A DNA stretch of 64,000 bases from Clostridia bacterium (GTDB lineage: Bacteria > Bacillota > Clostridia > Christensenellales > Borkfalkiaceae). The translations under genes and the position numbers were made by a program. Below are positions 1 to 64,000 of this stretch, one piece after another. The notes under the pieces were generated by a model that was given only the letters and a program-made list of their open reading frames with translations, made no database searches and was not told the origin of the DNA. The stretch spans positions 2,328-66,327 of the forward strand of contig JAGAJI010000029.1 of assembly GCA_017626135.1 (NCBI GenBank). The letters are read 5' to 3'. The number at the start of each line of letters is the position of its first letter. Within the stretch, counting starts at the first letter, position 1.

Positions 1-819
1 GTGACGGCGAATATCGACATCGTGAGCAAGACGGACGGAAAGCCGGGCATTGATATTTTCATCAAGCCGGGGACGAAGAACGAGAGCGTGCACATTCCCG
101 TCATCATCACGAAAGCGGGCTTGCAGGAGGTCGTGTACAACGATTTCTATATCGGCGAGGGCGCGGACGTCGTCATCGTGGCAGGTTGCGGTATTCACAA
201 CGACGGCGAGAATACGACTTCCCGTCACGACGGCGTGCATACCTTCCACGTCGGCAAAAACGCCAAAGTCAAGTACGTGGAAAAGCACTACGGCGAGGGG
301 GACGGGAACGGCAAGAACGTGATGAATCCCGAGACGGTGGTGCACCTCGACGAGGGCGCGCATATGACCATGGAAACGACGCAAATCAAGGGCATCGATT
401 CCACCAAGCGCATCACGCGCGCGGACATGAAGGAGGGGGCGAACTTTATCGTCAAGGAGAAGCTGTACACCCACGGCAATCAGGTGGCGGACACCGATTT
501 CGTCATCGATATGAACGGAGAGGGTTGCAGCGCGGACGTCATGTCGAGATCGGTCGCGGCGGGGCATTCCGTCCAGCACTTCGTTTCGACGATGAACGGC
601 AACGCACCCTGTCACGGACACACCGAATGCGACGCCATCATCATGGATAAGGCGGCGGTGACGGCGGCTCCCTGCCTCACGGCAAACCATATCGACGCGG
701 AGCTCATTCACGAGGCGGCGATCGGGAAGATTGCAGGGGAACAGCTCGTCAAGCTGATGACTCTCGGGCTCACCGAACAGGAAGCGGAAGAGCAGATCAT
801 CAAAGGCTTTTTACATTGA
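1..819 (+). CDS. Fe-S cluster assembly protein, SufB/SufD family (C-terminal part; true 5' end probably upstream of window)
   Basis: The C-terminal signature ...DAELIHEAAIGKIAGEQLVKLMTLGLTEQEAEEQIIKGFL is typical of SufB/SufD. The ORF begins at base 1 on a GTG that is probably internal. Confidence 0.75.
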   Translation: MTANIDIVSKTDGKPGIDIFIKPGTKNESVHIPVIITKAGLQEVVYNDFYIGEGADVVIVAGCGIHNDGENTTSRHDGVHTFHVGKNAKVKYVEKHYGEGDGNGKNVMNPETVVHLDEGAHMTMETTQIKGIDSTKRITRADMKEGANFIVKEKLYTHGNQVADTDFVIDMNGEGCSADVMSRSVAAGHSVQHFVSTMNGNAPCHGHTECDAIIMDKAAVTAAPCLTANHIDAELIHEAAIGKIAGEQLVKLMTLGLTEQEAEEQIIKGFLH

Positions 820-859
820 GAAAAAAATATTGAAAAAAATACAATAGGAGAACTATATC

Positions 860-2236
860 ATGAGTGAACTTGCTTACAAAAGAACGAACGTGTATGAAAA
901 GGCGGACGAAAAGCTCCTGAAAGAAATTTTCGATTACGCCGAAGGCTATAAGACCTTCCTCGACGAAGGCAAAACGGAACGCGAAGTCTGCGCAAACGTC
1001 GTAAAGGCGGCGCAAAAGGCGGGCTATCAGCCCTTTGAGTTCGGTAGGAAGCTCAAAGCAGGCGACAAAGTCTACTACAACAACCGCGGCAAAAACGTGT
1101 ACCTCATTCGTATGGGCAAAGCGGACGTGGCGAAGGACGGAATCCGTATCATCGCTTCCCATATCGACAGCCCCCGTATCGACTTGAAACAGGTGCCTTT
1201 GTACGAAGCGGAACAGATTGCGTTTGCCAAGACCCATTATTACGGGGGGCTGCGCAAATATCAGTGGGCGACTATTCCCCTTGCTCTGCACGGCGCAGTC
1301 ATTCTGAAGGACGGCAGTAAGCTGGAAGTTAGAATCGGCGAGGACGAAAGCGATCCCGTATTCTACATCAGCGATTTGCTCCCGCACCTTGCGGCGAAGC
1401 AGAATGCAAAACCTCTCGGCACCGCCATCGAAGGGGAAGACCTCAATATCTGGTTCGGCAATATCCCTTACGTGGCGGCGGAAAACGAAAAGGACAGAAC
1501 GGTCAAGGAAAACGTGCTGAAAATTCTTCACGACAAGTACGGCATGGAAGAGGCGGATTTCCTCAGCGCGGAGCTGTGCCTCGTTCCTGCGTTCAAGGCG
1601 AAGGACATCGGCTTTGACAGAGCGCTCATCGGCGCGTACGGTCACGACGACCGCGTATGCTCCTACCCTGCGTACACCGCTCTGTTGGACGAACCCTCCG
1701 AAGAACACACCGTCATGGTGGTGCTTGCGGACAAGGAAGAGATCGGCAGCGAGGGTACGACGGGTATGCAATGCGCGATCTTCACCGACCTGATCGACGA
1801 AATCGCGGCAGCCGCAGGCGTTTCTTCCGCGGCGGTACGCGCACACTCGAAGTGTCTTTCCGCAGACGTCAACGCGGCGTACGACCCCAACTACGGCGAC
1901 GTACTCGAAAAGATGAACGCCACCTACCTTTCCCACGGCGCAGGGTTGACGAAGTTCACGGGCTCAAGAGGGAAGAGCGGTTCTTCGGACGCAGACGCCG
2001 AATACGTGGGCTATATCCGTAAACTCTTCGACGACAACGGCGTGATTTGGCAGACGGGCGAGCTCGGCAAAGTGGACGTTGGCGGCGGCGGCACGGTGGC
2101 GAAATTCATCGCGGCGATGAACATCGATACCGTGGATATCGGCGTTGCGGTGGCTTCCATGCACGCACCCTACGAAGTCGTTTCCAAAGCGGACGTATAC
2201 GAAGCGTACCTCGCGTTCAGAGCGTTCATAAAATAA
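860..2236 (+). CDS. M18-family aminopeptidase (aminopeptidase 1 / aspartyl aminopeptidase-like)
   Basis: ATG at 860 follows the SD TAGGAG. It has the ASHIDSPRIDLK motif and a C-terminal SMHAPYE, both typical of peptidase family M18. Length 458 aa. Confidence 0.85.
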   Translation: MSELAYKRTNVYEKADEKLLKEIFDYAEGYKTFLDEGKTEREVCANVVKAAQKAGYQPFEFGRKLKAGDKVYYNNRGKNVYLIRMGKADVAKDGIRIIASHIDSPRIDLKQVPLYEAEQIAFAKTHYYGGLRKYQWATIPLALHGAVILKDGSKLEVRIGEDESDPVFYISDLLPHLAAKQNAKPLGTAIEGEDLNIWFGNIPYVAAENEKDRTVKENVLKILHDKYGMEEADFLSAELCLVPAFKAKDIGFDRALIGAYGHDDRVCSYPAYTALLDEPSEEHTVMVVLADKEEIGSEGTTGMQCAIFTDLIDEIAAAAGVSSAAVRAHSKCLSADVNAAYDPNYGDVLEKMNATYLSHGAGLTKFTGSRGKSGSSDADAEYVGYIRKLFDDNGVIWQTGELGKVDVGGGGTVAKFIAAMNIDTVDIGVAVASMHAPYEVVSKADVYEAYLAFRAFIK

Positions 2237-2267
2237 GGCAGAATATCAAACAAGTCAACAAATTTTG

Positions 2268-2297
2268 ATCCGACGCTTTCAAGCGTCGGATTTTTTG
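2268..2297 (+). terminator. Rho-independent terminator after the aminopeptidase gene
   Basis: Hairpin ATCCGACGC-tttcaa-GCGTCGGAT followed by TTTTTT. Confidence 0.8.
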
Positions 2298-2326
2298 TTA
2301 AATGAAGATATAAATTAAAAAATCTA

Positions 2327-2355
2327 TTGACAAGGACGGAAAAAAGTGGTAAAAT
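2327..2355 (+). promoter_or_regulatory. Sigma-A type promoter for the collagen-like lipoprotein gene
   Basis: TTGACA (2327-2332), a 17-nt spacer, then TAAAAT (2350-2355) with TG upstream. A near-identical module occurs at 46365-46402. Confidence 0.6.
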
Positions 2356-2419
2356 CAATATATAACATACTTTTATAGTCCATAAGAGTAGGCTTATAAA
2401 AAAATTAGGAGGTCTTTTT

Positions 2420-4444
2420 ATGAAAAAGACAAGAAAGATTCTTTTGACGGTGTTGAGCGTACTTACGGTAGCGTCGGTATCGCTCGGCGCAGCGTCGTGT
2501 GAGTTGATTGGTTTACTCCCCCTTCCCAACAGTTCTACACCACAAACCACGGACAACGAATTCCGTCAGGTCTACGCGATGTACGTAACGTATGCGGAAG
2601 AACAAGGCATCACCCCTCTTTCTTATGAGGCGTGGCTGATGAGTGTTCGCGGCGAAAAAGGTGACAAGGGCGAACAAGGCGAACAGGGTCCCGCGGGTGA
2701 AGACGGAAAAGACGGTGTGGACGGCGAAGACGGACAGGACGGTTTGACGCCTTACGTCGGCGAGAACGGGAACTGGTGGATCGGCGATATCGATACGGGT
2801 ATTCAAGCGACCGGCGATAAAGGTGACAAAGGCGACAAAGGCGAGCAGGGTGAACAAGGTCCCCAAGGTGAAAAAGGTGACAAAGGTGACCAAGGAGAGC
2901 AAGGTCCCGCAGGCGCCGACGGTGAGGACGGCAAAGACGGCGCAGACGGCAAGTCCGCGTATCAGATTTGGCTTGACGCCGGTCACGAAGGCACGGAAGA
3001 CGACTTCCTCGCTTGGCTGAAAGGCGCAACCGGAGAAAAGGGTGACCAAGGCGACAAGGGTGATAAAGGCGACCAGGGTGTAGGGATTGAAAAGGTAGAA
3101 TACGACGCAGACGGCAATCTTGTGATTACGTTTACGGACGGGACCACGCAGACGGTGGTGATGCCCGAACCCGAAACGCACGTACATACCTTTGGCGACT
3201 GGACACAATATAGTGACCCTGACGCCGCAAATCAAGTGCTTTTCCGCGTATGCTTGACTTGTAGTCAAATCGAATGGAAATTAAGTTCCCATACGGCGCA
3301 TAATTGGACGGTGGTGACCACTCCGCCCACTTGTCAGGCGCAAGGTTACGACACAAAAACTTGCTCGATTTGCGGTAAGGTAGAGGTGGAGAATTACACG
3401 GATATTATCGACCACGCTTGGGCGACGGAATATACTTTTGACAACTCTTTCCATTGGTACGAATGTAACACCTGCGACGAAATCAAAGATAAAGCCGAAC
3501 ATACCCCCGACGAATCGGGTGAATGTTCCGTTTGTAAGGCTTTGGTAGGCGCAACCGAAGGGGTGGTGTACGACGTTTTTGATGGTGGCGCCTATGCAGG
3601 AGTAATCGGTTACGAAGGCACGGCAACGAGAGTAAGAATTGCAGATACCTACAACGGCTTGCCTGTGAAAACGATTTACGACCAAGCATTTAATAACAAT
3701 GATAAAATCACTTCGGTGATTATCCCCGACAACGTGACTTCGATTGGTTCTAGGGCGTTCGATGATTGCGATAGCTTAACGAGCGTGGTGATCGGGGACA
3801 GCGTGACTTCGATCGGTGAGAGGGCGTTCTCTTTTTGCGATAGCTTGACGAGCGTGGAAATTCCCGACAGCGTGACTTCGATCGGTGATTATGCGTTCAA
3901 TAGTTGCAGTAGCTTGACGTTTAATGAATATGGAAACTGTCAATATTTAGGCAACGAAGAAAACCCGTATCATGCATTGATTCAGGCAAAAACCGAAAAT
4001 TATAGTGCCTACACCATTCACGAGGATACCAAAGTAATAGCTGATTATGCATTTTCTGGTTGTACTCGTATGAGTAGTATTGTGATTCCCGACAGCGTGA
4101 CTTCAATCGGTAATGGGGCGTTCTCTTTTTGCGATAGCTTGACGAGCGTAGAAATTCCCGACAGCGTGACTTCGATTGGTGGGGGGGCGTTCTGTGGTTG
4201 CAGTAACTTGACGAGCGTGGAAATTCCCGACAGCGTGACTTCGATCGGTTATGAGGCGTTCGTTGGTTGCAGTAGTTTGACGAGCGTCTATTACAAAGGC
4301 ACGGCAAGCGAGTGGTCGGCAATCTCGATTGGGTGGAGCAATTCTTCCTTGACGAACGCGACGAAGTATTATTACAGCGAAACGGAGCCTACGGAAGAGG
4401 GCAACTATTGGCATTACGTAGACGGCGTGCCTACGAAATGGTAA
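2420..4444 (+). CDS. Surface lipoprotein with collagen-like G-X-Y stalk, Cys/His-rich modules and BspA-type leucine-rich repeats
   Basis: SD AGGAGG at 2407-2412. Signal peptide with lipobox LGAASC. Three G-X-Y blocks (GEKGDKGEQGEQGPAGEDGKDG...). Repeated IPDSVTSIGxxAFxxCxSLTSV units. Confidence 0.85.
   Translation: MKKTRKILLTVLSVLTVASVSLGAASCELIGLLPLPNSSTPQTTDNEFRQVYAMYVTYAEEQGITPLSYEAWLMSVRGEKGDKGEQGEQGPAGEDGKDGVDGEDGQDGLTPYVGENGNWWIGDIDTGIQATGDKGDKGDKGEQGEQGPQGEKGDKGDQGEQGPAGADGEDGKDGADGKSAYQIWLDAGHEGTEDDFLAWLKGATGEKGDQGDKGDKGDQGVGIEKVEYDADGNLVITFTDGTTQTVVMPEPETHVHTFGDWTQYSDPDAANQVLFRVCLTCSQIEWKLSSHTAHNWTVVTTPPTCQAQGYDTKTCSICGKVEVENYTDIIDHAWATEYTFDNSFHWYECNTCDEIKDKAEHTPDESGECSVCKALVGATEGVVYDVFDGGAYAGVIGYEGTATRVRIADTYNGLPVKTIYDQAFNNNDKITSVIIPDNVTSIGSRAFDDCDSLTSVVIGDSVTSIGERAFSFCDSLTSVEIPDSVTSIGDYAFNSCSSLTFNEYGNCQYLGNEENPYHALIQAKTENYSAYTIHEDTKVIADYAFSGCTRMSSIVIPDSVTSIGNGAFSFCDSLTSVEIPDSVTSIGGGAFCGCSNLTSVEIPDSVTSIGYEAFVGCSSLTSVYYKGTASEWSAISIGWSNSSLTNATKYYYSETEPTEEGNYWHYVDGVPTKW
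2651..3085 (+). repeat. Collagen-like G-X-Y triplet coding repeats (three blocks)
   Basis: Runs of GGT/GGC-NNN-NNN codons encode GDKGDKGEQGEQGP-type triplets. They are interrupted by PYVGENGNWWIGDIDTG and SAYQIWLDAGHEGTEDDFLAWLKG linkers. Confidence 0.9.
3650..4300 (+). repeat. Tandem LRR coding repeats with near-identical DNA copies
   Basis: Units of about 66-69 nt. For example, GCGTTCTCTTTTTGCGATAGCTTGACGAGCGTGGAAATTCCCGACAGCGTGACTTCGATCGGT recurs almost exactly near 3825-3890 and 4118-4180. Confidence 0.85.
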
Positions 4445-4477
4445 GGTCGGAAAGTAAGTAAATTTTGACGGTAAAAA

Positions 4478-4511
4478 ACCCTGCCCCGTGGCGAAAGCCA
4501 CGGGGCAGGGT
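4478..4511. terminator. Shared terminator hairpin between convergent genes
   Basis: ACCCTGCCCCGTGGC-gaaa-GCCACGGGGCAGGGT. The A-run on the + side gives a U-run for the minus-strand aminopeptidase transcript. The 3' arm is a 17/20 copy of the dispersed GGGGCAGG motif. Confidence 0.75.
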
Positions 4512-4528
4512 TGCGTTCAACGCAAAAA

Positions 4529-5803
4529 TTATCGTATAATAACGCCCTTTTCGTCGCGAAGGAAGGTCGAGCCGTAGAAAGCGGAAAGTCCCTTTTTCAT
4601 CTCCTCGTAATCGGCTTTGGCAAAACACTCGCAAGCGGCGTGCATGGCAAGCTGAGGAAGTCCGATATCCGCGCCGAGCATACTCGTGTGGCGGAGCGCC
4701 AAAGCGCCCAACGTGCTGCCGCTGCGTACGTCCGAGCGGTTGAAGAAGGTCTGATAGCGCACCTCTGCGTTGTCAAACACCGTCTTGACGAGGGCGCTTG
4801 CCAAGCCGTCGGTGATATACGCCTTGTTGGCGTGATTTTTAAGCACCACGCCGCCGCCGAGCGCCGTTTTGTTGGTCGGGTCAGCCTTTTCGGGGTGGTT
4901 GGGGTGGACGGCGTGCGCGTTATCCACCGATAAGAGGAAGGAGGACGCGAGCGCTTTATAGTATTCGTTGTCGTCAAAGCGGAGCGCGTACGCGATACGG
5001 CGGAGTACGTTTTCGAGAAAATCCCCGTCTGCGCCTTCGCTCGTCAAGCTCCCCATTTCCTCGTTATTCATGCACGCGGCGATACAGACGCCGCTGACGT
5101 TTTCAAGCCCCACCAAGGCGGATAAAGAGGCGCATACGCTTGTCAGATTGTCGATGCGGGGCGAGGCTAAAAACTCGTCGTTTACCCCGAACGAATAGGG
5201 CACGTCTGCGTTCACGAGGAAAAGATCGTGGGAAATCACCCCTTTGCCTGCAATTTTTTCCAGCAGATCCGCGGAGTTCTCCACGCCGCAAGATAAGCTC
5301 ACGAGGGGGGCTAAATCTACCTGCGCGTTGACGGCAAAGCCGTCGTTGGCGTTCCGATTTTGATGAATGGCAACGGAGGGAATGACGACGCGGAAGGGGG
5401 ATTCTACCACTTCTTCATACAGGCGGTCGTTCTCCTTTTTGATGACGCGCCCGGCGATCTGCAAGGGACGGTCGAAGAAGGAGTACCAAATGCCGCCGCC
5501 GTAGGTCTCCGTGTTGAGGGTGGCGTAGAGCGCGGATTTTTGCAAGGGGTTTTCCTTGAGTTTGAGCGCGGGGGAGTCGGTGTGCGAGGCGACGATTTTA
5601 TAAGAAAATTCGTTGAGCGCGCCCACCGTGAACGCAACGAGCGCTCCGCCGCGGACGACGTAATATTTGCCGCCCTCTGCGATCTGCCAGTCCTCCGTCT
5701 CCGAAAGTTTTGTAAACCCTGCGCGCAAGAGCAACCCCTCCGCCTCTTTCACGGCGTGGTAGGGGGTGAGGGAATTTTGTAAATAGGGAATGAGACGATC
5801 CAT
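4529..5803 (-). CDS. M18-family aminopeptidase (second paralog)
   Basis: ASHTDSPALKLKENP motif. I place the start at the ATG at 5803 (MDRLIPYLQ...), preceded by GGAGG. The 52 extra N-terminal codons in the track ORF (to 5959) have no SD and read like non-coding sequence. Confidence 0.85.
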   Translation of the reverse strand: MDRLIPYLQNSLTPYHAVKEAEGLLLRAGFTKLSETEDWQIAEGGKYYVVRGGALVAFTVGALNEFSYKIVASHTDSPALKLKENPLQKSALYATLNTETYGGGIWYSFFDRPLQIAGRVIKKENDRLYEEVVESPFRVVIPSVAIHQNRNANDGFAVNAQVDLAPLVSLSCGVENSADLLEKIAGKGVISHDLFLVNADVPYSFGVNDEFLASPRIDNLTSVCASLSALVGLENVSGVCIAACMNNEEMGSLTSEGADGDFLENVLRRIAYALRFDDNEYYKALASSFLLSVDNAHAVHPNHPEKADPTNKTALGGGVVLKNHANKAYITDGLASALVKTVFDNAEVRYQTFFNRSDVRSGSTLGALALRHTSMLGADIGLPQLAMHAACECFAKADYEEMKKGLSAFYGSTFLRDEKGVIIR

Positions 5804-6002
5804 ACGATACCTCCGAAAAGTCTTTTTGATATATCGTCGTAAACGTGTAACGACGTAATTATTGTAACATTTTTTTTCGCGTTTGACAAGTCTTTTGAAG
5901 AAGAAATTTTCGCAAAGGCTCCCCCTTTTCATGAGTGTTTTGTGAAACTGCGTTAACAATGTGAAAGTTTTGTAAAATCAAATGAAATCGTCACTTAATC
6001 TC

Positions 6003-6031
6003 TTGACAAAAAAGGGAATACTATCTATAAT
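6003..6031 (+). promoter_or_regulatory. Consensus sigma-A promoter of the marR-ABC operon
   Basis: TTGACA (6003-6008), a 17-nt spacer, TATAAT (6026-6031). An imperfect inverted repeat CTTGTAAT...ATACAAAG just downstream (6035-6054) is a possible MarR operator. Confidence 0.7.
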
Positions 6032-6067
6032 ATGTCTTGTAATCAAAATACAAAGTGAGGTACTCGT

Positions 6068-6547
6068 ATGTCTAAAAAAGTCAAAGAAACGACGAATCAA
6101 AGCGCAGAAAATTATCTGAAAGAAATTTTTACGTTGGTGCGCAAAGTAGAGACGCTGACCACAGCGGACAAAAAAACCCTTTTTAACAACACCGAATTCC
6201 GAATGCTCGGTGAAATCATCTGCGCCAAGTATGCAGGCAAACGAGTCATTTCGACGCAGCTTGCCCAAATACTCGGCGTTACCCGTTCGGCAATTTCTCA
6301 GATGGTGAGCCGCCTGGAAGAGCAGGGCGTAGTCAAGCGCGTGCCCGACAGCGTGGACAGGAAGATTGCCTACGTGGAGCTCACGGAAAAGACGTACGAA
6401 ACCTATCGGAAGGATTTGGAAGTATACGTCAATTTCGTGGATAGACTGGTGGAGAAGTTCGGCGCGGAACGCTTCCATACAATGATTTCCCTCGTCGACG
6501 AGTTTTGTGGGTTGGCGATGGAGGAAAAATCGAATATCGCTTTATAA
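6068..6547 (+). CDS. MarR-family transcriptional regulator
   Basis: Winged-helix segment ...ISTQLAQILGVTRSAISQMVSRLEEQGVVKRVPDSVDRKIAYVELTEKT. 159 aa. Sits first in an operon with the exporter. Confidence 0.85.
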   Translation: MSKKVKETTNQSAENYLKEIFTLVRKVETLTTADKKTLFNNTEFRMLGEIICAKYAGKRVISTQLAQILGVTRSAISQMVSRLEEQGVVKRVPDSVDRKIAYVELTEKTYETYRKDLEVYVNFVDRLVEKFGAERFHTMISLVDEFCGLAMEEKSNIAL

Positions 6548-6575
6548 CTTTGCATATACCTAACGGAGACGGATC

Positions 6576-9380
6576 ATGTTACAGTTAAAAAATATCAAAA
6601 AGGACTATGTGACCGAAAATCTCACCGTTCATGCGTTGAAGGGTGTGGATTTGAAGTTCCGCAAAAACGAATTCGTATCCATTTTGGGTGCGTCCGGGTG
6701 CGGGAAGACTACCTTGCTCAATATCATCGGCGGACTCGACCACTACACGTCGGGGGAGCTCGTCATTTGCGGTAAATCCACGAAGGACTACGACGACCGC
6801 GACTGGGACACGTACAGAAACCACCGTATCGGGTTCGTATTCCAGTCCTATAACCTCATTCCCCACCAGACGATTTTGGGGAACGTCGAAATTGCGTTGA
6901 CGATTGCCGGCGTCTCCAAAGCGGAACGCAGGAAACGCGCGCAAGAGGCGTTGGAGAAAGTGGGCTTGGGTGCGGAAATCAATAAGAAACCCAACCAGCT
7001 TTCGGGCGGTCAGATGCAGCGTGTGGCGATTGCCAGAGCCCTCGTCAACAATCCCGAGATTTTGCTCGCCGACGAGCCCACGGGTGCGTTGGATACGACG
7101 ACGAGCGTACAGATTATGGATCTGATCCGTGAAATTGCAGGCGAACGCCTCGTTATCATGGTTACCCACAACCCCGAGCTTGCCGAAAAGTACTCCACCC
7201 GTATCGTCCGTTTGCAGGACGGCGTGGTGCTCTCCGACAGCAATCCTTACGAAGGCGACGACCCCCTGCCCGAAACGGTGGAGGAAGCGCCTGTCGATAC
7301 AGCGACCGCAGAGGATAAAAAACGCAATAAGATCGAGAAGAGATTGAAAAAATTTGCGGAGAAATTCGCGAGAAAGACCGCCAAAAAGGAAGAGAAGAAA
7401 TCTTCGATGTCCTTTAAGACCGCCTTGGGGCTCAGCGCGCAGAACCTGCTCATGAAGAAGGGGCGTACGGCGGTGACGAGCATCGCCGGCAGTATCGGCA
7501 TCATCAGCGTCTGCCTCGTGCTTGCGCTCTCCAACGGATTCAACAATTATATTTTGCGTATGCAGGAAGATATGCTTTCCTCTGCGCCTCTGTCCGTTCA
7601 GGAAACGACGCTCGACGTCAGTTCCATTCTGTCGGGATTTAATTCGGCAACCGATCTGCCCGATCTGTCCCAGCTTGACAACGAAATCTACGTCAACTCC
7701 TTCCTCACGAACATCGCGCAGGGTATGCAGGTGACGAACGATATCTCCGATGAATATATTTCTTATCTGGAAGATGCGAGCGAGCATTACGAGACCCTTT
7801 CCTACGGGACGGGCGCGACGCTCAAACATTCCCTGTTTACGGAAGTGAATATCAAGGAGGACGGCGCGGAAAAGAAAGTGGTCATGTCCCTTTCCGAACT
7901 CCGTGAATACTACACTTTGAAACTGTTGCAGTTGGACGCACAATACTCCAACCTTGCGTATCTCGTCAACTACTTGGGTGATATGCAGGGCAAGATGCCG
8001 GGGACGGCAGACGTGAACGACCCGAACTTCGGGAAATACGTACAATCGCAATACGAAGTCGTAGCGGGAACCTTCCCGAAAGCTTCCAACGAAGGGGTGC
8101 TCGTCGTCGGCGGCAATAACGACATCATCGACTTGTCGCTCGCGCAGCTCGGCTTTATCGGGGAAGATACCTTCCTCAGCCTGTTTCAGACGGGGAACGA
8201 ACGACCGGATATGCGCCTTGATTACGACGAGATCCTCGGCAAGACGTATATGCTCAACGGCAACGACACCATCTATCAGAAGGCGACGGACGGCAATTAC
8301 GTCTATAACTACACGGGTAGGCGGGACCAGTTGGACGTGGGGTCGGGTGTGTCCGTCAAGATCACCGCAATCTTGCGCCTCAAAGACGGCTTGAACTACG
8401 GGTGCCTCGGGAGCGGTATGAGCGGCATGACGGGGGGATTGTTCCTCACCGAACAGCTCTATAACGAGTGGATCGAGGTCAACCAAAATTCCCAGATCGT
8501 TTCCACCTTGAAAATGCAGAATGAGAAACGCGAAGAGTTCGTCAAAGCGACGCAGGAGCTTTCGGAGATGGAACAGGATTTGAGCCCCAACAGCGCGTAT
8601 ATGAATAAGCTGACGCAAATTTTCAACCTGTTGAAGGAGAAAGACGCTTTCCGCGTTGCGGCGGAGACGGTGGAGAAGAACTATATGTCCGGTTCGTCCA
8701 TGGCAGGTCAGGGCGGCGAAGGCGGCACGGGTAGCAGCGATATGATGGCAAGCTATTTAAGCGAGGTCAATTTCCTCTACGGCGACGGCGCGATCCGTAC
8801 GGTGGGAGGGGAATCCAAGCCCAACTCCATTCAGATCTACGTAAGCAATTTCGAGGCGAAAGAGGCGCTCATCGCACACCTGGATGCCTGGAACGATACG
8901 CACGACGTCAATCAGCAAGTCAAATACACCGACTCCATCGGCACGATGATGAGCATGGTGGAAATGATTTTGGACGTCATTACGTACGTGCTCGTGGCGT
9001 TTACGGCAATTTCCCTCGTCGTATCTTCCGTCATGATTGGGATCATCACTTACGTCTCCGTGGTCGAACGAGTCAAGGAGATCGGCGTGTTGCGCTCGCT
9101 CGGCGCAAGAAAGAGAGATATCAAAAACCTTTTCAACGCAGAGACTTTCATTATCGGGCTGGCTTCGGGCTTGATCGGCGTCGGCGTATCCTATCTTATC
9201 GCTTTCGTCGTGAACTTGATTTTGCTGGGATTGACGGGGATCCCGTCCCTTGCGTCCCTGCCCGTTACCTCGGCGGTGATCATGGTCGTCATCAGCGTCG
9301 TGCTGACCCTCATCAGCGGTTTGATCCCTGCCAACGCGGCGGCGAAAAAAGATCCCGTCGTGGCGCTCAGATCGGAATAA
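6576..9380 (+). CDS. Fused ABC transporter ATP-binding protein / FtsX-type permease (MacB-like exporter)
   Basis: Walker A GASGCGKTT, signature LSGGQMQR, Walker B ILLADEPTGALD. It has a long extracytoplasmic region and a C-terminal FtsX domain (RVKEIGVLRSLGARKRDI plus TM helices). Confidence 0.9.
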   Translation: MLQLKNIKKDYVTENLTVHALKGVDLKFRKNEFVSILGASGCGKTTLLNIIGGLDHYTSGELVICGKSTKDYDDRDWDTYRNHRIGFVFQSYNLIPHQTILGNVEIALTIAGVSKAERRKRAQEALEKVGLGAEINKKPNQLSGGQMQRVAIARALVNNPEILLADEPTGALDTTTSVQIMDLIREIAGERLVIMVTHNPELAEKYSTRIVRLQDGVVLSDSNPYEGDDPLPETVEEAPVDTATAEDKKRNKIEKRLKKFAEKFARKTAKKEEKKSSMSFKTALGLSAQNLLMKKGRTAVTSIAGSIGIISVCLVLALSNGFNNYILRMQEDMLSSAPLSVQETTLDVSSILSGFNSATDLPDLSQLDNEIYVNSFLTNIAQGMQVTNDISDEYISYLEDASEHYETLSYGTGATLKHSLFTEVNIKEDGAEKKVVMSLSELREYYTLKLLQLDAQYSNLAYLVNYLGDMQGKMPGTADVNDPNFGKYVQSQYEVVAGTFPKASNEGVLVVGGNNDIIDLSLAQLGFIGEDTFLSLFQTGNERPDMRLDYDEILGKTYMLNGNDTIYQKATDGNYVYNYTGRRDQLDVGSGVSVKITAILRLKDGLNYGCLGSGMSGMTGGLFLTEQLYNEWIEVNQNSQIVSTLKMQNEKREEFVKATQELSEMEQDLSPNSAYMNKLTQIFNLLKEKDAFRVAAETVEKNYMSGSSMAGQGGEGGTGSSDMMASYLSEVNFLYGDGAIRTVGGESKPNSIQIYVSNFEAKEALIAHLDAWNDTHDVNQQVKYTDSIGTMMSMVEMILDVITYVLVAFTAISLVVSSVMIGIITYVSVVERVKEIGVLRSLGARKRDIKNLFNAETFIIGLASGLIGVGVSYLIAFVVNLILLGLTGIPSLASLPVTSAVIMVVISVVLTLISGLIPANAAAKKDPVVALRSE

Positions 9381-9436
9381 GGAAAAATTGCGAAGGAAGG
9401 TGTTTGCCTTCCTTCGTTGTATAGGAGAAAAAAACT

Positions 9437-10348
9437 ATGATAAGAAAGAAGTTTACGGTGGAGTCCGACTATGACGGACTCAAATTGCAGGGGATCGTCT
9501 ACGAACCCGACGGACAGCCCAAGGGCATCGTTCAACTCGTACATGGTATGTGCGAATACAAAAATTACTACGAACACGTGATGCAATTTTTTGCCTCTAA
9601 GGGGTATATTGCGGCGGGGCACGACCACCGCGGACACGGCGAGAGCGTGTTGCGGGAAGAGGACCTCGGCTGGTTCGGCGACGGGAGCGGCAAAGCGATC
9701 GTGGAGGATTGCGCGAAGGTCACGCGGTATCTGCGTTCCGAATACCCTGACCTGCCTTTGACTTTATACGGACACAGCATGGGTTCGATGGTGGTGCGCT
9801 GTTGCTTGCGTGAACACGACGATTTGATCGACAAGCTCATCGTCTGCGGCTCCCCTTCCTACAACCCGTTCACGCCGCCCGCCTTTTTGTTGCATAAGTG
9901 CATTACCTTATGCAAGGGAGAACGCCACAGAAGCAAAATGCTTGATGCTCTGTCGACGGGAAAGGGGGCGGAGAAACTCAAAAAGGAAAAGGGAGGCTCG
10001 TGGCTTACGAGGGACGAAGAGGTCGTGGCGAAAAAGGAAGCCGACCCTCGGTGCGCTTTCGTCTTTACCTGCAACGGGTTTGAAAATTTGCTCAATCTCA
10101 TGAAGTATACCTATCAAAAGAAAGGGTATCAGGTAAAAAACCCCGCCCTGCCCATTCATTTCGTTGCGGGGAGCGACGATATCATGATCGGAGACGAGCT
10201 CAAATGGTTCAAGGCGATCGAGTTCCTGCGCGGCGTCGGGTACGAAAACGTGTCGGGAAAACTGTACGAAGGTATGCGTCACGAAATTCACAACGAGCTT
10301 GGGAAAGAGGAAGTATTCGAGGACCTGCTGCGCTTTATCGAAGGGTGA
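9437..10348 (+). CDS. Alpha/beta hydrolase (lysophospholipase / monoacylglycerol-lipase-like)
   Basis: Nucleophile elbow GHSMGS, HGxxE motif HGMCEY, C-terminal HE...; 303 aa. Confidence 0.8.
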   Translation: MIRKKFTVESDYDGLKLQGIVYEPDGQPKGIVQLVHGMCEYKNYYEHVMQFFASKGYIAAGHDHRGHGESVLREEDLGWFGDGSGKAIVEDCAKVTRYLRSEYPDLPLTLYGHSMGSMVVRCCLREHDDLIDKLIVCGSPSYNPFTPPAFLLHKCITLCKGERHRSKMLDALSTGKGAEKLKKEKGGSWLTRDEEVVAKKEADPRCAFVFTCNGFENLLNLMKYTYQKKGYQVKNPALPIHFVAGSDDIMIGDELKWFKAIEFLRGVGYENVSGKLYEGMRHEIHNELGKEEVFEDLLRFIEG

Positions 10349-10363
10349 ATTTTATCCTGCGAA

Positions 10364-10384
10364 GGGGGCAGGTATGCGTTGAAC
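10364..10384 (+). repeat. Dispersed motif copy A: GGGGGCAGGTATGCGTTGAAC
   Basis: Lies 16 nt after the hydrolase stop codon. It contains an SD-like G-run plus ATG CGT TGA (M-R-stop). Confidence 0.9.
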
Positions 10385-10452
10385 GTAAAAAATGACGATG
10401 CCCGTATAATTCTTTTTTCTTGAAACATACTGCTTTCAGGAGGAAAAATTAT

Positions 10453-10683
10453 ATGCGTATCGTTAACATTATCGCTTACGTTCTCGTGATCGTCGGTGCC
10501 ATCAACTGGGGGCTCGTTGGGTTGTTTGATTTCAACTTCGTGTCCATGGTTTTCTCGGGCGTGCGCTCGGTTGGGTCGATCATCACCTATACCATTATCG
10601 CATTGGCGGCAATCTGGCTCATTCTTTCGCCTTTCATCACCGACGGCGTGCTGTGGCTGAAGAATCGCGCTGCTGCCGACTAA
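10453..10683 (+). CDS. DUF378-family small membrane protein
   Basis: AGGAGG lies 9 nt upstream of the ATG at 10453. MRIVNIIAYVLVIVGAINWGLVGLFDFNFV matches the DUF378 signature (INWGLVG). Confidence 0.8.
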   Translation: MRIVNIIAYVLVIVGAINWGLVGLFDFNFVSMVFSGVRSVGSIITYTIIALAAIWLILSPFITDGVLWLKNRAAAD

Positions 10684-10739
10684 ACGAAAACAACTTCAAA
10701 AACGGACTTTTCGGAGAGAAAAGCCCGTTTTTACTTTAC

Positions 10740-10920
10740 GGCTCTGTCACATCACTCGGTTGATTTTTGACGGAAAAATACTGCGAAATACTGCGTATTT
10801 TGCTCAGTTACAGACCGCCGAGAGTATGCGCCTTCGCAAAATGCTTGTCTTTCTTGCATTTTTCTCGTCAATTCGCCGAAAAAAATTTCAGCTAAATCAA
10901 CCGTTCTCTGTGACACAGCC
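10740..10920. repeat. MITE-like / structured element bounded by ~27-bp imperfect inverted repeats
   Basis: Left end GGCTCTGTCACATCACTCGGTTGATTT (10740-10766). Reverse complement of the right end is GGCTGTGTCACAGAGAACGGTTGATTT (10894-10920). 21/27 positions match. There is an internal perfect tandem AAATACTGCG x2 (10776-10795). TTACTTT occurs next to both ends. Confidence 0.4.
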
Positions 10921-10941
10921 TTACTTTTTTCTTTCAAAATG

Positions 10942-10970
10942 TTGACAAACGAAAAACTCCGTTGTATAAT
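10942..10970 (+). promoter_or_regulatory. Sigma-A promoter of lemA operon
   Basis: TTGACA (10942-10947), a 17-nt spacer, TATAAT (10965-10970). Confidence 0.65.
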
Positions 10971-11027
10971 ATATATACTATTCTATTAAGGAAGTCCGCA
11001 AAGAACGGATTTCAAAAGGAGAAGATT

Positions 11028-11636
11028 ATGTTAAACTCTTTACTTTTTAACTGGGGGTTATTCCTCGGTATCCTCATTCCCAGCGTCGTGATCGCGGGGC
11101 TTGTCATCGGGGTCGTAGGTTGGTGGATCAAGACCCGTAACGACTTCGTGCGATTGAAGAACAAGGTGGAAGAAGCGTGGGCGACCATCGACGTGTACCT
11201 CAAAAAGCGTTTCGACCTCATTCCCAACCTCGTGGAGACGGTGAAAGGATACGCAAAGCATGAAAGTCAGACGTTGGAAAACGTCATTGCGGCACGTAAT
11301 ATCGCGGGCAACGCCAAGACGGTGGAAGAAAAAGCGCAGGCGGCAAACAATCTGACCTCTTCCTTGCGCGCCCTCTTCAATATGGTGATGGAAAGCTATC
11401 CGCAGTTGCAGGCAAACAGCAACTTCACCGATTTGCAGAACCAGCTCAAGGGTTTGGAATCCGAGCTTGAATCCGCACGTAGATACTACAACGGCAACGT
11501 CAAGACCTTCAACACCAAGATCGAACTCTTCCCCGAAAATATCGTGGCGAAGCGCATGGGCGAAGAATACACGAAGAAACCCTACTTCGAACTTGACAGC
11601 GAAGAAGAACGCAAAAACGTCAAGGTCTCCTTCTAA
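11028..11636 (+). CDS. lemA: LemA family protein
   Basis: AAGGAG precedes the ATG at 11028. One N-terminal TM helix. Typical LemA core: WATIDVYLKKRFDLIPNLVETVKGYAKHE...LRALFNMVMESYPQLQAN. Confidence 0.9.
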   Translation: MLNSLLFNWGLFLGILIPSVVIAGLVIGVVGWWIKTRNDFVRLKNKVEEAWATIDVYLKKRFDLIPNLVETVKGYAKHESQTLENVIAARNIAGNAKTVEEKAQAANNLTSSLRALFNMVMESYPQLQANSNFTDLQNQLKGLESELESARRYYNGNVKTFNTKIELFPENIVAKRMGEEYTKKPYFELDSEEERKNVKVSF

Positions 11637-11640
11637 GGCA

Positions 11641-13641
11641 ATGAAAAGGAGAGTTTGGGCGCGCTTCAAGCGCGCGGCGGCGCTCCTTGCCGTGGTGCTC
11701 GTATGCCTGTCCTGTACGCTGTTTGGTGGGGGCAGGTATGCGTTGAATACCATTTCCGCATATGCATATGCGGAGAGCGGAGACTATATCGCGATTCACA
11801 AGTACGATTTGGAGATGACCGTGCGTGAGGATCGAAAGATCGAGGTGGAAGAGCATATCACCGTGGAATTCCTGCGGCAATATAACGCCTACATGGAGGA
11901 CATTACGATGTTCTACCGCTCTCTGCCCATCGAAGGTGCGCGGTATTCGAAAATCAAGGCGAGCTGTGCAGGGAACGACGCGTTCGTCTACTACGTGGAA
12001 GACAATCCCGACGACAGCTCCTTCGTGGATATCTGTTGCGTGGGGAACGCGGATAAGGGCAAGACCTGGACGTACGATATTTCCTACCTCATGGAGCAGA
12101 ATACCGACAATAAGGAAAACGGCATGATTATCGACATCGTCGGGTTCGGCTGGACGGTGGCACTCCACGACGTGACGGTGCAGGTACATTTGCCTGCCGC
12201 CGTTCAGGCATCCGATTATCGCGTACATACGGATATCTTCGGCGTGAGCAACGCCAACGAAGTGACCCATTCCCTGTCTGCGGACGGTAAGACGATCACC
12301 ATGTCGGCGGAAGTTTTGAGACAGGGGTACAGCGGCTATTACGACGAATACGTGACGGGCGGTATTACCTTGGAGTTTGCTCTGCCCGAAGGCACGCTGG
12401 ACAATTATCTGGCGACCCGCATTTTCACCGCGGAGTTTTTCTGGATCTTGCTCGGTTCGGTCGGAGCGGTGGTGCTCGCGTTCGTGCTTCGCAATTTTGC
12501 GAAGTCGAACAGAGAGCTCGTCACGGTGGTCAACATCAAAGCGCCCGACATGATGGATCCTCTCAAAATGGGGAAATTGTTGGACGGCTCGGTGGATAAC
12601 GAGGATATCACCTCGATGATCTACTATTTTGCGAACAAGGGATATCTGCGGATCGATTTGTCCGACGAGAACGACCCCGAGCTCATCAGTCGCGTGCTCT
12701 GTTTGCCTGACTCGGAGCCCGTATACGCCAAGACGCTCTTTCAGGGATTGTTCGAAAATGGGCGCGTGATCGACGGCGGATTGCTCAAAGCTGCACGCAT
12801 TTCGGAGCTGGTCGGGCCCTTCTACGATAAGATGCAGCAAGCCAAGTTGCAAGTGCCCAAGAACCCTACCATGTACGAGACGAAGTCCGTTTGGGGGTAT
12901 ATCGGCGGCTGTGCGCTCGCCGTGCTTTTGGGATTTTTGACCTGCCTTTTTATGAGCAAACGCCTGCACGGCAGCTATAATTACTTTTTGGGCGTCGTGT
13001 TCGCCTTGCCCGTTCTTATCATCGGCGTGATGGGCTATATGAGCGAAAATTATCGCTATAAATGGAAACCCAAGCAACAGCGGGGAATGTTGCTCGGGCA
13101 GATCGCGATCGCCGCGGTGGCGTCCCTTCTGTTCGCCTGGCTGTTCGCCGGATTTATCATGACGCCGTCCGAAAAGCTTGCGCTCTGCGTGGGCGTGTTC
13201 TGCACGTGCTTTACGACGCGCGGCGTACTTTCCCGTACGGAGGAGTACGACAAAATACTCGGCGATATCCTCGGATTTAAGGATTTCATCGTCGTGACGG
13301 AAGAGGATAAAATCAAATTCATGCTTGAAGAAAATCCCGAGTTGTATTATAAGATACTGCCCTACGCGCAGGTGCTCGGGGTGACGGACGAGTGGGAGAG
13401 CAAATTTGAAAAGATCACCGTGCAACCGCCCGAATGGTGCTCGGGTTCTTCGCTGTCGACGTTCGATTATTATCTGATCTATCGTTGCATACACCGCGCG
13501 ATGATGCGGGAAATCGCCAAGGAGTTGGCGAGAAGAAACGACAACGGCGGCGGTGGTCACGTCGGTCACAGCGGCGGTGGCGGAAGCTTCGGTGGTTTCG
13601 GCGGCGGCGGCTTCGGCGGCGGTGGCGGCGGAGCAAGATAA
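11641..13641 (+). CDS. DUF2207-domain membrane protein (LemA partner)
   Basis: ATG at 11641 sits right after the lemA stop. It has a signal/TM, a large extracytoplasmic domain, several TM helices and a Gly-rich tail GGGGHVGHSGGGGSFGGFGGGGFGGGGGGAR typical of DUF2207. Confidence 0.85.
   Translation: MKRRVWARFKRAAALLAVVLVCLSCTLFGGGRYALNTISAYAYAESGDYIAIHKYDLEMTVREDRKIEVEEHITVEFLRQYNAYMEDITMFYRSLPIEGARYSKIKASCAGNDAFVYYVEDNPDDSSFVDICCVGNADKGKTWTYDISYLMEQNTDNKENGMIIDIVGFGWTVALHDVTVQVHLPAAVQASDYRVHTDIFGVSNANEVTHSLSADGKTITMSAEVLRQGYSGYYDEYVTGGITLEFALPEGTLDNYLATRIFTAEFFWILLGSVGAVVLAFVLRNFAKSNRELVTVVNIKAPDMMDPLKMGKLLDGSVDNEDITSMIYYFANKGYLRIDLSDENDPELISRVLCLPDSEPVYAKTLFQGLFENGRVIDGGLLKAARISELVGPFYDKMQQAKLQVPKNPTMYETKSVWGYIGGCALAVLLGFLTCLFMSKRLHGSYNYFLGVVFALPVLIIGVMGYMSENYRYKWKPKQQRGMLLGQIAIAAVASLLFAWLFAGFIMTPSEKLALCVGVFCTCFTTRGVLSRTEEYDKILGDILGFKDFIVVTEEDKIKFMLEENPELYYKILPYAQVLGVTDEWESKFEKITVQPPEWCSGSSLSTFDYYLIYRCIHRAMMREIAKELARRNDNGGGGHVGHSGGGGSFGGFGGGGFGGGGGGAR
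11728..11748 (+). repeat. Dispersed motif copy B: GGGGGCAGGTATGCGTTGAAT (inside CDS)
   Basis: Matches copy A at 20/21 positions. It lies within the DUF2207 signal region (encodes GGGRYALN). Confidence 0.9.
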
Positions 13642-13654
13642 TGCTTCAAAAGTG

Positions 13655-13685
13655 AACGCGTCGGTGAAAACCGACGCGTTTTTAT
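13655..13685 (+). terminator. Rho-independent terminator after DUF2207 gene
   Basis: AACGCGTCGG-tgaaaa-CCGACGCGTT followed by TTTTT. Confidence 0.85.
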
Positions 13686-13781
13686 GCGACTTACATTTTG
13701 CATTTTGCATGGGCGAACGTAAGAAAAGGGATAGATCCTCCGCGTTGCGTAGGCAACGCGGCGGATCTTTTTACTTTGCAA

Positions 13782-14402
13782 TTATTTCAGATTTTTTATT
13801 TCCGCCTGCAAAAGCTCCAAGAACCTCGCGACGTGTTTCCCGTCCATCTGCGTGTGGTGAAATTGCATGGAGATGGGGAGCAGGTATTTGATGAACTTCT
13901 TTTTGTACCTCCCCCAAACGAGGAAAGGATTGTTGTAAATACCCGAATAGAGGTTGACGGCGCAATCGATTTCCGTGCCGACGACGGCGGAAGTTCCGAT
14001 GATATTATACTCCTCGCCAAGGGCGTAGCCCTCGCCCGTCTCCTGCGTGCGTTTGGTGATGGACAGGTAACTTTCGTTGAATTTCGCCAAATCCCCGTCG
14101 AAGGGGATATCGCAATTCTCGATGCCGCCCCCTCGCAAGGACACGATGACGTTGATGGCAAGCTTATCGAATTGCCAGAGCTTGCCGTCCTTTGCGAGCA
14201 GGTAGAACTCGTCGATTTGCGATGCGGCCTTCCCGATCAGGTAGCAAAGGAGCATATTCAGTTTGAGCCCCTTCCGTTTGCTGCATCTGACGACGGGGGT
14301 AATATCGAAGGTCTTGACGAGCGTGACCATGGGCATGGGTGCGTTCATCCACAGCTCGAACGCTTTGGCACGGTTGGTTTTCGTGGGATCTAATTCTCTC
14401 AT
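13782..14402 (-). CDS. Chloramphenicol O-acetyltransferase (type A CAT) family protein
   Basis: 206 aa. The N-terminus ...RAKAFELWMNAPMPMVTLVKTFDIT and the catalytic-region motif SMQFHHTQMDGKHVARFLELLQ resemble the HHAVCDG(F/Y)H block of CAT enzymes. Confidence 0.7.
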   Translation of the reverse strand: MRELDPTKTNRAKAFELWMNAPMPMVTLVKTFDITPVVRCSKRKGLKLNMLLCYLIGKAASQIDEFYLLAKDGKLWQFDKLAINVIVSLRGGGIENCDIPFDGDLAKFNESYLSITKRTQETGEGYALGEEYNIIGTSAVVGTEIDCAVNLYSGIYNNPFLVWGRYKKKFIKYLLPISMQFHHTQMDGKHVARFLELLQAEIKNLK

Positions 14403-14414
14403 AGCGTGTTTACT

Positions 14415-14449
14415 CCGAAAAGAAAGGGGATTTGGATTCCAAATCCCCC
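14415..14449 (-). terminator. Rho-independent terminator of the YegP-repeat gene
   Basis: GGGGATTTGG-att-CCAAATCCCC, with a U-run on the minus strand (plus-strand GAAAAGAAA). Confidence 0.75.
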
Positions 14450-14465
14450 GAAGGTATTGCGCGGT

Positions 14466-15833
14466 TTATTGCATTAAGTCGGGATCGGTGAGGACGGGTG
14501 CGTCGGCGGCATACACTTTGAGAACGTCCACCGCGTATTCGCAAAGGCGCTTGGTCCTGTAATGATCGCCCAGACACAAAATCTGTCCGTTGCCGTTCAG
14601 AAGTTTGTAAGTGTAATCCCCCTGCTTGGTGAGCGAGATGCGGAAGTTGCCGTTTTTAATATTCGTCTTATGCGTCTGAATGCTGTTGATCGTGCCGACG
14701 TAGGAGGTGTAGTCCTCGCTCATCAGCAAACATTCCTCTTTTTCGGAGAACAGCTCGAAATAGTACGCGCGTTCCCCGTTTTCCAACGTGCGGCAGTCGA
14801 TGACCCACTTGCCCTTGTGCCCGTCGGGAAGGGGAGGGAGAACCTCGTCCGTCTCCTCGGGGACTTTCACGACGACGTCCTGAATGTTTTCGTCGATAAA
14901 GGCGGTACGGGCAAAACGCTTGATGCTTTCCACCGCCTGTTCGCATTCCGCTTTCGTGGGATAGGAATTGCCCATGCAAAGGAGCATACCCTTGCCGCTC
15001 AAAAGCTTGAAGGTGTAGCCGCCGTTTTGGGTGGGCAGGATGCGGAAGTGGTTGCGCAACACGTTGGACTTATGCGTTTCTATGCCGCGCAGGGCGCTAT
15101 TATAGCTCGTGTATTCTTCGCTGGAAAGGAGCTGTTCGCCCTTGGTGGAGCGAAGCTCGAAAAAGAAAGCGTCTTCGTTGGCGGAGTCGCCGATCACCAC
15201 GCGGCAAATTGCCCATTTCCCGCTGTAACGCGCCATTTTGTCCAATTCGTCTTCTTCGTAAAAATCGATTTCCGTGTTGATGTCTTTCAGTTCGTCAAGT
15301 AGCATAACGTCCTCCTTATCAGTCGTTTTTATAGTTTCTTCTTGTTCCTGACTGCTCGTTTCGATTTCTTCCGTATTTTCCGGTTTTTCTTCCGCAACCG
15401 TCTCTTGCGCGGGTTCCTTCGTACTCTCTTCCGTGCGCTCTTCCGTGGATTCTTCCGTTTCGGTGGGAATTTCCACGGGCTCTTCCGCAGGTTCTTCCAC
15501 GGGCTCTACCGTAGGCTCTTCCGCAGGTTCTTCCGTAGGCTCTTCCACGGATTCTTCTTTGGGAATTTCGACGGGGTTCTCAACCGTTTCTTCAACCGTT
15601 TCTTCAATCGTTTCTTCAACCGTTTCCACGGGGTTTTCCGTAGGTTCCGTTGCGGGGGAAGTCCTTTCCTGTGCTTGGTTTGGGGACGTCTTTTTGCCTT
15701 TCACGCCGACGACGATGAGCGCAACGACGGCGCCGAGGATCAAAAGGGCGATTCCGACGAGTACTGCGGCGTGGAAGGGCGTTTCCACGCAATACGCGAC
15801 GACGGCATCAAATAACGCTTTTAATTGTTCCAT
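14466..15833 (-). CDS. Membrane-anchored protein with acidic E/P/T/V linker and four YegP/DUF1508-like repeats
   Basis: N-terminal TM (AAVLVGIALLILGAVVALIVVGV followed by KGKK). An acidic low-complexity stretch of about 110 aa. Two pairs of repeats of the type GKW.I......FFELRS.KGE.LL.SE.YTSY..A..GI.T.K.N. Confidence 0.7.
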   Translation of the reverse strand: MEQLKALFDAVVAYCVETPFHAAVLVGIALLILGAVVALIVVGVKGKKTSPNQAQERTSPATEPTENPVETVEETIEETVEETVENPVEIPKEESVEEPTEEPAEEPTVEPVEEPAEEPVEIPTETEESTEERTEESTKEPAQETVAEEKPENTEEIETSSQEQEETIKTTDKEDVMLLDELKDINTEIDFYEEDELDKMARYSGKWAICRVVIGDSANEDAFFFELRSTKGEQLLSSEEYTSYNSALRGIETHKSNVLRNHFRILPTQNGGYTFKLLSGKGMLLCMGNSYPTKAECEQAVESIKRFARTAFIDENIQDVVVKVPEETDEVLPPLPDGHKGKWVIDCRTLENGERAYYFELFSEKEECLLMSEDYTSYVGTINSIQTHKTNIKNGNFRISLTKQGDYTYKLLNGNGQILCLGDHYRTKRLCEYAVDVLKVYAADAPVLTDPDLMQ

Positions 15834-15986
15834 GTTTCCTGATTCATTCTCCTTCTATGATGAAAACTTTTCTTATCGTTAATATTTTAACATAAATTTC
15901 GAAAAAAGTCAAGACGGATAGGAAAAATTTCTTATCAATTTTTCAAAAAAATTGACTTTTTACGGAAAAAGGAGTACAATGGATTT

Positions 15987-17195
15987 ATGGAAAAAATCGA
16001 AGTAGCAATCATAGGCGGCGGAGCCTCGGGGCTCTTTCTTGCAAACGCGTTGGCGGACGGCAAAAGGGCGGTCGTGTTCGAACGCGGCGAACGGGTGGGG
16101 AGAAAGCTCTCCGCGACGGGAAACGGGCAGGGGAATATCACCAACCTCGCCGCCGATACAACGGAATATTTTTGCGTGGATGAACGCTCGAAGGAGAAGA
16201 TCGCGCAGATTATTCGCGCGGCGGATCAGAAGCGTTTGACGGCGGAATTCCGCGCGTTGGGCGTTTTGCTCCAAGCGGACGAACGGGGCAGGGTATATCC
16301 TGCCGGTAAGCAGGCTTCCGCCCTTACGGACGCCCTGCGGTTTTCGCTTGCGCAAAAGGGAGTAGAGACGCGTTTGAACGCGCGCATCGTGCACGTGGAG
16401 AAGTCGGACGGGGGATTTGTCCTCACCGCGGAAGTGGGGACGGAGAAGAAAATCGAACGCGTTTTTGCGCAGTCCGTCGTCCTCTGCGCAGGGGGCAAGG
16501 CGGCAAAGAACTTTGGAACGGACGGTTCGGCGTATGCGCTTGCGAAAAATTTCGGGCATACGGTGACCCCCCTCTATCCTTCCCTCGTACAGCTCAAAAC
16601 GGAGACGGCGTACACGAAAACGCTCAAGGGGATTCGCGTCGCGGACGGCGGGTTGACGGCGATTGCGGGGCGGGAAAGGCTCGCCTTGCGCGGCGATATC
16701 ATCTTTACCGATTACGGCGTTTCGGGGGATGCGACGTTCCGTATCTCGGCGTTCGTTGCGGACAAGTTGGAGGCGGGCGTGACGCTTTCTATCGACTTTT
16801 TGCCCGACGTGTCGGAGAGAGAGATTTTGGCGATGATGGAGCGCAAACGGGCGGCGTTCCCTGCGCTCGGCGACGGGGAATTGCTCTTTGGGATTTTGAA
16901 TAATCAAGTGGGCAGAGCCGTGATGAAACGCGCCGACGGGCGCATGGAAGGGGCGGCGAAGCTCGTGAAAGACTTCCGCTTGCCCGTGACGGGGAACCTC
17001 GGTTTCGACTACGCGCAGGTCACGAAAGGGGGGATTCCCCTTGCGGAGACGGACGACGGTTTGCAGAGCCGTTTGGTACCCGGGCTGTATTTCGCCGGGG
17101 AAATTCTGGACGTAGACGGGCCGTGCGGCGGCTTTAACCTGCAATGGGCGTACGCCTCCGCGGCGCGCGTCGCAAGCGTAATAAATGAAAAATGA
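15987..17195 (+). CDS. HI0933/BaiN-like NAD(P)/FAD-dependent oxidoreductase
   Basis: N-terminal dinucleotide fold VAIIGGGASGLF. C-terminal ...GLYFAGEILDVDGPCGGFNLQWAYASA is typical of the HI0933 family. Confidence 0.85.
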   Translation: MEKIEVAIIGGGASGLFLANALADGKRAVVFERGERVGRKLSATGNGQGNITNLAADTTEYFCVDERSKEKIAQIIRAADQKRLTAEFRALGVLLQADERGRVYPAGKQASALTDALRFSLAQKGVETRLNARIVHVEKSDGGFVLTAEVGTEKKIERVFAQSVVLCAGGKAAKNFGTDGSAYALAKNFGHTVTPLYPSLVQLKTETAYTKTLKGIRVADGGLTAIAGRERLALRGDIIFTDYGVSGDATFRISAFVADKLEAGVTLSIDFLPDVSEREILAMMERKRAAFPALGDGELLFGILNNQVGRAVMKRADGRMEGAAKLVKDFRLPVTGNLGFDYAQVTKGGIPLAETDDGLQSRLVPGLYFAGEILDVDGPCGGFNLQWAYASAARVASVINEK

Positions 17196-17196
17196 G

Positions 17197-17213
17197 GGGG
17201 GCAGGTATGCGTT
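17197..17213 (+). repeat. Dispersed motif copy C: GGGGGCAGGTATGCGTT (used as a real translation initiation region)
   Basis: Starts directly after the TGA at 17193-17195. Its ATG (17207) is the start codon of the next flavoprotein gene. Confidence 0.9.
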
Positions 17214-18772
17214 TACTTACTTTGTCGGATATCAAATTGCCCATTGATAAAGACGAACGGGAGCTCGTACGGATCGCGCAGAAAAAGCTCGGCGGTAAGG
17301 TCGGGCATTTTGCGATCAGGAAGAAATCTTTGGACGCGCGGGATAAAAACAATCTGCGTTACGTGTATACGATCGAATTTTCCAAAGAACGACTCCCCAA
17401 GGAGAAGAGAGAGTTTGACAAATTGCCCGATCGGAAACGCCCCGACGAGCCCGTCGTGGTGGTGGGGAGCGGCCCTGCGGGGCTCTTTTGCGCCGTGCGT
17501 CTGCTCGATCACGGGATTCGGCCCATCGTGTTGGAACGCGGCGGCAGCGTCGAGGAACGGGAGAAAAAGACCAACGCCTTCTTTTCGACGAGGAAGTTGG
17601 ACGGGAATACGAATATTCAGTTCGGCGAAGGGGGCGCGGGGACGTTCTCGGACGGGAAACTCAACACGCAGACGCACAGTCCCTTGAATCGGGAGGTGTT
17701 GGAACTGTTCGTGCGCTTTGGCGCGCCCGAAGAAATTCTCTATCTGGCGAAGCCGCACATCGGCAGCGACAAGCTGAAAACGGTGGTGAAGAATATGCGC
17801 GAATATATCCGCGCGCAGGGCGGCGAAGTGCTGTTCAACACCCGTCTGGAAGAGATTTTCATTCGCGACGGACGGATAAGAGAGATTACAATAAAATCGC
17901 TCGATAAAGACATGGTATGCCCGTACGGGGAAAAATTGCCCGTTTCCGCCCTGATCTTGGCGATCGGACACAGTGCGCGCGATACCTTTGAAATGCTCGA
18001 TCGAAAGGGCGTGCCCATGCGGCAGAAGGACTTTGCCGTCGGGGTGCGCGTGGAGCATTTGCAATCGAGCATCGGTTTGGCGCAGTACGGGCAGGCGTAT
18101 ACGCGGCTCCCTGCGGCGGACTATAAACTCGTTTCGCACGCATCCGAGCGTGCGGCGTTCACCTTCTGTATGTGCCCCGGGGGGTACGTCATGCCTGCCG
18201 CGAGCGAGGAAGGGGGCGTGGTCGTCAACGGCATGAGCAATTACGCCCGTGACGGCGTCAACGCCAACAGCGCGCTGATCGCGCAGGTGACGGGGGCGGA
18301 TTTCGGAAGCGAACACCCCTTGGCGGGCGTGGAGTTCCAAAGGAAACTCGAACGGGCGGCGTTCGTGGCGGGCGGAAGGGATTACGCCGCGCCCGTGCAA
18401 CGCATCGGGGACTTTTTGGAGAATAGGACGAGCTCTTATTTCGGGGACGTACTACCCACTTACGCGGCGGGGACAACGTTTGCGAATTTGTCCGACGTGC
18501 TACCCGTGTCCGTGACGAACACGTTGAAAGCGAGTATTTTGGATATGGATCGCAGACTCAAAGGGTTCGCAAATCCCGACGGAATTTTGACGGCGGTGGA
18601 GAGCCGCACCAGCTCCCCTCTTCGTATGGAACGGGACGAAAGTATGCAGTCCGTGGGCGTTCGGGGACTCTACCCCTGCGGCGAGGGAGCAGGCTACGCC
18701 GGGGGGATCACCTCGTCTGCGGCGGACGGGCTCCGCGTGGCGGAAGGCGTCTTTTACCAGTTTTTGGAATAA
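17207..18772 (+). CDS. FAD-dependent protein (COG2509-type NAD(FAD)-utilizing dehydrogenase)
   Basis: VVVGSGPAGLFCA Rossmann motif. C-terminal GLYPCGEGAGYAGGITSSAADG. I prefer the start at ATG 17207 (MRLLTLSDIK) with its G-rich SD. Confidence 0.85.
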   Translation: MRLLTLSDIKLPIDKDERELVRIAQKKLGGKVGHFAIRKKSLDARDKNNLRYVYTIEFSKERLPKEKREFDKLPDRKRPDEPVVVVGSGPAGLFCAVRLLDHGIRPIVLERGGSVEEREKKTNAFFSTRKLDGNTNIQFGEGGAGTFSDGKLNTQTHSPLNREVLELFVRFGAPEEILYLAKPHIGSDKLKTVVKNMREYIRAQGGEVLFNTRLEEIFIRDGRIREITIKSLDKDMVCPYGEKLPVSALILAIGHSARDTFEMLDRKGVPMRQKDFAVGVRVEHLQSSIGLAQYGQAYTRLPAADYKLVSHASERAAFTFCMCPGGYVMPAASEEGGVVVNGMSNYARDGVNANSALIAQVTGADFGSEHPLAGVEFQRKLERAAFVAGGRDYAAPVQRIGDFLENRTSSYFGDVLPTYAAGTTFANLSDVLPVSVTNTLKASILDMDRRLKGFANPDGILTAVESRTSSPLRMERDESMQSVGVRGLYPCGEGAGYAGGITSSAADGLRVAEGVFYQFLE

Positions 18773-18994
18773 AGTAGACAAACCGTTTCGTAGAATTGTG
18801 AGAGAAGCAAACAAACTATGATAAAATATATAATTTTCACCTAATTTTCACACAGCTTTCATATTCCTATCACAAAATAGCGATACAATCTTGTGGCGAA
18901 AGGACGAAAGGGTTCTTTCCGAAGTGTGCAAACGGTGCCGGAAAAGGTCTATTGCGCACGAAAATAATTTGAGAATAGAATTAAAACGACTATA

Positions 18995-19291
18995 CTAAAA
19001 ACTTTTTTCATATTCTCTCACTAAGGTAGGAAACTCGCGCACAGCGAGCTTCCTATCTTTTTGTATACCGAAGTATTTCTCTTTGATAGTTCGGTATACA
19101 AAAAAGAGAAAACGAGGCGATTGATAGCCGAAACGTTCTCTCTTTTTCTGTTGGATGCAATCGTGGCACAGCCACGATAAAATCTTTTCTTCGTTCAGAT
19201 GAAATCCAAGGGCAAGCCTTTGCATGAAATCAAATCCGTCTGATTTTATTCCTGCGAAGCAGGAGTTCACCGCAAAAGCGATTTCCTTCAC
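18995..19291 (-). pseudogene. Possible relic of an IS3-type (rve integrase) transposase C-terminus; may equally be non-coding
   Basis: The segment ILSWLCHDCIQQKKRERFGYQSPRF resembles the ...YNxxRxHxxLGYxSPxxF end of rve-domain transposases. However, the ORF is crossed by strong hairpins and terminator-like structures and has no SD. Confidence 0.25.
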
Positions 19292-19387
19292 TTTGGGTGG
19301 AGTTCACCCGTCAAAGACGGATTTCATTGCGTGATACTCTGTCAAGAGCATGACGCCAAAGCCACGCCTTACACGTTTTTTCGTATA

Positions 19388-21019
19388 TTATATCTTGCGC
19401 ACGCCCAACTTCATGGTGGCGAATAAAACGCCGTTCTCACCTGCGTTCTCTTCCGTCGTTTCCGCTGCGTCCTCGGCAACTTCCGCCTCGGGCTCTTCCG
19501 CAACTTCCGCCACGGGGATTTCCACCGCATCGACGGGCGCTTCCGTTTCCGAAAGCTCCGCTTCCACTTCCACGGGTTCCTCCACTTCCACCGTGTCTAC
19601 GACCATTTCAATGGCGTCGAGCACTTCCGTTTTTCTGCGGCGCGCCGTCTTTCTCACGGCGATACGCACCTTTCCCGAAGGCTGTGCGCAGACCGCTTTG
19701 ATCGCCTCGTAGTATACCTCGCTCATGAAACGGATCTTGTCGAAGGTCACGTATTCGTTCGCCTGATGAATGGTCGCCTCTTCGCCGTCGAGCTCGGGAC
19801 CGAACGCGCAGCCGCATTTCAACGCGCGTGCGTACGTGCCGCCACCGATGGCGATGGGGAACTCGTTTTTGCCCGTGATTTTGTTGTAGACCCCTACCAG
19901 TGTCTTGATGAGTTTCCCGTTCGGGTCGTTATAGAGGGGGGCTTGATAGTTGTCAATCACGTATTCCACACCGAATTCGTCGAGTTTTTCCGTCACTTTT
20001 TCCAAGGGCAAAGTTGCGGGGAAACGGATATCCGTCGTGATTTTCAAAACGCCGTTTTCAAAGGTCGCCACGTCGGGGGACATCGTCAGCTTGCCCGTTT
20101 CGTCTTCGAGGGATTTGAGTCCCGTCACGTCGTCGAACAGGCAATCGTACGCCTTCTTGCAATCTTCGTGGAAGGACGCGAAGAAACGGAGCATCGCCTG
20201 CAACGCGTTCGCGCCGAGCTCGGGGGTGGAGCCGTGGGCGGACTTGCCGTAGGCGCGCAAAAGATTCGTCGTATTGTCGTAGGAAAGGCGGGTGCCCGAC
20301 ACGGGGTTTTCATAATGCACGAGCTTTTCCGCTGCCTTTCGGGTGATGAACGCGGAGGCGTCTGCGCATACCATATTGACCCGTTCGCCGGCGTTCAACT
20401 TATACATGGGTGCCTCGTTTATGGGGAAAGAGGCGGTGAAATGCAAAATCCCTTTCTCGGCGTAGATGACGGGAAAGTTGGCGTCGGGGGTGAATCCTTC
20501 CTCGGGCATTTTCGCCACTTCGTTGTAGTGGTCGATACATTTCCAGCCTGCCTCCTCGTTGCAACCGACGATGAGTTTGATTTTGCGGTGCATGGGGAAT
20601 CCTTCGTCTTTAAGCGCTTTGAGCGCATACAGGCAGACGACGGCGGGCGTTTTGTCGTCCATCGCGCCGCGCCCCCAAATCTTCTTGCCTGCGACGCCGC
20701 CTTCGGAGACGTCGTCGTTGATCACGCCCTCGAAGGGGGGATATTTCCAGCCGCTCCCGGCGGGTACGACGTCGAGGTGGGCTAAAATGGCAAATTCCTT
20801 GCCTTCGCCGAAGACGACCTCGCCGACGTAATTGTCGTAATTATGCGTTTCAAAACCCATTTTTTCGGCGAGGCTCAAAAAGTACGCGAGGCAATCTGCC
20901 GCTTCCTTGCCAAAGGGGTAGCCTTCTTCCGCAGGTTGGAGGGAAGAATCGAATTTGAGAATTTCTACGGTGGAATCGACGATTTCGTCGAAGTATTGTT
21001 CCATAATGTTTTGCATCAT
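19388..21019 (-). CDS. pepV: M20-family dipeptidase (PepV/Sapep-like) with ~95-aa basic-acidic C-terminal extension
   Basis: AILAHLDVVPAG, GRGAMDDKTPAV and CNEEAGW motifs. The core ends near ...YYEAIKAV. An unusual tail follows: KVRIAVRKTARRRKTE...VEVEEPVEVEAELSETEAPV... Confidence 0.8.
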   Translation of the reverse strand: MMQNIMEQYFDEIVDSTVEILKFDSSLQPAEEGYPFGKEAADCLAYFLSLAEKMGFETHNYDNYVGEVVFGEGKEFAILAHLDVVPAGSGWKYPPFEGVINDDVSEGGVAGKKIWGRGAMDDKTPAVVCLYALKALKDEGFPMHRKIKLIVGCNEEAGWKCIDHYNEVAKMPEEGFTPDANFPVIYAEKGILHFTASFPINEAPMYKLNAGERVNMVCADASAFITRKAAEKLVHYENPVSGTRLSYDNTTNLLRAYGKSAHGSTPELGANALQAMLRFFASFHEDCKKAYDCLFDDVTGLKSLEDETGKLTMSPDVATFENGVLKITTDIRFPATLPLEKVTEKLDEFGVEYVIDNYQAPLYNDPNGKLIKTLVGVYNKITGKNEFPIAIGGGTYARALKCGCAFGPELDGEEATIHQANEYVTFDKIRFMSEVYYEAIKAVCAQPSGKVRIAVRKTARRRKTEVLDAIEMVVDTVEVEEPVEVEAELSETEAPVDAVEIPVAEVAEEPEAEVAEDAAETTEENAGENGVLFATMKLGVRKI

Positions 21020-21150
21020 AGTCCTTCCTTGTTTTGGATTTTATATAGCGATTTGGTATTCTATACATTCTATTATACACGATTTTTTCTTTTTGGTAAA
21101 CAAAATGAACGGGGAAAGCGTAAAAAAATTCAAAAAAATACGGCGTGTCT

Positions 21151-21179
21151 TTGACATTTGCCTATCTTTGTGCTAAAAT
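21151..21179 (+). promoter_or_regulatory. Sigma-A promoter upstream of radC
   Basis: TTGACA (21151-21156), a 17-nt spacer, TGcTAAAAT (21171-21179). Confidence 0.6.
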
Positions 21180-21212
21180 AAGTATAGTAAGAAATTTTTA
21201 CGAGGGTGAAGT

Positions 21213-21917
21213 ATGGCTATACACGATGGGCACCGTCAACGGATGTATGAAAAAGCGGAAAAGGGAGTTTTGGCGGAACACGAATGGTTGGAAGTGTTGC
21301 TTTTTAACGCCATTCCCAGACGCAATACCAACGACATTGCGCACGCGTTGATTGCGCAGTTCGGCTCGGTGGCCAAGGTGTTTTTCGCCTCCTCGGAGGA
21401 ATTGCAGAAAGTTCCCGGCGTGGGGGCGAGCGTTGCCGCGCAAATTCGCGCGATCGGGCACTTTTTTACGCAGTATTGCGAAAGTCGGGAGCCCACCTAT
21501 GAAATCCCCTTCGAGACCAACGAGTTCATTTCTTTCGTGAAGGCGACGTATAAGGACCTTGCCGTCGAGGTGTTGGACGTGTATCTTTTGGACGGAGCGG
21601 GGTACGTGGAGCAGAGACGCCGTTTTTCGGCGCAGAGTATCGCCAGCGTACAGGTGGTGCCCGAGGGGATCACCTCCTTCATTCTCTCCGAAGGCGCCTC
21701 GGGGGTCGTGCTCGTGCATAACCATCCCTTCGGCTCGGCGATTCCCTCCGATTCCGACAATCTTTTAACGAAAAATTGTCAAGTGCTGTGCAGTCTCAAC
21801 AACCGACTTCTCTGCGATCATTTGATCTACGCGCCCGACGGCGTGTACAGTTACTATTTGGGCGGTGATTTGCCGAGAATGAGCAGAAAATATTCGATAG
21901 ACGGTATTTTAAGGTAG
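21213..21917 (+). CDS. radC: RadC-like JAB/MPN domain protein
   Basis: N-terminal GHRQRMYEK...EWLEVLLF....R.TNDIAHALIAQFGS. Helix-hairpin-helix ELQKVPGVG. JAMM motif HNHPFGSAIPSDSD. Confidence 0.85.
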   Translation: MAIHDGHRQRMYEKAEKGVLAEHEWLEVLLFNAIPRRNTNDIAHALIAQFGSVAKVFFASSEELQKVPGVGASVAAQIRAIGHFFTQYCESREPTYEIPFETNEFISFVKATYKDLAVEVLDVYLLDGAGYVEQRRRFSAQSIASVQVVPEGITSFILSEGASGVVLVHNHPFGSAIPSDSDNLLTKNCQVLCSLNNRLLCDHLIYAPDGVYSYYLGGDLPRMSRKYSIDGILR

Positions 21918-21921
21918 AGGT

Positions 21922-23235
21922 ATGGAAGACAAGGAACGGGATAAAAATAAACGAAGCCGTCGTTTGGAATGGGAAACGGGGGTGCGCGTTCTCAAATATT
22001 TTGAGAATATGTTTGCCGATACTTCGAACGAAGGGGAACGTCGTTTCATCGGTTTTTGTAAAAAGGTGCTCTTTTTTGCGGTGCTTTTCATCGAATTGCT
22101 CCTGCTTTCCGTACACGTGGAGTTTTGGGTGAAAGAGGGGGACTGGGTCGGGTTCCTCATCGTGACGGGGATCGTGCTCGCATTGACGGCGGCGCAGGTG
22201 GTGAGCTTGTTCGTCCTGAAAAGCGGAGGATATCGGAAATCGTTGTACGTGTTGCAATCGCTATCCGTTTGCGCCCTTCTCATCCTGACGAAGGGACCCT
22301 ACGCCTTTTTGCTGTATATGCTCATGCTCACGCAGCTCTATCTGGATATTCCCAACAGCCGCGTGTCCGTGTGGATCCTCGTCGGGGCGCTCTTGCTGTA
22401 TACGGGATGTTACGTGGGACAGGTGTTCCTGTCGCTCGGCGACAATTTCAATCTGTTCGACATCTTGCGCGATACCCTCGGTTCGCTTGGATTCTTGGCG
22501 TTGCATTTCTTGGTTTTGCAGATCGCGATGGCGTTCTATCGGCAGTACCTCAGACTCAATCGTACGTTGAAGGAGTTGGACGAGAGCAAGCGGGAGCTCG
22601 AAAAGGCGTACGCGGTGGTGGCGGAAGTGTCGGCACTCGAAGAACGGCAAAGGATCGCCAAGGACATTCACGATACGGCGGGACATTCGCTCACGACGGT
22701 CATCATGCAGACGGAGTCGGCAAAGCGGATCATCGAGAGCAATCCCGAGGAAGCCAAGACGAAAATCATCGCGGCGAATTTGCAGGCGAAAACGACGTTG
22801 GAGCGGCTCCGCGAGAGCGTGCACCTGTTGTCGGGCATGACGGAGGGGACGACGCTTAAAACGGCGCTCGAGAGTATCGTGCACGAGTCCACGGACGGCA
22901 CGGGAATCCGTATTCGCTCGGAGATCGCGGACATGGTCCTGTCCTTTTCCAAAAGTCGCTTTCTTTGCAACGCGCTGCGCGAAGGGATATCCAACGGACT
23001 TCGGCACGGCAACGCCACGGCGTTTTGGGTGGAATTGAAAGAGGAGGACGGGAAGGCGCACTTCCTGCTTTCGGACAACGGCAAGGGCATGAACGTGGAG
23101 GAGTGGAAACTCGGGTTCGGGCTCAACTCTATGCGCGAGCGTGCAAATTCCTTCGGTGGAGACGTGCAGTTCTATTCCGAACCCGACGAGGGGTTTGAAA
23201 TTCATATTACCATACCTATGGATGCGGAGGTATAA
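21922..23235 (+). CDS. Sensor histidine kinase (HisKA_3 / NarL-partner type)
   Basis: Multi-TM N-terminus. H-box AKDIHDTAGHSLTT. HATPase motifs NGLRHGNAT, LSDNGKGM, GFGLNSMRERA. Confidence 0.85.
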   Translation: MEDKERDKNKRSRRLEWETGVRVLKYFENMFADTSNEGERRFIGFCKKVLFFAVLFIELLLLSVHVEFWVKEGDWVGFLIVTGIVLALTAAQVVSLFVLKSGGYRKSLYVLQSLSVCALLILTKGPYAFLLYMLMLTQLYLDIPNSRVSVWILVGALLLYTGCYVGQVFLSLGDNFNLFDILRDTLGSLGFLALHFLVLQIAMAFYRQYLRLNRTLKELDESKRELEKAYAVVAEVSALEERQRIAKDIHDTAGHSLTTVIMQTESAKRIIESNPEEAKTKIIAANLQAKTTLERLRESVHLLSGMTEGTTLKTALESIVHESTDGTGIRIRSEIADMVLSFSKSRFLCNALREGISNGLRHGNATAFWVELKEEDGKAHFLLSDNGKGMNVEEWKLGFGLNSMRERANSFGGDVQFYSEPDEGFEIHITIPMDAEV

Positions 23236-23238
23236 AGG

Positions 23239-23892
23239 ATGACGGAGAAAAAGATTAAAGTGTTGGTCGTGGATGATCAGCAGGAGTTGGCGGCAGAGAT
23301 TGCGGACATACTTAGAACGGATCGTCAGCTCGACGTGTTGGGTACGGCGGTCGACGGGGCGGATGCGCTCGAAAAAATGTCGGACAGCGTGCCTGACGTC
23401 GTATTGCTCGATATCCGTATGCCGAACATGAACGGTCTGGTGGCGACAAGCCGTATTAAAGCGGAACACCCCGATACCAAGGTGCTCATTTTAACGACGT
23501 TCGACGACAGCGATTATATTCTGAACGCCATCAACAATGGCGCGTGCGGTTATCTTTTGAAGGATATCGGCGGGGATACGTTGATCAGAGCGGTGAAAAA
23601 CGCGTACGAGGGGGATACCATTCTGCCTGCGAAGATCGCCCGTCGCATCGCCGACGCCGCAAAACACGTGGCGGCGGATCGTGAGATTCGTCTCACCCGC
23701 GCGTTCAAGATGTCCGATCGGGAAGTGGAAGTGGCGCTCATGATGTACGAGGGCTTTACCAACCGCCAGATTTCGGGTGCGCTCAAACTCTCCGAAGGGA
23801 CGACGAGAAACTATATCTCTTCCATTTACGAGAAGACTAAGAGCGAAAATCGCGTGGAAGCCATACAGGCAATCAAGGCGGTTTTGTCGTAA
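23239..23892 (+). CDS. Response regulator, LuxR/NarL family
   Basis: Receiver domain (VLVVDDQ...LLDIRMPNMNG). C-terminal LuxR helix-turn-helix (SDREVEVALMMYEGFTNRQISGALKLSEGTTRNYISSIYEK). Confidence 0.9.
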   Translation: MTEKKIKVLVVDDQQELAAEIADILRTDRQLDVLGTAVDGADALEKMSDSVPDVVLLDIRMPNMNGLVATSRIKAEHPDTKVLILTTFDDSDYILNAINNGACGYLLKDIGGDTLIRAVKNAYEGDTILPAKIARRIADAAKHVAADREIRLTRAFKMSDREVEVALMMYEGFTNRQISGALKLSEGTTRNYISSIYEKTKSENRVEAIQAIKAVLS

Positions 23893-23913
23893 ATAAGGGA
23901 AAACGGGCATACC

Positions 23914-24552
23914 ATGTATAAGACGATTATCTTTGATTTGGACGGAACACTACTCGATACCCTCGACGATTTGACGAGCGCGACCAACGCCGCGCTGTAC
24001 GCTTTCGGGCAACCCGCGCGGACGCGTGAAGAAGTCCGCGTCTTCGTCGGGAACGGTATCAAGAAGCTCATGGAACGGGCGCTTGGAGAACGTGTCGATT
24101 TGCTGACGGAGGCTTTGGAGACCTTCAAGCAATATTACGGCGCCCATTGCGCCGAGCAAACCAAGCCGTACGAGGGGATCCTTCCCTTATTGCGGGCGCT
24201 TAAAAGTCGGGGCGTGAAAACGGCGGTGCTCTCCAACAAGGCAGACTTCGCCGTGAAGAAGTTGGCGAAAGAATATTTTCCCGAGTTGCTCCTTGCGGCT
24301 GTGGGGGAGAACGAGGCGGCGGGCATTCGCAAAAAGCCTGCGCCCGACGCGCTGTTCGCCGTGATGAGGGAGCTTGAAACGGAGCGAAAAGATACGCTGT
24401 ACGTCGGGGATTCCGAGGTGGATATTCAGACGGCGCAAAACGCAGGCGTGGCTTGTCTATGCGTAACTTGGGGATTCCGAGATAAGGAATTTCTGCTTGC
24501 GCATGGCGGAAAAAACTTCGTGGACGATCCCATGGAAATCTTGAATTTTTGA
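23914..24552 (+). CDS. HAD-family hydrolase (phosphoglycolate phosphatase-like)
   Basis: Motif I IIFDLDGTLLDT, motif II VLSNK, motif IV YVGDSEVD. Confidence 0.85.
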   Translation: MYKTIIFDLDGTLLDTLDDLTSATNAALYAFGQPARTREEVRVFVGNGIKKLMERALGERVDLLTEALETFKQYYGAHCAEQTKPYEGILPLLRALKSRGVKTAVLSNKADFAVKKLAKEYFPELLLAAVGENEAAGIRKKPAPDALFAVMRELETERKDTLYVGDSEVDIQTAQNAGVACLCVTWGFRDKEFLLAHGGKNFVDDPMEILNF

Positions 24553-24576
24553 AAAAGGAAGGGGGCAGGTATGCGT
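24553..24576 (+). repeat. Dispersed motif copy D: AAAAGGAAGGGGGCAGGTATGCGT
   Basis: Begins 1 nt after the HAD stop. Its first 21 nt are identical to copy E (32692-32712). The ATG opens only MRPF-stop. Confidence 0.9.
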
Positions 24577-24594
24577 CCATTCTAAAATAGGCAT

Positions 24595-24626
24595 AAAAAA
24601 CGGAGCGTTTTGTACGCTCCGTTTTC
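24595..24626. terminator. Bidirectional terminator between convergent genes
   Basis: AACGGAGCG-tttgtta-CGCTCCGTT, flanked by an A-run and a T-run. Confidence 0.8.
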
Positions 24627-24644
24627 GTCTGTTTTTTGGCTGGT

Positions 24645-25205
24645 TTACATAATTTCGTAGGTGGCGGAATTGATCGTAATCACCACCTTTTTGCAATAGA
24701 CGAAGAGGTAGTGTCCGCGTTTGGGACAAAAGCTGATCACGCCGCCGTCAACGATTTTGTCACAACTTCGAATACGTGTCTGCAAGGCGGTGAAAAAATC
24801 TTCCTCGGGGGAGATTTTCAAATTTTTTCGCAACTTCTTTTCCAGTCGGGGATTTTGAATATGCAATTTGTCGAAGTTTTCATACAGTCCCTTTATCATA
24901 CCGTTCTTGCGTTCGTCCGCCTCCTCTTGCAAGAGGGAAAGGGCGGTGTCAAAATGCGAGAAAGGAACGAATATCCGACATTTGCCGGCGGGCAGGGCAA
25001 GCCTTCCTTCCAAACCCGTGCGCCAAGGCATGACCACGCAGGGGATATCCTGCTCGGCGAACATATCCTGATAGAAGTTGCCTTGCAGTTCGCCCACTTC
25101 CGCCAACAGACAGAAGTCGTCCGCTTGCACTTCGCGCAAGGTTTTGCCGCAGACGGGGCAGGTCGATTCCTCGTAAACGGATTTGCAGGTTTCGCAATAG
25201 TTCAT
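24645..25205 (-). CDS. Hypothetical protein with N-terminal zinc ribbon (CxxC...CxxC) and DUF2007-like domain
   Basis: MNYCETCKSVYEESTCPVCGK.... The start at 25205 lies 41 nt downstream of the mgtE stop, so the two are probably co-transcribed. The track ORF extending to 25772 overlaps mgtE and is not credible. Confidence 0.6.
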   Translation of the reverse strand: MNYCETCKSVYEESTCPVCGKTLREVQADDFCLLAEVGELQGNFYQDMFAEQDIPCVVMPWRTGLEGRLALPAGKCRIFVPFSHFDTALSLLQEEADERKNGMIKGLYENFDKLHIQNPRLEKKLRKNLKISPEEDFFTALQTRIRSCDKIVDGGVISFCPKRGHYLFVYCKKVVITINSATYEIM

Positions 25206-25246
25206 AATTTTTCTCCTTTTTGACAAAAATCGCAAAATCGGGGGAA

Positions 25247-26920
25247 TCAGCCCAAGATGCCGATGGAGAGGTAGCAGAACAGAATGACGGATACCGCATC
25301 GACGATGGTCGTGATGAAAGGATTTGCCACGACGGCAGGGTCGAGCCTGCAAATTTTCGCTACGATGGGCAGGATTGCGCCGACGAGTTTCGCAACGATC
25401 ACCGTACAGAACAGCGCGAGGGCGACGACCAAGGATACGTCCCACGTGTAACCGCTCATGCCGAGCAACATTCCGTCGAGCAGAATGAGTTTCAAGAAAC
25501 AGGCGGCGCCGAGGGTCAAGCCAAGGAGAATGGACGCCCTGAATTCCTTCCAGATGACCTTGCCGATATCCCGCGTCTCCACTTCGCCGATGGAGAGGGC
25601 GCGAATGACGGTAACGGATGCCTGGGAACCGGAGTTGCCGCCCGTACCCATAATCATGGGCACGCACGCAACGAGGCAGGTGGAAAGTTGCGCCTCGTAG
25701 CTGTTGAGTATGAGTCCCGTGAAGGTTGCGCCGAGCATGAGGATCAAAAGCCACAGCACGCGGTTTTTCCACAGGGAGAATACGCTCGTTTTCAAATAGG
25801 GTTTGTCGGCGGGGGTGATAGCCGCCATCTTCGCGATATCTTCGGTGTTCTCGTCCTGCAAGACGTCCATGGCGTCGTCGACGGTGACGATCCCGACGAG
25901 TCGCATTTCGCGATCGACGATGGGGAGCGCCAAAAAGCCGTAATCGGAAATCGTCCGTGCAACGACTTCCTTGTCCTCTTCGGTGTAAGCGTAGATGACG
26001 TTGTCGTTCATGATCTCTTCGATGAGTGCCGTCTTCTGCGCGAGCATGAGGTCCTTGGCGGTGACCAGCCCCAACAGCTTGTTGGTGGGGTCGATGACGT
26101 AGCAGGTGTAGATGGTTTCCTTATCGATTGCGGTGCGGCGAATACGCTCGAAGGCGTCTTCCACCGTCATGTCGGGACGGAGTGCCACGAACTCGATCGT
26201 CATGATGCTGCCGGCGCTGTCTTTCGGGTAGCGCAAAATCTGGTTGATATAGGCGCGCGTCTCCACGTCGCTCTGCGCGAGCAAACGTTTGACCACGCTT
26301 GCCGGCATCTCTTCGAGCAAGTCGACGGTATCGTCGAGGAAGAGCTCGTCGAGCACGGCTTTGAGCTCCCGATCGTTCAGCTTGCCGATCAATCTTGCCG
26401 CTACGTCCGTGTCCATTTCCACGAAGGTCTCCGCCGCAAGGTCTTTGGGGAGCAAGCGGAAGAGGATCAGAAGATCGGTATCGCTTTCCGTCTCCTCGAA
26501 TACCTCGGCAAGGTCGATGGCGTTCATCGAGGCGAGCAGGGGTTTCAGGACGGGATAGTTGCGCTCTTTTAAGAGCATCATGATCTCGTCGAGCTCCGCA
26601 ATACGGCGCACGAGCGCCTCGGGCATATCCTCGATGATGTCGACCGTATCGTCGACGGACACTTCGTCCATGACCTTTTCCAGCTCGTCGTCGTGCAAGC
26701 CGCCGATGATTTTTTGTTGTAAGGATTTGTCGAGCAGGACGAGCACGTCGGCGAGCAAGTCGCTTTCAATCGCCCGACAAAAAGGGACGAGCAAGCTCTC
26801 GTCCGCTTGGGTGAGTTCGTTCAAAACTTCGGCGAGGGCTTGCGGGGTGTATTTTTCCACCAGTTCCGCACCTTCGTCGAAACGCTGATTTTTTAACAGC
26901 TCAAAAAGTTCGTTTTCCAT
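25247..26920 (-). CDS. mgtE: Magnesium transporter MgtE (with duplicated N-domain)
   Basis: LFRLLPKDLAAETF, YPKDSAGSIMT, a CBS pair, and the C-terminal TM domain with GGNSGSQ. 557 aa, against about 450 aa for a typical MgtE. Confidence 0.9.
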   Translation of the reverse strand: MENELFELLKNQRFDEGAELVEKYTPQALAEVLNELTQADESLLVPFCRAIESDLLADVLVLLDKSLQQKIIGGLHDDELEKVMDEVSVDDTVDIIEDMPEALVRRIAELDEIMMLLKERNYPVLKPLLASMNAIDLAEVFEETESDTDLLILFRLLPKDLAAETFVEMDTDVAARLIGKLNDRELKAVLDELFLDDTVDLLEEMPASVVKRLLAQSDVETRAYINQILRYPKDSAGSIMTIEFVALRPDMTVEDAFERIRRTAIDKETIYTCYVIDPTNKLLGLVTAKDLMLAQKTALIEEIMNDNVIYAYTEEDKEVVARTISDYGFLALPIVDREMRLVGIVTVDDAMDVLQDENTEDIAKMAAITPADKPYLKTSVFSLWKNRVLWLLILMLGATFTGLILNSYEAQLSTCLVACVPMIMGTGGNSGSQASVTVIRALSIGEVETRDIGKVIWKEFRASILLGLTLGAACFLKLILLDGMLLGMSGYTWDVSLVVALALFCTVIVAKLVGAILPIVAKICRLDPAVVANPFITTIVDAVSVILFCYLSIGILG

Positions 26921-27107
26921 AATCGTCTACCTCCATTAGGTCTGTCTGTCGGGGTAGCGTAGGATCTGCTTAACTTGATTTTACGGCGAAACGATCCGCG
27001 GTAAAATTACTTAGCGGGTCTACGCTTGGGTGATAATCTGACATAAGATCGTTCCTCCTTTTTGAAATGATCGCATACATGGTATGCTCGTTTTATAAGA
27101 ACGGGGG
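26921..27107 (-). promoter_or_regulatory. Structured 5' leader of mgtE containing a 24-codon ORF
   Basis: There are three 7-bp complementary pairs: 26956-62/27020-26, 26978-84/27001-07 and 26990-96/27047-53. AGGAGG (27054-59) lies 9 nt before an ATG at 27044, which opens MSDYHPSVDPLSNFTADRFAVKSS-stop (26970). Confidence 0.4.
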
Positions 27108-29507
27108 TTACTCCTCCGAATCTTTCCGCTTGTGTAAAATGAGATAATCGACGAGAATGAGAATGGTTCCAAACCCTAAAATGAGGTACGCCATCCGCCA
27201 TACGCCGTCGGTGTCCGTCTCCGTATCGCCGTTGACCACCGTTTCGGGATGGGGGGTGCTCCCGTCGAAAAGGGTGATATACGGTTTGGGTACGTAGCCG
27301 ATTTTTTCCTCGCCGTCTTCGCCCGTCACGCGGATTTCGTAATACGCGTGGTCGAGCTGCGTCACTTCGCCGAGCACGGCGACTTGCGCGCCATCCGTCA
27401 GCCTCCCCGTCGTCAGCACGCCGTGCACGTAGGGGAATTTATAGAGGGAGACGTCGTTGGTGAGATAGCCCGTCTTCGGCGTTTCGTAGTCCGTCTTGTA
27501 ACTTGCCTCTTCCAACGCCTCGCAGAAATCCGTCAGGACCAGACAGGTCTTGTACTCGCCCGTGCGCTGTTTGGCGATGGCGACGAGGGAATACGCACCC
27601 TCCTCGCCGAGTTTGAGCGCCGTCTGCGTCTCCTGTGTGCGCTCGAAGGCAACGTAGGGGAATTGCGTGGAATCCTGCAACGCAGAGACGTCGAATTCAA
27701 TGAGAATGGCATCCGCGTCCACGTTGACGACTTCGAAGTCCCGATGGGTTTCGCCGAAGATAAGCTCCGCGGCGTTGCCTACGGGAATGGGGTTGACGGC
27801 GGGAATGTTCAGTTCGTCCGTCTTCACGATATAATCGCCCTCGTAGAGAAGATAGGTGAGGTTCGTTTCCAAGCCGAACGCGAAGCTCTCCAACGCGGGA
27901 GCGTCGTCGTTGACGAGGTGATAATTTGGCGTGTAAGAGTGATTCAACTCGTACATACCCCCCTCGTTTTTGGAATATTCGTAAATCGTGCCGTCCACGA
28001 GCGCATAGAGATCGGTTTCATAATCGACGGAAATCTTTTTAGGAGAAAGCAAGCCTTCGAGGACTTTTTGTCCGCGTGCGTTGGCGCTCAACAGCTCCTT
28101 TTCCGTGTAGCGGTATACCGTGTCGTCGTCGTAGACAACGTATAAACTTCCGTATACGTCGGCGGTGAAGGAGACGGCGCGCAGGGTCTGCGTGTTCTTT
28201 TGCGTTTTCGTCCAAGCCCACTCGCCGCTCTCTTTGCTCAAAGTATAGCAATAATTATTTTCGGTGAGAAGGTAGTACCGCCCGTAGACGCTCGCCGTTC
28301 CGACGATCTTGCCTTCCGCCGCCACGCTGTCCAAACGCAGGGTGAGCAAGGACTCGCCGTAGGTGCGTTTTGAAAGGCTGTACACGACGGCTTCCTCCGA
28401 AGTGGAGACGAGCAGGGTACTTTGATAGGATTCGAGATAGGGATCGTTCAGCTCGGTGTAAATATCCGTGCCGAACGTTTGCGATTCCACGTCGTAGACG
28501 GCAATGCGCCCGTTTTCATCGTCCGCGATGAAGAGTTTGTTTTCGTTGAGCGTCAGCTCGCTCGCACCATTCAAACGATTAGGGGACGTGGAGGAAGAAC
28601 CGATTTCGTAGTCGGTAAAGCACGCGTTTTCGACCGAGTAGTGGCGCACGGTATCACCGCGCACGGCGTAGACGTTCCCGTCGTACGAGCAGAGGGAAGT
28701 ATAGCCCGTCTCCTCGTGCGTGATGGGAGTGACTTTCGAGATATCGTTCTTTCCCGAAAGGTCGGTGACGTTGTAACTGAAAAAGTCGCCGCTCTGGGTG
28801 ACCAGACACAAAAGGTTGTTCGCAACGGTGAGGGAGCGGAGCTTTTCGCCCACGTTCGTGACCTGCGTCAAACCGTACGTTTGCAGATTGATCGCGTACA
28901 CGGTATAGCCGTTTGCGAGCGTTTCGCTTTCCGTCACGCAGTACAGCCCGTCCTTTCCGAAGGCGAGAGGACTCTCGCTTTGCAAGGGAGTTTGCAGGGA
29001 GACTTCGTGAAGGAGAGCGCCCGTGGAGAGGGAGTAGAACTTCAACGCGTTCAAGCTCGTGTAATAGCACAGGACGTCGCCCTCGACGGCGAACAGTCCC
29101 TTGCAGGTGACGGGAAGAGAGGTTGCCGCCTCGCCGTTCTTCAAGTTTTCCGGCGTAAATTTATACAATTCCAACTCGGAAACGAAGTAGAGGTTGCCGC
29201 TTCCGTCAAATTCCACCTTCTGAATGGGGGCGGCGTGTTCGTATCGACGATAGACATTGTCCGCACGGTCGAATACGTAGAGGGTATTGCCGTCGGCGAT
29301 CGCAAGATAGCCTTCCGTCGCCGCAACGGAGTCGGGGGCGTTCAACGCCAGATACTGCTCGTACGAGGTGGGGGTGACGAGCTCCGCCTTGACCGTGTTT
29401 TCCTCTGCCGAAGCGGAGAACGTTCGGGCGCAAGAAAGCGCCGTTCCCGACGAGCAGAAAACGGTAAACGCAAGCGCCGATAAAATTGTAGCCGTAATTT
29501 TCTTCAT
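27108..29507 (-). CDS. Secreted, C-terminally anchored protein with repeat-rich (beta-propeller-like) ectodomain and SH3b-like module
   Basis: Signal peptide MKKITATILSALAFTVFCSSG. Recurrent ...LY.V..G.. strands. SH3b-like segment ...VAVLGEVTQLDHAYYEIRV...KIGYVPKPYI. C-terminal TM AYLILGFGTILILVDYLIL followed by HKRK. Confidence 0.6.
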   Translation of the reverse strand: MKKITATILSALAFTVFCSSGTALSCARTFSASAEENTVKAELVTPTSYEQYLALNAPDSVAATEGYLAIADGNTLYVFDRADNVYRRYEHAAPIQKVEFDGSGNLYFVSELELYKFTPENLKNGEAATSLPVTCKGLFAVEGDVLCYYTSLNALKFYSLSTGALLHEVSLQTPLQSESPLAFGKDGLYCVTESETLANGYTVYAINLQTYGLTQVTNVGEKLRSLTVANNLLCLVTQSGDFFSYNVTDLSGKNDISKVTPITHEETGYTSLCSYDGNVYAVRGDTVRHYSVENACFTDYEIGSSSTSPNRLNGASELTLNENKLFIADDENGRIAVYDVESQTFGTDIYTELNDPYLESYQSTLLVSTSEEAVVYSLSKRTYGESLLTLRLDSVAAEGKIVGTASVYGRYYLLTENNYCYTLSKESGEWAWTKTQKNTQTLRAVSFTADVYGSLYVVYDDDTVYRYTEKELLSANARGQKVLEGLLSPKKISVDYETDLYALVDGTIYEYSKNEGGMYELNHSYTPNYHLVNDDAPALESFAFGLETNLTYLLYEGDYIVKTDELNIPAVNPIPVGNAAELIFGETHRDFEVVNVDADAILIEFDVSALQDSTQFPYVAFERTQETQTALKLGEEGAYSLVAIAKQRTGEYKTCLVLTDFCEALEEASYKTDYETPKTGYLTNDVSLYKFPYVHGVLTTGRLTDGAQVAVLGEVTQLDHAYYEIRVTGEDGEEKIGYVPKPYITLFDGSTPHPETVVNGDTETDTDGVWRMAYLILGFGTILILVDYLILHKRKDSEE

Positions 29508-29635
29508 ACACTATTATTATACCACGCCCACCCGCGAAAAGTCAATAAGATAATGAAAAAAGTTGTATCCGCGAACAAACTTTTTTCGCAGTTGACAGCT
29601 TGAACGATATCCGAACGCGTTTTCGTAAAAAAGGA

Positions 29636-29666
29636 CTGAATTTTCCCAAAATTTGGAAAAATTCAG
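29636..29666. promoter_or_regulatory. 31-bp near-perfect palindrome (candidate operator) in divergent intergenic region
   Basis: CTGAATTTTCC-caaaattt-GGAAAAATTCAG. Confidence 0.35.
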
Positions 29667-29880
29667 CTTATATCAGGCATATGTATGTCATAATTTAATG
29701 ATAATATACATTTTAATACGAACAAATGTTCGGATTTTTAATCAAAAAAGTGTGGGTCAGAGCTTGCAAAAACGGCAAAGGGGTGGCATAATAGGCAACG
29801 TCAACACCCGCCGCGGAGGGACGCGTCCCAAACGGTTGAGGCGGCGGTTGAGAAAAATAAGCGGACGAGGTCCAAGAGAG

Positions 29881-30360
29881 GTGATTATAGTTTTGGAGAA
29901 TTACACGAAAGCCGTGTTGCGCACCTACCCGTTTTTGCAAATGATGCAGACGACGTACGAGCAACACATAAAGAACAGGGCGCTCTTATCCTGTGACGGG
30001 CGCATGAATACGGAGGTGTTGGCGGAGTACCTGGCGAGGGAAATTCTCCACAAACGATGCCTCGCATGGTTGGAAGAGATCATTCGGGACGCGCTGCTTC
30101 GCCTGAGCGAAGTGGAGCAGGTGCTCGTGCGGACGCATTTTTTTGGAGAAAATGCGGAGAATGCGGAGATCGGGAGTTGGAGCGATTCCAAACGGCTCCG
30201 CGTACAGGCGCGGTGTTTCCAAAGGTTGGAAGCGATGCTCCATCGCTCGGGCTTGACGAAAAAGTACTTTGACGAGGAACTCGTACATATTGAGATTATC
30301 CGAAAAATGTACAGACGGGTGGAGCGGGAAGGCGGAAAAGCGGAAGGGACGTTGGCGTAG
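29881..30360 (+). CDS. RinA/ArpU-like phage-type transcriptional activator (sigma region-4-like); start uncertain
   Basis: The architecture resembles late activators found upstream of terminase genes: N-terminal AVLRTYPFLQ...; C-terminal LSEVEQVLVRTHFFGE...SKRLRVQARCFQRLEAML. The track ORF start (29653) lies in AT-rich promoter DNA. Candidate starts are GTG 29881, TTG 29893 and ATG 29941. Confidence 0.4.
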   Translation: MIIVLENYTKAVLRTYPFLQMMQTTYEQHIKNRALLSCDGRMNTEVLAEYLAREILHKRCLAWLEEIIRDALLRLSEVEQVLVRTHFFGENAENAEIGSWSDSKRLRVQARCFQRLEAMLHRSGLTKKYFDEELVHIEIIRKMYRRVEREGGKAEGTLA

Positions 30361-30455
30361 TAGGCTCGTCTTTCCGCGCTCCGAGGGAACGGCTCCTTGG
30401 CGGTCGGGACTTCCCGTCAGAGAAGTTCCACGGGAAACATCGTTTTTCGTCGGCG

Positions 30456-31205
30456 TCAATCTTCCACGTCGAAGGTGGGCTTTTTGGGCGGTTTCAGGAT
30501 AAGCGCCGCCAGCACCGGGACCAGCAGACAGATCACGATCAAAATCGCGATTTGCATCGGCGAGGCACCGTCCGTGGGAAGGGGCTCTTCCGAGCTGTCG
30601 CTCGAGGGTGGCGACAGCGACGAAAGGTAGTCTGCGTATTCCGTGTTTGGATCGTAGGAAAATCCACTCGGCTTGGGGATATAACCAAACTCCTCGCCGC
30701 GAAGTACGTAGCAGTAGGTCTCCGACCCCACGCGATAGTCTCCGTAATACACACAGGAGAGGGTAATTTCCGTCAGGAAGGAGGAATTCCCCGTCTCGGC
30801 GTCCTCGATCGTGTACTTCACGTCGAATACGTAATACAGATACGGACGCACGGGTACGTAATTCACGAAGGTGAGTTCCTCCGTCTTCGCGTACCCCACG
30901 AGCCGTTGCGCGGCGCTCTCGTTGCGCTGGTATTCCACCTTGCAAAAGGTCGTGCCGTACTCCATCAGCCGCACGTAATAGCTTTTGGGCAACAGGAACA
31001 CCCCTCTGCGCTCGTCGGGTGCGGCGTAGAAAAAGACGTCGTCTGCCAGAATACAGGCGTAATCGCCGACGGAAGGGAGAGACGGCGCCGTCTCTGCCTT
31101 GGTAAGGACGGGGGGAGGGAGGATAGTTGCGCTCAGGCACAGGACGAGCAGAAGACGCAATATGTATTTGTACAGGGTTCGAGCCCGAGAAAGTAAGTAC
31201 CGCAT
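30456..31205 (-). CDS. Signal-peptide protein with SH3b-like module and C-terminal TM anchor
   Basis: MRYLLSRARTLYKYILRLLLVLCLSA...; ...FCKVEYQ...GYAKTEEL...; EEFGYIPKPSG; C-terminal TM IAILIVICLLVPVLAALIL followed by KPPKK. The long upstream extension in the track ORF (to 31994) overlaps terL in antisense. Confidence 0.6.
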   Translation of the reverse strand: MRYLLSRARTLYKYILRLLLVLCLSATILPPPVLTKAETAPSLPSVGDYACILADDVFFYAAPDERRGVFLLPKSYYVRLMEYGTTFCKVEYQRNESAAQRLVGYAKTEELTFVNYVPVRPYLYYVFDVKYTIEDAETGNSSFLTEITLSCVYYGDYRVGSETYCYVLRGEEFGYIPKPSGFSYDPNTEYADYLSSLSPPSSDSSEEPLPTDGASPMQIAILIVICLLVPVLAALILKPPKKPTFDVED

Positions 31206-31250
31206 ACGTGCTATCATTATAATGCCAAAGGAGGGGAGGTTTTTGACGTT

Positions 31251-32687
31251 TTGACGGAAAATTTGAAAGAAATTGTAGAAAGACTGCGCCGCGTGGAAGC
31301 GGAGCAGAAAAAGCGTAGGGAAAGTCCGCTTGCCACCTACAACGCAGGGGAGAAGAAACACGAGAAACAGCTCGCCTTTCATCGCTGTCCCAAGCGCAAC
31401 CGTTGGGTGTTCGGCGGCAACCGTTCGGGCAAGACGGAGTGCGGCGCGGTGGAATGCGTGTACATGGCGCGGGGGATCCACCCCTATCGGCAAAACCGCA
31501 AAAACGTTTGCGGGTGGGTCGTCTCCCTCTCCCAACAGGTGCAGCGCGACGTGGCGCAAAAGAAGATCTTGCATTACCTGCGCCCCGACTGGATTGAGGA
31601 CGTCGTCATGCTCAGCGGCAGAAAGGACGCCCCCGAACACGGCGTCATCGACTTCATTCGCGTGAAGAACGTGCTGGGCGGTTCCTCCGTCATCGGGTTC
31701 AAGAGCTGTGATCAGGGCAGGGAGAAATTTCAGGGCGCGTCCCTCGATTTCGTTTGGTTCGACGAGGAACCGCCCGAGGATATCTATGCGGAATGCCGTA
31801 TGCGCGTGCTCGATCGGAAGGGGGATCTGTTCGGCACGATGACGCCCCTCAAGGGCTTGACGTTCGTGTACAACGAGATCTTTCTCAATCGTAGACGGGA
31901 CCCCGAGGTTTGGTACGAGTTCATGGAATGGAGCGACAATCCCTACCTCGACAGGGGGGAAGTGGAGGCGCTTGCGAGCGGCATGGACGAGCACGTCTTA
32001 CAGGCGCGGCGGTACGGGCGATTCGCGACGGCGGCGGCAGGGCTCGTCTATCCCGAATTCGACGAGTGTATACACGTCATTGAGCCCTTCCCCGTACCCA
32101 AGGAGTGGCAGGACAATATCTCCATCGATCCCGGGCTCAACAATCCCCTGTCGGCGCATTGGTACGCGGTGGATTTCGACGACAACGTGTACGTCGTTTA
32201 CGAGCATTACGAGGCGGGACGGGATATCGACTACCACGCCAACGCCATCAAGGAGATTTGCCAAAAGCTCGAATGGCATACCGACGGTCGAGGTCGGATC
32301 TGCGCGCTCATCGACAGCGCGGCGAAGCAGCGGACGTTAGGATCGGTCAAGAGCGTGGTGGAACTCTTTTACGAACGGGATATCCTCGTCAATCCGGACG
32401 TGGAGAAGGATCTGTTTTCGGGGATTGCGAGGGTCAAGAGTTACTTAAAGCAGGACAACGGGCAACCCAACCTCTATATCTTCAACAACTGCGTCAACCT
32501 CATCAGCGAGTTGAAGGGATACTACTGGGGGAGCGGAGACGTGCCGAGGAAGGTGAACGACCACAGCCTCGACGAGATGCGCTACTATCTGATGACGAGG
32601 CCGAAAAACGCGCCGAACGTACCTAAGACGGCGATCCAAAAGGACAAGGAAAGGCTGGCAAGAAAACTGAGGAGAAAGCGGGGATAA
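31251..32687 (+). CDS. terL: Terminase large subunit
   Basis: TTG start 11 nt after GAGGGGAGG. Walker A GGNRSGKTECG, Walker B LDFVWFDEEP. C-terminal nuclease-like region (IDPG...; ...DHSLDEMRY). Confidence 0.85.
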   Translation: MTENLKEIVERLRRVEAEQKKRRESPLATYNAGEKKHEKQLAFHRCPKRNRWVFGGNRSGKTECGAVECVYMARGIHPYRQNRKNVCGWVVSLSQQVQRDVAQKKILHYLRPDWIEDVVMLSGRKDAPEHGVIDFIRVKNVLGGSSVIGFKSCDQGREKFQGASLDFVWFDEEPPEDIYAECRMRVLDRKGDLFGTMTPLKGLTFVYNEIFLNRRRDPEVWYEFMEWSDNPYLDRGEVEALASGMDEHVLQARRYGRFATAAAGLVYPEFDECIHVIEPFPVPKEWQDNISIDPGLNNPLSAHWYAVDFDDNVYVVYEHYEAGRDIDYHANAIKEICQKLEWHTDGRGRICALIDSAAKQRTLGSVKSVVELFYERDILVNPDVEKDLFSGIARVKSYLKQDNGQPNLYIFNNCVNLISELKGYYWGSGDVPRKVNDHSLDEMRYYLMTRPKNAPNVPKTAIQKDKERLARKLRRKRG

Positions 32688-32691
32688 TGCG

Positions 32692-32712
32692 AAAAGGAAG
32701 GGGGCAGGTATG
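32692..32712 (+). repeat. Dispersed motif copy E: AAAAGGAAGGGGGCAGGTATG
   Basis: Lies 5 nt after the terL stop. Its ATG opens ATG AGA TGA (M-R-stop), which overlaps the ATG (32715) of the next gene. Confidence 0.9.
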
Positions 32713-32714
32713 AG

Positions 32715-33050
32715 ATGAGTGAGAATGTGAAGAAGAAAAAGACGACGAGCGGGGATAGTGGGCGGGCGAAAAAACAGGTGGGGAAGAACGAACGGTTGGA
32801 GGACGCGCTCTTGAAGGTGGCGCTCGGCTATCAGGTGGCGGAAGTCACCGAGGAGTTCGCGGAAGTGGACGGACAGTTGAAACTCACCAAGCGGAAGAAG
32901 ACGAAGAAGGACGTCCCGCCCGACTTGAAGGCGGTACAGCTCCTGCTCGCCACCAAGGGCGTGGGGGAGATGTCGGCGTGGACGGACGAGGAGTTAGAGG
33001 CGGAACGGCAACGGCTCTTGAAGGAAATGGAGGGGGCAGGTACGAAATGA
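32715..33050 (+). CDS. Small basic protein, terminase small subunit-like
   Basis: 111 aa. The pattern ALLKVALGY...E......K.TKRKKTKKDVPPDLKAVQLLL resembles Firmicutes phage TerS proteins (K-rich, then PPD..A). It is located after terL rather than before it. Confidence 0.45.
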   Translation: MSENVKKKKTTSGDSGRAKKQVGKNERLEDALLKVALGYQVAEVTEEFAEVDGQLKLTKRKKTKKDVPPDLKAVQLLLATKGVGEMSAWTDEELEAERQRLLKEMEGAGTK

Positions 33051-33075
33051 AAGCAAAAAACAAGGAGAAAACGGC

Positions 33076-34977
33076 ATGAAAGAAGACGAGGTAAAACTGA
33101 ACGAGAAAACCCTGTTGCAACGGCAGGAGAGGGAAAACGCGCGCATCGCCGCGGAAGTGACGGCGGATTTTGAAAGGCGGCGCGAGGAGAGGCGCTCGAT
33201 CGAGAGCGGCTGGATCCTCAACATCAATTTTTTGAGTGGCAATCAGTATTGCGACGTGTCGCCGATCGGGGACGTCGTTGAGGAAGATCCGCAATTTTAC
33301 TGGCAGTCGCGACGGGTGTTCAATCACATCGCGCCGACGGTGGAATCCCGTATCGCCAAGCTCGAACACATGAGACCCGAGCTCACGGTGCGCGCGTTTT
33401 CAGATGAGGACGGCGACGTGAAGGCGGCGCAACTTGCGACGGGAATCTTGCGCTACGTGCAGGACAGAATCGGCTTGCAGGAGCTCTCTTCCCGCGCAAC
33501 GACCTGGTCGGAAACGTGCGGTTCGTCCTTTTTCAAGGTGGACTGGAACGCGCAGGGCGGCAGGCAGGTAGGCGTTGACGAGGACGATCGACCTATCTAC
33601 GAGGGAGAGGTGCGCATCAGCGTCGTGCCCCCGTTCGAGATTTTTCCCGACCGTCTGGACGTGGAAGAGTTTGCGGAGGTGCAAAGCGTCATTCACGCGC
33701 GGGCGGTGCCCGTTTCCTACGTCGAAGAGAAGTTCGGCGTGACGCTGACGGGGCGGACGATCTCGGGAGTGATGCAGTACAGCGAGCCTTCCACCGCCAA
33801 GCTGCCCTATCAGAAGACGGGGATGAATTTTACCGATATCAAGGACGCGGAAATACTCATCGAGCGCTACACCCGACCGAGCGTGGACGCGCCGCAAGGG
33901 AAACTTGAGATCGTGGCAGGGGGAAAGCTCCTCTATTCCGACGTGTTGCCCTTCGTCAACGGAGAACGCAACGAGCGGGGATTCCCCTTCGTTAAGCAGG
34001 ACTGCCTGCGTCTGCCGGGCGCCTTCTTCGGCGTGAGCATCATCGACCGACTCATTCCCGTACAACGGGCGTACAACGCGGTGAAAAACCGTAAGTACGA
34101 GTTTTTGAACAGGCTGTCCATGGGGGTGCTGACGGTGGAGGACGGCTCCATCGATACGGACGAGCTTTCCGAAGAGGGCTTGTTGCCCGGGAAGGTGCTC
34201 GTCTATCGACAGGGGGGCAAACCGCCCGAAATGCTCGATTGCGGCAGTATGCCGAGAGAGTTTCAGGCGGAAGAGGAGCTTTTGGAAGAGGAGTTCGCCA
34301 AGATTTCGGGCGTGAGCGATCTGGCGAAGGACTCCACGCCCGTGCGCGTGACGAGCGCGACGGGATTGCAACTTCTACTCTCCCAGGACGAATCGAGGCT
34401 GTCCGCGACGGTGAAGAGCATAGAGCGGGCGTTGAAGGAAGTCGGCAGACAGATCTTGCGGCTGTACCGCCAGTTTGCGGGCACGGCGAGACTCATGACC
34501 CTCACGGGGGAAAACAAAAAATCGCAGGTGTATTATTTCAATGCGTCCGGTCTCGACGTCAACGACTTGCAGTTTGAGTCCAGAGAGACGGTGACGCCTG
34601 CGGAAAAGAAGAACACGCTGCTGAGCTTGTACGAGGCGGGATTGCTCACCGACGAACGGGGGAATCTGACGCAGGAGAACAAAAATCGGATCTTGGAGGC
34701 GTTCGGGTTCGGGAGCTATGAAAACGCAAGGGATATTTCCGCCCTCCATATTGCGAAGGCAGGGGAGGAAAATCTCGACATGAAGAGCGGCGAGGTAGAA
34801 CCCGACGTGTACGACGATCACGCGCTGCATATCACCGAGCATACGCGCTTTTTGCTGTCGGCGGATTTCAAGCGTTGCCGCGACAGGGAGACACTCAAAC
34901 GAAGATACGTGGCGCATCTGGAAGCGCACAAAGCGTTATTACGGAAAGAAACCGCAGGGGAAGCTGCGGAAAAATAA
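33076..34977 (+). CDS. Phage portal protein
   Basis: 633 aa. Its position between terminase and scaffold supports the call, as does its size and its acidic, helix-rich composition. The assignment is partly positional. Confidence 0.7.
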   Translation: MKEDEVKLNEKTLLQRQERENARIAAEVTADFERRREERRSIESGWILNINFLSGNQYCDVSPIGDVVEEDPQFYWQSRRVFNHIAPTVESRIAKLEHMRPELTVRAFSDEDGDVKAAQLATGILRYVQDRIGLQELSSRATTWSETCGSSFFKVDWNAQGGRQVGVDEDDRPIYEGEVRISVVPPFEIFPDRLDVEEFAEVQSVIHARAVPVSYVEEKFGVTLTGRTISGVMQYSEPSTAKLPYQKTGMNFTDIKDAEILIERYTRPSVDAPQGKLEIVAGGKLLYSDVLPFVNGERNERGFPFVKQDCLRLPGAFFGVSIIDRLIPVQRAYNAVKNRKYEFLNRLSMGVLTVEDGSIDTDELSEEGLLPGKVLVYRQGGKPPEMLDCGSMPREFQAEEELLEEEFAKISGVSDLAKDSTPVRVTSATGLQLLLSQDESRLSATVKSIERALKEVGRQILRLYRQFAGTARLMTLTGENKKSQVYYFNASGLDVNDLQFESRETVTPAEKKNTLLSLYEAGLLTDERGNLTQENKNRILEAFGFGSYENARDISALHIAKAGEENLDMKSGEVEPDVYDDHALHITEHTRFLLSADFKRCRDRETLKRRYVAHLEAHKALLRKETAGEAAEK

Positions 34978-34989
34978 GGAGGAAAGGAT

Positions 34990-35712
34990 ATGAAAGAAGA
35001 GGAGAACGTTTACGAAGAAACCACGCGGTCGGAGGACGCAACAGCGGTTGAAGGAGAGAAAGCCTCGACGGTACCGGGTAAGTTTAAGGACGTAGACGCC
35101 CTGGTGAGGGCGTACAGCTCGCTGCAAGCGGAGTTCACGAGACGAAGCCAAAGATTGAAGGAGCTGGAAAAGAGAGTGGAAAATTTTGAAGGGGAAGGGC
35201 ACGACGCCCGTTCGGGGGCGGAAAAGCTCCGTAAGAACGCAAAGGCGCATCGGGAGGAGAACGAGCAGTTTGACAAATTCATGGCGGAAACCGTGGGCGT
35301 CAATTCGCAGAGCTCCGAGGAGGCCTCGACCTCTCAAAACTCCGTCGTATCGAAAAATCAACCCTCGGAAGAAGTCGCTAAAGAAACGCAAAATTCGCAA
35401 AACGGGGATACCATGTCTGCGATGAACGTTTCTGCAGCTGCGGAATCTGCTCAAAAAGGCGAAAGGGAAGCAACGGGAAAAATCGCATCGGAAGACGGGA
35501 CGAATACGGGAAACCTTTACGAGCAGGTGTGCCGTGACGAAGGGGTGCGTCTGAAAATCATCGGCGAATATCTGTCGTCGATCGGAAGATCGGGCGCGCC
35601 GCTTATGACGGGCGGAGTGGGTCTGTTGGCGACGCCACCTCAAAAGCCGAAGAGTATTTCGGACGCCGGGAACATGGCTTTGTCGTATTTCAAAAAGCCG
35701 AAAGCCAACTAA
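34990..35712 (+). CDS. Phage scaffolding protein
   Basis: 240 aa, acidic and coiled-coil. The motif GKFKDVDALVRAYSSLQAEFTRRSQRLKELE is common in scaffold proteins. It sits directly upstream of the capsid gene. Confidence 0.65.
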   Translation: MKEEENVYEETTRSEDATAVEGEKASTVPGKFKDVDALVRAYSSLQAEFTRRSQRLKELEKRVENFEGEGHDARSGAEKLRKNAKAHREENEQFDKFMAETVGVNSQSSEEASTSQNSVVSKNQPSEEVAKETQNSQNGDTMSAMNVSAAAESAQKGEREATGKIASEDGTNTGNLYEQVCRDEGVRLKIIGEYLSSIGRSGAPLMTGGVGLLATPPQKPKSISDAGNMALSYFKKPKAN

Positions 35713-35750
35713 GGCATTGCCTAAATAAAATAATAGGAGAATAATCATTT

Positions 35751-36917
35751 ATGGTAACACTTCAAACAGCGGATAACGCATTAAAATCTTTTTATCTCGA
35801 CGCGATGACGGACGCGCTCAACTTGAAAATCAATCCCTTGCTTGCACAGATCCAGCGTACCACCGCAAACGTCGTGGGTAAGGACGTGAGAAAGACGGTG
35901 CGCGTGGGCGTCAACGGCGGCATCGGCGCCGGCTCGGAAACGGGAGATCTTCCCACCTCCGGCGGGGGCGAATACGTGCAGTTCGTCGCAACCTTGAAAA
36001 ACTTGTACGGCACGATTGAGATTTCCGACAAGGCGCTCCGCGCGTCCGCAAACAGCGAGGGCGCGTTCGTCAACTTGCTCAACGAAGAGATGAGTTCGCT
36101 CGTCAAGAGCGCCTCCTTCAACTTCGGCAGAATGCTTTTCGGAGACGGCAAGGGGAGACTTGGTAAGGTGCTCGAGGTGAACGAGAATACAATCACATTG
36201 AGCTCTACGAAAGGGATTTTGGAAGGCATGATCGTCGGCTTCTGCACCGCAGGCGGCGCAGCGATCGCCGTAGCGCAAAAACGCAAGGTGCTTTCCGTCG
36301 ACAAGGCGAACTCCACGATTGTTTTAGACGGCGCGGCGCTCAACACGACTCTCTTGCCCGTGAACAGTATGCTTTATTTGCAGGATTCCAACCGCAACGA
36401 GATCACCGGTTTGGGCGCGATCTTTTCCACGAACGCGCTGTACGGCGTGGAGAGAACGCACTCCGTGATGCAGCCCTATATGAAGACGGAGGTGGGCGAG
36501 ATCACCGAAAACGTCATTCAGACTGCCATCGACGCCATCGAGGAAAACTCGGGCAGTCAGGTCAACTTCATCGTTTGCTCCTGGGGGGTGAGACGTGCGT
36601 TGGCGGAATACTTCAAGCAGTTTAAGACTATGCTGCCCACCATGGAGCTCGAAGGCGGTTTCCACGCGATGAGCTTTAACGGCATTCCCATCGTGGCGGA
36701 CAGATTCTGCCCGGAAGGAACCATGTACCTGTTGAACACCGACGACTTTGCCGTTCATCAGCTCTGCGACTGGCAATGGCTCGAAAGCGAAGACGGTAAA
36801 ATCCTCAAACAGGTTGCCGGGAAACCCGTATACACCGCGACGCTCGTGAAGTATGCGGAACTTATGTGCGATCGTCCGAGCGGTCAGGGTATGTTGAGCG
36901 GTATCACCGAAGCGTAA
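35751..36917 (+). CDS. Major capsid protein (HK97-fold type)
   Basis: 388 aa, following the scaffold gene. N-terminal NALKSFYLDAMTDALNLK...; C-terminal ...YTATLVKYAELMCDRP. Followed by a strong terminator, as is common for highly expressed capsid genes. Confidence 0.7.
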   Translation: MVTLQTADNALKSFYLDAMTDALNLKINPLLAQIQRTTANVVGKDVRKTVRVGVNGGIGAGSETGDLPTSGGGEYVQFVATLKNLYGTIEISDKALRASANSEGAFVNLLNEEMSSLVKSASFNFGRMLFGDGKGRLGKVLEVNENTITLSSTKGILEGMIVGFCTAGGAAIAVAQKRKVLSVDKANSTIVLDGAALNTTLLPVNSMLYLQDSNRNEITGLGAIFSTNALYGVERTHSVMQPYMKTEVGEITENVIQTAIDAIEENSGSQVNFIVCSWGVRRALAEYFKQFKTMLPTMELEGGFHAMSFNGIPIVADRFCPEGTMYLLNTDDFAVHQLCDWQWLESEDGKILKQVAGKPVYTATLVKYAELMCDRPSGQGMLSGITEA

Positions 36918-36926
36918 GAGCCAAAC

Positions 36927-36967
36927 AGAGTACCCAGGTATGCGTTGAGTTACTTGGGTACTCTTTT
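36927..36967 (+). terminator. Rho-independent terminator/attenuator after the capsid gene
   Basis: A 14-bp stem AGAGTACCCAGGTA / TACTTGGGTACTCT followed by TTTT. The loop and 5' arm carry the dispersed motif core CAGGTATGCGTTGA (36935-36948). Confidence 0.8.
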
Positions 36968-36992
36968 ATAACCGCAGAAAAGGAGGGAGAAT

Positions 36993-37535
36993 ATGAAAGT
37001 GAAAGAGATTGTGCTCTCGGCGGCGGAGTCGCTGGGGCTTGGGGAGGGCGTGTCCGCGTTTTTCGACGGCGGGGATCCCTGCCTGCAACGGGAGGCGGAG
37101 CTCCTGCTCGCTTGTTTCAACCGCGTGGAAAGGAGCCTTGCGCTCGAATATTTGCCGCTTTACGCCGAGGACGAGTTGCTTACCGTCGACGATGAGGTGG
37201 AATATTCGGCGTTGACCTACGCGCCCGTCCGCATTTTAGGGGTGGAAAACGGAGCGGGCGAATCCGTTCCGTATAAGCTCTATCCGCGATACTTAAAGGC
37301 GGTGTCGGGGAAGATCAAGGTGACCTACACCTATACGCCGAACGCCAAAACCATCGACGACGACAGCGATTTTACCCTGCCGTCCGTGCTTGAACACGGG
37401 ACGTTGGCGGAATACTGTCTGTCGGAAGGTCGGTTGGCGGAGTCCGCCGTCTGGGAGCAAAAATATAAGCAAGAGATCGAAGGGGCGTTCCGTGGCAAGA
37501 AGTACAAGCGCCTGCGTTCGAGAAGGTGGGTGTGA
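36993..37535 (+). CDS. Hypothetical phage structural protein (head completion/connector candidate)
   Basis: 180 aa. GGAGGGAG SD. Its stop overlaps the next start (TGATG), implying translational coupling. I recognise no family signature. Confidence 0.5.
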   Translation: MKVKEIVLSAAESLGLGEGVSAFFDGGDPCLQREAELLLACFNRVERSLALEYLPLYAEDELLTVDDEVEYSALTYAPVRILGVENGAGESVPYKLYPRYLKAVSGKIKVTYTYTPNAKTIDDDSDFTLPSVLEHGTLAEYCLSEGRLAESAVWEQKYKQEIEGAFRGKKYKRLRSRRWV

Positions 37536-38872
37536 TGGCGATCGGCGAAACGAAACGGAGAAAGCACGCGACGTTTTCCTTCTCCTTGCAGGAGAGGGGG
37601 AAGAATGTACTTTTGGCGAAGGAGAGCGTCAACTGCGACTGTCGTCTGGGCAGCTTGAAATCGGGCATGGGCGCGACGCCTTTGCGCAAAAGCGACGGTT
37701 CAACGCATACCTGCCCCGAGGGTAACGTCACGCATATCGTCATTCGCAAGGATTTGGACGACGAGACGAAGACCTATACCGAACGCATCGGCGCGTTGAC
37801 GGACGAGGGCGCGTTTTTCTTGCAGAGCGCTCTGGACGGAGAATTTACGCAGATCACGGTCAACGTTTTCGCGCCCGGGATCGTGCAATTCGCAGGGACG
37901 GATTCCCGGTATAAGCTCGCCGTCATCGGGGAGACGATGTGCGCCTTCCTGCGCGAGGACGACTCCTTTGATTTGGCGATGATGGACGGAATGAGCCGTA
38001 TCGGTTGTTTCTTCGCACACCGTATGTTCATCGGCGTCAAACCCTCCACGCTGACGTGTTCGGCGCCCGAAAACGTGCAGAGTTTCGCCCCGTCCATCAA
38101 CGACGGCGGACTCATTCGCTTTCCCAACGCGGGCGGAATGATGGTGGCGATGCAGGTGTATGAGGAGCGGCTGTACCTGTTTTTCGAGTACGGGATTTTG
38201 CGCGTGGACGCCAAAGGTGCGGTCAAGGACTTCAAGGCGGAGCAGTTGCCATACACGGGCGGCAAGATCTACGGGAAGAGCGTCTGCGCGGGCGTGCGCG
38301 GCATCTATTTCCTCGCCTCGGACGGTGTGTATCATTTCGACGGCAAGTGGACCAAACGGGTGTTGGACGGGTTTGTCCTTTGCCCGAAAGGGGAGACGTT
38401 GCTTGAAAGCAGCGCCGCGTTTGCCGGGCGGGTATTCTTGCGGTACGAGACGGACGAGGGCTACAAAACCTTGGTGTTTTACGAAGGGGAAGAGAGTGGG
38501 TATTATACGGACTTTTTCCCCATATTTAACAAGGACGACGGGGGCAAGTGTTTGTTCGCGGAGCCCGATCGCAAAATTTACGAATTTTCCGAACGGGGCG
38601 AAAAGGGCGCGGACGGGAGCTTTTCGAGCGAGGAAACGGACTTGGGCACGGGCGTGCGCAAGACGCTCACCAACCTGTATTTTACCGGTCGCGGCAGCTT
38701 TACGTTGACGGTGAAAACGGGGGGAAGAAAACTCGTGCGAGAGCTGACCTTTCAAGAGGGCAGGGCGGAGGTGCGGTTGTCGGAAAGCGGCGAGCGATTC
38801 TCCTTCGACTTCGCCCTTCCGTACGGTTCGGAGGTGAGCTCCATGTCGGCGGCGTACCTGCCCTTTGCTTAA
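37535..38872 (+). CDS. Hypothetical phage structural protein, repeat/beta-rich
   Basis: 445 aa. The ATG at 37535 overlaps the upstream TGA. Recurrent ...Y.F..DG.Y..DG... strands suggest a beta-propeller-like fold. Function unknown. Confidence 0.5.
   Translation: MAIGETKRRKHATFSFSLQERGKNVLLAKESVNCDCRLGSLKSGMGATPLRKSDGSTHTCPEGNVTHIVIRKDLDDETKTYTERIGALTDEGAFFLQSALDGEFTQITVNVFAPGIVQFAGTDSRYKLAVIGETMCAFLREDDSFDLAMMDGMSRIGCFFAHRMFIGVKPSTLTCSAPENVQSFAPSINDGGLIRFPNAGGMMVAMQVYEERLYLFFEYGILRVDAKGAVKDFKAEQLPYTGGKIYGKSVCAGVRGIYFLASDGVYHFDGKWTKRVLDGFVLCPKGETLLESSAAFAGRVFLRYETDEGYKTLVFYEGEESGYYTDFFPIFNKDDGGKCLFAEPDRKIYEFSERGEKGADGSFSSEETDLGTGVRKTLTNLYFTGRGSFTLTVKTGGRKLVRELTFQEGRAEVRLSESGERFSFDFALPYGSEVSSMSAAYLPFA
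37698..37717 (-). repeat. Dispersed motif copy H (only minus-strand copy): reverse complement reads GGGGCAGGTATGCGTTGAAC
   Basis: A 20/20 match to copy A (10365-10384), lying inside a + strand CDS. Confidence 0.9.
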
Positions 38873-38884
38873 GGAGGAGAAATC

Positions 38885-39370
38885 ATGACCATTGACATCA
38901 TCAGTTATACGGACGAGCAGTACGCGCTTTTGACGCTGGAACAGCTCAAGGAAGTCCGTTCGGCGCAGACGAAGAAGGATAAGCTGAAAATCGAGCTGGA
39001 CGCGGCGTTGCAAACCGCCAAAAATTCCCTCGTAAAAAAGGGGATCTACAATTCGGGACTCTATGCTCTCATCGAGAAGAAACTGCAAGCGGAGTATACC
39101 CAACAGGTGGAGTTGATCCGCGACGGCTTGCAGTTTTACCTTAAATATTCGATGCAACCGGACGGTTCGGCGTGGGACGCACCTTATCCCATCAATTTCG
39201 CGTTGTCCTACGAGGCTCGGTTCAACGTCGTGCGCAACTACTATGACACCACTTACGAGAACGCTTCGATACGTTTCGAAACTTTCCAACAAGACGTCTT
39301 CGCGCCTCGGTACTTAGGGGAACTGTACGAATCCCTCTACGCACATTACCGAGGCATGGCGATGGCGTAA
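38885..39370 (+). CDS. Hypothetical protein (last gene of phage-like module)
   Basis: 161 aa. GGAGGAGA SD. I recognise no family signature. Confidence 0.5.
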   Translation: MTIDIISYTDEQYALLTLEQLKEVRSAQTKKDKLKIELDAALQTAKNSLVKKGIYNSGLYALIEKKLQAEYTQQVELIRDGLQFYLKYSMQPDGSAWDAPYPINFALSYEARFNVVRNYYDTTYENASIRFETFQQDVFAPRYLGELYESLYAHYRGMAMA

Positions 39371-39381
39371 AGAATATCAAA

Positions 39382-39408
39382 AACGCAGGCGAAACGCTTG
39401 CGTTTTTC
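39382..39408 (+). terminator. Rho-independent terminator closing the phage-like operon
   Basis: AACGCAGGCG-aaa-CGCTTGCGTT followed by TTTT. A TGgTATAAT promoter for dut follows at 39418-39426. Confidence 0.8.
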
Positions 39409-39457
39409 GTCGTTTTTTGGTATAATATAGGCGTATGGAAGAAAAGGAGGGGACGGT

Positions 39458-39898
39458 ATGCCCACGGTTGCAGTAAAAAAATTAGAGGAAAGAGCGGTTT
39501 TGCCCACCTACGGTTCGGAGTATTCCGCAGGCGCGGATCTGTATGCGTTGACGGAGGAGGAACTCGTCTTCGCTCCGGGAGAAACCAAACTCGTGCGTAC
39601 GGGGCTTGCGATGGAAATTCCCGAAGGATACGCAGGACTCATCTATGCGCGGAGCGGGCTTGCTTCCAAGCGGGGGTTGGCGCCTGCCAACAAAGTGGGC
39701 GTCGTGGACGCCGATTATCGCGGAGAGATCATGGTGGCGCTCCACAACCATTCGAATACCGAGCAGAAAATTGCGCCGCAGGAGCGTATCGCTCAGCTCG
39801 TGATCACTCCCTTTTTGAAAGCGGAGTTCGAGGAGCGCGAGTCCCTTTCGGACACCGTGCGCGGCAGCGGCGGGTTTGGCAGCACGGGCACGAAGTAA
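39458..39898 (+). CDS. dut: dUTP diphosphatase
   Basis: 146 aa with trimeric dUTPase motifs: AGADLYA, GLIYARSGL, VGVVDADYRGEI, RIAQLVI, RGSGGFGSTG. Confidence 0.92.
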   Translation: MPTVAVKKLEERAVLPTYGSEYSAGADLYALTEEELVFAPGETKLVRTGLAMEIPEGYAGLIYARSGLASKRGLAPANKVGVVDADYRGEIMVALHNHSNTEQKIAPQERIAQLVITPFLKAEFEERESLSDTVRGSGGFGSTGTK

Positions 39899-39917
39899 GG
39901 AAAAAGAGGTAGAAAGT

Positions 39918-40607
39918 ATGTCCATGAGAATGAGGAAAAAGCGCAATTTCGACGCACGCATGGAGGCGTGCGGGGATTTGCTCCTCGCCAAGGGCGCGGG
40001 CGGTATTTTGAACATGAAAGAGGCGGCGGAGAACTATCGCAACCTCGTCGATTTTTCCAAGGCGTTCGGGAACGACAATCCCGTGGCGCTTGAAATCGGG
40101 TGCGGAAAGGGGGGCTTCGTCATCGCGCTCGCCAAGGAAACGCCGAACATCAACTATCTGGCGTTGGAGAAGATGAGCAACGTGATCTTAACGCCCATGG
40201 AAGAGGTGAAAAAGCAGGGAATCGACAATATCCGTTTTCTCAATATCCGCGCGGAGTGCCTGCCTTGCTATATTCCCGAGGGGAGTCTCGACGCCATCTA
40301 TCTCAACTTTTCCACCCCTTTGCCCAAGCTCGGCTACGCGACCCAAAGGCTCACGCACAGAAACTTTTTGGAGAAGTACAAAAAACTGCTCAAAGTGGGC
40401 GGACGCATTTTGCAAAAGACGGACGATCGGGATTTCTTCGAATTCTCGTTGGGGGAGTACGAGGCGTGCGGGTTCGCGCTTGAAAACGTGACGTACGATC
40501 TGCACGAAGGGGGCAACCCCGACTGGAACGTCGTCACCGAGTACGAGCAGAAATGGGTGGAGCGGGGCTTGCCCATTCACCGCGTGGAAGCCGTGTATAA
40601 AGGATAA
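39918..40607 (+). CDS. trmB: tRNA (guanine-N7)-methyltransferase
   Basis: LEIGCGKGGF SAM motif, NIRFL, YLNFSTPLPK, FLEKYKKLLKVGGRILQKTD. I prefer the start at ATG 39918. Confidence 0.85.
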   Translation: MSMRMRKKRNFDARMEACGDLLLAKGAGGILNMKEAAENYRNLVDFSKAFGNDNPVALEIGCGKGGFVIALAKETPNINYLALEKMSNVILTPMEEVKKQGIDNIRFLNIRAECLPCYIPEGSLDAIYLNFSTPLPKLGYATQRLTHRNFLEKYKKLLKVGGRILQKTDDRDFFEFSLGEYEACGFALENVTYDLHEGGNPDWNVVTEYEQKWVERGLPIHRVEAVYKG

Positions 40608-40851
40608 CGACGTGAAAAAGACGACTGACGCCGCCCTTATTTTGGAATAAGAGCGGCGTCTTTGCGCTCCGCCGCATATGCCCGATACCGCATACGGCAA
40701 TATCTGCCAAAAAAATTTTTCGAAAATCGCAAATTTTTTCTCCGTTCCCCCTTGAAAATTTCACAATTATATGATATAATAAATAAAAATATTTTTATTT
40801 TTTATATTGACGTACGCGCGTAAACGATTTCGCGCCGAAAAGGAGGCTTTT

Positions 40852-42849
40852 ATGTTGAATGTAGAGAACGGTTGTGTAGACTGCGCTTGTGAGAGCGCGT
40901 TGGAAAACGCATGGAAAATATTGACGGCGAGCAAGAAGAGAAACTTCGTCGTCGTGCAGATCGCACCCGCGGTGCGCGTATCGATCGGCGAAAAGTTCGG
41001 TCTTACGCGCGGCGAGGATAGCGTGGGCAAAGTGGTGGCGGTGCTCGAATTGCTCGGCGCGGACGCCGTGGTGGATACGGCGATCGCCTCGGACGCGATC
41101 ACGCTGATGAAATTGAAGAAAGTGCGTCAAAACAAAGAGACGGGCGCGGGTACGGTGTACTCGTCCGAGTGCCCCGGTTGGCGACGCCACGCGAAAAAGA
41201 ACTATCCCGAGATCGAGCTTTTGCCTACGGCGACCAGCGTCTGCGCGAAGCTTTTGAAAAAGTATTACAGCGAAGCGGAGCCCGGCAAAAAAATCCGTGT
41301 GATTGCGTTGGAAATGGGCAAGGGCAAGAAGGACGAGCCCGGCGTCGACCTCGCGTTGACCCTCGACGAACTCGGCATTCTCGTCAACAGTCTGGAAACG
41401 AGCGTTCGTTTGCTCAAAAAGAAACCTTTGGCTACGCCGCTCGGCATCGGTTCGGGCGCGAGCTATATCGCGGCGGCAAGCGGCGGCGACGCAGAGGCGT
41501 TGGCACGTTGTTTGACGACGGAAAAAAATCAGCTCCATTACAGAAAATTCGAATATAGCGGTTTGTACGGGAAGGGCTCCCGTCGCGAAGCGGTGATGAC
41601 GCTTGGCGGCGAAGAATGGAAATTCGCCGTGGTGGACTCCGTGGCGGCGGCGGACGCTCTGCTTGCCGATATCGAGGCGGGCGCACGGTACGACTACGTG
41701 GAGATCACGGCTTGCGCAGGCGGTCAGATCGGCAAGGGGTGCGACTTATCCACCGAACAGGGCGAAATGACGAGAAGGTTGCGGCACCTTGGCTTGAAAT
41801 ATCTCGACCGCGCTCGTGCGGCGCGCTCCGCAGAAACGAACGCTCCTGCGGCGGCACTCCTCAAATCGTGGAACGCCCTCTGCCGTAGTGGCGAGGCGGC
41901 GGCTTACGACGTCATCGATGAAATCGTGGAAGACTTCGACGAAGTCGAGGAAATCGTAGAGGAACCTGTCGAGGAAGTCGTCGAAGAGACTCCCGTGGAA
42001 GAGACGGTAGAAGAACCTGTCGAAGAAACTCCCGTCGAAGTGGTAGAAGAAGTTGTCGAAGAGACTCCCGAGGAAGTGGTCGAAGAAGTCGTCGAAGAGA
42101 CTCCCGTGGAAGAAGTTGTAGAAGTCGTCGAAGAAACTCCTGTCGAGGAAGTCGTAGAAGAAGTCGTCGAAGAGACTCCCGTGGAAGTGGTCGAAGAAGT
42201 CGTCGAAGAGACTCCCGAGGAAGTGGTCGAAGAAGTTGTCGAAGAAACTCCTGTCGAGGAAGTCGTAGAAGAAGTCGTCGAAGAGACTCCCGTGGAAGTG
42301 GTCGAAGAAGTTGTCGAAGAAACTCCTGTCGAGGAAGTTGTAGAAGAAGTAGCCGCAACGGAAACGGAAGTCGTCGAAGAGGTTGCAGAAGAACCCGTCG
42401 TCGAGGAAGTTGTCGAAGAGACTCCCATCGAAGAACCCGTCGAAGAGGTTGTCGAAGAACCTGTCGTCGAGGAAGTTGCAGAAGAACCCATCGTCGAAGA
42501 AGTCGTTGAAGCAGTCGTTGAAGAAGCTCCCGTTGAAGAACCAGTCGAAGAGGTTGTAGAAGAACCCGTCGTCGAGGAAGTTGCCGAAGAGGCTCCCGTG
42601 GAAGAAGAACCCGAAGAGGAGGTTGTGCTCACCGCGGATAAGGAAGCGGAACTGATGCAACAGGTCAGCGCGGAAGAACTCGCCGAGGAAATGAAACACG
42701 TGGAGGAGCTTTTAGACGTAGCCGAAGAAGATTTGACGTTGGCGCAGAAGCTGGCGAGGGCGCATTACTATCGCCGTCTGTCCACGAAGGAACGCCGTAA
42801 ACTCAAGAGATTGAGAAAGAAGATGAAGAACGGCAAAAACAGAAAATAA
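40852..42849 (+). CDS. [FeFe]-hydrogenase large-subunit-like (H-domain) protein with degenerate cluster ligands and long acidic repeat tail
   Basis: AAGGAGG precedes ATG 40852. The H-domain-like blocks are VVQIAPAVRVSIGEKFG, SSECPGW (canonical TSCCPxW), ALEMGKGKKDE (canonical MPCxxKxxE) and EITACAGGQIGKGC. A roughly 235-aa (E/V/P/T) repeat follows, then a basic tail RRLSTKERRKLKRLRKKMKNGKNRK. Confidence 0.7.
   Translation: MLNVENGCVDCACESALENAWKILTASKKRNFVVVQIAPAVRVSIGEKFGLTRGEDSVGKVVAVLELLGADAVVDTAIASDAITLMKLKKVRQNKETGAGTVYSSECPGWRRHAKKNYPEIELLPTATSVCAKLLKKYYSEAEPGKKIRVIALEMGKGKKDEPGVDLALTLDELGILVNSLETSVRLLKKKPLATPLGIGSGASYIAAASGGDAEALARCLTTEKNQLHYRKFEYSGLYGKGSRREAVMTLGGEEWKFAVVDSVAAADALLADIEAGARYDYVEITACAGGQIGKGCDLSTEQGEMTRRLRHLGLKYLDRARAARSAETNAPAAALLKSWNALCRSGEAAAYDVIDEIVEDFDEVEEIVEEPVEEVVEETPVEETVEEPVEETPVEVVEEVVEETPEEVVEEVVEETPVEEVVEVVEETPVEEVVEEVVEETPVEVVEEVVEETPEEVVEEVVEETPVEEVVEEVVEETPVEVVEEVVEETPVEEVVEEVAATETEVVEEVAEEPVVEEVVEETPIEEPVEEVVEEPVVEEVAEEPIVEEVVEAVVEEAPVEEPVEEVVEEPVVEEVAEEAPVEEEPEEEVVLTADKEAELMQQVSAEELAEEMKHVEELLDVAEEDLTLAQKLARAHYYRRLSTKERRKLKRLRKKMKNGKNRK
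41910..42625 (+). repeat. In-frame tandem coding repeats (36-39-nt units, higher-order duplications) encoding VVEETPVEEVVEE-type acidic repeats
   Basis: Near-identical units such as GAAGTGGTCGAAGAAGTCGTCGAAGAGACTCCCGTG recur. Blocks around 42040-42170 and 42175-42300 are close duplicates. Confidence 0.9.
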
Positions 42850-42900
42850 CGAGGGGGCGCGGCGGTAAAAACGCCGCGCGCTTTCTACAAAGGAGAAAAC

Positions 42901-43914
42901 ATGAAAAAAGGATTTGTAAAAGGGGTGGCGCTCGCTTGCGCTTTTGTGTGCGTGGGGTTGAGTGGTTGTCGCCCGAGCGTGCCCGACGGAGAAATTACGG
43001 TGTATATGCCTGACGGGGCGCCTGCGTTGGCGCTTGCCAAACTCATGCACGAGGACACCGAGGACGACGGAGTCACCTATCGCGTAGTGGATTCGAGCTT
43101 GATTTCGTCCAAAGTGACGAATCGGGACGCGGCAAAGAATGCCGACGTATGCGTCCTGCCCGTCACGGCGGCGGCAAAACTGCTTGGAACGGGGGAGACA
43201 TACAAGATGCTCGGCACGGTCACGCACGGCAACTTGTATCTGCTCGCCAAGGAAGAGGGCGCAATCACGGCGGAAAATTTGAGCACCCTCGTCGGCAAAA
43301 AGGTGGGGGTGTTGCAGATGACGAGCGTCCCCGGCCTCACCTTCAAAGCGACGTTAAGTAGCCACGGCATCGCATGGCAGGAAGTGACGAACGAGGGGGG
43401 CATGGTCGAGGATAAGGTCAATTTATTCGCTATTTCGGGGGCGGACGCCGTCGGCGTCATCGAGGCGGATTACTTCATGATTGCCGAGCCTGCGGCAAGC
43501 GCGCAGAGCAAGAAGGGGTACTCCATCGTCGGCAACGTGCAGACCCTCTACGGCGGAGAAAATGGGTTTCCACAGGCGGCGCTCGTCGCTAAAAACAGCT
43601 TGCTCGTCGAGCACGAGGACTGGGTAAAATCCTTCGTGGAGAGGGTGGACGGCGCTTCGGCGTGGCTGACGGAGACGGACGGACAAACGCTCGTAGCGAC
43701 GGTGAACGCGCATATGGACGATAGGACTTCGGAGACGTCCTTGAAGGCGCCCTTGCTCACGCAGACGGCGCTTGCAGGTTGCGGGATCCGCTTTACCTAC
43801 GCCGCAGCCGATTTTGAAGAGGTCAACGCATTTCTGACGAAATTGCTCCTCGTCAACGATAAGGCGACGGCGATGCCTTCTGAAAACTTCTACTGGACGT
43901 ATTTTGAACCATGA
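42901..43914 (+). CDS. ABC transporter substrate-binding lipoprotein (NMT1/THI5, NitT/TauT-type)
   Basis: Signal peptide with lipobox VGLSGC. Periplasmic-binding-like sequence. The ATGA overlap with the permease gene implies coupling. Confidence 0.7.
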   Translation: MKKGFVKGVALACAFVCVGLSGCRPSVPDGEITVYMPDGAPALALAKLMHEDTEDDGVTYRVVDSSLISSKVTNRDAAKNADVCVLPVTAAAKLLGTGETYKMLGTVTHGNLYLLAKEEGAITAENLSTLVGKKVGVLQMTSVPGLTFKATLSSHGIAWQEVTNEGGMVEDKVNLFAISGADAVGVIEADYFMIAEPAASAQSKKGYSIVGNVQTLYGGENGFPQAALVAKNSLLVEHEDWVKSFVERVDGASAWLTETDGQTLVATVNAHMDDRTSETSLKAPLLTQTALAGCGIRFTYAAADFEEVNAFLTKLLLVNDKATAMPSENFYWTYFEP

Positions 43915-44666
43915 GAAAAATACTTGCAAAAACTGCATGGCAGACGTTGGCGGCAATCGGATTTTTGATCGTCGTTTGGGCGTGTCTGTATCTGGCGGCG
44001 GGGAACGAGCTTCTCGTGCCCTCGCTATTTGCGTGCTTTGCGGAAATGGGCGCGCTCCTTGGGAGCGGCGCTTTCTGGATAGCGCTTCTGGCGAGTTTCC
44101 TACGCGCGTTGGAGGCTTTCGCAATCTCTTTCGTTTTCGCTTTGATTTTTGCAATCATCGCGTACCTGGTGCCCTCGTTTGAAAAATTATTCGCGCCTTT
44201 GGCGTCCGCGCTCCGCTCTCTGCCCGTGCTCGCGGTGCTACTTATCTTACTCTCGGTGCTCAGCGCCGGGCAAGCCCCCGTCGCCGTGGCGTTTTTGTCT
44301 CTATTTCCCATGCTGTACACGGGAATTTTGGCGGCACTTTCGGGCGTGGACAAGCAGGTTATTGCCATTAGTCGCGTACATGGTACCCCTCTATGGCGAA
44401 AAGTAACCCGTATTTATCTGCCTCTTTCTGCTCCGTATATTCTGCGTGAATCGGGGGGAGCGCTCGCCTTTTCCTTGAAGCTCGTCGTCTCGGCGGAAGT
44501 TTTGGCGAACACGGCGAAAAGCTTGGGGGGCATGATGCAGGAGGCGAAAATCTACGCGGAAATTCCCGAGCTTTTCGCGCTCGTCTTCGCGACCTTTTTC
44601 GTAGGACTTCTTTTGGAGCTCGCCGCAACGGCGCTCGCTTCGTACGTGCAAAAGCGTATGCAATAA
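43911..44666 (+). CDS. ABC transporter permease (NitT/TauT family)
   Basis: 251 aa, about 6 TM helices. EAA-like loop ...ISRVHGTPLWRKVTRIYLPLSAPYIL. Confidence 0.8.
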   Translation: MRKILAKTAWQTLAAIGFLIVVWACLYLAAGNELLVPSLFACFAEMGALLGSGAFWIALLASFLRALEAFAISFVFALIFAIIAYLVPSFEKLFAPLASALRSLPVLAVLLILLSVLSAGQAPVAVAFLSLFPMLYTGILAALSGVDKQVIAISRVHGTPLWRKVTRIYLPLSAPYILRESGGALAFSLKLVVSAEVLANTAKSLGGMMQEAKIYAEIPELFALVFATFFVGLLLELAATALASYVQKRMQ

Positions 44667-44741
44667 TTTTTAGATTCAAACCGCATTTTTATCGCGAATC
44701 GTTTGTCGTTCGATAAAATATAAAAATACGAGGAAAAAAGA

Positions 44742-45359
44742 ATGGATATTAAGCAGTTTCAATGGACGAGAGAACCCAAATCTTACAAAATTGACGAGGA
44801 TAAAGTGGAGATCGTCACCGCACCCAACACCGATTTGTGGCAGAGAACGTATTATCATTTTCGCAACGATAACGCACCCGTGTTTCAGATGGAGACGGAG
44901 GAAAAATATTTCAGTTTCCTGGTAAAGACGGAGTTCTTAGAAAGTCATCACCGTTTCGATCAATGCGGCGTCGTTTTATATCTCGACAGCGAGAACTGGC
45001 TAAAAGCCTCTATCGAATACGAGAACGACGAATTTCAGCATTTGGGGAGCGTCGTCACGAACATGGGATACTCGGACTGGGCTACGACGGAAATTTCGGC
45101 TCGCGTCAAATCCATGTGGTACCGTTTGAGTCGTCGTGAGGACGATTACTGTATCGAATGTTCGGAGGACGGCGTACGATTCAAACAGATGCGAGTCTGC
45201 CATTTGCATCAGGGGGCAGGCAGGATCCGATTCGGCATTTATGCGTGCTCCCCCGAAAACTCTTCCTTTAAGGCGGTATTCACCCATTTCCGCTTGACCG
45301 AGTGTCAATGGAAAGCGCACGACGGGCAACAGCCGGACGAAGGGTGCGTTTCTGAATAA
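44742..45359 (+). CDS. DUF1349-domain protein (concanavalin-A-like fold)
   Basis: The N-terminus F.WTREPKSY.IDEDKVEIVTAPNTDLWQRTYY.F..DNAP is characteristic of DUF1349. Confidence 0.75.
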   Translation: MDIKQFQWTREPKSYKIDEDKVEIVTAPNTDLWQRTYYHFRNDNAPVFQMETEEKYFSFLVKTEFLESHHRFDQCGVVLYLDSENWLKASIEYENDEFQHLGSVVTNMGYSDWATTEISARVKSMWYRLSRREDDYCIECSEDGVRFKQMRVCHLHQGAGRIRFGIYACSPENSSFKAVFTHFRLTECQWKAHDGQQPDEGCVSE

Positions 45360-45365
45360 AGTTTG

Positions 45366-45397
45366 AAAAAAGTTCCGAAAAAAATCGGAACTTTTTT
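45366..45397 (+). terminator. Rho-independent terminator
   Basis: AAAAAAGTTCCG-aaaaaaat-CGGAACTTTTTT. Confidence 0.8.
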
Positions 45398-45458
45398 ATA
45401 AAATCGCTTGTTATTATCGATAAAAAGTCGTATAATGATAAAAAAGGAGAGGAAGCGT

Positions 45459-46112
45459 ATGAAAGAAACGGGCGTAAAAAAACACGTTGATGCGAAAGAC
45501 ATTTCCAAAGCGACGGTGGCGCGTATGCCGCTGTATCTGCATTTTTTGCAGGAAGAGGCGTCGAAGGGGGCGCAGTATATCTCTTCCACGGTCATCGCGC
45601 AGAACATTTCCGTATCCTCGGTGCTGGTGCGCAAGGATTTGGCGCTCGTGTCCTCGGAGGCGGGCAGACCCCGACTCGGCTTCGCCATCAGCCGTCTGAT
45701 CGTCGACATTGAAAAATTTTTGGGCTACGATATCCTTTCCGACGCCGTGATCGTGGGCGCCGGGGGACTGGGCAGAGCATTTCTGGGTTACGAGGGATTC
45801 AAGAATAACGGACTCAACATCGTCGCGGCGTTCGACGTGTCCGAAAAGCTCATCGGCACCAACGTGCTGGGCAAGGAAATTTTGCCCATTTCCGAGCTCG
45901 ACGCCTTCGTCAAAGAACACAAGATCCGCATCGGGATCATCACCGTACCCAAAGCCGCTGCGCAGGAGGTTTTGAACGAAATGGTGGGGGCAGGTATCAA
46001 AGCAATCTGGAATTTTGCGCCGGCGCCCCTGCGTGCGCCCAAGGACGTCGTACTCAAAACGGAGGATCTGGCGGCGTCGCTTGCCATGCTTGCAGGAAAA
46101 CTCTACACCTGA
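45459..46112 (+). CDS. rex: Redox-sensing transcriptional repressor Rex
   Basis: AAGGAGAGG precedes ATG 45459. N-terminal ISKATVARMPLYLHFL. Rossmann motif VIVGAGGLGRAF. The C-terminus is typical of Rex. Confidence 0.9.
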   Translation: MKETGVKKHVDAKDISKATVARMPLYLHFLQEEASKGAQYISSTVIAQNISVSSVLVRKDLALVSSEAGRPRLGFAISRLIVDIEKFLGYDILSDAVIVGAGGLGRAFLGYEGFKNNGLNIVAAFDVSEKLIGTNVLGKEILPISELDAFVKEHKIRIGIITVPKAAAQEVLNEMVGAGIKAIWNFAPAPLRAPKDVVLKTEDLAASLAMLAGKLYT

Positions 46113-46128
46113 TCGTTTTGCGATTTTT

Positions 46129-46152
46129 AAGCCCCGAAAAGGGGCTTTTTTT
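46129..46152 (+). terminator. Rho-independent terminator after rex
   Basis: AAGCCCC-gaaaa-GGGGCTT followed by TTTTT. Confidence 0.85.
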
Positions 46153-46373
46153 CGTTTCCCGAAATTCGTTTCCCGAAAATTCCGTATGCGCATATGCACA
46201 TAGGCGCATGGGTCGGTAAATATAAAAAAGTATAATTTTTTTGAATAGCCGAGGGGTATTTTCCGACGGCGCAAGGGTGGCGTTTTCTCTCCGAAAAACG
46301 TCCCGTGCAAGCGTGAAATTTTACTATATATATTATTAATCGCAAAAAAAATCGAAAAATTCGTAAAAATCTA

Positions 46374-46402
46374 TTGACAAAGCGGGAAAAAGTGTATATA
46401 AT
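46374..46402 (+). promoter_or_regulatory. Sigma-A promoter
   Basis: TTGACA (46374-46379), a 17-nt spacer, TATAAT (46397-46402). It shares AAAAATCTATTGACAA and the spacer pattern with the promoter at 2318-2355. Confidence 0.6.
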
Positions 46403-46465
46403 AAAATCATAATCGTGGGTTTATGCCCACAGGCAAAAGGAAACGTCGAAGCATTTGGTGGATTT

Positions 46466-46972
46466 ATGAACCTTTCTATACTTACCATCTTCATAATCTG
46501 CGCGTTCACTCTGTTTGGCATGAAGTATCTGCAGGAAATCTGCAAGAGCGGCACGCTGGAACAGAGATTGCAGAGGTTTTCGAAAAACGCCCTGCGCATT
46601 ACTTATATCGGTATTGCGGCAGTAGGCGTATTTTGTCTTGCCCTTTTGCTGTTTCCTCTTCTCAGAATGATCGGGTTCACCGTGATCCCGAGCAGCGTGG
46701 AGAGGGTGATTCGTAATTTACTGAAAGCGATTTTCAAAACTGAGTCGGTCTACGCCTCTTTGCGGATTTTAGCGAGCACGGTGCTCTTTGCGGCGGGATT
46801 CAGTTTGCTTTTTTCCGTTCTCGGCTTCGTCGCCGCGAGCGTGGTTGCGATTTTCCGTTTGGTGGAAAGATCGTATACGGAACGGGAGCCCGAACAATGG
46901 AAGAGTTCGGTTGGCGAGTTGGTTTGCTCGTTTGGAAAAATCTTCCTCAACTTTGCCCATTTAAGAATTTAA
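46466..46972 (+). CDS. Hypothetical integral membrane protein
   Basis: About 168 aa counted from MNLSILTIFIICAFTLFG. Four predicted hydrophobic helices. I recognise no family. Confidence 0.5.
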   Translation: MNLSILTIFIICAFTLFGMKYLQEICKSGTLEQRLQRFSKNALRITYIGIAAVGVFCLALLLFPLLRMIGFTVIPSSVERVIRNLLKAIFKTESVYASLRILASTVLFAAGFSLLFSVLGFVAASVVAIFRLVERSYTEREPEQWKSSVGELVCSFGKIFLNFAHLRI

Positions 46973-47422
46973 TAGGCAGCCCGACGGACAGCGAACCCGT
47001 CGGGCGAAAGGCAGTTTTCGCTGCCTTGTGAACGCAAAACATCTTCATACTACGCCTCTTGCGGCAGTCGAACGCTTCCGTGCGCCTTTGCGCGCTTTGC
47101 GGAGCGCACGTTGTTTTTATGGTGAACGTGGACGGCCGCAGATCGATTTTTCGCTCGCGCACGTACGTGCGTAGGCGCACACATGCGCCTACGAAAATTC
47201 TCTATCGGAGAATTCGCGACGGAAGAAAGGGTCGAAGGGCGGTGGTTTGGGTGCTTGGCGTTTTTTTTGTTGCAAACGTGCGTGGAGAATTTTTTTGCCA
47301 TTTTTCTCCCGCACTTGCATCAAAAACAGAAAAATTCCCTTTTTTGCAACAAAAAGGGGATGGAAATAAATTTATACATCGTAAGATAGAAAAGCTATCT
47401 TGCGAACGGGAGGAGGCAGTTC

Positions 47423-48154
47423 ATGCTGATTGAAGTTAAACATCTTTGCAAACGTTACACCGCGAAAGCGGATTACGCCATCAAAGATATCAACCTGTAC
47501 GGCAACGCCGGAGAGATCATCGGCGTTTTAGGCCACAACGGCGCGGGGAAATCCACGACCATCAAGTGCCTGACGGGGATGCACCCTTACGAAGCGGGGA
47601 CGATCCGTATCAACGGCTACGATTTGAAAAAGGATTCCATCAACGCCAAGAGACATTTCGGCTACGTGAGTGACGAGCACGTGCTCTTCGAAAAAATGAC
47701 GGGCTATGAGTTTATCAACTTCATGGCGGATATCTACAACGTAAGCTCGAAAGACAGAAAGGCGAGAGTGGCTCGTTTTCAGGAACTCTTCATGCTCGGC
47801 AATTCCATTTACAATCCCATCTCTTCCTATTCGCACGGCATGAAACAAAAAATCTCCTTTATGGGTGCGCTCATTCATAACCCCAAAGTGTTTATTTTGG
47901 ACGAACCGATGGTGGGGCTCGATCCCTTCACCGCAAGCCAAGTGAAGGTCTTCTTTCAGGAGCACGCGGCGGCGGGGAATCTGGTGTTGTTCTCCTCCCA
48001 CAATCTGGACGTCGTAGAAAAGCTTTGCGACCGCGTTTACATCATTGACCAAGGCAGAATTATCCGTGAAATCGACATGGATTTGTTCAGACAGAGTGGC
48101 TTGGATTTCGAAAACTATTTCTTATCGATCACACAAAGGGTTGCAAAAGCGTAA
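47423..48154 (+). CDS. ABC transporter ATP-binding protein
   Basis: GGGAGGAGG SD. Walker A GHNGAGKST, signature YSHGMKQK, Walker B VFILDEP. Confidence 0.9.
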   Translation: MLIEVKHLCKRYTAKADYAIKDINLYGNAGEIIGVLGHNGAGKSTTIKCLTGMHPYEAGTIRINGYDLKKDSINAKRHFGYVSDEHVLFEKMTGYEFINFMADIYNVSSKDRKARVARFQELFMLGNSIYNPISSYSHGMKQKISFMGALIHNPKVFILDEPMVGLDPFTASQVKVFFQEHAAAGNLVLFSSHNLDVVEKLCDRVYIIDQGRIIREIDMDLFRQSGLDFENYFLSITQRVAKA

Positions 48155-48157
48155 ATT

Positions 48158-49852
48158 ATGAGAGAATTTTGGATTTTATTCAAGCATGAATTTAAGATGC
48201 AATTCCCGCTCAGACCGCAAAAGGGAAGGTTCGATTTTATCGGCAGTTTGTTATCCCTTCTGACGACGGTGTTGGTGGCAGCGGTATTCGTCTTGTTGGT
48301 ATCCACGATCGCGGAGAACTACGTCGCCGTGGAGATCGATAAAGTCGCCGCCCCCTTGGAGCGCGGGAAGGAACTTCTGAACCTGTTCTATACCATTATC
48401 ATTCTCGCAATGTCGGTAATCTGCATGGAAAAGATGCGCAGTACGCTGACGCAGAAGAATGATAAGGAGCTGTTTTTACGTCTCCCCGTAAAACAGCAGA
48501 CGATCTTTATGAGCAAACTCTGTACGCTCATGATCTGGAACTACGTACTCGCATTCGTTCTGATGGGGAGCGTCAACGTCATCTTCTATCTGGCGTTGAA
48601 ACCGACGTTGGTTGCGACGGGCAGCGTGGCGGCGTACTGGATCTATTCCGTGCTCGCGTGGCTGTTCTTGCCCATGACGGCGTTTTTAATCGCAACCGTG
48701 TTGCTCGTACCCTACATCAAGTTCATCGATTTCGTCAGCAACAAGTACGTGCTCATCTTCCTCTTGCTCACCGCCATTTTAGTCTTGGCGTTCATGCTGT
48801 ATTCGGGGCTTTTGAGCATCGTGCAGTCCCTGTTGGAGACGGGCTCGATCAAATTCCTGTTCAACGAACGATTCATTCTGACTTTACAATGGCTTTTGAC
48901 TTGGACGTATCCGGCAAACTGTTTTGCGTCCATCGTGTTGGGCAAGGATCTTCTCCTATCCTTCGCGATCGTCGTCGGAATCACCGTCGTATCGGCGGCG
49001 GCGGTATATCTCGTTTCCAAGAGCCTGTTCTACGCAACGCTGTATAAAAACGAAAACAAACGTCAAAAGGGCAAACGCAAAACGCGCTTTGCCACCAAAT
49101 CCCCCCTTGCCTCTCTGATGAGGAAGGAATTTATCAGCGTCTTCCGCGATCCGCAACATTTGTTCTCCTATTTCGCGATCGCAACGGCGATGCCCGTCAT
49201 GGTCTATTGCTGTTACACGCTGTTTGATTCCCTGATCTGGAACGCGTTGGGGATGCGTATCAACTTCGCGTTGGGACTGTTGGTATTGCTCATTTTCAGC
49301 ATTTTGACCAACACCTTCTGCGCGACGAACGTCAGCCGTGACGGCAGAGCGGCGCTGAACGCGAAACTCTTTCCCGTCAAGCCCTCGATGATTTTGCTTG
49401 CCAAAGTGCTCTTTTGCGATATCGTCAGCTCTCTGGCAATCGTCGCGAGCGCGCTCGTCTTGGCAAACGCCACGACGCTTTCGACGTCGGACGCGATCGT
49501 CTGCACGTGTATCGCCTTGGTATTCTCGGTGGCGCAGATCTTCATCGCGACCCGCATGGACTTGAACCACGCCAAGGTGGCGGCGTCTCCCATCGAAATG
49601 GAAAAGCACAGCAACCGCACGGTGGCGAAAGTGGTATTTCTCGGCTTGTTTTTGGCGCTGCTGTTGGGATTGCTTTCCCTCTTCATCACCGTATTCGCGA
49701 ACATGGAGAGTATCGAAATCATCGCGCGGCTCAACTTACAGGGTTGGTATGCGTACGCCGTACCTGCGCTCGGCAGTTTGCTCTACCTCGGGTTTGCAGT
49801 TCTGTATTACACCGTCAAGCTGGACAGAAGCTTCGACAGATTGCTTGCATAA
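48158..49852 (+). CDS. Polytopic membrane protein, putative ABC exporter permease
   Basis: 564 aa with at least 12 hydrophobic helices. It starts 4 nt after the ATPase gene stop. Confidence 0.65.
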   Translation: MREFWILFKHEFKMQFPLRPQKGRFDFIGSLLSLLTTVLVAAVFVLLVSTIAENYVAVEIDKVAAPLERGKELLNLFYTIIILAMSVICMEKMRSTLTQKNDKELFLRLPVKQQTIFMSKLCTLMIWNYVLAFVLMGSVNVIFYLALKPTLVATGSVAAYWIYSVLAWLFLPMTAFLIATVLLVPYIKFIDFVSNKYVLIFLLLTAILVLAFMLYSGLLSIVQSLLETGSIKFLFNERFILTLQWLLTWTYPANCFASIVLGKDLLLSFAIVVGITVVSAAAVYLVSKSLFYATLYKNENKRQKGKRKTRFATKSPLASLMRKEFISVFRDPQHLFSYFAIATAMPVMVYCCYTLFDSLIWNALGMRINFALGLLVLLIFSILTNTFCATNVSRDGRAALNAKLFPVKPSMILLAKVLFCDIVSSLAIVASALVLANATTLSTSDAIVCTCIALVFSVAQIFIATRMDLNHAKVAASPIEMEKHSNRTVAKVVFLGLFLALLLGLLSLFITVFANMESIEIIARLNLQGWYAYAVPALGSLLYLGFAVLYYTVKLDRSFDRLLA

Positions 49853-49864
49853 GGAGGGAAAGCC

Positions 49865-51088
49865 GTGAATAAGAAACTTATTTTATTAATGTTGGCTTTG
49901 CCCTTGATCCTGATGCTCTTCCTGTTCACCGCGACGAGTACGGTAAGTCTTACCGTCAAGGTTCCCGTAGAGAGAATCGAGATCAGCGGAGAACCCATCG
50001 TCTATCTCGATCTGGACAGGGGGGAAACGTATACCGTAGAATATACCGTATATCCCACCAACGCGGCGAACCGCGATATCAGTTTCAGTACTTCGCAGGT
50101 GGGGACCGATCCCTTGGCGGAGTTGGAATTCGATATGGAAATGGGCGTCGTCACGCCCAAGACCTGCGGAAAAGCACGTGTTACCTTGACCACCATCGAC
50201 GGCGGGTTCACCGACAACTTCATCGTGCAGGTTTCCTCCAAGAGCTTGCAGGCGATCGAAGCGAGCGTGGCGGACGGAATTTTGGATATCGGCGCGACGA
50301 CGTCGATCACGACGGCGTTTACACCCAAGAACGCACCGAATAAGCAACTTCGCTACGAAGTCGTGGAAGGGGTGGAGATCGTCAGCGTCAACAGCCAGGG
50401 CGTCGTGACGGGGCTTGGCGTCGGCGAGGCGACCATTCGCGTCATCTCCCGTTTCAACGAAGAAATTTATTCGGAAGTCAAAGTGGAAGTCACCAGCTCG
50501 GCGGCGGTGCAGTTCGTAACTCACAGCGTGACGAACACCATGCAACAGACGGGCGGGGCCATTCCTTTATATATTGGGGAAGGCGTCGACTTCACCTACG
50601 AGCTCGAAGTGCTCGACGGGGCAGGGAACGCGACGGACGAGGCGATCACCTACGCGCTGGACAGCGAGAACAAAGTGCTCTCCTACACCTTCCGAGAAGG
50701 CTTTGAAGGCCAAGTGACCTTGAAACTCACCGTACGCGTCGAGGGTGTAGACCCCTTCGTCGACGAATGTACGATCACCCGTATCCGTCAGATCGAGGCG
50801 AGCTGGGTAGGCGCTAAGAGTATCGCAATTAAAGTGGGTACCACGCAGTACGTGTATTTGGAAGTCAATCCTTCCGACGTGGAGATCGGCTACGAAATCA
50901 GCTACGAAAACGACCAAGGCTATATTTCGGTCGAGGAAGACGTGGAAAACGGACAGCTGATCATCACCGCCGTGCGCGCGGCAGAGGACTTTGGCGAAAG
51001 CTACACCGACGTCGTCTTGAAGATTTGGGCGACCAACAATCCCGAACAGGTGATCACGCTTACGTTGACGGTCAATATCTATCATTAA
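49865..51088 (+). CDS. Membrane-anchored/secreted protein with bacterial Ig-like (Big_2) domains
   Basis: GTG start after GGAGGG. N-terminal hydrophobic anchor. Big_2-like segment ...FTPKNAPNKQLRYEVVEGVEIVSVNSQGVVTGLGVGEATIRVIS. Confidence 0.7.
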   Translation: MNKKLILLMLALPLILMLFLFTATSTVSLTVKVPVERIEISGEPIVYLDLDRGETYTVEYTVYPTNAANRDISFSTSQVGTDPLAELEFDMEMGVVTPKTCGKARVTLTTIDGGFTDNFIVQVSSKSLQAIEASVADGILDIGATTSITTAFTPKNAPNKQLRYEVVEGVEIVSVNSQGVVTGLGVGEATIRVISRFNEEIYSEVKVEVTSSAAVQFVTHSVTNTMQQTGGAIPLYIGEGVDFTYELEVLDGAGNATDEAITYALDSENKVLSYTFREGFEGQVTLKLTVRVEGVDPFVDECTITRIRQIEASWVGAKSIAIKVGTTQYVYLEVNPSDVEIGYEISYENDQGYISVEEDVENGQLIITAVRAAEDFGESYTDVVLKIWATNNPEQVITLTLTVNIYH

Positions 51089-51132
51089 CGGAAAATCCAA
51101 ATCAAAAATATCATTCAATAGGAGATATCATT

Positions 51133-53460
51133 ATGAAAAAGACTTTATTAGCAGTATTGAGCTTGCTTTGTACGGCAAGTCTTGCGGCAGGAATGGCGTC
51201 TTGTAGCCTGTTTATGCCTACGCCTACGCCGACACCGACGCCCGGCACGAGCAGCAGTTCTAGCAGCAGTTCGAGCAGTTCAAGCAGCTCGGAGAGCAGT
51301 TCCGAAAGCAGTTCCGAAAGCAGTTCGGAAAGCAGCAGCGAAAGTAGCAGCGAAAGTAGCTCCGAAAGCAGTAGTGAAAGCAGTAGTGAAAGCAGCTCCG
51401 ATAGCTCGGATAGTAGTTCCGACAGCTCGGACAGCAGTTCGGGAGAGGTGGAAGAGAGCACCATTTCGTTTGCAACGGAAGGGGCTTTGGTACTGGAATT
51501 CGATTCCACGGATTCCCTTGCATTTGAAGCTTCCTTCGGTACGTTGAAAGCAGGCAATTATACGGTAGAGGTTTCCGAAGGCGACGTAATCAACGTAAAC
51601 ATGGGTACGAACTTGATTTTGATTGAAACGGTGAAAGCGGGTGTAACCGAACTCACCGTCAAGGCGGAAAACAAGGCGACGGGCGAAACGGTAGAGGCGA
51701 CGAAGACGATCGTCGTAAAACCTCGTGACATGACGATTAACGAAGTCAAACTCGGCGCAAGCGATATCGAAGGCGTGTTCACGTTGGGCGGTACGACCGC
51801 AAACGCGGCGGCTACTTACGATTTCGACGTATCTTTGGGTAGCGCGACGGACGTTTCCGAAAGTCTTGCGAATTATATCGAATGGAGCAGCAGCAGCGCG
51901 TCCGTCACGGTGGATAAGAACGGCGTGGCGACGCTTGCGCAGTCGGGCGATGCGGAAACGGTAACGCTCAAAGCGAAATTCGTCGTGGACGGCGTGGAAT
52001 ACGAAAGCTCCAACGAATATGCCTTCCGTTGCGTATACGATGCCGTCAACGTAGGCACGTACGCAGATTTGTATAATGCGACGAAGGCGGAAAAAGCGAT
52101 CGTATTGAATGCGAATATCGACTTCCCTACCGTCGTATCGGAAATCAAATACGACTGGATGCACACCACTTACGACGATACCTATTATCAGAATTTGGGC
52201 AAACCCGAAGACGCGCGAATCAAGACCTTGTTACAATTCAAGAACGATTTGTACGGCAACGGGTATATGATCAACGCGCACAACGCAACGCTTGGTTTGT
52301 TGGATAATACCGGAGCTCCGACGGAAGAAACGCTGTTCAAAGGGCCTTTGAATTTCGTCGCTATGTCCGACTCAGGCGGTATGATCAGCGTGAAGGGGCA
52401 GGACAACGTATGCTTTGCCCTCTTCGAAGGGGTCACGGTCAACAACGTAGAACTTCGCGGCTCTAATTTGGAGAAGCATTCGGACGGGAAGATTCATTTG
52501 ACCGATCTTAACTACGCAGGTACGACGGTGGAAGTCTTCGGCGACAACGTCAATATCGAATATAGCCGTATCAATAACGGCAGAACGGTGCTCCGCGTAT
52601 TCGGGGATTATCAGGATGCGACCAAAGTCATTAACCTCAATATCAAGAACAGCGTGCTGAGTGGCGCGAGAGAGTTTATTCTCCGCATGGGCAGTAATTG
52701 TTTCGTGGACGGTACGGATGAAAACGTATCTCCCTACGTCGGTGCGGATAACGCAACGAGCAGAGAGTATTATTACAGCAAATTGAACAATGCCTACAAC
52801 CTTAGTTACACACCGGAGCAGAGAACGGCTTACGACGATAAATATACCAAGACGTTCGTAAACGTCAAGAACAGCGTATTTAGGGACGCGGGTATTTTTG
52901 CGATAGGTATCGACTCCCACTTCTCCGGCGGCGCATTGCAAAATGGACATAAGTTCGGTAGCGTTTTGGGTGAGTCTGCTGCGGCTTGGCAAAATCTTGC
53001 AAAGACCAGCTACGGTGCAAAACTCAAATTTGAAGGCGAAGTGATGATGTATAACTGGAAGCCTCTCGATCAGATCGACAGCAGTACGTTGATTGAAATG
53101 CTAAATACGCCTGCCTTTGGCGATAAATTGGAATTTGACGTAGCAAAGATGGTGAAATCCGTTGCCGATCAGCCCAAATTCTCCTCCATTATCGCAAAAG
53201 TAGAAGAGGAAGACTGGGTACACGCAGGGATCGCCTTCTTCGGCGGCGGTAAAAACTATGGTGCCTTTGAAAACAAGGCAGGCAACGTATTGTCGAGCTT
53301 TGAAGTTTCCCTTGCAGACGTAGATAAGGGATTCCTGACGGCGGCGGCAGGTGAGGAGAACTTCCACTTCCTGCTCTCCACGGACGGCTCCGCGTTTACG
53401 CCTCAGGTGCAGGAAGAAATGCTTGCATCTCCGGACGCATACGCTTGCTTAAAAAAATAA
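51133..53460 (+). CDS. Surface lipoprotein: Ser-rich linker, Ig-like domains, right-handed beta-helix-like C-terminal region
   Basis: GGAGAT SD. Lipobox AAGMASC. PTPTPTPTP plus an (SSSE/SSD)n linker. Repeated N..I.NS.. segments suggest a parallel beta-helix. Confidence 0.7.
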   Translation: MKKTLLAVLSLLCTASLAAGMASCSLFMPTPTPTPTPGTSSSSSSSSSSSSSSESSSESSSESSSESSSESSSESSSESSSESSSESSSDSSDSSSDSSDSSSGEVEESTISFATEGALVLEFDSTDSLAFEASFGTLKAGNYTVEVSEGDVINVNMGTNLILIETVKAGVTELTVKAENKATGETVEATKTIVVKPRDMTINEVKLGASDIEGVFTLGGTTANAAATYDFDVSLGSATDVSESLANYIEWSSSSASVTVDKNGVATLAQSGDAETVTLKAKFVVDGVEYESSNEYAFRCVYDAVNVGTYADLYNATKAEKAIVLNANIDFPTVVSEIKYDWMHTTYDDTYYQNLGKPEDARIKTLLQFKNDLYGNGYMINAHNATLGLLDNTGAPTEETLFKGPLNFVAMSDSGGMISVKGQDNVCFALFEGVTVNNVELRGSNLEKHSDGKIHLTDLNYAGTTVEVFGDNVNIEYSRINNGRTVLRVFGDYQDATKVINLNIKNSVLSGAREFILRMGSNCFVDGTDENVSPYVGADNATSREYYYSKLNNAYNLSYTPEQRTAYDDKYTKTFVNVKNSVFRDAGIFAIGIDSHFSGGALQNGHKFGSVLGESAAAWQNLAKTSYGAKLKFEGEVMMYNWKPLDQIDSSTLIEMLNTPAFGDKLEFDVAKMVKSVADQPKFSSIIAKVEEEDWVHAGIAFFGGGKNYGAFENKAGNVLSSFEVSLADVDKGFLTAAAGEENFHFLLSTDGSAFTPQVQEEMLASPDAYACLKK
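51210..51450 (+). repeat. Tandem 12-nt coding repeats (AGCAGTTCCGAA-type) encoding PT and SSSE linker
   Basis: A direct read gives TCGGAAAGCAGC / TCCGAAAGCAGT units repeated more than 10 times. Confidence 0.9.
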
Positions 53461-53683
53461 TAAAATCAGATAAAAATTGATAGTGATAGAGGATTCAGAG
53501 CGTATCACAGCCGACCAAGCGAAGGCTTGGTCGGCGGTAGCGCACTGTAAATTGGAAAAATACACGAAGAAAAAACAGATATACCTTAATAAACATACAT
53601 AGATTTACCTTATACATAAGGGGCATTACGTTCGAAAAAATTGGTGAAACCCTTTCATGAAAATAAATTCAGGAGGAAGTAGA

Positions 53684-56600
53684 ATGAAAAGAAGGTTAGC
53701 GACGTTGTTCGTTGCACTCAGTTCTGCTTTTGTAGCATTTGGCTTTGCATCTTGCCAAATTATTCAATGGCAACCCGATTGGGGTTTTATTGAAAATGTG
53801 AATCGTTACGAGATAGAGTTGGATACGACGGAGTTCGAGCCCGTCGTACCCTACGATAGCGAGTTTGATTATCAAAGCATCAAACTCATCTATAAAGCAT
53901 ACCTGGGCGAGGAGGAACAGCCCTTCTATGAGTTGCAAATCTCGTTGAAACCGAACATGGTCACGGGCGGTTTGGATACGACGACACCCGGGGAGAAAGA
54001 ACTCATCATCGAATACGGTGGTGAGAGCTTTCTTCTGCCTTACGTAGTCAAGTATCAGGTGGACTTTCTTTCCAAAGGGGAAGTGTTCAACACGCAGTAC
54101 GTATTGAGCTCGGACGAAGTCGTCGTTCCTCAAGCCAAGGAGCAAGAGGGCTATACCTTCGCGTACTGGAAGTCGGAAGTGCCCGAGGTGTTGACGGAGA
54201 ACGTGGCGATCGAAGCGCATTATTACGATAACGCTCTGCACGCGCCTGCGTTGGAAACGATTCATTGCACATACGATCCCAACGCAACGGTTGCGCAGCT
54301 GACCCTTCCTTCTAACGAAAGCGGAAACTGGGAATTCGTAGACCCCGCCCTTCCCGTCGGGGATGCAGGCAGTCACGAATATGAAGTCCGTTTCGTATCG
54401 AAAACGGACGAACTTGCGCCCGTAGCAAACGAGCTCGTGAAAGTACAGGTAGCGAAGAAAGCCGTTGCCGCACCTGCGGTCAGCGCTTCGCTCGTTTACG
54501 CTGCGACGACGCAGAAAGCTACCGTCACCGACGTGGAGACGGACGATTCGCTGTACGCAATCGTCAACGAAGGCGGTATCAATGCCGGCAATTACTCCGC
54601 GACGGCAACGTTGAAAGACGTGAAAAACTACGTATGGAAAGATACCGACAACTGGACGGAAGTGGACGAAGCAACGGGTATCTTGACGTTCAAGTATACC
54701 ATTACGCCCAAACAGGTGGAATTCGTCATCGCGTCGGAAACCTTCACGTACAACCGTGGAGAACAGTTCCCTACGTATACGTTCGCAGACGCGTTCGACA
54801 ACGAACATATTACGGCGGCGGACGTCACCGTCACGGGTACGCCGAAGATCAATGCGGATACGTATGAGTACGGATTTGCGATGAACAATGCCAACTACGC
54901 AGGTAGCTATAGCGGCACGTTCACCATCGAACAAAAGGAACTCACCTTTATCGTAGACAGCAAATCCTTCGTCTACGACGGAACGGAACATTATCCCACC
55001 TATTCGTTTGCCGATCCCGAAGATCTGCCCAATGTCCGCGTGATGAGCGGTAAGCCGCAGACGGAAGCGGGCTCCGGCTATAAATACGGCTGGTTGGTGA
55101 TGGACGATAACTACACCGGTATGCATACGGGTACGTTTGCAATCACCAAACCCGACGTCACCGTCACCGCAGTATTGAGCGAAACGGAGATCACCTATCC
55201 CGCGGCAATCCCCGAAATCACCTTCACGGTAGAAGGATTTACGGGAGACGAAGCTCTTTTGAATATCACCGTCGAAAAGCCTACGGCAAACGTGGGTACG
55301 CACGAGATCACGCCCGTCGTGAACAACGCCAACGTGAACGCTACCTGCGTTTCCGCAACGTTGACCATCAATAAGGGCACGCCCGAATATTACCGTCCCA
55401 CGCTTTCCACGGACGGATTGCAGGGCACGGCTGCCATTTACGGCGACACCATTTCCACGGTCACCTTCAGCGACGAAGGCTTCGGTACGTGGGCGTGGAA
55501 GAATCCCGACCTCGTCATCGATCGGATGTCGGATTTCTCTGCGGTTGCCGTATTTACTCCGCAGGATCCCAACTTAAATCAGTTGGAAAAGGAACTCTTC
55601 ATTACGAACGAGTACCGTCAGATTGCAAAACGTACCCTCAATATCGTCGTGACGAAAAACGAGTATACGTACACGGGCGAGGAATTTGCGCTCGAATACA
55701 CGATCGTCGACGCAACGGATCCCGAGGGATACACCATTGAGCTCGACAAGCTTACCGTAAGCGGAAATTCCGTGGAAACGGAAGCAGGCGAGCATAACAA
55801 GACGCTGGAAATCGTCAGCGACTATTATAAGGGCGTCGTATCTCCGAAACTGATTATCCACAAGGCGGATCCCGTCGTAAGCCTGACCGTTGATCACGGC
55901 AACGTAGCGTATCGTCCCGCGCTGACTTTGGAAAACAGCGGTCTCACGCCTATCGGCACCGCGCATCGCGCCAACGACGACGAACCCGTAGAAGGTACGT
56001 TTACTTGGGTAAAAGGTTCGTATTCGTTGTCGGGACTTGCTATCGGTGTAGCAACGCCCGTGAAAGTCGTCTTCACGCCGACCGGCGAGAAAGCGAATAA
56101 CTATAACTCCGTCATTTTGACCTACAACGTTACGGTGGATAAGGCGGATAGCGTTATTCAGAAAGTGGAGGGAAGCAACAAAGTCGCTCTTCTTGAAACT
56201 TATGAAAAGGTATACGATGCAAGCGCCTTCGCCTTCAAGGCGCAGGTAAGCCGTGACAACGAATTGCCGGATACTTCGACGATTACGTACACGTATAAGA
56301 ACGTGGCTACGGGCGTGGAGAGCGCTACGATTACGGAAGCGGGCGAATATGAATTGACGATTTCCGTAGGAGCAACCACGCACTATAAAGGTGCAACGGC
56401 TACGGTGATCGTAAGAATTACGCAGGCGTCCAACGAATGGAAGGACGGTCCCGCAATCGGACCTAACTCGTCATGGACGTATAAAAACCAAGGTAGCAAC
56501 CAAATTTCCGCTACCGCGAAGTTCGGAACGAGCACGATCGTAATCACGTATACGAATACGACGACGGGTACGGTGTATCATAATGCGGATAACAAACTGC

Positions 56601-59600
56601 CTACGGATGCGGAGGCAGGCACTTACGTTGCATCCGTCGTACTTCCTGAGACGTCCAACTGGGCAGGGTTGTCGGCAGAGGTGACCTTCACCGTCAACAA
56701 GGCAGAGGTGGCGAAACCCACCGTGAAATTCGTCTTGAACAACCAAACCGCGTATACGGGGACGGCGCAGATCCCTACCGTCAACGGCAGCTATGAAAAC
56801 GGTTCTACTGGCGGCGTAGGCTACACGGTGGAATACTTGAACAGAGACAGCATCGACGTTGGTACGTATCAGGTAAGAATCACCCTGAACGACGCGACCA
56901 ACTACGTATGGAGCGGCACGGATAGCAACGTATATGTAGCTGAATACAAGATCGAACAGGCAACCAACCAAATTACGAGCTTGAGCATTGATGGCTGGAA
57001 GTATTTGGAATACGACGCGGCAGAAAACGCGCCCGTTGCAACGGCAACGTTCGGTTCGCTTGCGGATATTTCCTACAGCTATTATACGTCATATCCAAAT
57101 GCTTTCAACCGCGAGAATGAGGTTTCTCTTGATGATATCAAGGTGGCAACCGTCAATACGTATTACGTCAGAGCGGATATTGCCGCTACGGAAAATTATA
57201 CGGCGGCATCCGAAATACAGTCGTTCGAAATTTCCAACGCCGATTTCGCGGATGCGCAAAAGGCAGAACTCTTCGCGCAGCCGTATGAGGTTACTTGGTT
57301 CAGCGGAATTACGATCGAGAATTCCGGTATCCAACTTCCCAACGGAAATTACACGTGGACGAATAAAAATCAGTCCTTGGATAGGATCGGCGAAAATGAT
57401 TGTGAAGCAACGTACGAGATCGCAAACTACAATGCGGTCACGGGCAACTTCAAAGTCACCGTAAAACAGGCGTCAGCTACGCTTACGGCAGGCATTCCCG
57501 AAGCGGACAGAACGTTCACGTATACGGGTACGGCGATCACCGATTTCTATACCTTCTTGCAACTTAGCACCACGAACAGCGAGTATACGACAGACACGGC
57601 GAAAGTGGTGGTTACGTATAACGTCGTCTATACGGGCGACGGCACGTATGACGGTACGATCTGCAACGCAGGTACGTACAAGATTACGGCAAACCTTCCC
57701 GCAACGACGCATTATGAAGCGGCAGACATGGCGGAAGTCACGATCACCGTGAAGAAGGTCGAAAATAAACAGACCATTCCTGAAATGAAAGCAACGTACG
57801 GCGAAACGTTGAGCAAGGCGAAGAATAGTGACGGCAAGACTCTGTCCGATTACAACGATACGTACGGCGAATGGAGTTGGGAAGCCGGCAACGATACGTT
57901 GGTTGGCAACGCAACTACGCATACGTATACGGCAAAATATACGCCCAAGGCGGAATATGCAGGCAACTATGCAGGCAGAACGGGCGTGGAAGTAACCGTT
58001 ATCGTTGCGAAAAAGGCAATTGCGCTTCCTACCCTTACGAAGACGTCCTTCGTATATAACGGTAGCGTGCAGAAACCTGAAATTCCCGTTTCGGATGATT
58101 ATTCCGTCTCGGATTGGTCGAATGAAAACAGCACGAACGTTGCAAATAACTACACCGTAACACTCAAGCTGTCCGACGAAAACTATGCATGGAGCGGCAC
58201 GGGCACGGGTGCCTCGGTAAGTGGTTTGAACGCAACGTATACCTATGCAATTACCAAAGCGACGCTTACCGTAACGGAGAACAAGATACAGACGGCAACG
58301 TACGGCGATAAGGTGAAAGAAAAGCTCCTCCTTCCCGTCAGCAAGTTTAATGGCAACGAGGTGGGTACTTGGGCATGGCGCAACGTAACGGCGGAAACCA
58401 CGGTCGGCGATTGCGCAAATAAGCACTCTTTCGAAGCAGAGTGTGCGTTGACCGGCGACGATGCGATCAACTTCAATTCGGTAAGCATCGTTACGGTAGA
58501 AGTAACGGTCAATAGGGCAACGCCTACGCTTACGGTTACGGACAATTGCCGTAAGACTTACGACGGAACTGCATTTGCCTTTGCGGAAGGGGATATCAGC
58601 ATTTCGCACGATGAAACGGCAGAGATCAGTTATCAATATAAGCTTGCAGATTCGACAGAAGAGGCGCAGAGCGGCTTGCCTACGAATGCAGGTACGTATA
58701 CGGTTACGGTAACGTTGAGCGAATCCGCGAACTATAAGGGCACGTCCACGACCGTTACGGTCACCATCGAACAGGCAACGCCTACGGCAACGGTCGAAAA
58801 CGTAGCGGTCGGCGCGTACCTGTCCGGATTGCGGGAACAGATCGGCAACCCTGCTTACGGGACTTGGGTTTGGAACAATGCAACGGATATACGTTTCACC
58901 GATGCAAAGACGTATGAATGCAAGGTACCCTTCCGCCCGAATAGCAACAATTATAAGACGGAAGGCATCATCACCGTGTACGTTGGAAAAGTGGCTGTAT
59001 CGGCGACGATTGCGCTTGATAGCAACGTTTATACGGGTAGTGAAATCAGATATACCGTCACGGTAGGCAATACCGTCGATGAGTTGACGTTAGGGACGCA
59101 GTATACCGTGGAATGGACGCAGTATACCGTAACGTGTGATACGATTCAGAATGCAGGTGAATACACCGTCACGATCACGCTCCTCGATGCTACGTTTGAC
59201 TGGGCAACGACGGATTCGACCGTTACGATTCAAGGCGCGGTCCTCACGAAGAAGATCACAATCGCAAGTGCAACCAACGGTTGGACGGAGGGTACGCCTG
59301 TACTCAGCGACGAAGATAGAACTTGGAATTACCTTGATCCTCAGGTTACGTTGAGCTCGCTCGAGTTGACTTCCGACACCGATACTTTGGCAAGGATTGA
59401 GCCCGAAGTTACCTATTACAAGAAGAGCGGCGATAACTGGATTGCAAACGATTGGACGGCAATTCCTCAAAATGCAGATGTAGGCGATTATAAGGTCGTT
59501 ATCAGCGTATCTGATGATCCGAACGGTAACTGGACGCAGGTGGACGACGTCGAAATTCTCTTCACGATCACGCCTAAGGCAATCACGCCTCAACTCAGCG

Positions 59601-62600
59601 CAGAAAACCTCGTCTATAACAAAGACGCACAAACCGTTACGGCTTCGACGGCTGAAGGTGTAACAGACTTCACCGTAACTTGCGAAAACGCTACGGTAGA
59701 AGGCAAGTCGATCAGCGTGACGAACGCAGGCGACTATACGGTCGTCTTCACGCTCACGTCGAATAACTACGTATGGAAGGATAACGTAAACACCGTATCC
59801 TTCGCGGTAGCACGCAAACAGATCACGGAAACCGTTAAGGCAATTGCAAACGCAACGAAGGATAGCACCTACGACGGCGCGAACAAACTTCCCGCATTGA
59901 CGGGCTATGAAGGATTCGAGGCGGAAATCACCAAAGCGGAAGCCTTCGCAGGCACGATTGTCAATAAGGGCGTCGATGCAGGTAACTACACGCTCACGCT
60001 CAAGTTGACGGATGCGACGAACTACGAATTTGCAGACGGCTTGACTTTGACGTACGACTTCACCATCAACAGAGCGAAGGCAACGGCAACGATTACGAAG
60101 ACGAGCGCGACCTACGATAGAAACGAGCATTCGCAGACGATTTCCGTAACTTCGGGCACGCTTACCGTGAAGTACAAGGTAAACGGCGGCGACGAAATTA
60201 CCGGTGACCATACCGTCACGAAAACCAACGCAGGCAAGTACACCTACGCTATCACGTTGGTAGACACCACCAACTTCGAGCTGACGGCAGGCAGCGAACT
60301 TACCTTCACTATCAATAAGGCAACGGTGGGAACCGTACAGCTTGCACAAAAAGAGTTCACCTACACGGGCAAACCCGCGGCGTTGAGTTACACCGTACAA
60401 ACCATGGACAGAACGATCACACTTGCGGCAGGTACGGACTATACGACGAACGACGTAGAAACGAACGTAGGCAACAACTACGAGCTCGTGATTACGTTGA
60501 GTAACAACTTCGTGTTTAACGGTGGCGGCAACACGCAAACGCTTACGTATTCCATTACGAAGGCGACCGCAACCATCACGCTCACGCTTACCAACTACAC
60601 GTGGGTGTACGGTCAGTACAATGCAGAAGCGAATAAGCTTGAAGCAACGGTAACGAAGTCGTTCACCGACTCCGTGGCGGTAGCATACAAATACGCTACG
60701 AATAGCAATGGCACGGGTATCATCGAGAACTTCGCTCCCAACACGCAGAATGCAGGTACTTACTACGTACAGGCGTACGCGGCTGGTACGGATAACTATG
60801 ACGTGACTGCGTCCGCATGGACAGAATTTACCATTTCGAAAGTGAAGGTAGACGTAAGTGATTTTGATCTTGCAGATAAGCAGGGCGACAACGCGTTGAC
60901 GTACACGGGCAAGAATCAGCTTCCCGTAACGGCAGGCGATAAGGGCGTTTATACGATCAGCATTAACGGCTCTACCGAGGATACGGGCTTGGGCGTCAAT
61001 GCAGATACGTATATTATCAAACTTACGTTGGATGATACGGCGAACTACGAATGGAAAGGAACCGTTCAAGCAAGCTACACCTACGTAATCAAACCCGCAA
61101 CGGTAACGGTAACCACCGAAGGCAAAACGAGCTTTACCTACAACGGCGAGCCTCGCTTCGTAAACATCGTTGTCAAAGCAGGCGATACGGAATTGACGGA
61201 AGATACGGATTATACGGTCAGCGGCAACGGGGAAACGAACGCAGACGAGTATACGATTACGGTAACGTTGACGAATGCAAACTACACGTTCGCAAGCGGT
61301 ACCACGGCAACGCAATCCTATACGATTACGCAGAAGAAAGTAGCGTATGACGGACAGACCGAGTTCAGCGTACCTTACGGCACGACGTTTGAGAGCATGG
61401 CATTGCCTACAAGCCCCTATGGTACGTGGGCATGGCCGAAGACAGGCGCAGTTGGCGACGCAGGCGAATACGAATACACCGTTACGTTCACGCCTTCCGA
61501 AACGTACAAGGCGAACTATGCGGAAGTTACGAAAACCATCAACGTTACGGTAACCAAGATTGACAATACAATCACCACGTTCACCGTAGCAAACAAGAAA
61601 TACGACGGCAGCCCTGTAACGTACAAGTTGGAAGCATCTTATACCACGGGTGCAACCTACAAGTATAGCTATACGAAGGCAGACGGTACTACTGTTTGGG
61701 GCGACGATCTCCCGACCGACGCAGGTGAGTACACCGTATATGTAACGATTGAGGCAAGCACGAACTATAATGAAGTTTCGACTTATAAGAGTGAGGTTAT
61801 CATTAAGCCCGCAGATTTGACATCGCTTACGACATCGATTGATTATGCTACGGCGACAAACAACTACTATTATCAGAACGAGCTTACGAATGATAAACTC
61901 AACGCCATAACCAAAGTTGAAGCAAAAGGCGTGCTTTTGGCAAGCGGCGAAAATGAAACCGTAACAGGTACGCTGACGGGCATTAAGAATTTGACTTTCA
62001 ACGGCGATAACAGCTATTTTGACGCTACGTTTACACCGGCAAGCAAGAACTATAATGCAAAAGCGGTTAGAGTAACCATTAAGTTGAAAGGCGTGGCTTA
62101 TATCGGTACTACCTATTACGGAACCATCGAAGCGGCGTTGGCTGCGGCAACTTCCGGGCAAACCGTTTACGTTGTCCCTGATGCAACCGGTAAGGTAGTC
62201 ATAACGGAAAGCCGTGAGATTAAGTCCGGCGTAACTCTTTACTTGCCTTATAGTGGTACAACTTACTTTGATAACTATTCGGCTTCTAAGACACTTGGCT
62301 TTGCAGACGCAAGTACGACTTCTGTTACGAATAATCGTAAGTCGTTAGTAATGCTTGATGCGAATACCACGCTTACCGTCAACGGTACGTTGATTATCGG
62401 TGGTATGTTGGGTAGCGCAGGTGCAGGATTATCAGGACATACCTCGGGAAGTTATGCAGAAATTTGCATGGGCAGCAAGGCGAAAATCGTATCTTCCGGA
62501 ACGGTTAACTGTTATGGTTATATCAAGGAAACGGCACGCAACAACGGCAGTATGGTGGAAATCGTATCGGGTACCGCTTATGCACCGTACGTTATCTACG

Positions 62601-64000
62601 ATTTCAGAGCCGGTTCGGATACGGTATGCGTGTACCAGGCAGGGAATATGTCACCGTTTGCCGTATACGATATGCCGAACGTTCAACCTTTCTTTACCAT
62701 CCATGCAGCCGCGACTTTGATCGGATATGCGGATTTGTATGCAAATGATCAACATAATGATACAACCATCAATATTATTGCTAAGTCGGGTGCAATACTC
62801 AATCTGACCGAGGGAGCAACGGCGACGTTGAAATATACCCCTCAGACAAACGGATTGACGACGAATTATACCGCAAACGCTTCCGTTACGTTGAGTAAAG
62901 ACGTTTCTATCGAGTTGTCGAACCGTACCGTATTGACGTATGCGAATGGTACGGAATTCAAGTGTGCGACGACCGATATACAAATATGCGGCGGCGCATA
63001 TTTGGGGACTATGTCCATGACGGTTATGGGTGCTACTGTAAAAACAGAAACAGTACTCTTCCCCATCAGCTGGAAACAACAGATGACGTTGAGAAAGGGC
63101 ACGTACGAAATCGCTAAGCCGTTTAAGCTGCTGAGCGGCGCTACGATCGCCGTAGAGGAAGGTGCAACGCTAAACGTAAAGAGCTCCATGGTCATCTATC
63201 CGATGTCCTCTCTCGCATCTCAATACAACGGCGTAATGACAGACGACGTTTACTATTTCAATAATATCGTTGCTTATCCTGCAAAGGATGCCGCGCAATT
63301 GCTTGTCAAAGGAGCGTTGAATATTAGCGATACTTCCGTTAATTCCAGCTTTGGTGGCTTTGGCGGTATCGTAACGGCATCCGGTCCTAACGCCGTGTTG
63401 AACGTAACAAGTAGTGCAAGCAACCTTACTGCGACGAGCACGGAAAGCAAAGGTACAGTTACTGGAATCTCAGCTATGTTTAATCCGAAGTGTGAGCCAG
63501 TAGATATCATCACGAAAACTTTCCAAGCATTGTCTTTCACGCAAGAAGAGCAGTATTTCACGGCATCCGGAACTTACTACGGAGCGCAATGCACTGGCGG
63601 TACGTACGCTTGGGTAGAATCGAACGAAACCTTTAATCTTGGCTTTGAATTTGGCTATATGATAAACGGTGCGTTTAGAGACGACTTGGGCGGTTACACG
63701 ATCGTCAACAATGCAGACGTTCCGTTCAAGTATACCGATCACGTATATCCCGGCTCTGCGGCGATTTCAGAGAAGGTTACGATCGACGGAGTGGAATACT
63801 ACCTTATCTTTAAGGGTTGGTATACGAAGGCGGGTACGGTAGAGGAAACTTATCGTATAAGAGACTTCTACGGTAAGGATTACGTTCGCGGCGTAACGCT
63901 CTACGGTGTATTCGAAGCGGTTACTTCCGCGTACACCGTAAACTTCGACAAGTCTTCGGACGAAACGACGGTGGACGACGACCTCACCATAAATCCCATT
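53684..64000 (+). CDS. Giant surface lipoprotein (>3,439 aa, 3' end outside window) built of MBG/YDG-type repeat modules, Listeria-Bacteroides (GW[YK]) repeats and a beta-helix-like region
   Basis: It is absent from the supplied ORF track because it has no stop codon. AGGAGG (53671-76) lies 7 nt before ATG 53684. Lipobox AFGFASC. I translated 53.7-55.9 kb and 60.0-64.0 kb by eye and found no stop. None of the listed + ORFs after 53684 are in this frame. Repeats are of the type FTI(T/N)KA..TVT......YDG/YNG....P. The window ends exactly on a codon boundary. Confidence 0.9.
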   Translation, partial: MKRRLATLFVALSSAFVAFGFASCQIIQWQPDWGFIENVNRYEIELDTTEFEPVVPYDSEFDYQSIKLIYKAYLGEEEQPFYELQISLKPNMVTGGLDTTTPGEKELIIEYGGESFLLPYVVKYQVDFLSKGEVFNTQYVLSSDEVVVPQAKEQEGYTFAYWKSEVPEVLTENVAIEAHYYDNALHAPALETIHCTYDPNATVAQLTLPSNESGNWEFVDPALPVGDAGSHEYEVRFVSKTDELAPVANELVKVQVAKKAVAAPAVSASLVYAATTQKATVTDVETDDSLYAIVNEGGINAGNYSATATLKDVKNYVWKDTDNWTEVDEATGILTFKYTITPKQVEFVIASETFTYNRGEQFPTYTFADAFDNEHITAADVTVTGTPKINADTYEYGFAMNNANYAGSYSGTFTIEQKELTFIVDSKSFVYDGTEHYPTYSFADPEDLPNVRVMSGKPQTEAGSGYKYGWLVMDDNYTGMHTGTFAITKPDVTVTAVLSETEITYPAAIPEITFTVEGFTGDEALLNITVEKPTANVGTHEITPVVNNANVNATCVSATLTINKGTPEYYRPTLSTDGLQGTAAIYGDTISTVTFSDEGFGTWAWKNPDLVIDRMSDFSAVAVFTPQDPNLNQLEKELFITNEYRQIAKRTLNIVVTKNEYTYTGEEFALEYTIVDATDPEGYTIELDKLTVSGNSVETEAGEHNKTLEIVSDYYKGVVSPKLIIHKADPVVSLTVDHGNVAYRPALTLENSGLTPIGTAHRANDDEPVEGTFTWVKGSYSLSGLAIGVATPVKVVFTPTGEKANNYNSVILTYNVTVDKADSVIQKVEGSNKVALLETYEKVYDASAFAFKAQVSRDNELPDTSTITYTYKNVATGVESATITEAGEYELTISVGATTHYKGATATVIVRITQASNEWKDGPAIGPNSSWTYKNQGSNQISATAKFGTSTIVITYTNTTTGTVYHNADNKLPTDAEAGTYVASVVLPETSNWAGLSAEVTFTVNKAEVAKPTVKFVLNNQTAYTGTAQIPTVNGSYENGSTGGVGYTVEYLNRDSIDVGTYQVRITLNDATNYVWSGTDSNVYVAEYKIEQATNQITSLSIDGWKYLEYDAAENAPVATATFGSLADISYSYYTSYPNAFNRENEVSLDDIKVATVNTYYVRADIAATENYTAASEIQSFEISNADFADAQKAELFAQPYEVTWFSGITIENSGIQLPNGNYTWTNKNQSLDRIGENDCEATYEIANYNAVTGNFKVTVKQASATLTAGIPEADRTFTYTGTAITDFYTFLQLSTTNSEYTTDTAKVVVTYNVVYTGDGTYDGTICNAGTYKITANLPATTHYEAADMAEVTITVKKVENKQTIPEMKATYGETLSKAKNSDGKTLSDYNDTYGEWSWEAGNDTLVGNATTHTYTAKYTPKAEYAGNYAGRTGVEVTVIVAKKAIALPTLTKTSFVYNGSVQKPEIPVSDDYSVSDWSNENSTNVANNYTVTLKLSDENYAWSGTGTGASVSGLNATYTYAITKATLTVTENKIQTATYGDKVKEKLLLPVSKFNGNEVGTWAWRNVTAETTVGDCANKHSFEAECALTGDDAINFNSVSIVTVEVTVNRATPTLTVTDNCRKTYDGTAFAFAEGDISISHDETAEISYQYKLADSTEEAQSGLPTNAGTYTVTVTLSESANYKGTSTTVTVTIEQATPTATVENVAVGAYLSGLREQIGNPAYGTWVWNNATDIRFTDAKTYECKVPFRPNSNNYKTEGIITVYVGKVAVSATIALDSNVYTGSEIRYTVTVGNTVDELTLGTQYTVEWTQYTVTCDTIQNAGEYTVTITLLDATFDWATTDSTVTIQGAVLTKKITIASATNGWTEGTPVLSDEDRTWNYLDPQVTLSSLELTSDTDTLARIEPEVTYYKKSGDNWIANDWTAIPQNADVGDYKVVISVSDDPNGNWTQVDDVEILFTITPKAITPQLSAENLVYNKDAQTVTASTAEGVTDFTVTCENATVEGKSISVTNAGDYTVVFTLTSNNYVWKDNVNTVSFAVARKQITETVKAIANATKDSTYDGANKLPALTGYEGFEAEITKAEAFAGTIVNKGVDAGNYTLTLKLTDATNYEFADGLTLTYDFTINRAKATATITKTSATYDRNEHSQTISVTSGTLTVKYKVNGGDEITGDHTVTKTNAGKYTYAITLVDTTNFELTAGSELTFTINKATVGTVQLAQKEFTYTGKPAALSYTVQTMDRTITLAAGTDYTTNDVETNVGNNYELVITLSNNFVFNGGGNTQTLTYSITKATATITLTLTNYTWVYGQYNAEANKLEATVTKSFTDSVAVAYKYATNSNGTGIIENFAPNTQNAGTYYVQAYAAGTDNYDVTASAWTEFTISKVKVDVSDFDLADKQGDNALTYTGKNQLPVTAGDKGVYTISINGSTEDTGLGVNADTYIIKLTLDDTANYEWKGTVQASYTYVIKPATVTVTTEGKTSFTYNGEPRFVNIVVKAGDTELTEDTDYTVSGNGETNADEYTITVTLTNANYTFASGTTATQSYTITQKKVAYDGQTEFSVPYGTTFESMALPTSPYGTWAWPKTGAVGDAGEYEYTVTFTPSETYKANYAEVTKTINVTVTKIDNTITTFTVANKKYDGSPVTYKLEASYTTGATYKYSYTKADGTTVWGDDLPTDAGEYTVYVTIEASTNYNEVSTYKSEVIIKPADLTSLTTSIDYATATNNYYYQNELTNDKLNAITKVEAKGVLLASGENETVTGTLTGIKNLTFNGDNSYFDATFTPASKNYNAKAVRVTIKLKGVAYIGTTYYGTIEAALAAATSGQTVYVVPDATGKVVITESREIKSGVTLYLPYSGTTYFDNYSASKTLGFADASTTSVTNNRKSLVMLDANTTLTVNGTLIIGGMLGSAGAGLSGHTSGSYAEICMGSKAKIVSSGTVNCYGYIKETARNNGSMVEIVSGTAYAPYVIYDFRAGSDTVCVYQAGNMSPFAVYDMPNVQPFFTIHAAATLIGYADLYANDQHNDTTINIIAKSGAILNLTEGATATLKYTPQTNGLTTNYTANASVTLSKDVSIELSNRTVLTYANGTEFKCATTDIQICGGAYLGTMSMTVMGATVKTETVLFPISWKQQMTLRKGTYEIAKPFKLLSGATIAVEEGATLNVKSSMVIYPMSSLASQYNGVMTDDVYYFNNIVAYPAKDAAQLLVKGALNISDTSVNSSFGGFGGIVTASGPNAVLNVTSSASNLTATSTESKGTVTGISAMFNPKCEPVDIITKTFQALSFTQEEQYFTASGTYYGAQCTGGTYAWVESNETFNLGFEFGYMINGAFRDDLGGYTIVNNADVPFKYTDHVYPGSAAISEKVTIDGVEYYLIFKGWYTKAGTVEETYRIRDFYGKDYVRGVTLYGVFEAVTSAYTVNFDKSSDETTVDDDLTINPI

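Follow-up and report, generated by a model that had tools for sequence, protein, structure and literature searches.

A clade-specific, G-rich dispersed DNA motif in Clostridia that may act as an uptake-like signal

The closest described counterparts of the motif presented here are the self-tag sequences of the Neisseria/Haemophilus type, namely the DUS of Neisseriaceae (GCCGTCTGAA) and the USS of Pasteurellaceae (AAGTGCGGT plus A/T flanks). Such tags, by which those bacteria tell their own DNA apart, are not known from Gram-positive bacteria. Polar chromosomal signals provide another point of reference; E. coli KOPS, read by FtsK, is GGGNAGGG and B. subtilis SRS, read by SpoIIIE, is GAGAAGGG. 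Only two families, both Gram-negative, are known to take up DNA sequence-specifically (PMC7811141).

We analyzed a 64,000-nt stretch of DNA from a gut bacterium of the Clostridia, referred to below as the window. The initial annotation recognized a non-random, strand-biased motif that often lies past stop codons, and this part of its reading stands. None of the three mechanisms that it offered (an SD + ATG reinitiation element, a REP/MITE-like repeat, and a polar KOPS-like sequence) fits well.

Motif copies in the window

The 12-mer GGGGGCAGGTAT occurs at six + strand sites (10364, 11728, 17197, 24561, 32700, and 45986) and has zero matches on the - strand of the window; dinucleotide shuffles of the window give a mean of 0.09 matches with one mismatch permitted. 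The shorter GGGGGCAGG is found additionally at 33032 and 45212. A 20-mer version is perfect at 10365-10384 (+) and 37698-37717 (-) and agrees at 19/20 positions at 11729 and 17/20 at 4502, the number expected from shuffles being 0. CAGGTATGCG is found again at 36935, and AAAAGGAAGGGGGCAGGTATG is common to the copies at 24553 and 32692. Once two coding tandem-repeat tracts are set aside, the motif is the top dispersed k-mer of the window by repeat number. With up to four mismatches to the 19-mer GGGGCAGGTATGCGTTGAA, the window holds nine copies on the + strand and two on the - strand; with up to five it holds 15, against 0.8 for shuffled motifs. An excess still seen at 5-8 mismatches forms a degenerate tail. 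The individual copies are as follows.

4502..4520, + strand: degenerate copy (3 mismatches) between an LRR/collagen gene and a convergent M18 peptidase gene; GGGGCAGGG is the 3' arm of a bidirectional terminator hairpin (~4478-4511; fold -44.8 kcal/mol, z -8.6), and the mini-palindrome GCGTTCAACGC comes next
10365..10383, + strand: exact 19-mer (20-mer to 10384), intergenic, 16 nt past the hydrolase stop and upstream of a DUF378 gene; half-site without a hairpin (fold z 0.05)
11729..11747, + strand: exact 19-mer within a DUF2207 gene (true start 11641), encoding GGRYALN directly after the signal peptide
13877..13895, + strand: degenerate copy (4 mismatches), antisense in a CAT-family acetyltransferase gene (13782-14402, - strand)
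17198..17216, + strand: 2-mismatch copy (TTGAA to TTTAC) beginning 2 nt past the stop of the HI0933-like gene; a FAD-dependent protein gene truly starts at its ATG (17207)
24562..24580, + strand: 3-mismatch copy with the full AAAAGGAAG 5' flank, 9 nt past the HAD gene stop, exactly at the junction of a ~0.9 kb deletion; a distinct terminator comes after
27943..27961, - strand: sense-strand degenerate copy (4 mismatches) in gene 27108-29507 (- strand)
32701..32719, + strand: 3-mismatch prophage copy with its 5' flank complete, 13 nt past the terL stop, overlapping a small-ORF start; unstructured
33033..33051, + strand: degenerate copy (4 mismatches) at the 3' end of small phage ORF 32715-33050
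33561..33579, + strand: degenerate copy (4 mismatches) within the portal gene
36931..36949, + strand: partial copy CAGGTATGCGTTGA, forming the upper stem and loop of a terminator hairpin past the capsid gene (fold -23.2 kcal/mol, z -4.4)
37699..37717, - strand: exact 19-mer (20-mer 37698-37717), antisense in phage gene 37526-38872
45212..45220, + strand: 9-mer only, left out of the motif-copy count
45986..45997, + strand: 5' 12-mer only, where the Rex gene encodes GAGI of its nucleotide-binding fold

Every coordinate given for a motif copy in the initial annotation checks out. Its description is likewise borne out in the excess over chance, the strand bias (82:18; 9:2 for + against - in the window), the two copies that fold within terminator hairpins (4502 and 36931), and the start codon at 17207, where the FAD-protein gene is called to begin. 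The frequent placement after stop codons is also real, at +2 (HI0933), +9 (HAD), +13 (terL), +16 (hydrolase), and +18 nt (capsid); the emphasis placed on it under-weighted several copies within genes, at 11728 (DUF2207), 45986 (Rex), and 33032 and 33561 (phage genes), together with antisense copies at 37717 (phage gene) and 13877 (CAT gene). The Rex copy is weak or partly coincidental, since its 3' half does not match. Within the 15 kb prophage there are four copies, so the motif is not depleted there. Copies with up to four mismatches number one per 6-9 kb over the window and 169 kb of unselected DNA from eight related species; the 10-mer core has a spacing of about 8 kb and the exact 19-mer one of about 20-85 kb.

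Distribution, form, and placement across the clade

The motif is clade-specific. More than 116 stretches of genome representatives match the 19-mer, from at least 57 assemblies or species representatives, whereas ~4.3 matches are expected by chance in the 596 Gb searched. The matches listed all come from Ca. Scatosoma (Candidatus) or allied Clostridia MAGs, bar one contig labelled Flemingiibacterium. A metagenome scan yields more than 120 additional stretches, and IMG/VR only one match. We note that the host and the other carriers are uncultured organisms known as MAGs.

The shuffle comparison and the check for conservation in related genomes suggested by the initial annotation were both run; the former places the motif well above expectation, and in the latter the same sites recur between species. 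The motif is conserved at the DNA level, letter for letter amid diverged neighboring DNA. In AddA from seven species, 21 nt are identical, synonymous sites included, and the flanks are 61-70% identical (83% for one closer pair). AddB, MutY, TatD, RsmF, the ABC exporter, and others also carry the motif at the same sites in different species, as do the intergenic sites past tpiA and serine dehydratase. Antisense genic copies are kept as well, in MutY of three species and four metagenome contigs and in TatD of three and three.

The window copies vary in their conservation. The copy at 4502 has a C/T polymorphism between strains, and the one at 10365 shows no variation in 10 strains and has a counterpart, a weak one, in one of eight related species. 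The orthologous site of the DUF2207 copy is exact in two relatives (L259 and L260) and has moved to the gene start in two others (L261 and L262); L259 also has a weaker counterpart of the copy at 13877. At the FAD-protein gene start a motif copy is present in all eight related species. The deletion at 24562 removed a PALP (CysK-like) gene present in 8/8 relatives, and the PALP C-terminus GxRY is variable between species, nearing the motif in some. For the prophage copies, two related phage contigs (L011 and L220) have the exact 19-mer at the position matching 32701, and an exact copy lies within the unaligned stretch of L120 that corresponds to 33033.

Aligned copies give the consensus T-rich (-17..-14), AAA (-8..-6), A(-3), G(-1), GGGGCAGGTATGCGTTGAA, and an A/T tract at +23..+27. 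A(-6) is ~80-83% conserved, and this position and the phased A/T tracts are found in intergenic, sense, and antisense copies alike. A/T-rich flanks are also present in USS, a resemblance (PMC7811141). Among 226 exact copies, 18 (~8%) form in-register perfect hairpins, GGGGCAGGTATGCG-TTGAA-CGCATACCTGCCCC, followed by a T run; these are terminators, a full hairpin copy folding at -33.4 kcal/mol, and inverted pairs of DUS and USS likewise make terminators (PMC1852404). Some copies occupy loops within other hairpins or within a riboswitch.

About 60% of exact copies fall between genes, mainly at the 3' ends of genes, with 15 between convergent genes vs three between divergent ones. The remaining ~40% are in genes, in several frames and on both strands (two independent sets gave 35:14 and 32:14 for same-strand to antisense). 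Across the motif, the ABC exporter and MutY are colinear with PDB homologs, and these alignments show that the copies there arose by substitution and not insertion. DNA-metabolism genes make up 6-7 of roughly 27-45 motif-carrying gene families (AddA, AddB, MutY, TatD, DnaX, Mrr, and a methyltransferase, the last recognized from a sequence motif alone). This is possibly a bias toward genome maintenance, though the numbers are small and the genes long; a comparable bias for DUS is described in work cited within PMC2817400 and PMC2346458.

Competing explanations

The notion that the motif is a portable SD + ATG (+ stop) cassette, serving at operon ends to park ribosomes or let them re-initiate, draws on its appearance (AAAGGAAGGGGG-N5-ATG-CGT-TGA), on its frequent location past stop codons, on its use, both in the window and in 8/8 related species, as the start of the FAD gene, and on its position at the DUF2207 start in two species. 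However, the usual SD of the clade is AAGGAG/GGAGG (AAGGAGG) and not GGGGG, which is found at 10 of 129 gene starts, mostly that of the FAD-protein gene; the motif is therefore not an SD cassette. Its ATG serves as a start only where the TGA is altered, as in the FAD gene (window and eight related species), and because that ATG is the gene start, the motif has been co-opted there as a translation start. In the flank, conservation falls on A(-6), A(-3), and G(-1) rather than on GGA (~46% vs 83% for A(-6)). Moreover, ~40% of exact copies are genic, one third of those antisense and some conserved (MutY, TatD), and other copies are perfect palindromes or buried in hairpins, so that this explanation is hardly credible. 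A REP/MITE-like micro-repeat spread by a transposase (RAYT or IS200/IS605-like) would suit a dispersed, partly palindromic, intergenic-enriched element with sharp boundaries, some copies of which are hairpins, and single-strand transposition would likewise yield a replication-strand bias. We consider it very unlikely: orthologous sites near the motif gradually by substitution, there are no target-site duplications, the flanks share no similarity, and the neighboring genes are housekeeping genes with no transposase (Y1 included) among them. For genic copies it is largely refuted, as both of those checked are colinear with distant homologs, with no insertion there. An element acting in RNA at 3' ends, i.e., a terminator or 3'-UTR hairpin family with conserved stem and loop read by an RNA-binding protein or RNase, would account for the many copies 6-35 nt past a co-oriented stop, the 25-26 sense vs nine antisense copies between co-directional genes, and the strong terminators formed by full copies; genic copies would then be decayed or incidental. 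Yet antisense genic copies are conserved between species (MutY, TatD) with the same flank conservation, most copies miss the 3' arm, those at 10364 and 32700 are unstructured, and at L017 and window 36931 the motif is a mere loop of another hairpin, which makes this quite unlikely.

Strand bias is central to the proposal of a polar signal, in which FtsK/SpoIIIE (KOPS/SRS-like) or AddAB (Chi-like) reads either the whole motif or just the G-rich GGAAGGGGGCAGG of its 5' part in one direction; directional reading by such a translocase or recombination enzyme would keep it on the leading strand. Of 91 exact copies, 76 are on the inferred leading strand, and where gene and replication directions are discordant 12 copies follow replication and five transcription, although these 17 cases are too few (one-sided p ~0.07). 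Copies with up to five mismatches are distributed 37:1 in unselected DNA, and those with up to four 9:2 in the window. GGGCAGG resembles KOPS and GGAAGGG resembles SRS, and a spacing of ~1 per 4-9 kb falls in the Chi/KOPS density range. But the strand skew is explained by composition: GC skew alone predicts (G/C)^7 = 4.9:1 for this word of 9 G and 2 C, against the observed 82:18, and composition-matched shuffled words show the same strand trend. The bias thus matches the expectation for a G-rich word, and a polar function is not required. In the 169 kb of unselected syntenic DNA from eight related species, 19/19 good copies are on one strand, a figure somewhat above the compositional prediction, but the copies are not independent because the loci are orthologous. 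The conserved unit of 19-28 nt, with its non-G-rich 3' half and A/T flanks, also contrasts with the 5-8 nt of known KOPS, SRS, and Chi (8 nt for KOPS), ~60% of copies are intergenic and clustered at gene 3' ends, and the ~8% that are perfect palindromes put the word on both strands. A polar signal is accordingly unlikely. It is likewise unlikely that the motif is bound or cut by an intracellular, sequence-specific DNA protein with no role in uptake, either a nucleoid-associated or chromosome-organizing protein or an Ssn/NTS-type site-specific single-strand nuclease, which acts at an oriented hairpin repeat with hundreds of copies. The ~45 bp footprint, with A/T tracts phased about two helical turns either side of the core, and the hairpin form agree with such a site, and in Ssn systems oriented ~30-nt hairpin repeats in hundreds of copies can modulate transformation as protein targets (PMC11893778). 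However, ~90% of copies are half-sites for which a hairpin is impossible, and an ordinary site rarely needs at least 19 exact bases or is imposed on coding sequence in at least 57 species. NTS/SRM are described as clustering around rather than within genes and flanking the ssn gene, with unrelated sequence, whereas the motif is 40% genic, and no GIY-YIG gene adjoins motif copies among the neighboring genes inspected.

The best-fitting reading is one absent from the three options of the initial annotation. We tentatively suggest that the motif is a lineage-specific, DUS/USS-like signal at the DNA level that may be maintained by biased transfer, and infer biased DNA uptake as the driving process. 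In double-stranded DNA, the motif would be bound by a protein from a DNA-transfer machine, the simplest candidate being the competence apparatus for DNA uptake, and DNA bearing the motif would be preferentially transferred and recombined. As a proposed consequence, point mutations that create the motif would spread and those that destroy it would be lost, by molecular drive and possibly selection. Copies would build up where tolerated, i.e., just past stops, as terminator-forming inverted pairs, in hairpin or riboswitch loops, and at tolerant, pre-adapted protein spots (GGRY, GQVCVE, and QRIPAP). Resident phages of the clade do carry it, and a few copies have been co-opted; at 17207, for example, one supplies the FAD-protein gene with both its ribosome-binding site and its start codon. 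A word of 9 G and 2 C arises and persists ~5x more easily on the G-rich leading strand, the strand bias being a by-product.

Comparison with known systems

Like KOPS and SRS, the motif is G-rich, lies mostly on the G-rich (leading) strand at one per several kb, and shares the GGGCAGG resemblance; unlike them, it is 2-3x longer and includes A/T flanks and a non-G-rich half that is essential, is enriched between genes, is palindromic in some copies, and has a bias within compositional prediction. With Chi (RecBCD/AddAB) it has in common over-representation, leading-strand bias, and clade conservation, but Chi sites are 5-8 nt, mostly genic, and form no terminators, and the sole link of the motif to AddAB is that copies happen to lie in the addA and addB genes. 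REP/REPIN-RAYT and Ssn NTS/SRM (PMC11893778) are similarly short, dispersed, and partly hairpin-forming; they number hundreds of copies and contain an oriented part that is not palindromic. They are extragenic, inserted as units, and tied to a cognate gene that they flank, whereas the motif consists mostly of non-hairpin half-sites, is 40% genic and, where checked, substitution-derived; no associated gene of the REP/NTS kind was seen among the genes neighboring its copies.

Differences from DUS and USS count against the uptake-like reading. The host belongs to Gram-positive-type Clostridia, a lineage without known uptake specificity; at 19-21 nt exact vs 9-12, the conserved word is of unusual length, and its density is 5-10x lower than that of classical USS/DUS. 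The motif is strongly strand-asymmetric, which composition can explain (the 19/19 copies at orthologous, non-independent loci being somewhat above its prediction), and is not depleted in the resident prophage, though USS/DUS are usually scarce in recently acquired DNA. The DNA-metabolism enrichment derives from small numbers and long genes. Biased uptake is the defining property of DUS and USS, to which we liken the motif from its sequence. In common with them, it is clade-specific, shared by many related species, and far over-represented; it lies in genes in several frames and on both strands, is enriched between genes, and, at the two genic sites checked, arose by substitution at tolerant protein positions. 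Its inverted pairs are intrinsic terminators with the G-arm first, it has a tail of degenerate copies and possibly a bias toward genome-maintenance genes, and its core, like that of USS, is set within phased A/T-rich flanks.

Motif copies in the window and across the clade

The over-representation described in the initial annotation is real. The 12-mer GGGGGCAGGTAT occurs on the + strand at 10364, 11728, 17197, 24561, 32700, and 45986 and is absent from the - strand of the window; dinucleotide-preserving shuffles contain a mean of 0.09 matches, even with one mismatch allowed. The overlapping 20-mer GGGGCAGGTATGCGTTGAAC, for which zero matches are expected, is likewise confirmed: it is exact at 10365 (+) and 37717 (-), 19/20 at 11729, and 17/20 at 4502. 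Two intragenic tandem-repeat tracts aside, the motif is the most repeated dispersed k-mer of the window. With up to five mismatches to the 19-mer core there are 15 copies, vs 0.8 for shuffled motifs; with up to four, nine copies lie on the + strand and two on the - strand. The flanks of different copies do not align with each other, so the repeat has sharp edges, ~20-28 nt apart. The gene map agrees with the placement behind stop codons noted for the hydrolase, HI0933-like, HAD, terL, and capsid genes, and translation of the FAD-protein gene is indeed called from the ATG at 17207. Further copies fall inside genes (DUF2207, Rex, the portal gene, and a small phage ORF); antisense genic copies number two (37717 and 13877). 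The window comes from a common gut species, found in at least 128 blocks of an assembly index, and in 10 strains of 98-99.8% identity every copy is retained within the covered regions.

Other features of the window are as follows.
3797-4300, in-frame tandem repeats (69-nt units) in an LRR_5/collagen-repeat protein gene at 2420-4444
4478-4521, terminator with a long hairpin, followed by a mini-palindrome
31251-44666, prophage-like region
41970-42600, in-frame tandem repeats (copies ~36-75 nt apart) in a 680-aa phage-region gene at 40807-42849
53657-64000, + strand, ORF running past the window end

Among strains, the locus varies most in the gene at 2420-4444 (81-92% identity in L136 and L137 vs 98-99% elsewhere). 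Across strains L128-L137 the mini-palindrome is polymorphic (GCGTTCAACGC vs GCGTTTAACGC) and the long hairpin invariant.

Scanning one genome per species (596 Gb; chance expectation ~4, from 2 x 596e9 / 4^19), we found the exact 19-mer GGGGCAGGTATGCGTTGAA in more than 116 stretches and at least 57 assemblies among the matches listed. The listed carriers, MAGs from the guts of humans, chickens, and ruminants, are named Candidatus Scatosoma or left as unclassified Clostridia/Clostridiales, the sole exception being a contig labelled Flemingiibacterium. The metagenome collection adds more than 120 exact stretches among the matches listed, and the viral collection (IMG/VR) one exact copy; 15-mer matches in viral contigs are attributable to chance. 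Over-representation of one word, shared within a clade and absent elsewhere, is also a property of DUS and USS, the uptake sequences of Neisseriaceae and Pasteurellaceae; the density here is below that of these classical cases. Eight syntenic loci from related species (169 kb, unselected for the motif; FAD protein 71-81% identical) carry one copy with ≤4 mismatches per 9 kb, vs one per 6 kb in the window. In the papers searched, neither the sequence nor any uptake-type sequence in this clade is reported.

The prophage-like region encodes a T4-type large terminase (terL, at 31251), a P22/SU10-type portal, and an SU10-type major capsid and adaptor. It holds four copies in 15 kb (≤4 mismatches), and the 10 kb of the ORF from 53657 hold none. 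The latter, of more than 3,448 codons, scores highly as coding, has a positive AT skew, and matches an MBG domain faintly; it is probably a giant surface protein. An IMG/VR contig (L011) and a metagenome contig (L220) carry the exact word at the corresponding position directly downstream of terL, embedded in otherwise poorly conserved sequence. Both, like a prophage of another MAG (L120), share ~70% nucleotide identity with this prophage-like region; L120 is devoid of the post-terL copy and has an exact one in an unaligned stretch near the end of the small ORF. The tag is common to clade-resident phages, not to phages generally. A phage origin or pac site was rejected, given the single exact IMG/VR copy and the lack of copies in or upstream of the putative small-terminase region.

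Anatomy, placement, and constraint

The extended consensus of 116 unique aligned instances reads AAAAGGAAG, GGGGCAGGTATGCGTTGAA, and CGC in succession, with the A at -6 conserved in 83%. Flank preferences (A at -6 and -3, G at -1, T-rich from -17 to -14, A/T-rich from +23 to +27) are alike in intergenic, sense genic, and antisense genic copies, and A/T-rich tracts are spaced by about one helical turn (centres near -26, -16, -8, +25, +37, and +47). Flank alignment, run to look for a longer mobile element, showed no similarity past the motif other than A/T and A/G preferences at particular positions; conservation spans 19-28 nt.

Eighteen of 226 exact copies (~8%) run in register into their perfect complement, GGGGCAGGTATGCG-TTGAA-CGCATACCTGCCCC, followed by a T run. 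These are intrinsic terminators, one example folding with -33.4 kcal/mol (z -8.8). Such inverted pairs acting as Rho-independent terminators are shared with DUS/USS, which in Neisseriaceae and Pasteurellaceae are found in terminator hairpins and adopt a preferred configuration there (PMC1852404). Further copies have a 3' arm that is shifted in register or decayed, and the majority are unstructured half-sites, without the complementary 3' arm; for those at 10364 and 32700 in the window, the predicted fold is no more stable than that of shuffled sequences. The motif also appears as the loop of an unrelated terminator (contig L017, window 36931) and as the 3' arm of a different hairpin (contig L112, window 4502).

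Neither Rfam families nor tRNA genes were matched in the window. The sole Rfam overlap is a cobalamin riboswitch aptamer (RF00174, 69-80 bits), which holds the exact 19-mer in four other species, in a variable stretch directly before the conserved 3' ...GCCGGGAGACCTGCC segment. The GGGGCAGG of the motif could pair with ACCTGCC of this segment.

RF00174 matches with the 19-mer inside
L021, 5897-6115
L037, 295-517
L059, 6086-6295
L117, 4314-4551

According to gene calls from a self-trained codon model, 122 exact copies divide into 70-73 intergenic, 35 genic sense, and 14 genic antisense. With ~60% intergenic, the motif is under-represented in coding sequence, as are DUS/USS. An independent metagenome set gives a genic sense:antisense ratio of 32:14.

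Placement of copies between genes
Co-directional genes, sense orientation: 25-26 copies
Co-directional genes, antisense orientation: 9 copies
Between convergent genes: 15 copies
Between divergent genes: 3 copies

These counts reveal a preference for the 3' ends of genes; the distance from the stop codon is often 6-35 nt. The neighbours are ordinary housekeeping genes, including tpiA (four species), serine dehydratase (three), rimM, and clpP. Downstream of tpiA (L033, L068, L111), a motif hairpin forms part of the orthologous terminator in several species, with the perfectly conserved arm on different strands in different species, so that the antisense intergenic count is inflated. Sigma-54 and sporulation-sigma promoters, or TTGAAC as a -35 box, were considered and found to have unsuitable spacings, the nearest TATAAT lying 20 nt from the 10364 copy and 13 nt from the 4502 copy. 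Together with the preference for gene 3' ends (15 convergent vs 3 divergent), these spacings lead us to reject a promoter.

Genic copies use two sense frames, both open, yielding GGRYAL(N/K) or (G/R)GQVCVE, and three antisense frames, yielding QRIPAP, FNAYLP, and STHTCP. In AddA, 21 consecutive bases are identical in seven species, every synonymous position included, vs 61-70% identity over the surrounding 600 nt (83% for one closer pair); this set was chosen for exact matches and does not give the share of species without the site. Other sites recurring across species are found in AddB, MutY (antisense), TatD (antisense), RsmF, an ABC exporter, and an ArsP-like permease. Both the MutY N-terminus and the RFYDVDGGQVCVEGKDIR segment of the ABC exporter align colinearly and without gaps to distant solved structures, indicating that the word was written into these two genes by substitution, not insertion. 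At the C-terminus of a CysK-like protein, the PDxGxRY codons vary among eight species and in some approach the motif, showing its creation by substitution in progress. DNA-acting families account for 6-7 of roughly 27-45 motif-bearing gene families (AddA, AddB, MutY, TatD, DnaX, Mrr, and a methyltransferase, identified by sequence motif only); by analogy this may echo the bias reported for DUS, with small numbers and some long genes. The constraint acts at the DNA level. Whatever its function, a 19-21-nt word that the protein-coding sequence of at least 57 species is made to accommodate represents a strong, unexplained constraint on these genomes.

Strand bias, site turnover, and co-opted copies

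The strand bias pointed out in the initial annotation stands, with exact copies distributed 82:18 (4.6:1) between the inferred leading and lagging strands, but the polar function proposed for it is unneeded, composition being sufficient. The motif contains 9 G and 2 C, and the G/C frequencies of the oriented loci (0.265/0.211) give a compositional expectation, (G/C)^7, of 4.9:1. Composition-matched shuffled words show a lead:lag ratio of 2.0 at 8 mismatches, rising to 4.2 at 3. Since the bias is that expected of a G-rich word, an orientation-blind mechanism is not contradicted. The equal numbers in both orientations that mark DUS/USS are not observed.

The leading strand was inferred, over stretches of 8-64 kb each, from third-codon-position skew. 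Two components make up this skew, one tied to the sense strand (c about -0.07) and one to the replication strand (r about 0.11), and a two-component model (c = -0.074, r = 0.11) served to correct it. Raw GC3 skew was rejected as a replication proxy, being confounded by the sense-strand C3>G3 codon bias. In the window, GC3 skew splits by gene strand, from ~0 for + genes to -0.18 to -0.31 (sense direction) for the following - genes.
4529-5959, - strand gene
13782-15833, - strand genes
19388-21019, - strand gene
25247-29507, - strand genes

This clean split points to a C3>G3 preference at the codon level together with an effect of the replication strand that is about as large, and it helps to tell which strand is leading when contigs of this clade are short. 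With the sense-strand bias corrected for, the inferred leading strand carries 76 of the 91 exact copies, and 69 of the 91 run in the direction of the local gene. Where the two disagree (17 cases), 12 follow replication and 5 transcription, too few to decide. All 19 copies (≤4 mismatches) in the 169 kb of syntenic DNA are on the G-rich strand. Composition predicts somewhat less, but orthology among the loci leaves perhaps 15 independent sites, so that the excess is not significant. GC skew alone can give rise to a striking strand bias. A scan of the oriented loci for skewed 7-9-mers was dominated by codon-periodic GGCGGCGG-type words and is uninformative on KOPS.

Copies differ between relatives, indicating that sites turn over, as expected of a dispersed signal in mutation-drive balance. 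The post-hydrolase copy has a weak counterpart in only one of eight relatives. At the FAD gene start, a motif copy is present in 8 of 8, with the TGA always altered, letting the ATG start the protein; here the motif has been co-opted to start translation. Two related species have the DUF2207 copy in exact form, and in two others it is at the annotated start. The annotated DUF2207 of L261 and L262 is ~35-50 codons shorter, its start coinciding with the motif copy or falling inside it; a signal peptide precedes the motif in the window species and in two others. This reflects either a start-site shift onto the SD-like/ATG sequence of the motif or a difference in annotation.

Motif copies in DUF2207
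L261, 5064-5082
L262, 5236-5254
Window, 11641-11747, from the gene start through the end of the motif copy

A CysK-like PALP gene of ~0.9 kb, located between HAD and mgtE in 8 of 8 relatives (L258-L265), is lost in the window species. At the deletion site (24553-24640), the stretch homologous to the HAD/PALP junction reaches as far as 24560, and the one homologous to the PALP 3' end begins at 24562, which places the breakpoints in two motif-like sequences, AAAAGGAAC|AGGGTATG and GGGGCAGGTATCG. The copy at 24561 is the junction of this deletion, and motif copies may serve as microhomology for deletions.

Alternative readings, a proposed transfer signal, and known uptake systems

The three options of the initial annotation fare poorly as general explanations. 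A portable SD+ATG start-stop cassette captures how the motif has been co-opted at a few sites, but does not explain why it exists. The usual ribosome-binding site of the clade is AAGGAG/GGAGG (AGGAG at 51 of 129 starts; GGGGG at 10, mostly the FAD-protein gene), so the motif is not the organism's SD; moreover, antisense and genic copies are conserved. One co-opted copy is nevertheless a real start. REP/MITE mobility fails, because the genic copies (40%) are substitution-derived where checked. Most copies are half-sites, and no transposase, RAYT, or GIY-YIG gene is present among 67 genes flanking a sample of loci; REP/REPIN, by contrast, are palindromes outside genes that RAYT mobilises, that insert as whole blocks, and that are associated with a gene for a Y1 transposase. 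A polar chromosomal role of the KOPS or Chi type is less likely; it is not needed to explain the skew and fits poorly with the motif length, intergenic preference, and palindromic copies. KOPS/SRS, which orient FtsK/SpoIIIE, are 8-nt G-rich words skewed beyond composition and switching orientation at dif, vs 19-28 conserved nt and a skew equal to the compositional expectation in the 8-64 kb stretches here, and Chi, recognised by RecBCD/AddAB, is 5-8 nt and mostly genic.

An RNA-level 3'-end element fails too, since antisense genic copies are conserved and half-sites lack structure. Binding or cleavage inside the cell, as in Ssn/NTS systems (PMC11893778), would explain a long oriented hairpin repeat but leaves unexplained the genic half-sites and the lack, at the loci sampled, of an associated gene. 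The Ssn-related motif (NTS/SRM) is an oriented hairpin of ~30 nt, like CGTCATTCCCGCG..GCGGGAATC, that flanks the GIY-YIG ssn gene (PMC11893778); no resemblance to its sequence was seen by inspection.

The combined genomic hallmarks of DNA uptake sequences lead us to propose preferential transfer. These are a clade-specific word, conservation at the DNA level in any frame and on either strand, origin by substitution, enrichment just outside genes, terminator pairs, helically phased A/T flanks, and a tail of degenerate copies. A DNA-transfer machine, most simply a competence uptake apparatus, would prefer DNA with the element, and we infer that biased transfer and recombination would maintain it. 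Tentatively, and well short of conviction, we suggest that the clade might have sequence-specific uptake or another sequence-biased DNA transfer (e.g., a domesticated phage-like particle) recognising a ~20-45 bp tag. The lower density, unusually long exact core, and apparently undepleted prophage fit less well with an uptake sequence. DUS/USS are expected to be scarce in newly acquired DNA and to go with competence machinery that includes a motif receptor; no competence genes were found among the genes scanned in the window.

If preferential transfer is correct, sequence alone would allow one to infer active and species-restricted exchange of genes in the gut. The tag, marking clade DNA and its phages, would provide a handle for binning and host assignment. 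A receptor would be worth seeking, and tagging donor DNA could render these organisms genetically tractable. To our knowledge, Gram-positive competence is regarded as sequence-blind. This would then be the first uptake-signal system beyond the Gram-negative Neisseriaceae and Pasteurellaceae, of independent origin and readable directly from metagenomes, and, after those two families, the third independent tag of the uptake type, carried by Clostridia that are abundant in human and ruminant guts but uncultured.

The defining property of uptake sequences is that competent cells preferentially take up DNA carrying them, and DUS come in dialects, related words with a shifted consensus. Uptake sequences favour one orientation inside reading frames (PMC2346458), and sequence-specific uptake is so far known only from two Gram-negative families (PMC7811141). 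The present motif is uptake-signal-like, but occurs in a Gram-positive-type lineage, with a longer and compositionally skewed core.

Follow-up and report, generated by a model that had tools for sequence, protein, structure and literature searches.

A GTA-like, podovirus-like element (FpGTA) has been described from Faecalibacterium prausnitzii, in which a first operon encodes a TerS-like protein, TerL, a portal, a major capsid protein (MCP) and a nozzle resembling P22 gp10, and a second operon, 125 kb away, encodes fibres, a receptor-binding protein (RBP), a holin and an endolysin (Borodovich et al., Nat Commun 2026, PMC12946183). The particles are 40 nm in size, apparently tail-less, and contain host DNA of 8.4-8.9 kb; the same paper describes packaging of the GTA type for Christensenellaceae MAGs, in which the locus was not identified (PMC12946183). 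PBSX of Bacillus subtilis, another domesticated Gram-positive phage-like element, packages random host DNA (PMC12946183). It differs from the locus described here in being a contractile-tailed killing particle with its own lysis genes, of other morphology and other gene families.

The present locus lies in a stretch of 64,000 nucleotides from a Clostridia bacterium (the window). It probably descends from a P22/SU10-like short-tailed phage, of which a remnant has been domesticated and passed on vertically, and which the host lineage (uncultured gut Clostridia comprising Candidatus Scatosoma and its relatives) keeps for small DNA-filled particles; it would thus be a GTA-like 'viriform' of podovirus type. 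FpGTA is the closest known system. Both are near-ubiquitous, podovirus-like chromosomal operons of a gut Clostridia lineage, with a TerS-like protein lacking a DNA-binding domain, a TerL of the Terminase_6 type, a portal, a capsid protein and a P22-gp10-like nozzle having the same best PDB class (8eap), and in both the main operon is without fibre or lysis genes. All genes by which the content of an FpGTA-type operon is recognized (TerS-like, TerL, portal, MCP and P22-gp10-like nozzle) were found. However, the host clade is another, and the MCP of FpGTA is named as N4-gp56 family, whereas the present one is NF033394 capsid_maj_Podo, the two being compared by family name. In FpGTA operon I, portal and MCP are separated by a Prp-like gene, and an abundant TolA-like protein is encoded; here, the TolA-like gene is absent and a scaffold-like gene is present. 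Furthermore, TerL of FpGTA abuts the portal (by accession order), whereas a TerS-like gene separates the two here. Judged by family names, the N4-gp56 MCP that would mark homology with FpGTA operon I is not shared, and look-ups of related proteins returned no Faecalibacterium entries.

The RcGTA-type GTAs, BaGTA and VSH-1 are phage-derived clusters fixed in the chromosome, which are inherited vertically under purifying selection, lack integration and replication genes, have accessory functions encoded elsewhere and use a TerS without sequence-specific DNA binding. The present locus shares the fixed position, the vertical inheritance, the purifying selection and the lack of integration and replication genes. 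Those systems resemble siphoviruses or myoviruses and have an HK97-type prohead protease, a tail tube and a tape measure, whereas the present one, as far as genes reveal it, is podovirus-like, with a scaffold and no protease.

Chromosomal setting and inheritance

Positions 31251-39370 hold eight intact plus-strand genes, each recovered as an open reading frame at the coordinates given in the preliminary description. The cluster is bordered by mgtE and surface-protein genes on one side and by dut and trmB on the other; these neighbours were confirmed, the surface protein being a 799-aa secreted/anchored protein. The gene content is that of packaging and capsid genes plus a minimal short-tail neck (adaptor and nozzle), and receptor-binding, DNA-ejection and lysis functions are missing from the 64-kb window. 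Scans of the remaining window against Pfam and PHROG bore out the earlier observation that genes for integrase, repressor, replication, tail tube, tape measure, fibre, holin and endolysin are lacking nearby. The window gave no tRNA or Rfam matches, the cluster has no att-like flanking repeats, and an operon for fibre, RBP, holin and endolysin was not found within the 64 kb and +/-10 kb of flanking sequence. The codon usage of the cluster is host-like and not distinguishable from that of the host, as had been observed: the RSCU correlation of cluster with host genes is 0.92, compared with 0.94 between one half of the host genes and the other.

In about 80 species-level genomes of Candidatus Scatosoma and related Clostridia MAGs, synteny extends over the whole block and its flanks, and eight conspecific metagenome contigs also contain the block between the same neighbours. 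Among 57 loci spanning TerL to the gene of a 161-aa protein, 56 are intact, with conserved ORF lengths, and the divergence of the species is at genus-to-family level (housekeeping p-distance up to 0.32). The mean p-distance of TerL (0.21) equals that of dut (0.21) and is below that of mgtE (0.29), and the distance matrices of cluster and housekeeping genes are correlated (r=0.70, Mantel p=0.001). Values of dN/dS, which are rough because dS is saturated (>1), are 0.02-0.05 for TerL, 0.04-0.07 for the portal, 0.08-0.10 for the MCP, about 0.06 for the 161-aa protein, 0.13 for the adaptor and 0.2 for the nozzle, those of the neighbours being 0.03-0.08 (mgtE) and 0.04 (dut). A comparison of synteny and dN/dS across relatives, which the preliminary description had recommended, gave about 80 syntenic species and values (0.02-0.2) like those of the neighbours. 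Its central proposal, a resident and domesticated packaging-particle system, is strongly supported by the synteny across the clade, the intact loci, the purifying selection and the divergence in step with core genes. With respect to GTAs and viriforms sensu Lang-Beatty (Kogay et al. 2022), what was found is a phage-derived structural cluster in the chromosome without integration, lysogeny or replication modules, at a fixed locus and with vertical inheritance and purifying selection. Particles of this class would, in addition, hold essentially random host DNA in fragments shorter than the encoding locus (here 8-9.5 kb) and deliver it to recipient cells. An intact cluster at one chromosomal spot across the group is a mark of host ownership and not of a live or dying prophage.

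A cryptic prophage in decay, whose remnant still awaits deletion, would explain why head and neck genes alone remain, and it would fit the deletion in species L033, which has lost MCP, adaptor and nozzle; the locus is therefore dispensable at least in L033. Such decay is nevertheless very improbable, given eight ORFs intact in 56 of the 57 species at this divergence, dN/dS of 0.02-0.2 with invariant catalytic motifs, and a conserved regulatory hairpin with covariation. The earlier argument that intact genes speak against simple decay has thus held. It is exceedingly unlikely that the locus is an ordinary small podovirus prophage with its other genes just beyond the recognized part, even though a tail neck is encoded and the order TerL-small ORF-portal-scaffold-MCP is common to phage relatives. 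The flanks are host genes in conserved synteny (mgtE, dut, trmB); the downstream insertions of some species comprise LRR surface proteins, an R-M system, a peptidase and anti-sigma-like genes, and no phage genes; the codon usage is ameliorated; and the closest phages are 22-25% identical. Neither the window nor the orthologous loci contain tailspike/fibre, ejection, lysis, replication or lysogeny modules. According to the earlier description, such a prophage would be revealed by a complete podovirus-type tail if the locus were also variably present and had att sites; the tail genes found are adaptor and nozzle only, and the locus is fixed.

In outgroup genomes, the trmB of which is 53-57% identical, dut and trmB are adjacent and the cluster is absent. 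Other lineages have homologous clusters elsewhere in the chromosome, e.g. beside gyrA in L096, and therefore some horizontal movement may have taken place over deep time.

Packaging and capsid genes

The first gene of the cluster (31251..32687, plus strand) encodes the large terminase TerL of 478 amino acids, with ATPase and RNaseH-like nuclease. It matches Terminase_6N (8.8e-10), Terminase_6C and phrog_2 (1.8e-31), and the Walker A (GGNRSGKT) and Walker B (DFVWFDEE) motifs by which it was first recognized were located at residues 55 and 166, respectively. Walker A and B, TMTP and the Asp motifs of the nuclease are kept in 80/80 sequences, and the identity of TerL across the clade is 75-89%. 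The small basic protein of 111 amino acids that follows (32715..33050, plus strand) had been called TerS-like, in accordance with a weak but consistent signal: residues 25-81 match positions 195-245 of the 319 positions of phrog_309 'terminase small subunit' (6.6e-7), and phrog_309 was matched by 30/56 orthologs and phrog_23444 by 4. It would correspond to a core fragment, in which no DNA-binding N-terminal domain is recognizable. In phage relatives, a small ORF likewise lies between TerL and portal.

The portal of 633 amino acids (33076..34977, plus strand) is of the P22/SU10 type, as shown by matches to P22_portal (9.4e-21), SU10_portal (8e-14) and phrog_156 (4.8e-39), and its earlier identification stands; its profile gave no match to PDB sequences at E<=0.001. 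The best 120 of 5548 portal homologs are all at least 68% identical, and the nearest GenBank phage portals merely 22-25%.

Between portal and MCP lies an ORF of 240 amino acids (34990..35712, plus strand) which is conserved in 72 loci. It had been described as a scaffold gene; the ORF does occupy the scaffold position and is coiled-coil/low-complexity, and no family match was obtained in Pfam, PHROG or NCBIfam, so that the protein is a candidate scaffold assigned by position. The capsid protein of 388 amino acids (35751..36917, plus strand), proposed earlier to be of HK97 type, proved to belong to a podovirus HK97-fold family, with matches to NF033394 capsid_maj_Podo (5.5e-76) and phrog_14242 (7e-52) and weakly to SU10_MCP. 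NF033394 was the only NCBIfam match at E<=0.01, and N4-gp56 was not matched at E<0.01.

In the proposed domesticated particle system, procapsids would, as in P22, be assembled on the portal with the help of the scaffold and without a maturation protease; the cluster contains no protease gene. TerL and its truncated TerS-like partner without DNA-binding domain would then load available DNA into the heads. A domesticated particle that serves some purpose other than transfer, such as PBSX-like killing or lysis, release of eDNA for biofilm, or decoy and defence, with packaging kept for assembly only, is a plausible if unlikely alternative. Synteny, selection, co-divergence and intactness fit any particle of benefit to the host, and DNA delivery is not assured, because receptor-binding and ejection genes are not linked; the authors of the FpGTA study voice the same caveat (PMC12946183). 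On the other hand, the strongest constraint in the locus is on the nuclease/ATPase motifs of TerL and on the TerS-like partner, which suggests that selection acts on DNA packaging, and no toxin or bacteriocin-like gene is linked to the cluster.

Neck and tail genes

The three proteins encoded after the capsid gene had been listed as without assignment, and two of them could be placed. The first (180 aa; 36993..37535, plus strand), encoded directly after the MCP and before the nozzle, i.e. at the position of P22 gp4, is a head-to-tail adaptor of the SU10-adaptor type. Its sole family match is PF24175 SU10_adaptor (1.3e-5, 26.2 bits at a cut-off of 27), which was obtained in 8/57 orthologs. The second (445 aa; 37535..38872, plus strand) is confidently predicted to be a podovirus tail nozzle or tail hub of the class of P22 gp10, Sf6 gp8 and T7 gp12. 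Its AlphaFold model (pLDDT 85, pTM 0.83) consists of a beta-propeller and a C-terminal beta domain, and the top Foldseek matches in the PDB are all podovirus nozzles, the first being that of Pa223 (9nwi_Y, E 1.7e-16, TM 0.71), with GP4 8jov, P22 gp10 (8eap_D, 1.2e-13, TM 0.62), Sf6 gp8, VP1, Pan3, SU10 and T7 gp12 also among them. The nozzle family comprises 1278 representatives of 50% clusters and has a constant length of about 450 aa.

The third protein (161 aa; 38885..39370, plus strand) is still without recognizable homolog. It is all-helical in its AlphaFold model (pLDDT 88), which has a long helical hairpin and a small helical bundle, and no significant fold match in PDB or BFVD and no sequence match in the PDB were obtained; the ORF is kept at 157-171 aa in 65 loci. 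From its position, which is that of the P22 gp26 plug or needle, it may be a nozzle plug. The profile searches suggested for the products of 36993-39370 and 32715-33050 thus succeeded for the adaptor (1.3e-5) and the TerS-like protein (phrog_309, 6.6e-7), and left the 161-aa protein unmatched. The description of the module as tail-less was not borne out, since an SU10-type adaptor and a podovirus nozzle make up a minimal short-tail neck.

The order portal-scaffold-MCP-adaptor-nozzle-small protein mirrors the order gp1-gp8-gp5-gp4-gp10-gp26 in P22. With P22- and SU10-like podoviruses the locus shares this order and the families or folds of portal, capsid, adaptor and nozzle; unlike them, it has no tailspike/fibre, ejection, lysis, replication or lysogeny genes, and the portals of GenBank phages are at most 25% identical to its own. 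A capsid-forming PICI (cf-PICI) or other satellite that hijacks helper-phage tails had been offered as an alternative and was rejected as hardly credible. Such an element would likewise have its own capsid and packaging genes, no long tail and no complete virion, and IMG/VR lists fragments of related loci as viral. However, cf-PICIs are mobile, with integrase, regulation and replication modules, att sites and helper tails, none of which is found here: window scans gave no integrase, AlpA, primase-replicase or att sites, the location is fixed, inheritance is vertical with co-divergence with core genes, and the adaptor and nozzle are its own and of podovirus type rather than connectors for a helper siphovirus tail. 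In the preferred reading of a host-owned particle, adaptor and nozzle would seal the portal, possibly with the helical 161-aa protein as a plug in the nozzle. Genes for lysis and receptor binding, needed for release and adsorption, would presumably lie at another site, as they do in FpGTA with its second operon.

Upstream genes and regulatory elements

A RinA/ArpU-like activator had been proposed upstream of the cluster. An ORF of 159 amino acids is indeed conserved there (29881..30360, plus strand; same position in 60 species loci), with a TTG start at 29893 suggested by the consensus start of the orthologs, and the likeness to RinA is weakly supported. No Pfam, PHROG or NCBIfam match was obtained (Pfam and NCBIfam being tried on 60 orthologs), its profile gave weak sigma region-4 matches in the PDB (E 0.2-0.6), and hhalign against 80alpha RinA gave P=6e-4 at a probability of 29% over 77 columns, with the motif ER..L..(R/Y)YF.K aligning between the two. 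The protein is possibly a late activator of sigma region-4/RinA-like type, and its linkage suggests that it belongs to the particle system.

A minus-strand gene between this ORF and TerL (30456..31217) was overlooked in the earlier inventory. It encodes a membrane-anchored protein of 253 amino acids with an N-terminal signal/TM and a C-terminal TM, and gene calls in metagenome contigs likewise place it on the minus strand; its orthologs are 39-66% identical, versus 27-43% for the overlapping plus-strand frame, and dN/dS is about 0.09-0.15. No family match was found. A 27%-identical homolog is also located upstream of TerL in a distant low-GC locus (L090). The protein may be part of the particle system.

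A -10-like box, ATTATAAT (31216..31223, plus strand), about 28 nt upstream of the TerL start, is the putative promoter of the operon. In 69 aligned regions upstream of TerL, ATTATAA is conserved at >=90%, and no conserved -35 was found. Induction would proceed from a host signal through the 159-aa protein acting on this putative promoter, and TerL, TerS-like protein, portal, scaffold and capsid protein would be transcribed together.

Both terminators recognized at the outset, one after the capsid gene and one closing the operon, were recovered. The former is an RNA hairpin with U-tract (36927..36964, plus strand), a probable attenuator/terminator, which folds at -23.2 kcal/mol (z -5.7) and is followed by UUUUAU. 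It was found in most species, with compensatory changes in 5/7 consensus pairs (e.g. CG 17 / UA 11, GC 14 / AU 13). The hairpin would lower read-through to adaptor, nozzle and 161-aa gene, and probably sets the ratio of head to tail expression. The operon ends at an intrinsic terminator (39379..39407, plus strand) with a 13-bp stem and a T-run, which folds at -17.2 kcal/mol (z -3.8). The dispersed motif GGGCAGGTATGCGTTGAA noticed in the same region is real, with 8 matches versus 0.07 expected. The four copies listed earlier lie at 32702, at 33034, in the loop of the 36927-36964 hairpin, which contains GTA(T/C)GCGTTGA, and at 37699-37716 on the minus strand, slightly shifted from the positions first given (32692, 33032, 36935 and 37698).

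Packaging genes and a short-tail neck

Eight tightly packed ORFs occupy the + strand at 31251-39370, in a window of about 52% GC. Profile searches identified TerL as a large terminase of the T4/Terminase_6 type, in which the Walker A and Walker B motifs quoted in the preliminary description are present, and the portal as P22/SU10-type. The major capsid protein (MCP) is of the podovirus type (NF033394, 5.5e-76; phrog_14242, 7e-52). In the TerS-like protein, a basic protein of 111 aa, the conserved core corresponds only to the C-terminal half of phrog_309, a TerS family (positions 195-245 in a profile of 319), which was also matched by 30 of its 56 orthologs. A 240-aa protein of coiled-coil and low-complexity sequence takes the position of the scaffold. 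PDB sequence searches with the adaptor, TerS-like protein, MCP and portal gave no significant match.

Three further products had been described as unknown, and two of these could be assigned. The 180-aa protein is of the SU10 adaptor type; this was its single family match (1.3e-5, slightly below the Pfam cut-off) and the sole one among its orthologs, where it was found in 8 of 57. The 445-aa protein was modelled with AlphaFold from an alignment of 16 homologs, and the model proved confident (pLDDT 85, pTM 0.83), with its best PDB matches exclusively podovirus tail nozzle/hub proteins. These include the Pa223 nozzle (E 1.7e-16, TM 0.71) and P22 gp10 (1.2e-13, TM 0.62), followed by GP4, Sf6 gp8, VP1, Pan3, SU10 and T7 gp12. 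With the adaptor and nozzle identified, the cluster order of portal, scaffold, capsid, adaptor, nozzle and small protein therefore copies that of P22, gp1-gp8-gp5-gp4-gp10-gp26. The 161-aa protein stays without a family match; its model (pLDDT 88) consists of a long helical hairpin and a helical bundle, and gave no fold match in PDB or BFVD and no PDB sequence match. Going by nothing but its gene position, we would guess that it is a nozzle plug. Since an adaptor (by family match) and a nozzle (by fold) are encoded, the tail-less locus proposed earlier is not borne out; the genes encode a minimal short-tail neck and lack receptor-binding, ejection and lysis functions.

The flanking genes are mgtE, one for a protein of 799 aa that is secreted and anchored, dut, trmB and one that is hydrogenase-like. 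Scanning every other large ORF of the 64 kb with Pfam and PHROG revealed no integrase, repressor, replication, tail-tube, tape-measure, fibre, holin or endolysin gene, and the same scans were negative for tail or lysis genes concealed in the flanks; the sole PHROG matches among the flanking large ORFs were to a generic Ig (Big_2) domain. The window holds no tRNAs or Rfam families, and no convincing att-like direct repeats were found flanking the cluster.

Conservation across the clade

At least 23 metagenome contigs encode a capsid protein identical at every residue, and its neighbours there are unchanged. Portal homologs numbered 5548, the best 120 of which are all at least 68% identical and often lie on contigs of more than 100 kb. 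When one genome per GTDB species was scanned, a relative of the locus was found in 151 species, and the best 80 of these are for the most part gut MAGs, from animals and humans, of Candidatus Scatosoma or of unnamed Clostridia. The order mgtE(-), 799-aa gene(-), regulator(+), 253-aa gene(-), TerL, TerS-like, portal, scaffold, MCP, adaptor, nozzle, 161-aa gene, dut, trmB is kept in essentially all of these best 80, and ORF lengths are steady (e.g. MCP 382-392 aa, adaptor 181-191 aa, nozzle 437-481 aa). TerL retains Walker A/B, the TMTP coupling motif and all three Asp motifs of the nuclease in 80 of 80 sequences. A strict coverage test was passed by 50 of the 57 loci that extend from TerL as far as the 161-aa gene; six fail only through short BLAST segments of divergent genes, and one carries a deletion of MCP, adaptor and nozzle. 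In this last locus (L033, from MAG RGIG4577, roe deer), most of the MCP gene, the adaptor gene and most of the nozzle gene are gone at 12695-13790, and TerL, portal, scaffold and the 161-aa gene are still there. It is either the sole decayed copy of the 57 or an assembly artefact.

Calculated with relatives whose portals are 85-91% identical, dN/dS within the cluster was 0.02-0.05 for TerL, 0.04-0.07 for the portal, 0.08-0.10 for MCP, 0.06 for the 161-aa gene, 0.13 for the adaptor and 0.2 for the nozzle, and among the neighbours it was 0.03-0.08 for mgtE, 0.04 for dut and 0.03 for trmB; dS was above 1 for all genes compared and similar in the cluster and outside it. Mean pairwise protein distance is equal in TerL and dut (0.21 each) and is 0.29 in mgtE, and the distance matrices of TerL+portal+MCP and mgtE+dut+trmB were correlated over 22 genomes (r=0.70, Mantel p=0.001). 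The host-like codon style noted earlier was also recovered, with a correlation of 0.92 between cluster and host genes as against 0.94 within host genes. In the nearest outgroups (reached through trmB, 53-57% identical), dut and trmB are adjacent and the cluster is absent; the element therefore entered, or was kept only in, the ancestor of this clade. Upstream synteny of the outgroup dut-trmB loci is not conserved, and an empty-site comparison defined no junction.

Clade-wide order, intactness, dN/dS and co-divergence with housekeeping genes make a resident domesticated DNA-packaging system, as first put forward, the best explanation. Simple decay and an ordinary prophage are contradicted by the tested features, as is the capsid-forming satellite (cf-PICI) that the preliminary description had kept as an option. 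The locus is probably a domesticated podovirus-derived GTA-like particle system, that is, a host-maintained DNA-packaging particle. Actual gene transfer by the particle is less certain than host-maintained DNA packaging, and it is conceivable, if unlikely, that the host keeps the particle for a role other than gene transfer.

The spacer between the 161-aa gene and dut was seen to be an insertion hot spot in other species, nine of which carry insertions. Those located in homologous loci include L022 17239-20559, L025 16820-18748, L031 12890-14476, L033 14252-16903, L032 8836-11089, L053 16652-20024 and L028 14576-16474. The possibility that they are lost tail or lysis modules was discarded on their contents: BspA-type LRR surface proteins in four of the nine species, an EcoRI-type methylase with a GmrSD/HNH nuclease (an R-M system) in one, and RsgI-like anti-sigma proteins or an M13 peptidase in others.

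Candidate regulator, hairpins and a dispersed motif

A 159-aa ORF at 29881-30360 (+) had been proposed as a RinA/ArpU-like activator. Its position is kept in 60 species; it has no family match, the Pfam search of 60 orthologs was empty and tblastn against GenBank phages returned nothing. Its profile gave weak matches to sigma region-4 (E 0.2-0.6), and pairwise hhalign with 80alpha RinA (P=6e-4, 29% probability) aligned the motif ER..L..YF.K. A RinA-like identity is therefore plausible for this candidate. Over 69 species, a -10-like box, ATTATAAT, shows conservation of at least 90% some 28 nt upstream of TerL, and no -35 is conserved; this combination would fit an activator-dependent promoter.

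Between the 29881 ORF and TerL lies a gene overlooked in the preliminary description, at 30456-31217 (-), which encodes 253 aa with signal/TM segments at both ends. It was called by gene finders in conspecific contigs, its frame is 39-66% conserved versus 27-43% for the overlapping + strand frame, and a weak homolog occurs upstream of TerL in one distant low-GC locus. The products of this gene and of the 799-aa gene (27108-29507, -) are membrane-anchored, with an N-terminal signal and a C-terminal TM, and both genes are conserved neighbours of the cluster. SH3b-like segments could be seen by eye in both proteins, and a faint PQQ/beta-propeller signal in the 799-aa one. A perfect-looking palindrome, ACTGAATTTTCCCAAAATTTGGAAAAATTCAG, lies at 29635-29667, where the 799-aa surface-protein gene and the candidate regulator diverge (15-bp stem, -13.3 kcal/mol, z -4.3); it may serve as an operator or terminate transcription in both directions.

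Both terminators reported earlier, after the capsid gene (36927-36964) and at the operon end (39379-39407), are real. Head proteins are usually kept in excess of tail proteins by a terminator or attenuator placed behind the capsid gene. In the MCP-adaptor spacer, a strong hairpin followed by a U-tract was found in most species; its loop is conserved and five of seven stem pairs show compensatory changes (e.g. CG 17 / UA 11, GC 14 / AU 13). This conservation speaks for an operon whose expression takes place and is tuned.

The same loop carries one copy of a dispersed motif of 18-19 nt, GGGGCAGGTATGCGTTGAA, present in eight window copies against 0.07 expected (10366, 11730, 17199, 24563, 32702, 33034, 36935 in the hairpin loop and 37699-37716(-)). 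The motif is conserved clade-wide, with copies in about 50 species loci of the series L011-L089, and nearly every copy is on the gene strand. It contains an SD-like G-run and a two-codon mini-ORF, ATG-CGT-TGA, whose variants ATG-AGA-TGA and ATG-CGA-TGA preserve Arg and whose stop overlaps a TTG or ATG start. Copies lie 5-20 nt past the previous gene's stop, where a true gene begins (11743, 17208, 32715) or within the loop of a terminator hairpin. Their place on the gene strand, at intercistronic junctions and in terminator-like hairpin loops led to a signal for DNA uptake or pac being set aside as the leading reading; the motif rather resembles an element for intercistronic coupling or re-initiation, or a REP-like one.

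Relation to FpGTA and to phage relatives

To our knowledge, gene transfer agents are well characterised almost solely in Alphaproteobacteria. The first podovirus-like example from a gut commensal, FpGTA of Faecalibacterium, was published in 2026 (PMC12946183). Its 10.5-kb operon encodes a TerS-like protein without a DNA-binding domain, TerL, portal, MCP and nozzle (Borodovich et al., Nat Commun 2026, PMC12946183), and the fibres, RBP, holin and endolysin come from a second operon at a distance of 125 kb (PMC12946183). The particles are 40 nm in size, apparently tail-less, and contain 8.4-8.9 kb of host DNA (PMC12946183). GTA-like packaging was also reported for Christensenellaceae MAGs, for which no locus was found (PMC12946183).

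The nozzles of both systems are assigned to PDB entry 8eap. The FpGTA MCP is named as N4-gp56 family, whereas the MCP here matches capsid_maj_Podo alone, and FpGTA has Prp-like and TolA-like genes, neither of which is present in this locus. Exact-cluster look-ups for relatives of the nozzle, portal and MCP, high-GC IMG/VR loci among them, gave entries that were either unnamed or labelled 'Clostridia bacterium', and none with a Faecalibacterium accession. Compared by names and gene content, the locus is treated as the same kind of system as FpGTA and not as a claimed homolog; it adds a case from another clade, one that is uncultured, to a podovirus-like, GTA-like kind recognised only recently. 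No description of the locus was found in the literature on gene transfer agents, podoviruses and domestication, and no further paper mentioning FpGTA in the literature searched.

The closest GenBank phage portals are 22-25% identical, e.g. that of Arthrobacter phage Jasmine, which has the order TerL, small ORFs, portal, scaffold, MCP in common with the locus; Jasmine has an annotated tail spike and endolysin, and no tape measure in the stretch examined. Short 'viral' IMG/VR contigs of 31-44% GC show the same architecture (TerL 60-68%, portal 42-48%, MCP 41-61% identical). One of these, with 37% GC (IMG/VR 3300032167_006109, listed there as viral), carries TerL, TerS-like, portal, scaffold and MCP at 1896-7977, with TerL 68% identical. 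The cluster begins 190 nt past gyrA (verified at E 8.6e-174), downstream of gyrB, and related clusters thus lie in core-genome contexts of other lineages, at different sites. Relatives at a still greater distance, found on contigs of 24-65 kb, have portals 29-39% identical and extra genes between MCP and a nozzle-like gene, and look like true phages.

The locus is a concrete clade-wide GTA candidate in an uncultured, sometimes dominant gut genus, conserved as tightly as housekeeping genes. Its TerL, portal, MCP and nozzle are defined targets for mining virus-like-particle long reads and metatranscriptomes. The locus also shows that a head-gene contig listed as 'viral' in a catalogue of the IMG/VR type can belong to the host, and it adds to the evidence for capsid-mediated mobilisation of chromosomal DNA as a possibly common process in the gut. 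A bolder and more doubtful proposal, offered tentatively, is that of an ancient undescribed viriform lineage, domesticated independently of FpGTA: a minimal eight-gene podovirus-derived packaging particle with a sigma-like activator, fixed in the Candidatus Scatosoma clade and with sister versions at other core-genome sites, e.g. after gyrB-gyrA in a low-GC lineage. If so, head-plus-nozzle GTAs would be a widespread and as yet unrecognised way for uncultured gut Firmicutes to mobilise DNA and could underlie the GTA-like packaging of Christensenellales-type MAGs.

Other surface-protein genes were observed in the window. A single giant ORF of more than 3451 aa at 53648-64000 (+), running past the window end, encodes numerous Ig-like repeats and a signal peptide of the lipoprotein type, and the long minus-strand ORFs at 53.7-62.2 kb were dismissed as its antisense shadows. 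A further surface protein, encoded at 2420-4444 (+), combines collagen triple-helix repeats with BspA-type LRR_5 repeats.

Follow-up and report, generated by a model that had tools for sequence, protein, structure and literature searches.

The window analyzed here, that is, the entire stretch of 64,000 nucleotides, harbors on its forward strand a gene for a protein of 665 amino acids (P0001), in which a hydrogenase-like domain is followed by an acidic linker and a basic C-terminal module. The gene and its surroundings comprise the following features.

39458-39898, + strand: dUTPase gene, upstream (Pfam; synteny in relatives)
39918-40607, + strand: gene for a TrmB-type methyltransferase, upstream (Pfam; synteny in relatives)
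40752..40780, + strand: promoter-like site, TTGAAA, 17 nt, TG-n-TATAAT (scan; a consensus match only)
40840..40846, + strand: ribosome-binding site AAGGAGG, 5 nt 5' of the ATG at 40852 (read in the sequence)
40852..42849, + strand: coding sequence of P0001, 665 aa plus stop (ORF listing, translation)
40873..40890, + strand: C8-x2-C11-x-C13, probably what is left of the last ferredoxin-type cluster motif in the ancestral N-terminal domains (from its position)
40891..41901, + strand: H-domain, including a small-subunit-like C-terminal wrap, residues 14-350 (Pfam, models with pLDDT >90, CpI alignment, dN/dS)
41155..41181, + strand: degenerate L1 motif VYSSECPGW, position 299 Glu, C300 retained (CpI-variant alignment, family columns)
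41299..41334, + strand: degenerate L2 motif VIALEMGKGKKD, ligand Cys gone, Lys retained (alignments)
41698..41742, + strand: degenerate L3 motif VEITACAGGQIGKGC, C499 retained, C503 replaced by Gln, new Cys 6 residues further on (alignments)
41902..42618, + strand: polyanionic linker, predicted to be disordered, residues 351-589 (full-length model, composition)
41968..42346, + strand: tandem DNA array, period 111 (also 36/75), 3.4 copies, 88% matches (TRF)
42397..42590, + strand: second tandem array, period 105, 1.8 copies, 85% matches (TRF)
42619..42846, + strand: predicted helical C-terminal module, residues 590-665 (full-length model; aligned in near relatives)
42766..42810, + strand: core family motif YYRRLSTKERRKLKR, Y639 to R653 (56-sequence alignment)
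42851..42885, + strand: strong hairpin right behind the stop codon, without a clear U-tract (RNA fold)
42901-43914, + strand: lipoprotein-like substrate-binding protein of an SsuABC-like ABC importer (Pfam, NCBIfam)
43911-44666, + strand: BPD_transp_1 permease of the same type of importer (Pfam, NCBIfam)

The ORF listing gives a frame from a TTG start (40807..42849, + strand), within which the ATG at 40852 is internal. The promoter-like site agrees with the consensus at 11 of 12 positions, and a TG precedes its -10 element. The TTGAAA element recurs 5' of the orthologues at three loci of relatives (L003, L004, and L005), two of which (L003 and L004) also share the same type of extended -10 element. 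A Rex operator in this promoter was considered and rejected: the sequence TTCACAA (40760-40766), which we take from the consensus to be a Rex half-site, is not part of a full palindrome, and the element was not spotted by eye upstream at L003 to L005. The hairpin behind the stop codon has a folding energy of -26.4 kcal/mol (z -5.47; none of 200 shuffles was equally good) and is absent from the output of the terminator scan. Metatranscriptome contigs from a single study lie inside 40825-42796, with most pieces at least 99% identical to the window, and give a weak hint that the gene is transcribed. The RNA contigs of runs X15 and X16 include none 5' of 40825 or 3' of 42796, and DNA runs span both sides; because the contigs come from one study, these gaps prove nothing.

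The first-pass annotation had read the N-terminal part of the protein as a hydrogenase H-domain, and this assignment is borne out by sequence and predicted structure. The Pfam family Fe_hyd_lg_C matches residues 32-293 over positions 2-242 of the 245 in its profile (E 1.1e-33, 117.4 bits), and 43 distinct PDB sequences were retrieved at E <= 0.001, the top match being HydA1 (8a6t_A, E 3.9e-32). The AlphaFold model of residues 1-365 (pLDDT 89.0, pTM 0.88) superposes on residues 208-569 of CpI with a Z score of 36.5 and an rmsd of 2.9 over 328 residues, and on CbA5H with a Z score of 39.0. The NCBIfam scores, in contrast, are far under the hydrogenase cut-offs, with 134.1 versus 405.95 bits for FeFe_hydrog_A and 154 versus 765 bits for its A6 counterpart. 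In the full-length model, two loops of the H-domain have a higher pLDDT than in the model of residues 1-365 (93 instead of 75 for residues 51-60, 90 instead of 78 for residues 151-160), a gain not attributable to the tail because the alignments of the two models differ. Strong purifying selection acts on the H-domain, with dN/dS values of 0.063 (dS 1.2) and 0.066 (dS 0.40). Its RGED loop at residues 53-56 is specific to the family described below. Fe_hyd_lg_C is the only domain of P0001 above its Pfam cut-off; no sensor or output domain was found by Pfam, and nothing supports the sensory role proposed earlier. Hits to Utp12 and WH2 in P0001, and to PPV_E1_N and SWC7 in its last 78 aa, were under the Pfam cut-offs and were dismissed as weak or repeat-driven.

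To place the active-site motifs, P0001 was aligned to the CpI variants 6glz and 6gly, in which position 299 can be located because it is D in the former and A in the latter. The cysteine ligands of the H-cluster we take to be CpI 300, 355, 499, and 503. On this basis, E106 of P0001 corresponds to position 299, C107 to C300, C287 to C499, and Q291 to C503, and the L2 stretch contains no cysteine at all, although the lysine at position 358 is retained in the family columns. The alteration of the L1, L2, and L3 signatures was thus described correctly from the DNA alone. Two of the four ligands are retained (C107 and C287); the additional cysteine C297, in GKGC, does not bring the number back to four, and the four ligands are not present at shifted positions. 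Furthermore, M86 and K90 occupy the positions of CpI E279 and E282, so that the proton-transfer residues Cys299, Glu279, and Glu282 are all replaced. The cysteine equivalent to CpI 299 is described as highly conserved across all [FeFe] hydrogenases and important for activity (PMC3485046).

The same genome, which is 94.27% complete, yielded none of the maturases HydE, HydF, and HydG. HydG was found in none of 25 genus genomes (this one and 24 others, 67-96% complete), nor were HydE and HydF at E <= 1e-40 in these 25 genomes, which are drafts, so that absence is not proof. Nor did HydG turn up in any of 10 further genomes that hold the family, which are of unknown completeness and may partly coincide with the 25. 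The whole genus keeps apparently intact hydrogenase genes, including a group-B-type gene, without known maturases, and PMC11216029 raises the same puzzle for archaea. The loss of the relay cysteine and of two ligands, the scores well below the NCBIfam cut-offs, and the failure to find the three maturases in a 94%-complete genome uphold the earlier designation of P0001 as non-catalytic. Because relay and two of four ligands are lost, its H-domain very probably cannot hold an H-cluster, and P0001 probably holds no Fe-S cluster whatsoever.

P0001 belongs to a family from uncultured animal-gut Clostridia (Candidatus Scatosoma and similar metagenome-assembled genomes) and carries all of its hallmarks, namely, an H-domain without the relay cysteine, an acidic linker poor in K and R, and a basic motif Y..R.S...R.K. 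In a tree of 69 rows built from the H-domain only, the 39 rows with acidic linker and tail form one side of a single branch (SH-aLRT 100), and P0001 groups with them at SH-aLRT 100. P0089 and P0090 sit at the unresolved base of the family. P0089 (736 aa) still combines Fer2_4, NADH-G_4Fe-4S_3, and Fer4 domains with four ligand cysteines, an acidic region, and the tail. Given this tree, whose rows include no Nar1 or NARF sequences, and the domains of P0089, P0001 is not a Nar1- or HydS-type relative; the family is a separate offshoot of group-A-type enzymes. It would have arisen once, from a full-length enzyme, and would then have lost the N-terminal Fe-S domains and the ligand cysteines in a stepwise manner. 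The C8-x2-C11-x-C13 motif immediately precedes a helix whose counterpart in full-length relatives opens the H-domain; the motif is not conserved among near relatives and is lost in P0016.

None of 82 family members has a cysteine in the CpI 299 column. The number of ligand cysteines varies from four (12 members) through three (10 members), two (56 members), and one (3 members) to none (1 member, P0086). Since 12 of the 82 members retain all four cubane ligands, the family may lack one common cofactor state. Within the near clade, C107 and the GxGC cysteine (C297) are present throughout and C287 in most members, and because these three residues are kept in most near relatives, P0001 could in principle bind an Fe-S cluster by non-standard ligation, with Glu106 or another residue completing the set, and act as a redox or sensory protein; the retained lysine at position 358 and the 12 four-ligand members are consistent with this idea. 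We consider it unlikely, as P0016, P0019, and P0021, all near relatives, have Ser, Gly, or Val in place of C287, the L2 stretch is free of cysteine, P0086 is devoid of any ligand, and there is no recognizable sensor or output domain. In addition, the cysteine patterns vary by subclade, as would be expected under relaxed constraint at the old cluster site.

The linker is extreme in composition. Residues 350-590 (241 aa) comprise 106 E, 78 V, 22 P, 14 T, and 10 A, that is, 44% E and 32% V, without a single K or R. By the measure applied to the entire family, the acidic region of P0001 spans 288 aa with a net charge of -119. In the full-length model, residues 377-589 have a pLDDT of <50 and no secondary structure, which agrees with the disordered polyanionic arm suggested previously. 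The earlier description of the region as rich in perfect repeats applies in part, the longest exact repeat being 74 nt at the DNA level (copies at 42127 and 42238) and 35 aa at the protein level. A DNA contig of run X9 jumps 150 nt within the first array (41996 to 42147). Variation in length between strains, predicted in the first-pass annotation, was indeed observed: 13 strain variants that are 99-100% identical across the first 360 aa range from 550 to 676 aa. Twelve of the 13 variants have identical last 80 aa and P0013 ends in the same basic tail, which indicates that all 13 are in frame.

Among the 76 of 93 proteins in which the tail was located, the linker measures 59-485 aa (median 194.5), with a median E+D fraction of 0.42, a median K+R fraction of 0.02, and a net charge between -14 and -167. 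Its composition is conserved across the family, whereas sequence and length drift. This pattern, the high charge with K+R near zero, and the strong promoter-like site together with the ribosome-binding site might suggest that the polyglutamate linker itself is the working part, a polyanion present in large amounts that would either buffer cations or basic proteins or imitate nucleic acid, and for which the H-domain would be a soluble carrier and the tail an internal counter-ion. This appears improbable to us, considering the purifying selection on the H-domain, the linkers of just 59 aa in some members, and a tail with an invariant Ser and a Tyr conserved at >=90%, which a mere counter-ion would not need. 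The linker may also be a lineage-wide habit rather than a device specific to P0001. Acidic tracts rich in V, E, and P extend unrelated proteins of the window (14466-15833 and 19388-21019, minus strand) as well as proteins of relatives. A GerD match in the relative P0047 exceeded its cut-off (39.0 versus 29.5 bits), but it lies inside the acidic repeat and was treated as compositional. DUF445 occurs among the precomputed labels of some relatives.

The C-terminal module is modeled with a pLDDT of 76-92 and contains helices at residues 595-604, 607-614, 617-620, 630-640, and 645-664. The basic sequence at the end of the protein had been noted before; it is as described, but rather than a mere tail it closes a helical module that is predicted with confidence and has a core conserved in the family. 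In the alignment, S644 is invariant (56/56 sequences), Y639, R642, R648, and K650 are conserved at >=90%, the basic motif Y..R.S...R.K is carried by the full-length members, and conservation persists down to 35-40% identity. In its own genome, the strict tail pattern matches this ORF only among 11,203 ORFs of at least 60 aa, and a looser pattern gives chance-like internal matches. Database searches with the tail only returned 17 of 17 family members with PF02906 in the class of near matches and three fragments of the same gene in the class of shorter ones; as both searches depend on exact matches of 5 residues, distant look-alikes may escape them. An ESM Atlas search with residues 596-665 gave no usable match. 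A resemblance to ribosomal protein uS19 (E 0.23-1.1 with a single sequence) vanished with a 7-sequence profile, for which the best matches were unrelated proteins (E >=0.56), and was judged to be compositional. The predicted complex of the C-terminal module with the H-domain scored 0.00 against a mark of 0.32 in a run free of controls, a value that speaks neither for nor against docking.

Behind the family gene, all 10 other loci examined encode, on the same strand, a binding protein without Pfam match (332-380 aa) and a BPD_transp_1 permease. Nine of these loci were scanned with Pfam, and six of the nine continue with an ABC_tran ATPase; the tenth locus was judged from gene lengths. The gap to the transporter is as small as 29-54 nt in four cases, and at L029 and L032 the transporter is retained even though the upstream genes differ. 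These observations would be in line with an accessory or regulator of the SsuABC-like importer, anchored at the membrane or transporter by its basic helix. We regard this role as rather doubtful: 23 of 25 genus genomes have the transporter, which in at least 12 of them lies directly behind trmB without the family gene; dut and trmB are equally constant neighbors, so that the link may reflect inherited gene order; and the strong hairpin separates the gene of P0001 from the transporter genes. The gene is dispensable, as in 12 genus genomes trmB ends <=260 nt from the transporter gene with no copy in between, and in 4 others the two genes lie 680-1,207 nt apart. It is very improbable that P0001 is a cargo or accessory of the neighboring domesticated, gene transfer agent (GTA)-like phage-capsid module (29881-39408). 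Module, dut, trmB, and the family gene are syntenic in genomes G018 and G010, but G020 has the gene and no module gene within 5 kb upstream of dut, the scanned upstream genes at distant loci lack phage-family matches (at L029, both upstream proteins lack Pfam matches), most genus genomes have dut-trmB without the family gene, and P0001 matches neither PHROGs nor PADLOC.

Least credible of all is that P0001 is either an active hydrogenase whose ligands have shifted or a pseudogene in decay. The Fe_hyd_lg_C match above the cut-off and the drifting cysteine patterns could be cited in its favor, but a working enzyme is contradicted by the missing bridging Cys503 and relay Cys299 and by the maturases not found, and decay by the intact frame in 13/13 strain variants, the low dN/dS of about 0.06, and the tail conserved down to 35-40% identity.

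On balance, we favor the view that P0001 descends from a group-A-type [FeFe] hydrogenase but is itself non-catalytic, a pseudo-hydrogenase that has been reused as a tethered binding protein. It would consist of three parts, namely, a fold-conserved H-domain, a disordered polyanionic linker of free length without K or R, and a C-terminal module ending in a basic helix. More tentatively, and drawn from the architecture, it may follow a tethered-ligand logic as in FtsZ or SSB. The hydrogenase shell would then serve as a protein-binding head only, the acidic linker as a flexible spacer or brush, and the conserved C-terminal peptide would dock on a specific partner or on a polyanionic surface. A bolder scenario, which we put forward as speculation, is that after maturase loss in a gut-Clostridia ancestor a full-length hydrogenase became an abundant, cofactor-free tether, with its shell as a binding head, polyglutamate as a spring, and an invariant basic helix for docking, and that the stepwise path (relay Cys, then Fe-S domains, then cubane ligands) is preserved in living members.

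If true, this would be a bacterial conversion of an enzyme into a scaffold with living intermediates, and a new class of bacterial pseudoenzymes fused to a disordered polyanion. In any case, its members grade naturally from four ligand cysteines to zero, with and without Fe-S domains, and can serve to study how a metalloenzyme fold survives cofactor loss. Since the Pfam cut-off is passed, domain-based annotation pipelines would count the gene as an [FeFe] hydrogenase, so that H2 metabolism would be overestimated in metagenomes from animal guts. In a search of mostly open-access literature, no paper was found that describes such a homologue of hydrogenases from bacteria, or this gene in Scatosoma.

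Among known systems, the group A [FeFe] hydrogenases of M3 architecture (CpI of Clostridium pasteurianum, HydA of the bifurcating HydABC [8a6t], and CbA5H) share the H-domain fold and the small-subunit-like wrap (Z 35-39, 326-329 residues). They are also the nearest sequence relatives, and the basal P0089 still has their N-terminal Fe-S domains. Unlike these enzymes, no member of the family has the relay cysteine, P0001 has two of four ligands and no F-domains, an acidic linker and a C-terminal basic module have been added, and HydEFG were not found in the host genomes.

The eukaryotic proteins Nar1, NARF, and IOP1 are likewise H-domain homologues that do not metabolize H2. Nar1-type proteins, which function in cytosolic Fe-S assembly, retain cysteines for two [4Fe-4S] clusters, one at the H-cluster site and the other in an N-terminal motif. 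P0001 differs from them in being bacterial, in its two of four cluster-site cysteines, and in its linker and tail, and in a tree without Nar1 or NARF sequences it clusters with bacterial enzymes of group-A type. Near its N-terminus, P0001 has a CxxCxC stretch (residues 8-13), which its near relatives do not conserve. HydDB names NARF as a homologue that it excludes. P0001 also differs from HydS, of the group C sensory type, as it lacks two ligands and has no detectable sensor domain. HydS retains a working H-cluster and carries such a domain. The two are alike in an altered proton pathway and a proposed non-metabolic role, both described for HydS in two papers (PMC10055695, PMC10407848).

With FtsZ and SSB, the analogy is one of architecture only: in each case a folded head is joined, through a disordered linker whose length is free to vary, to a short C-terminal peptide that is conserved. 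Both are proteins with a tethered C-terminal peptide; in contrast to them, P0001 has a strongly polyanionic linker, and there is no relation in sequence or fold.

The pseudo-hydrogenase gene, a 665-codon open reading frame at 40852-42849 of the forward strand, encodes a protein that matched the Pfam family Fe_hyd_lg_C over residues 32-293 (E 1.1e-33) as well as 43 distinct PDB sequences, the top match being HydA1 of the bifurcating HydABC complex (E 3.9e-32). The NCBIfam bit scores were far under the hydrogenase cut-offs (154 vs 765; 134.1 vs 405.95). The model derived from 44 family sequences was confident (pLDDT 89.0, pTM 0.88), and the full-length model superposed on CbA5H with a Z score of 39.0 and an rmsd of 2.6 over 329 residues, and on CpI, the Clostridium pasteurianum [FeFe] hydrogenase used as numbering reference, with a Z score of 36.5. 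Residues 13-350 of this model aligned with CpI 208-569, indicating that the H-domain reaches the very end of a normal enzyme, small-subunit-like wrap included. According to the model, the acidic region begins at the point where hydrogenases end.

CpI position 299 was located in the alignment with the CpI variants 6glz and 6gly, where it is marked by D and A, respectively. With the CpI residue numbers named in PDB titles, the query has Glu106 at position 299, Cys107 at 300, Cys287 at 499 and Gln291 at 503, whereas Met86 and Lys90 are found at Glu279 and Glu282, and the L2 stretch is devoid of cysteine. The roles assigned to these CpI residues follow general knowledge of the enzyme and the abstract of PMC3485046. 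As read from this alignment, the active site of the query protein is gone.

Among 82 non-identical family members, in which the alignment of H-domain loop residues may be off locally, none had a Cys at position 299; the residues observed were E (46 members), K (15), R (10), G (5), S (2) and N, F, A and P (1 each). Four ligand cysteines were counted in 12 members, three in 10, two in 56, one in 3 and none in 1, and their patterns vary between subclades. The query's clade retains a new Cys in GxGC, and three of its members have Ser, Gly or Val in place of Cys287. A rival explanation is that the query protein has an unusual Fe-S site left over from the enzyme. That the gene is decaying was ruled out by H-domain dN/dS values of 0.063 with respect to a relative of 87% identity (dS 1.2, close to saturation) and 0.066 for another pair of members (dS 0.40). 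Such low values point to selection for a function that would depend on the fold, without the chemistry.

Using residues 1-360 as search query, we retrieved 72 proteins at E <= 1e-20, all of which contain PF02906 and none of which is named beyond 'hypothetical protein'. An exhaustive phmmer search against 1.84 billion representatives returned 1,071 matches at E <= 0.001 and 33 at E <= 1e-30. The representatives include P0075, a protein of 4,122 aa in which seven H-domain stretches were matched, followed by further long C-terminal regions; its visible repeats carry intact motifs. It is not a family member, and its high rank is due only to the summing of seven domains. In a set of 193 sequences with a near-complete H-domain, close relatives of the query have an acidic stretch (a best 60-aa window with a D+E content of 30% or more), in most cases together with a basic tail. 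Ordinary hydrogenases lack the tail, and the D+E content of their best window does not exceed 28%. An H-domain-only tree, obtained by a quick search and with no root inferred, comprised 69 of these rows, near-identical and partial rows and many canonical ones having been left out. All 39 acidic-plus-tail rows were on one side of a single branch (SH-aLRT 100). The proteins P0089 and P0090 were placed at the unresolved base of the family side; in P0089 (736 aa), the four ligand cysteines and the 2Fe-2S and 4Fe-4S domains known from full-length group-A-type enzymes are all still present, position 299 is Phe, and the protein has both an acidic region and the tail.

The acidic linker of the query (residues 350-590) is composed of 44% Glu and 32% Val, plus Pro, Thr and Ala, with zero Lys or Arg, and residues 377-589 are predicted to be disordered. 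Its DNA contains tandem arrays with periods of 111 (alternatively 36 or 75) and 105, the longest exact copies being 74 nt. In the 76 of 93 proteins in which the tail could be located, the median linker contents of D+E and K+R were 0.42 and 0.02. Another explanation is a role of the polyanion itself, which had a net charge of -14 to -167 and a length of 59-485 aa (median 194.5) in these 76 proteins. Thirteen strain variants with 99-100% identity across their first 360 aa were 550-676 aa long; the first 365 aa were identical in 10 of them and the last 80 aa in 12, and the remaining variant, P0013, has this basic tail at its end as well. Given these shared C-terminal ends, every length change was in frame. 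A DNA contig from another study omits 150 nt within the tandem array. Because repeats can collapse in short-read assemblies, the exact lengths are provisional. Acidic E/V/P/T-rich tracts were also observed in two unrelated proteins of the window (14466-15833 and 19388-21019, both on the reverse strand), one with an N-terminal membrane anchor and an internal tract and the other with an acidic C-terminal extension, and similar tracts occur in relatives' proteins of 670-1,163 aa. This lineage may have a tendency towards acidic extensions.

The C-terminal module (residues 590-665) is confidently predicted in the full-length model (pLDDT 76-92) as five helices, the basic one being the last (645-664). 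Ser644 is invariant in all 56 aligned family members, and Tyr639, Arg642, Arg648 and Lys650 are conserved in at least 90%. The Ser-x-x-Glu spacing in this motif looks like a helix cap. Outside family proteins, the motif was not found among the ORFs of the query's own genome or in tail-only database searches. The analysis shows that the pseudo-hydrogenase derives from a hydrogenase, is unable to hold an H-cluster and is maintained by selection, and that it combines a disordered polyanionic linker with a conserved basic module at its C-terminus. We propose that it would act as a tethered binding protein.

The gene is accompanied by the following elements:
5 nt upstream of the ATG, forward strand: AAGGAGG, read in the sequence
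40752-40780, forward strand: promoter-like site TTGAAA, 17 nt, TG-n-TATAAT, near-consensus (11/12 matches)
42851-42885, forward strand: strong hairpin directly after the stop codon (-26.4 kcal/mol, z -5.47)

The TTGAAA element is present upstream of orthologues at three relatives' loci (L003, L004 and L005), two of which (L003 and L004) also have an extended -10 of the query's type. Metatranscriptome contigs from two runs of one study covered 40825-41364, 41496-41831 and 42342-42796, mostly at an identity of at least 99%, which is a weak hint of transcription.

Judging by the record titles, several of which name animal hosts, the related loci belong to Candidatus Scatosoma sp. and to uncultured Clostridia, Clostridiales or Eubacteriales MAGs. 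Comparison of positions 40607-42901 with relatives' loci L041-L061 revealed a clean presence/absence of the gene between trmB and the binding-protein gene within a single genus. The gene was found in 7 of the 25 genomes of the window's genus; in 12 others, trmB ends at most 260 nt from the downstream binding-protein gene, and in 4 more these two genes are 680-1,207 nt apart, and the pseudo-hydrogenase gene had no match there. As there are genus genomes that lack it between trmB and the transporter, the gene is dispensable. On the 3' side of the family gene, all 10 other loci examined encode a binding protein without Pfam match and then a BPD_transp_1 permease; an ABC ATPase is next in six of the nine Pfam-scanned loci, the tenth being judged on gene lengths only. 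Similarity of the binding protein to SsuA was weak (E 1.4e-05). A third explanation, that the query protein is linked to this ABC importer, would fit the constant downstream transporter, but dut and trmB are equally constant neighbours, so this may be inherited gene order. The upstream capsid-like module is syntenic in two genomes (G018 and G010) and absent within 5 kb in another (G020). At two distant loci, the family gene and the ABC transporter on its 3' side are followed by a gene for a 502-aa Fer4 plus Fe_hyd_lg_C protein (L034:10955-12460 and L035:10869-12374), so that one transporter is flanked by a normal-looking and a degenerate hydrogenase homologue. Just past the transporter, a gene for a redox repressor of the Rex type (Put_DNA-bind_N plus CoA_binding) was observed in the window (45408-46112) and at L023, L027 and L031, followed by AdhE at L023 and L027.

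The maturases HydE, HydF and HydG were not found in the window's own genome (94.27% complete). Among the 25 genus genomes (completeness 67-96%), HydG was found in none, nor were HydE and HydF at E <= 1e-40; HydG was not found either in 10 further genomes with distant members, which have no completeness figure and some of which may repeat earlier genomes. Eight of the 16 other families of the order have the full set of maturases, HydG being only weakly matched in one of these eight. No members of the pseudo-hydrogenase family were found in these eight maturase-bearing genomes, where the best matches were 31-33% identical and of ordinary length, one genome having no match. As related genomes are not independent, the maturase absence may be a single ancestral loss. 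Contig C21 of the window's own genome (L013:865-2286) encodes a group-B-type [FeFe] hydrogenase of 473 aa in which the CC, PC..K and MAC..GC motifs are intact. This contrasts with the failure to find the maturases in the 25 genus genomes, and the same holds for 8 of the 16 other families of the order. Intact hydrogenases without known maturases imply either an unknown maturation route or enzymes lacking the [2Fe] site; PMC11216029 proposes such a route for archaea. Group-A-like homologues of 587-588 aa in the genus adjoin a NuoF-like gene (L067-L070, at G004:C50, G018:C36, G023:C11 and G001:C25). In all four, L1 is TSCSPGW, with Ser replacing the second Cys, and L3 is normal; a normal MPC..K L2 motif is present in three and was not found in the G018 copy.

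The literature searched yielded no papers on this family of acidic-tail pseudo-hydrogenases. NARF is the only homologue of [FeFe] enzymes that HydDB names as excluded for being a non-H2 protein.
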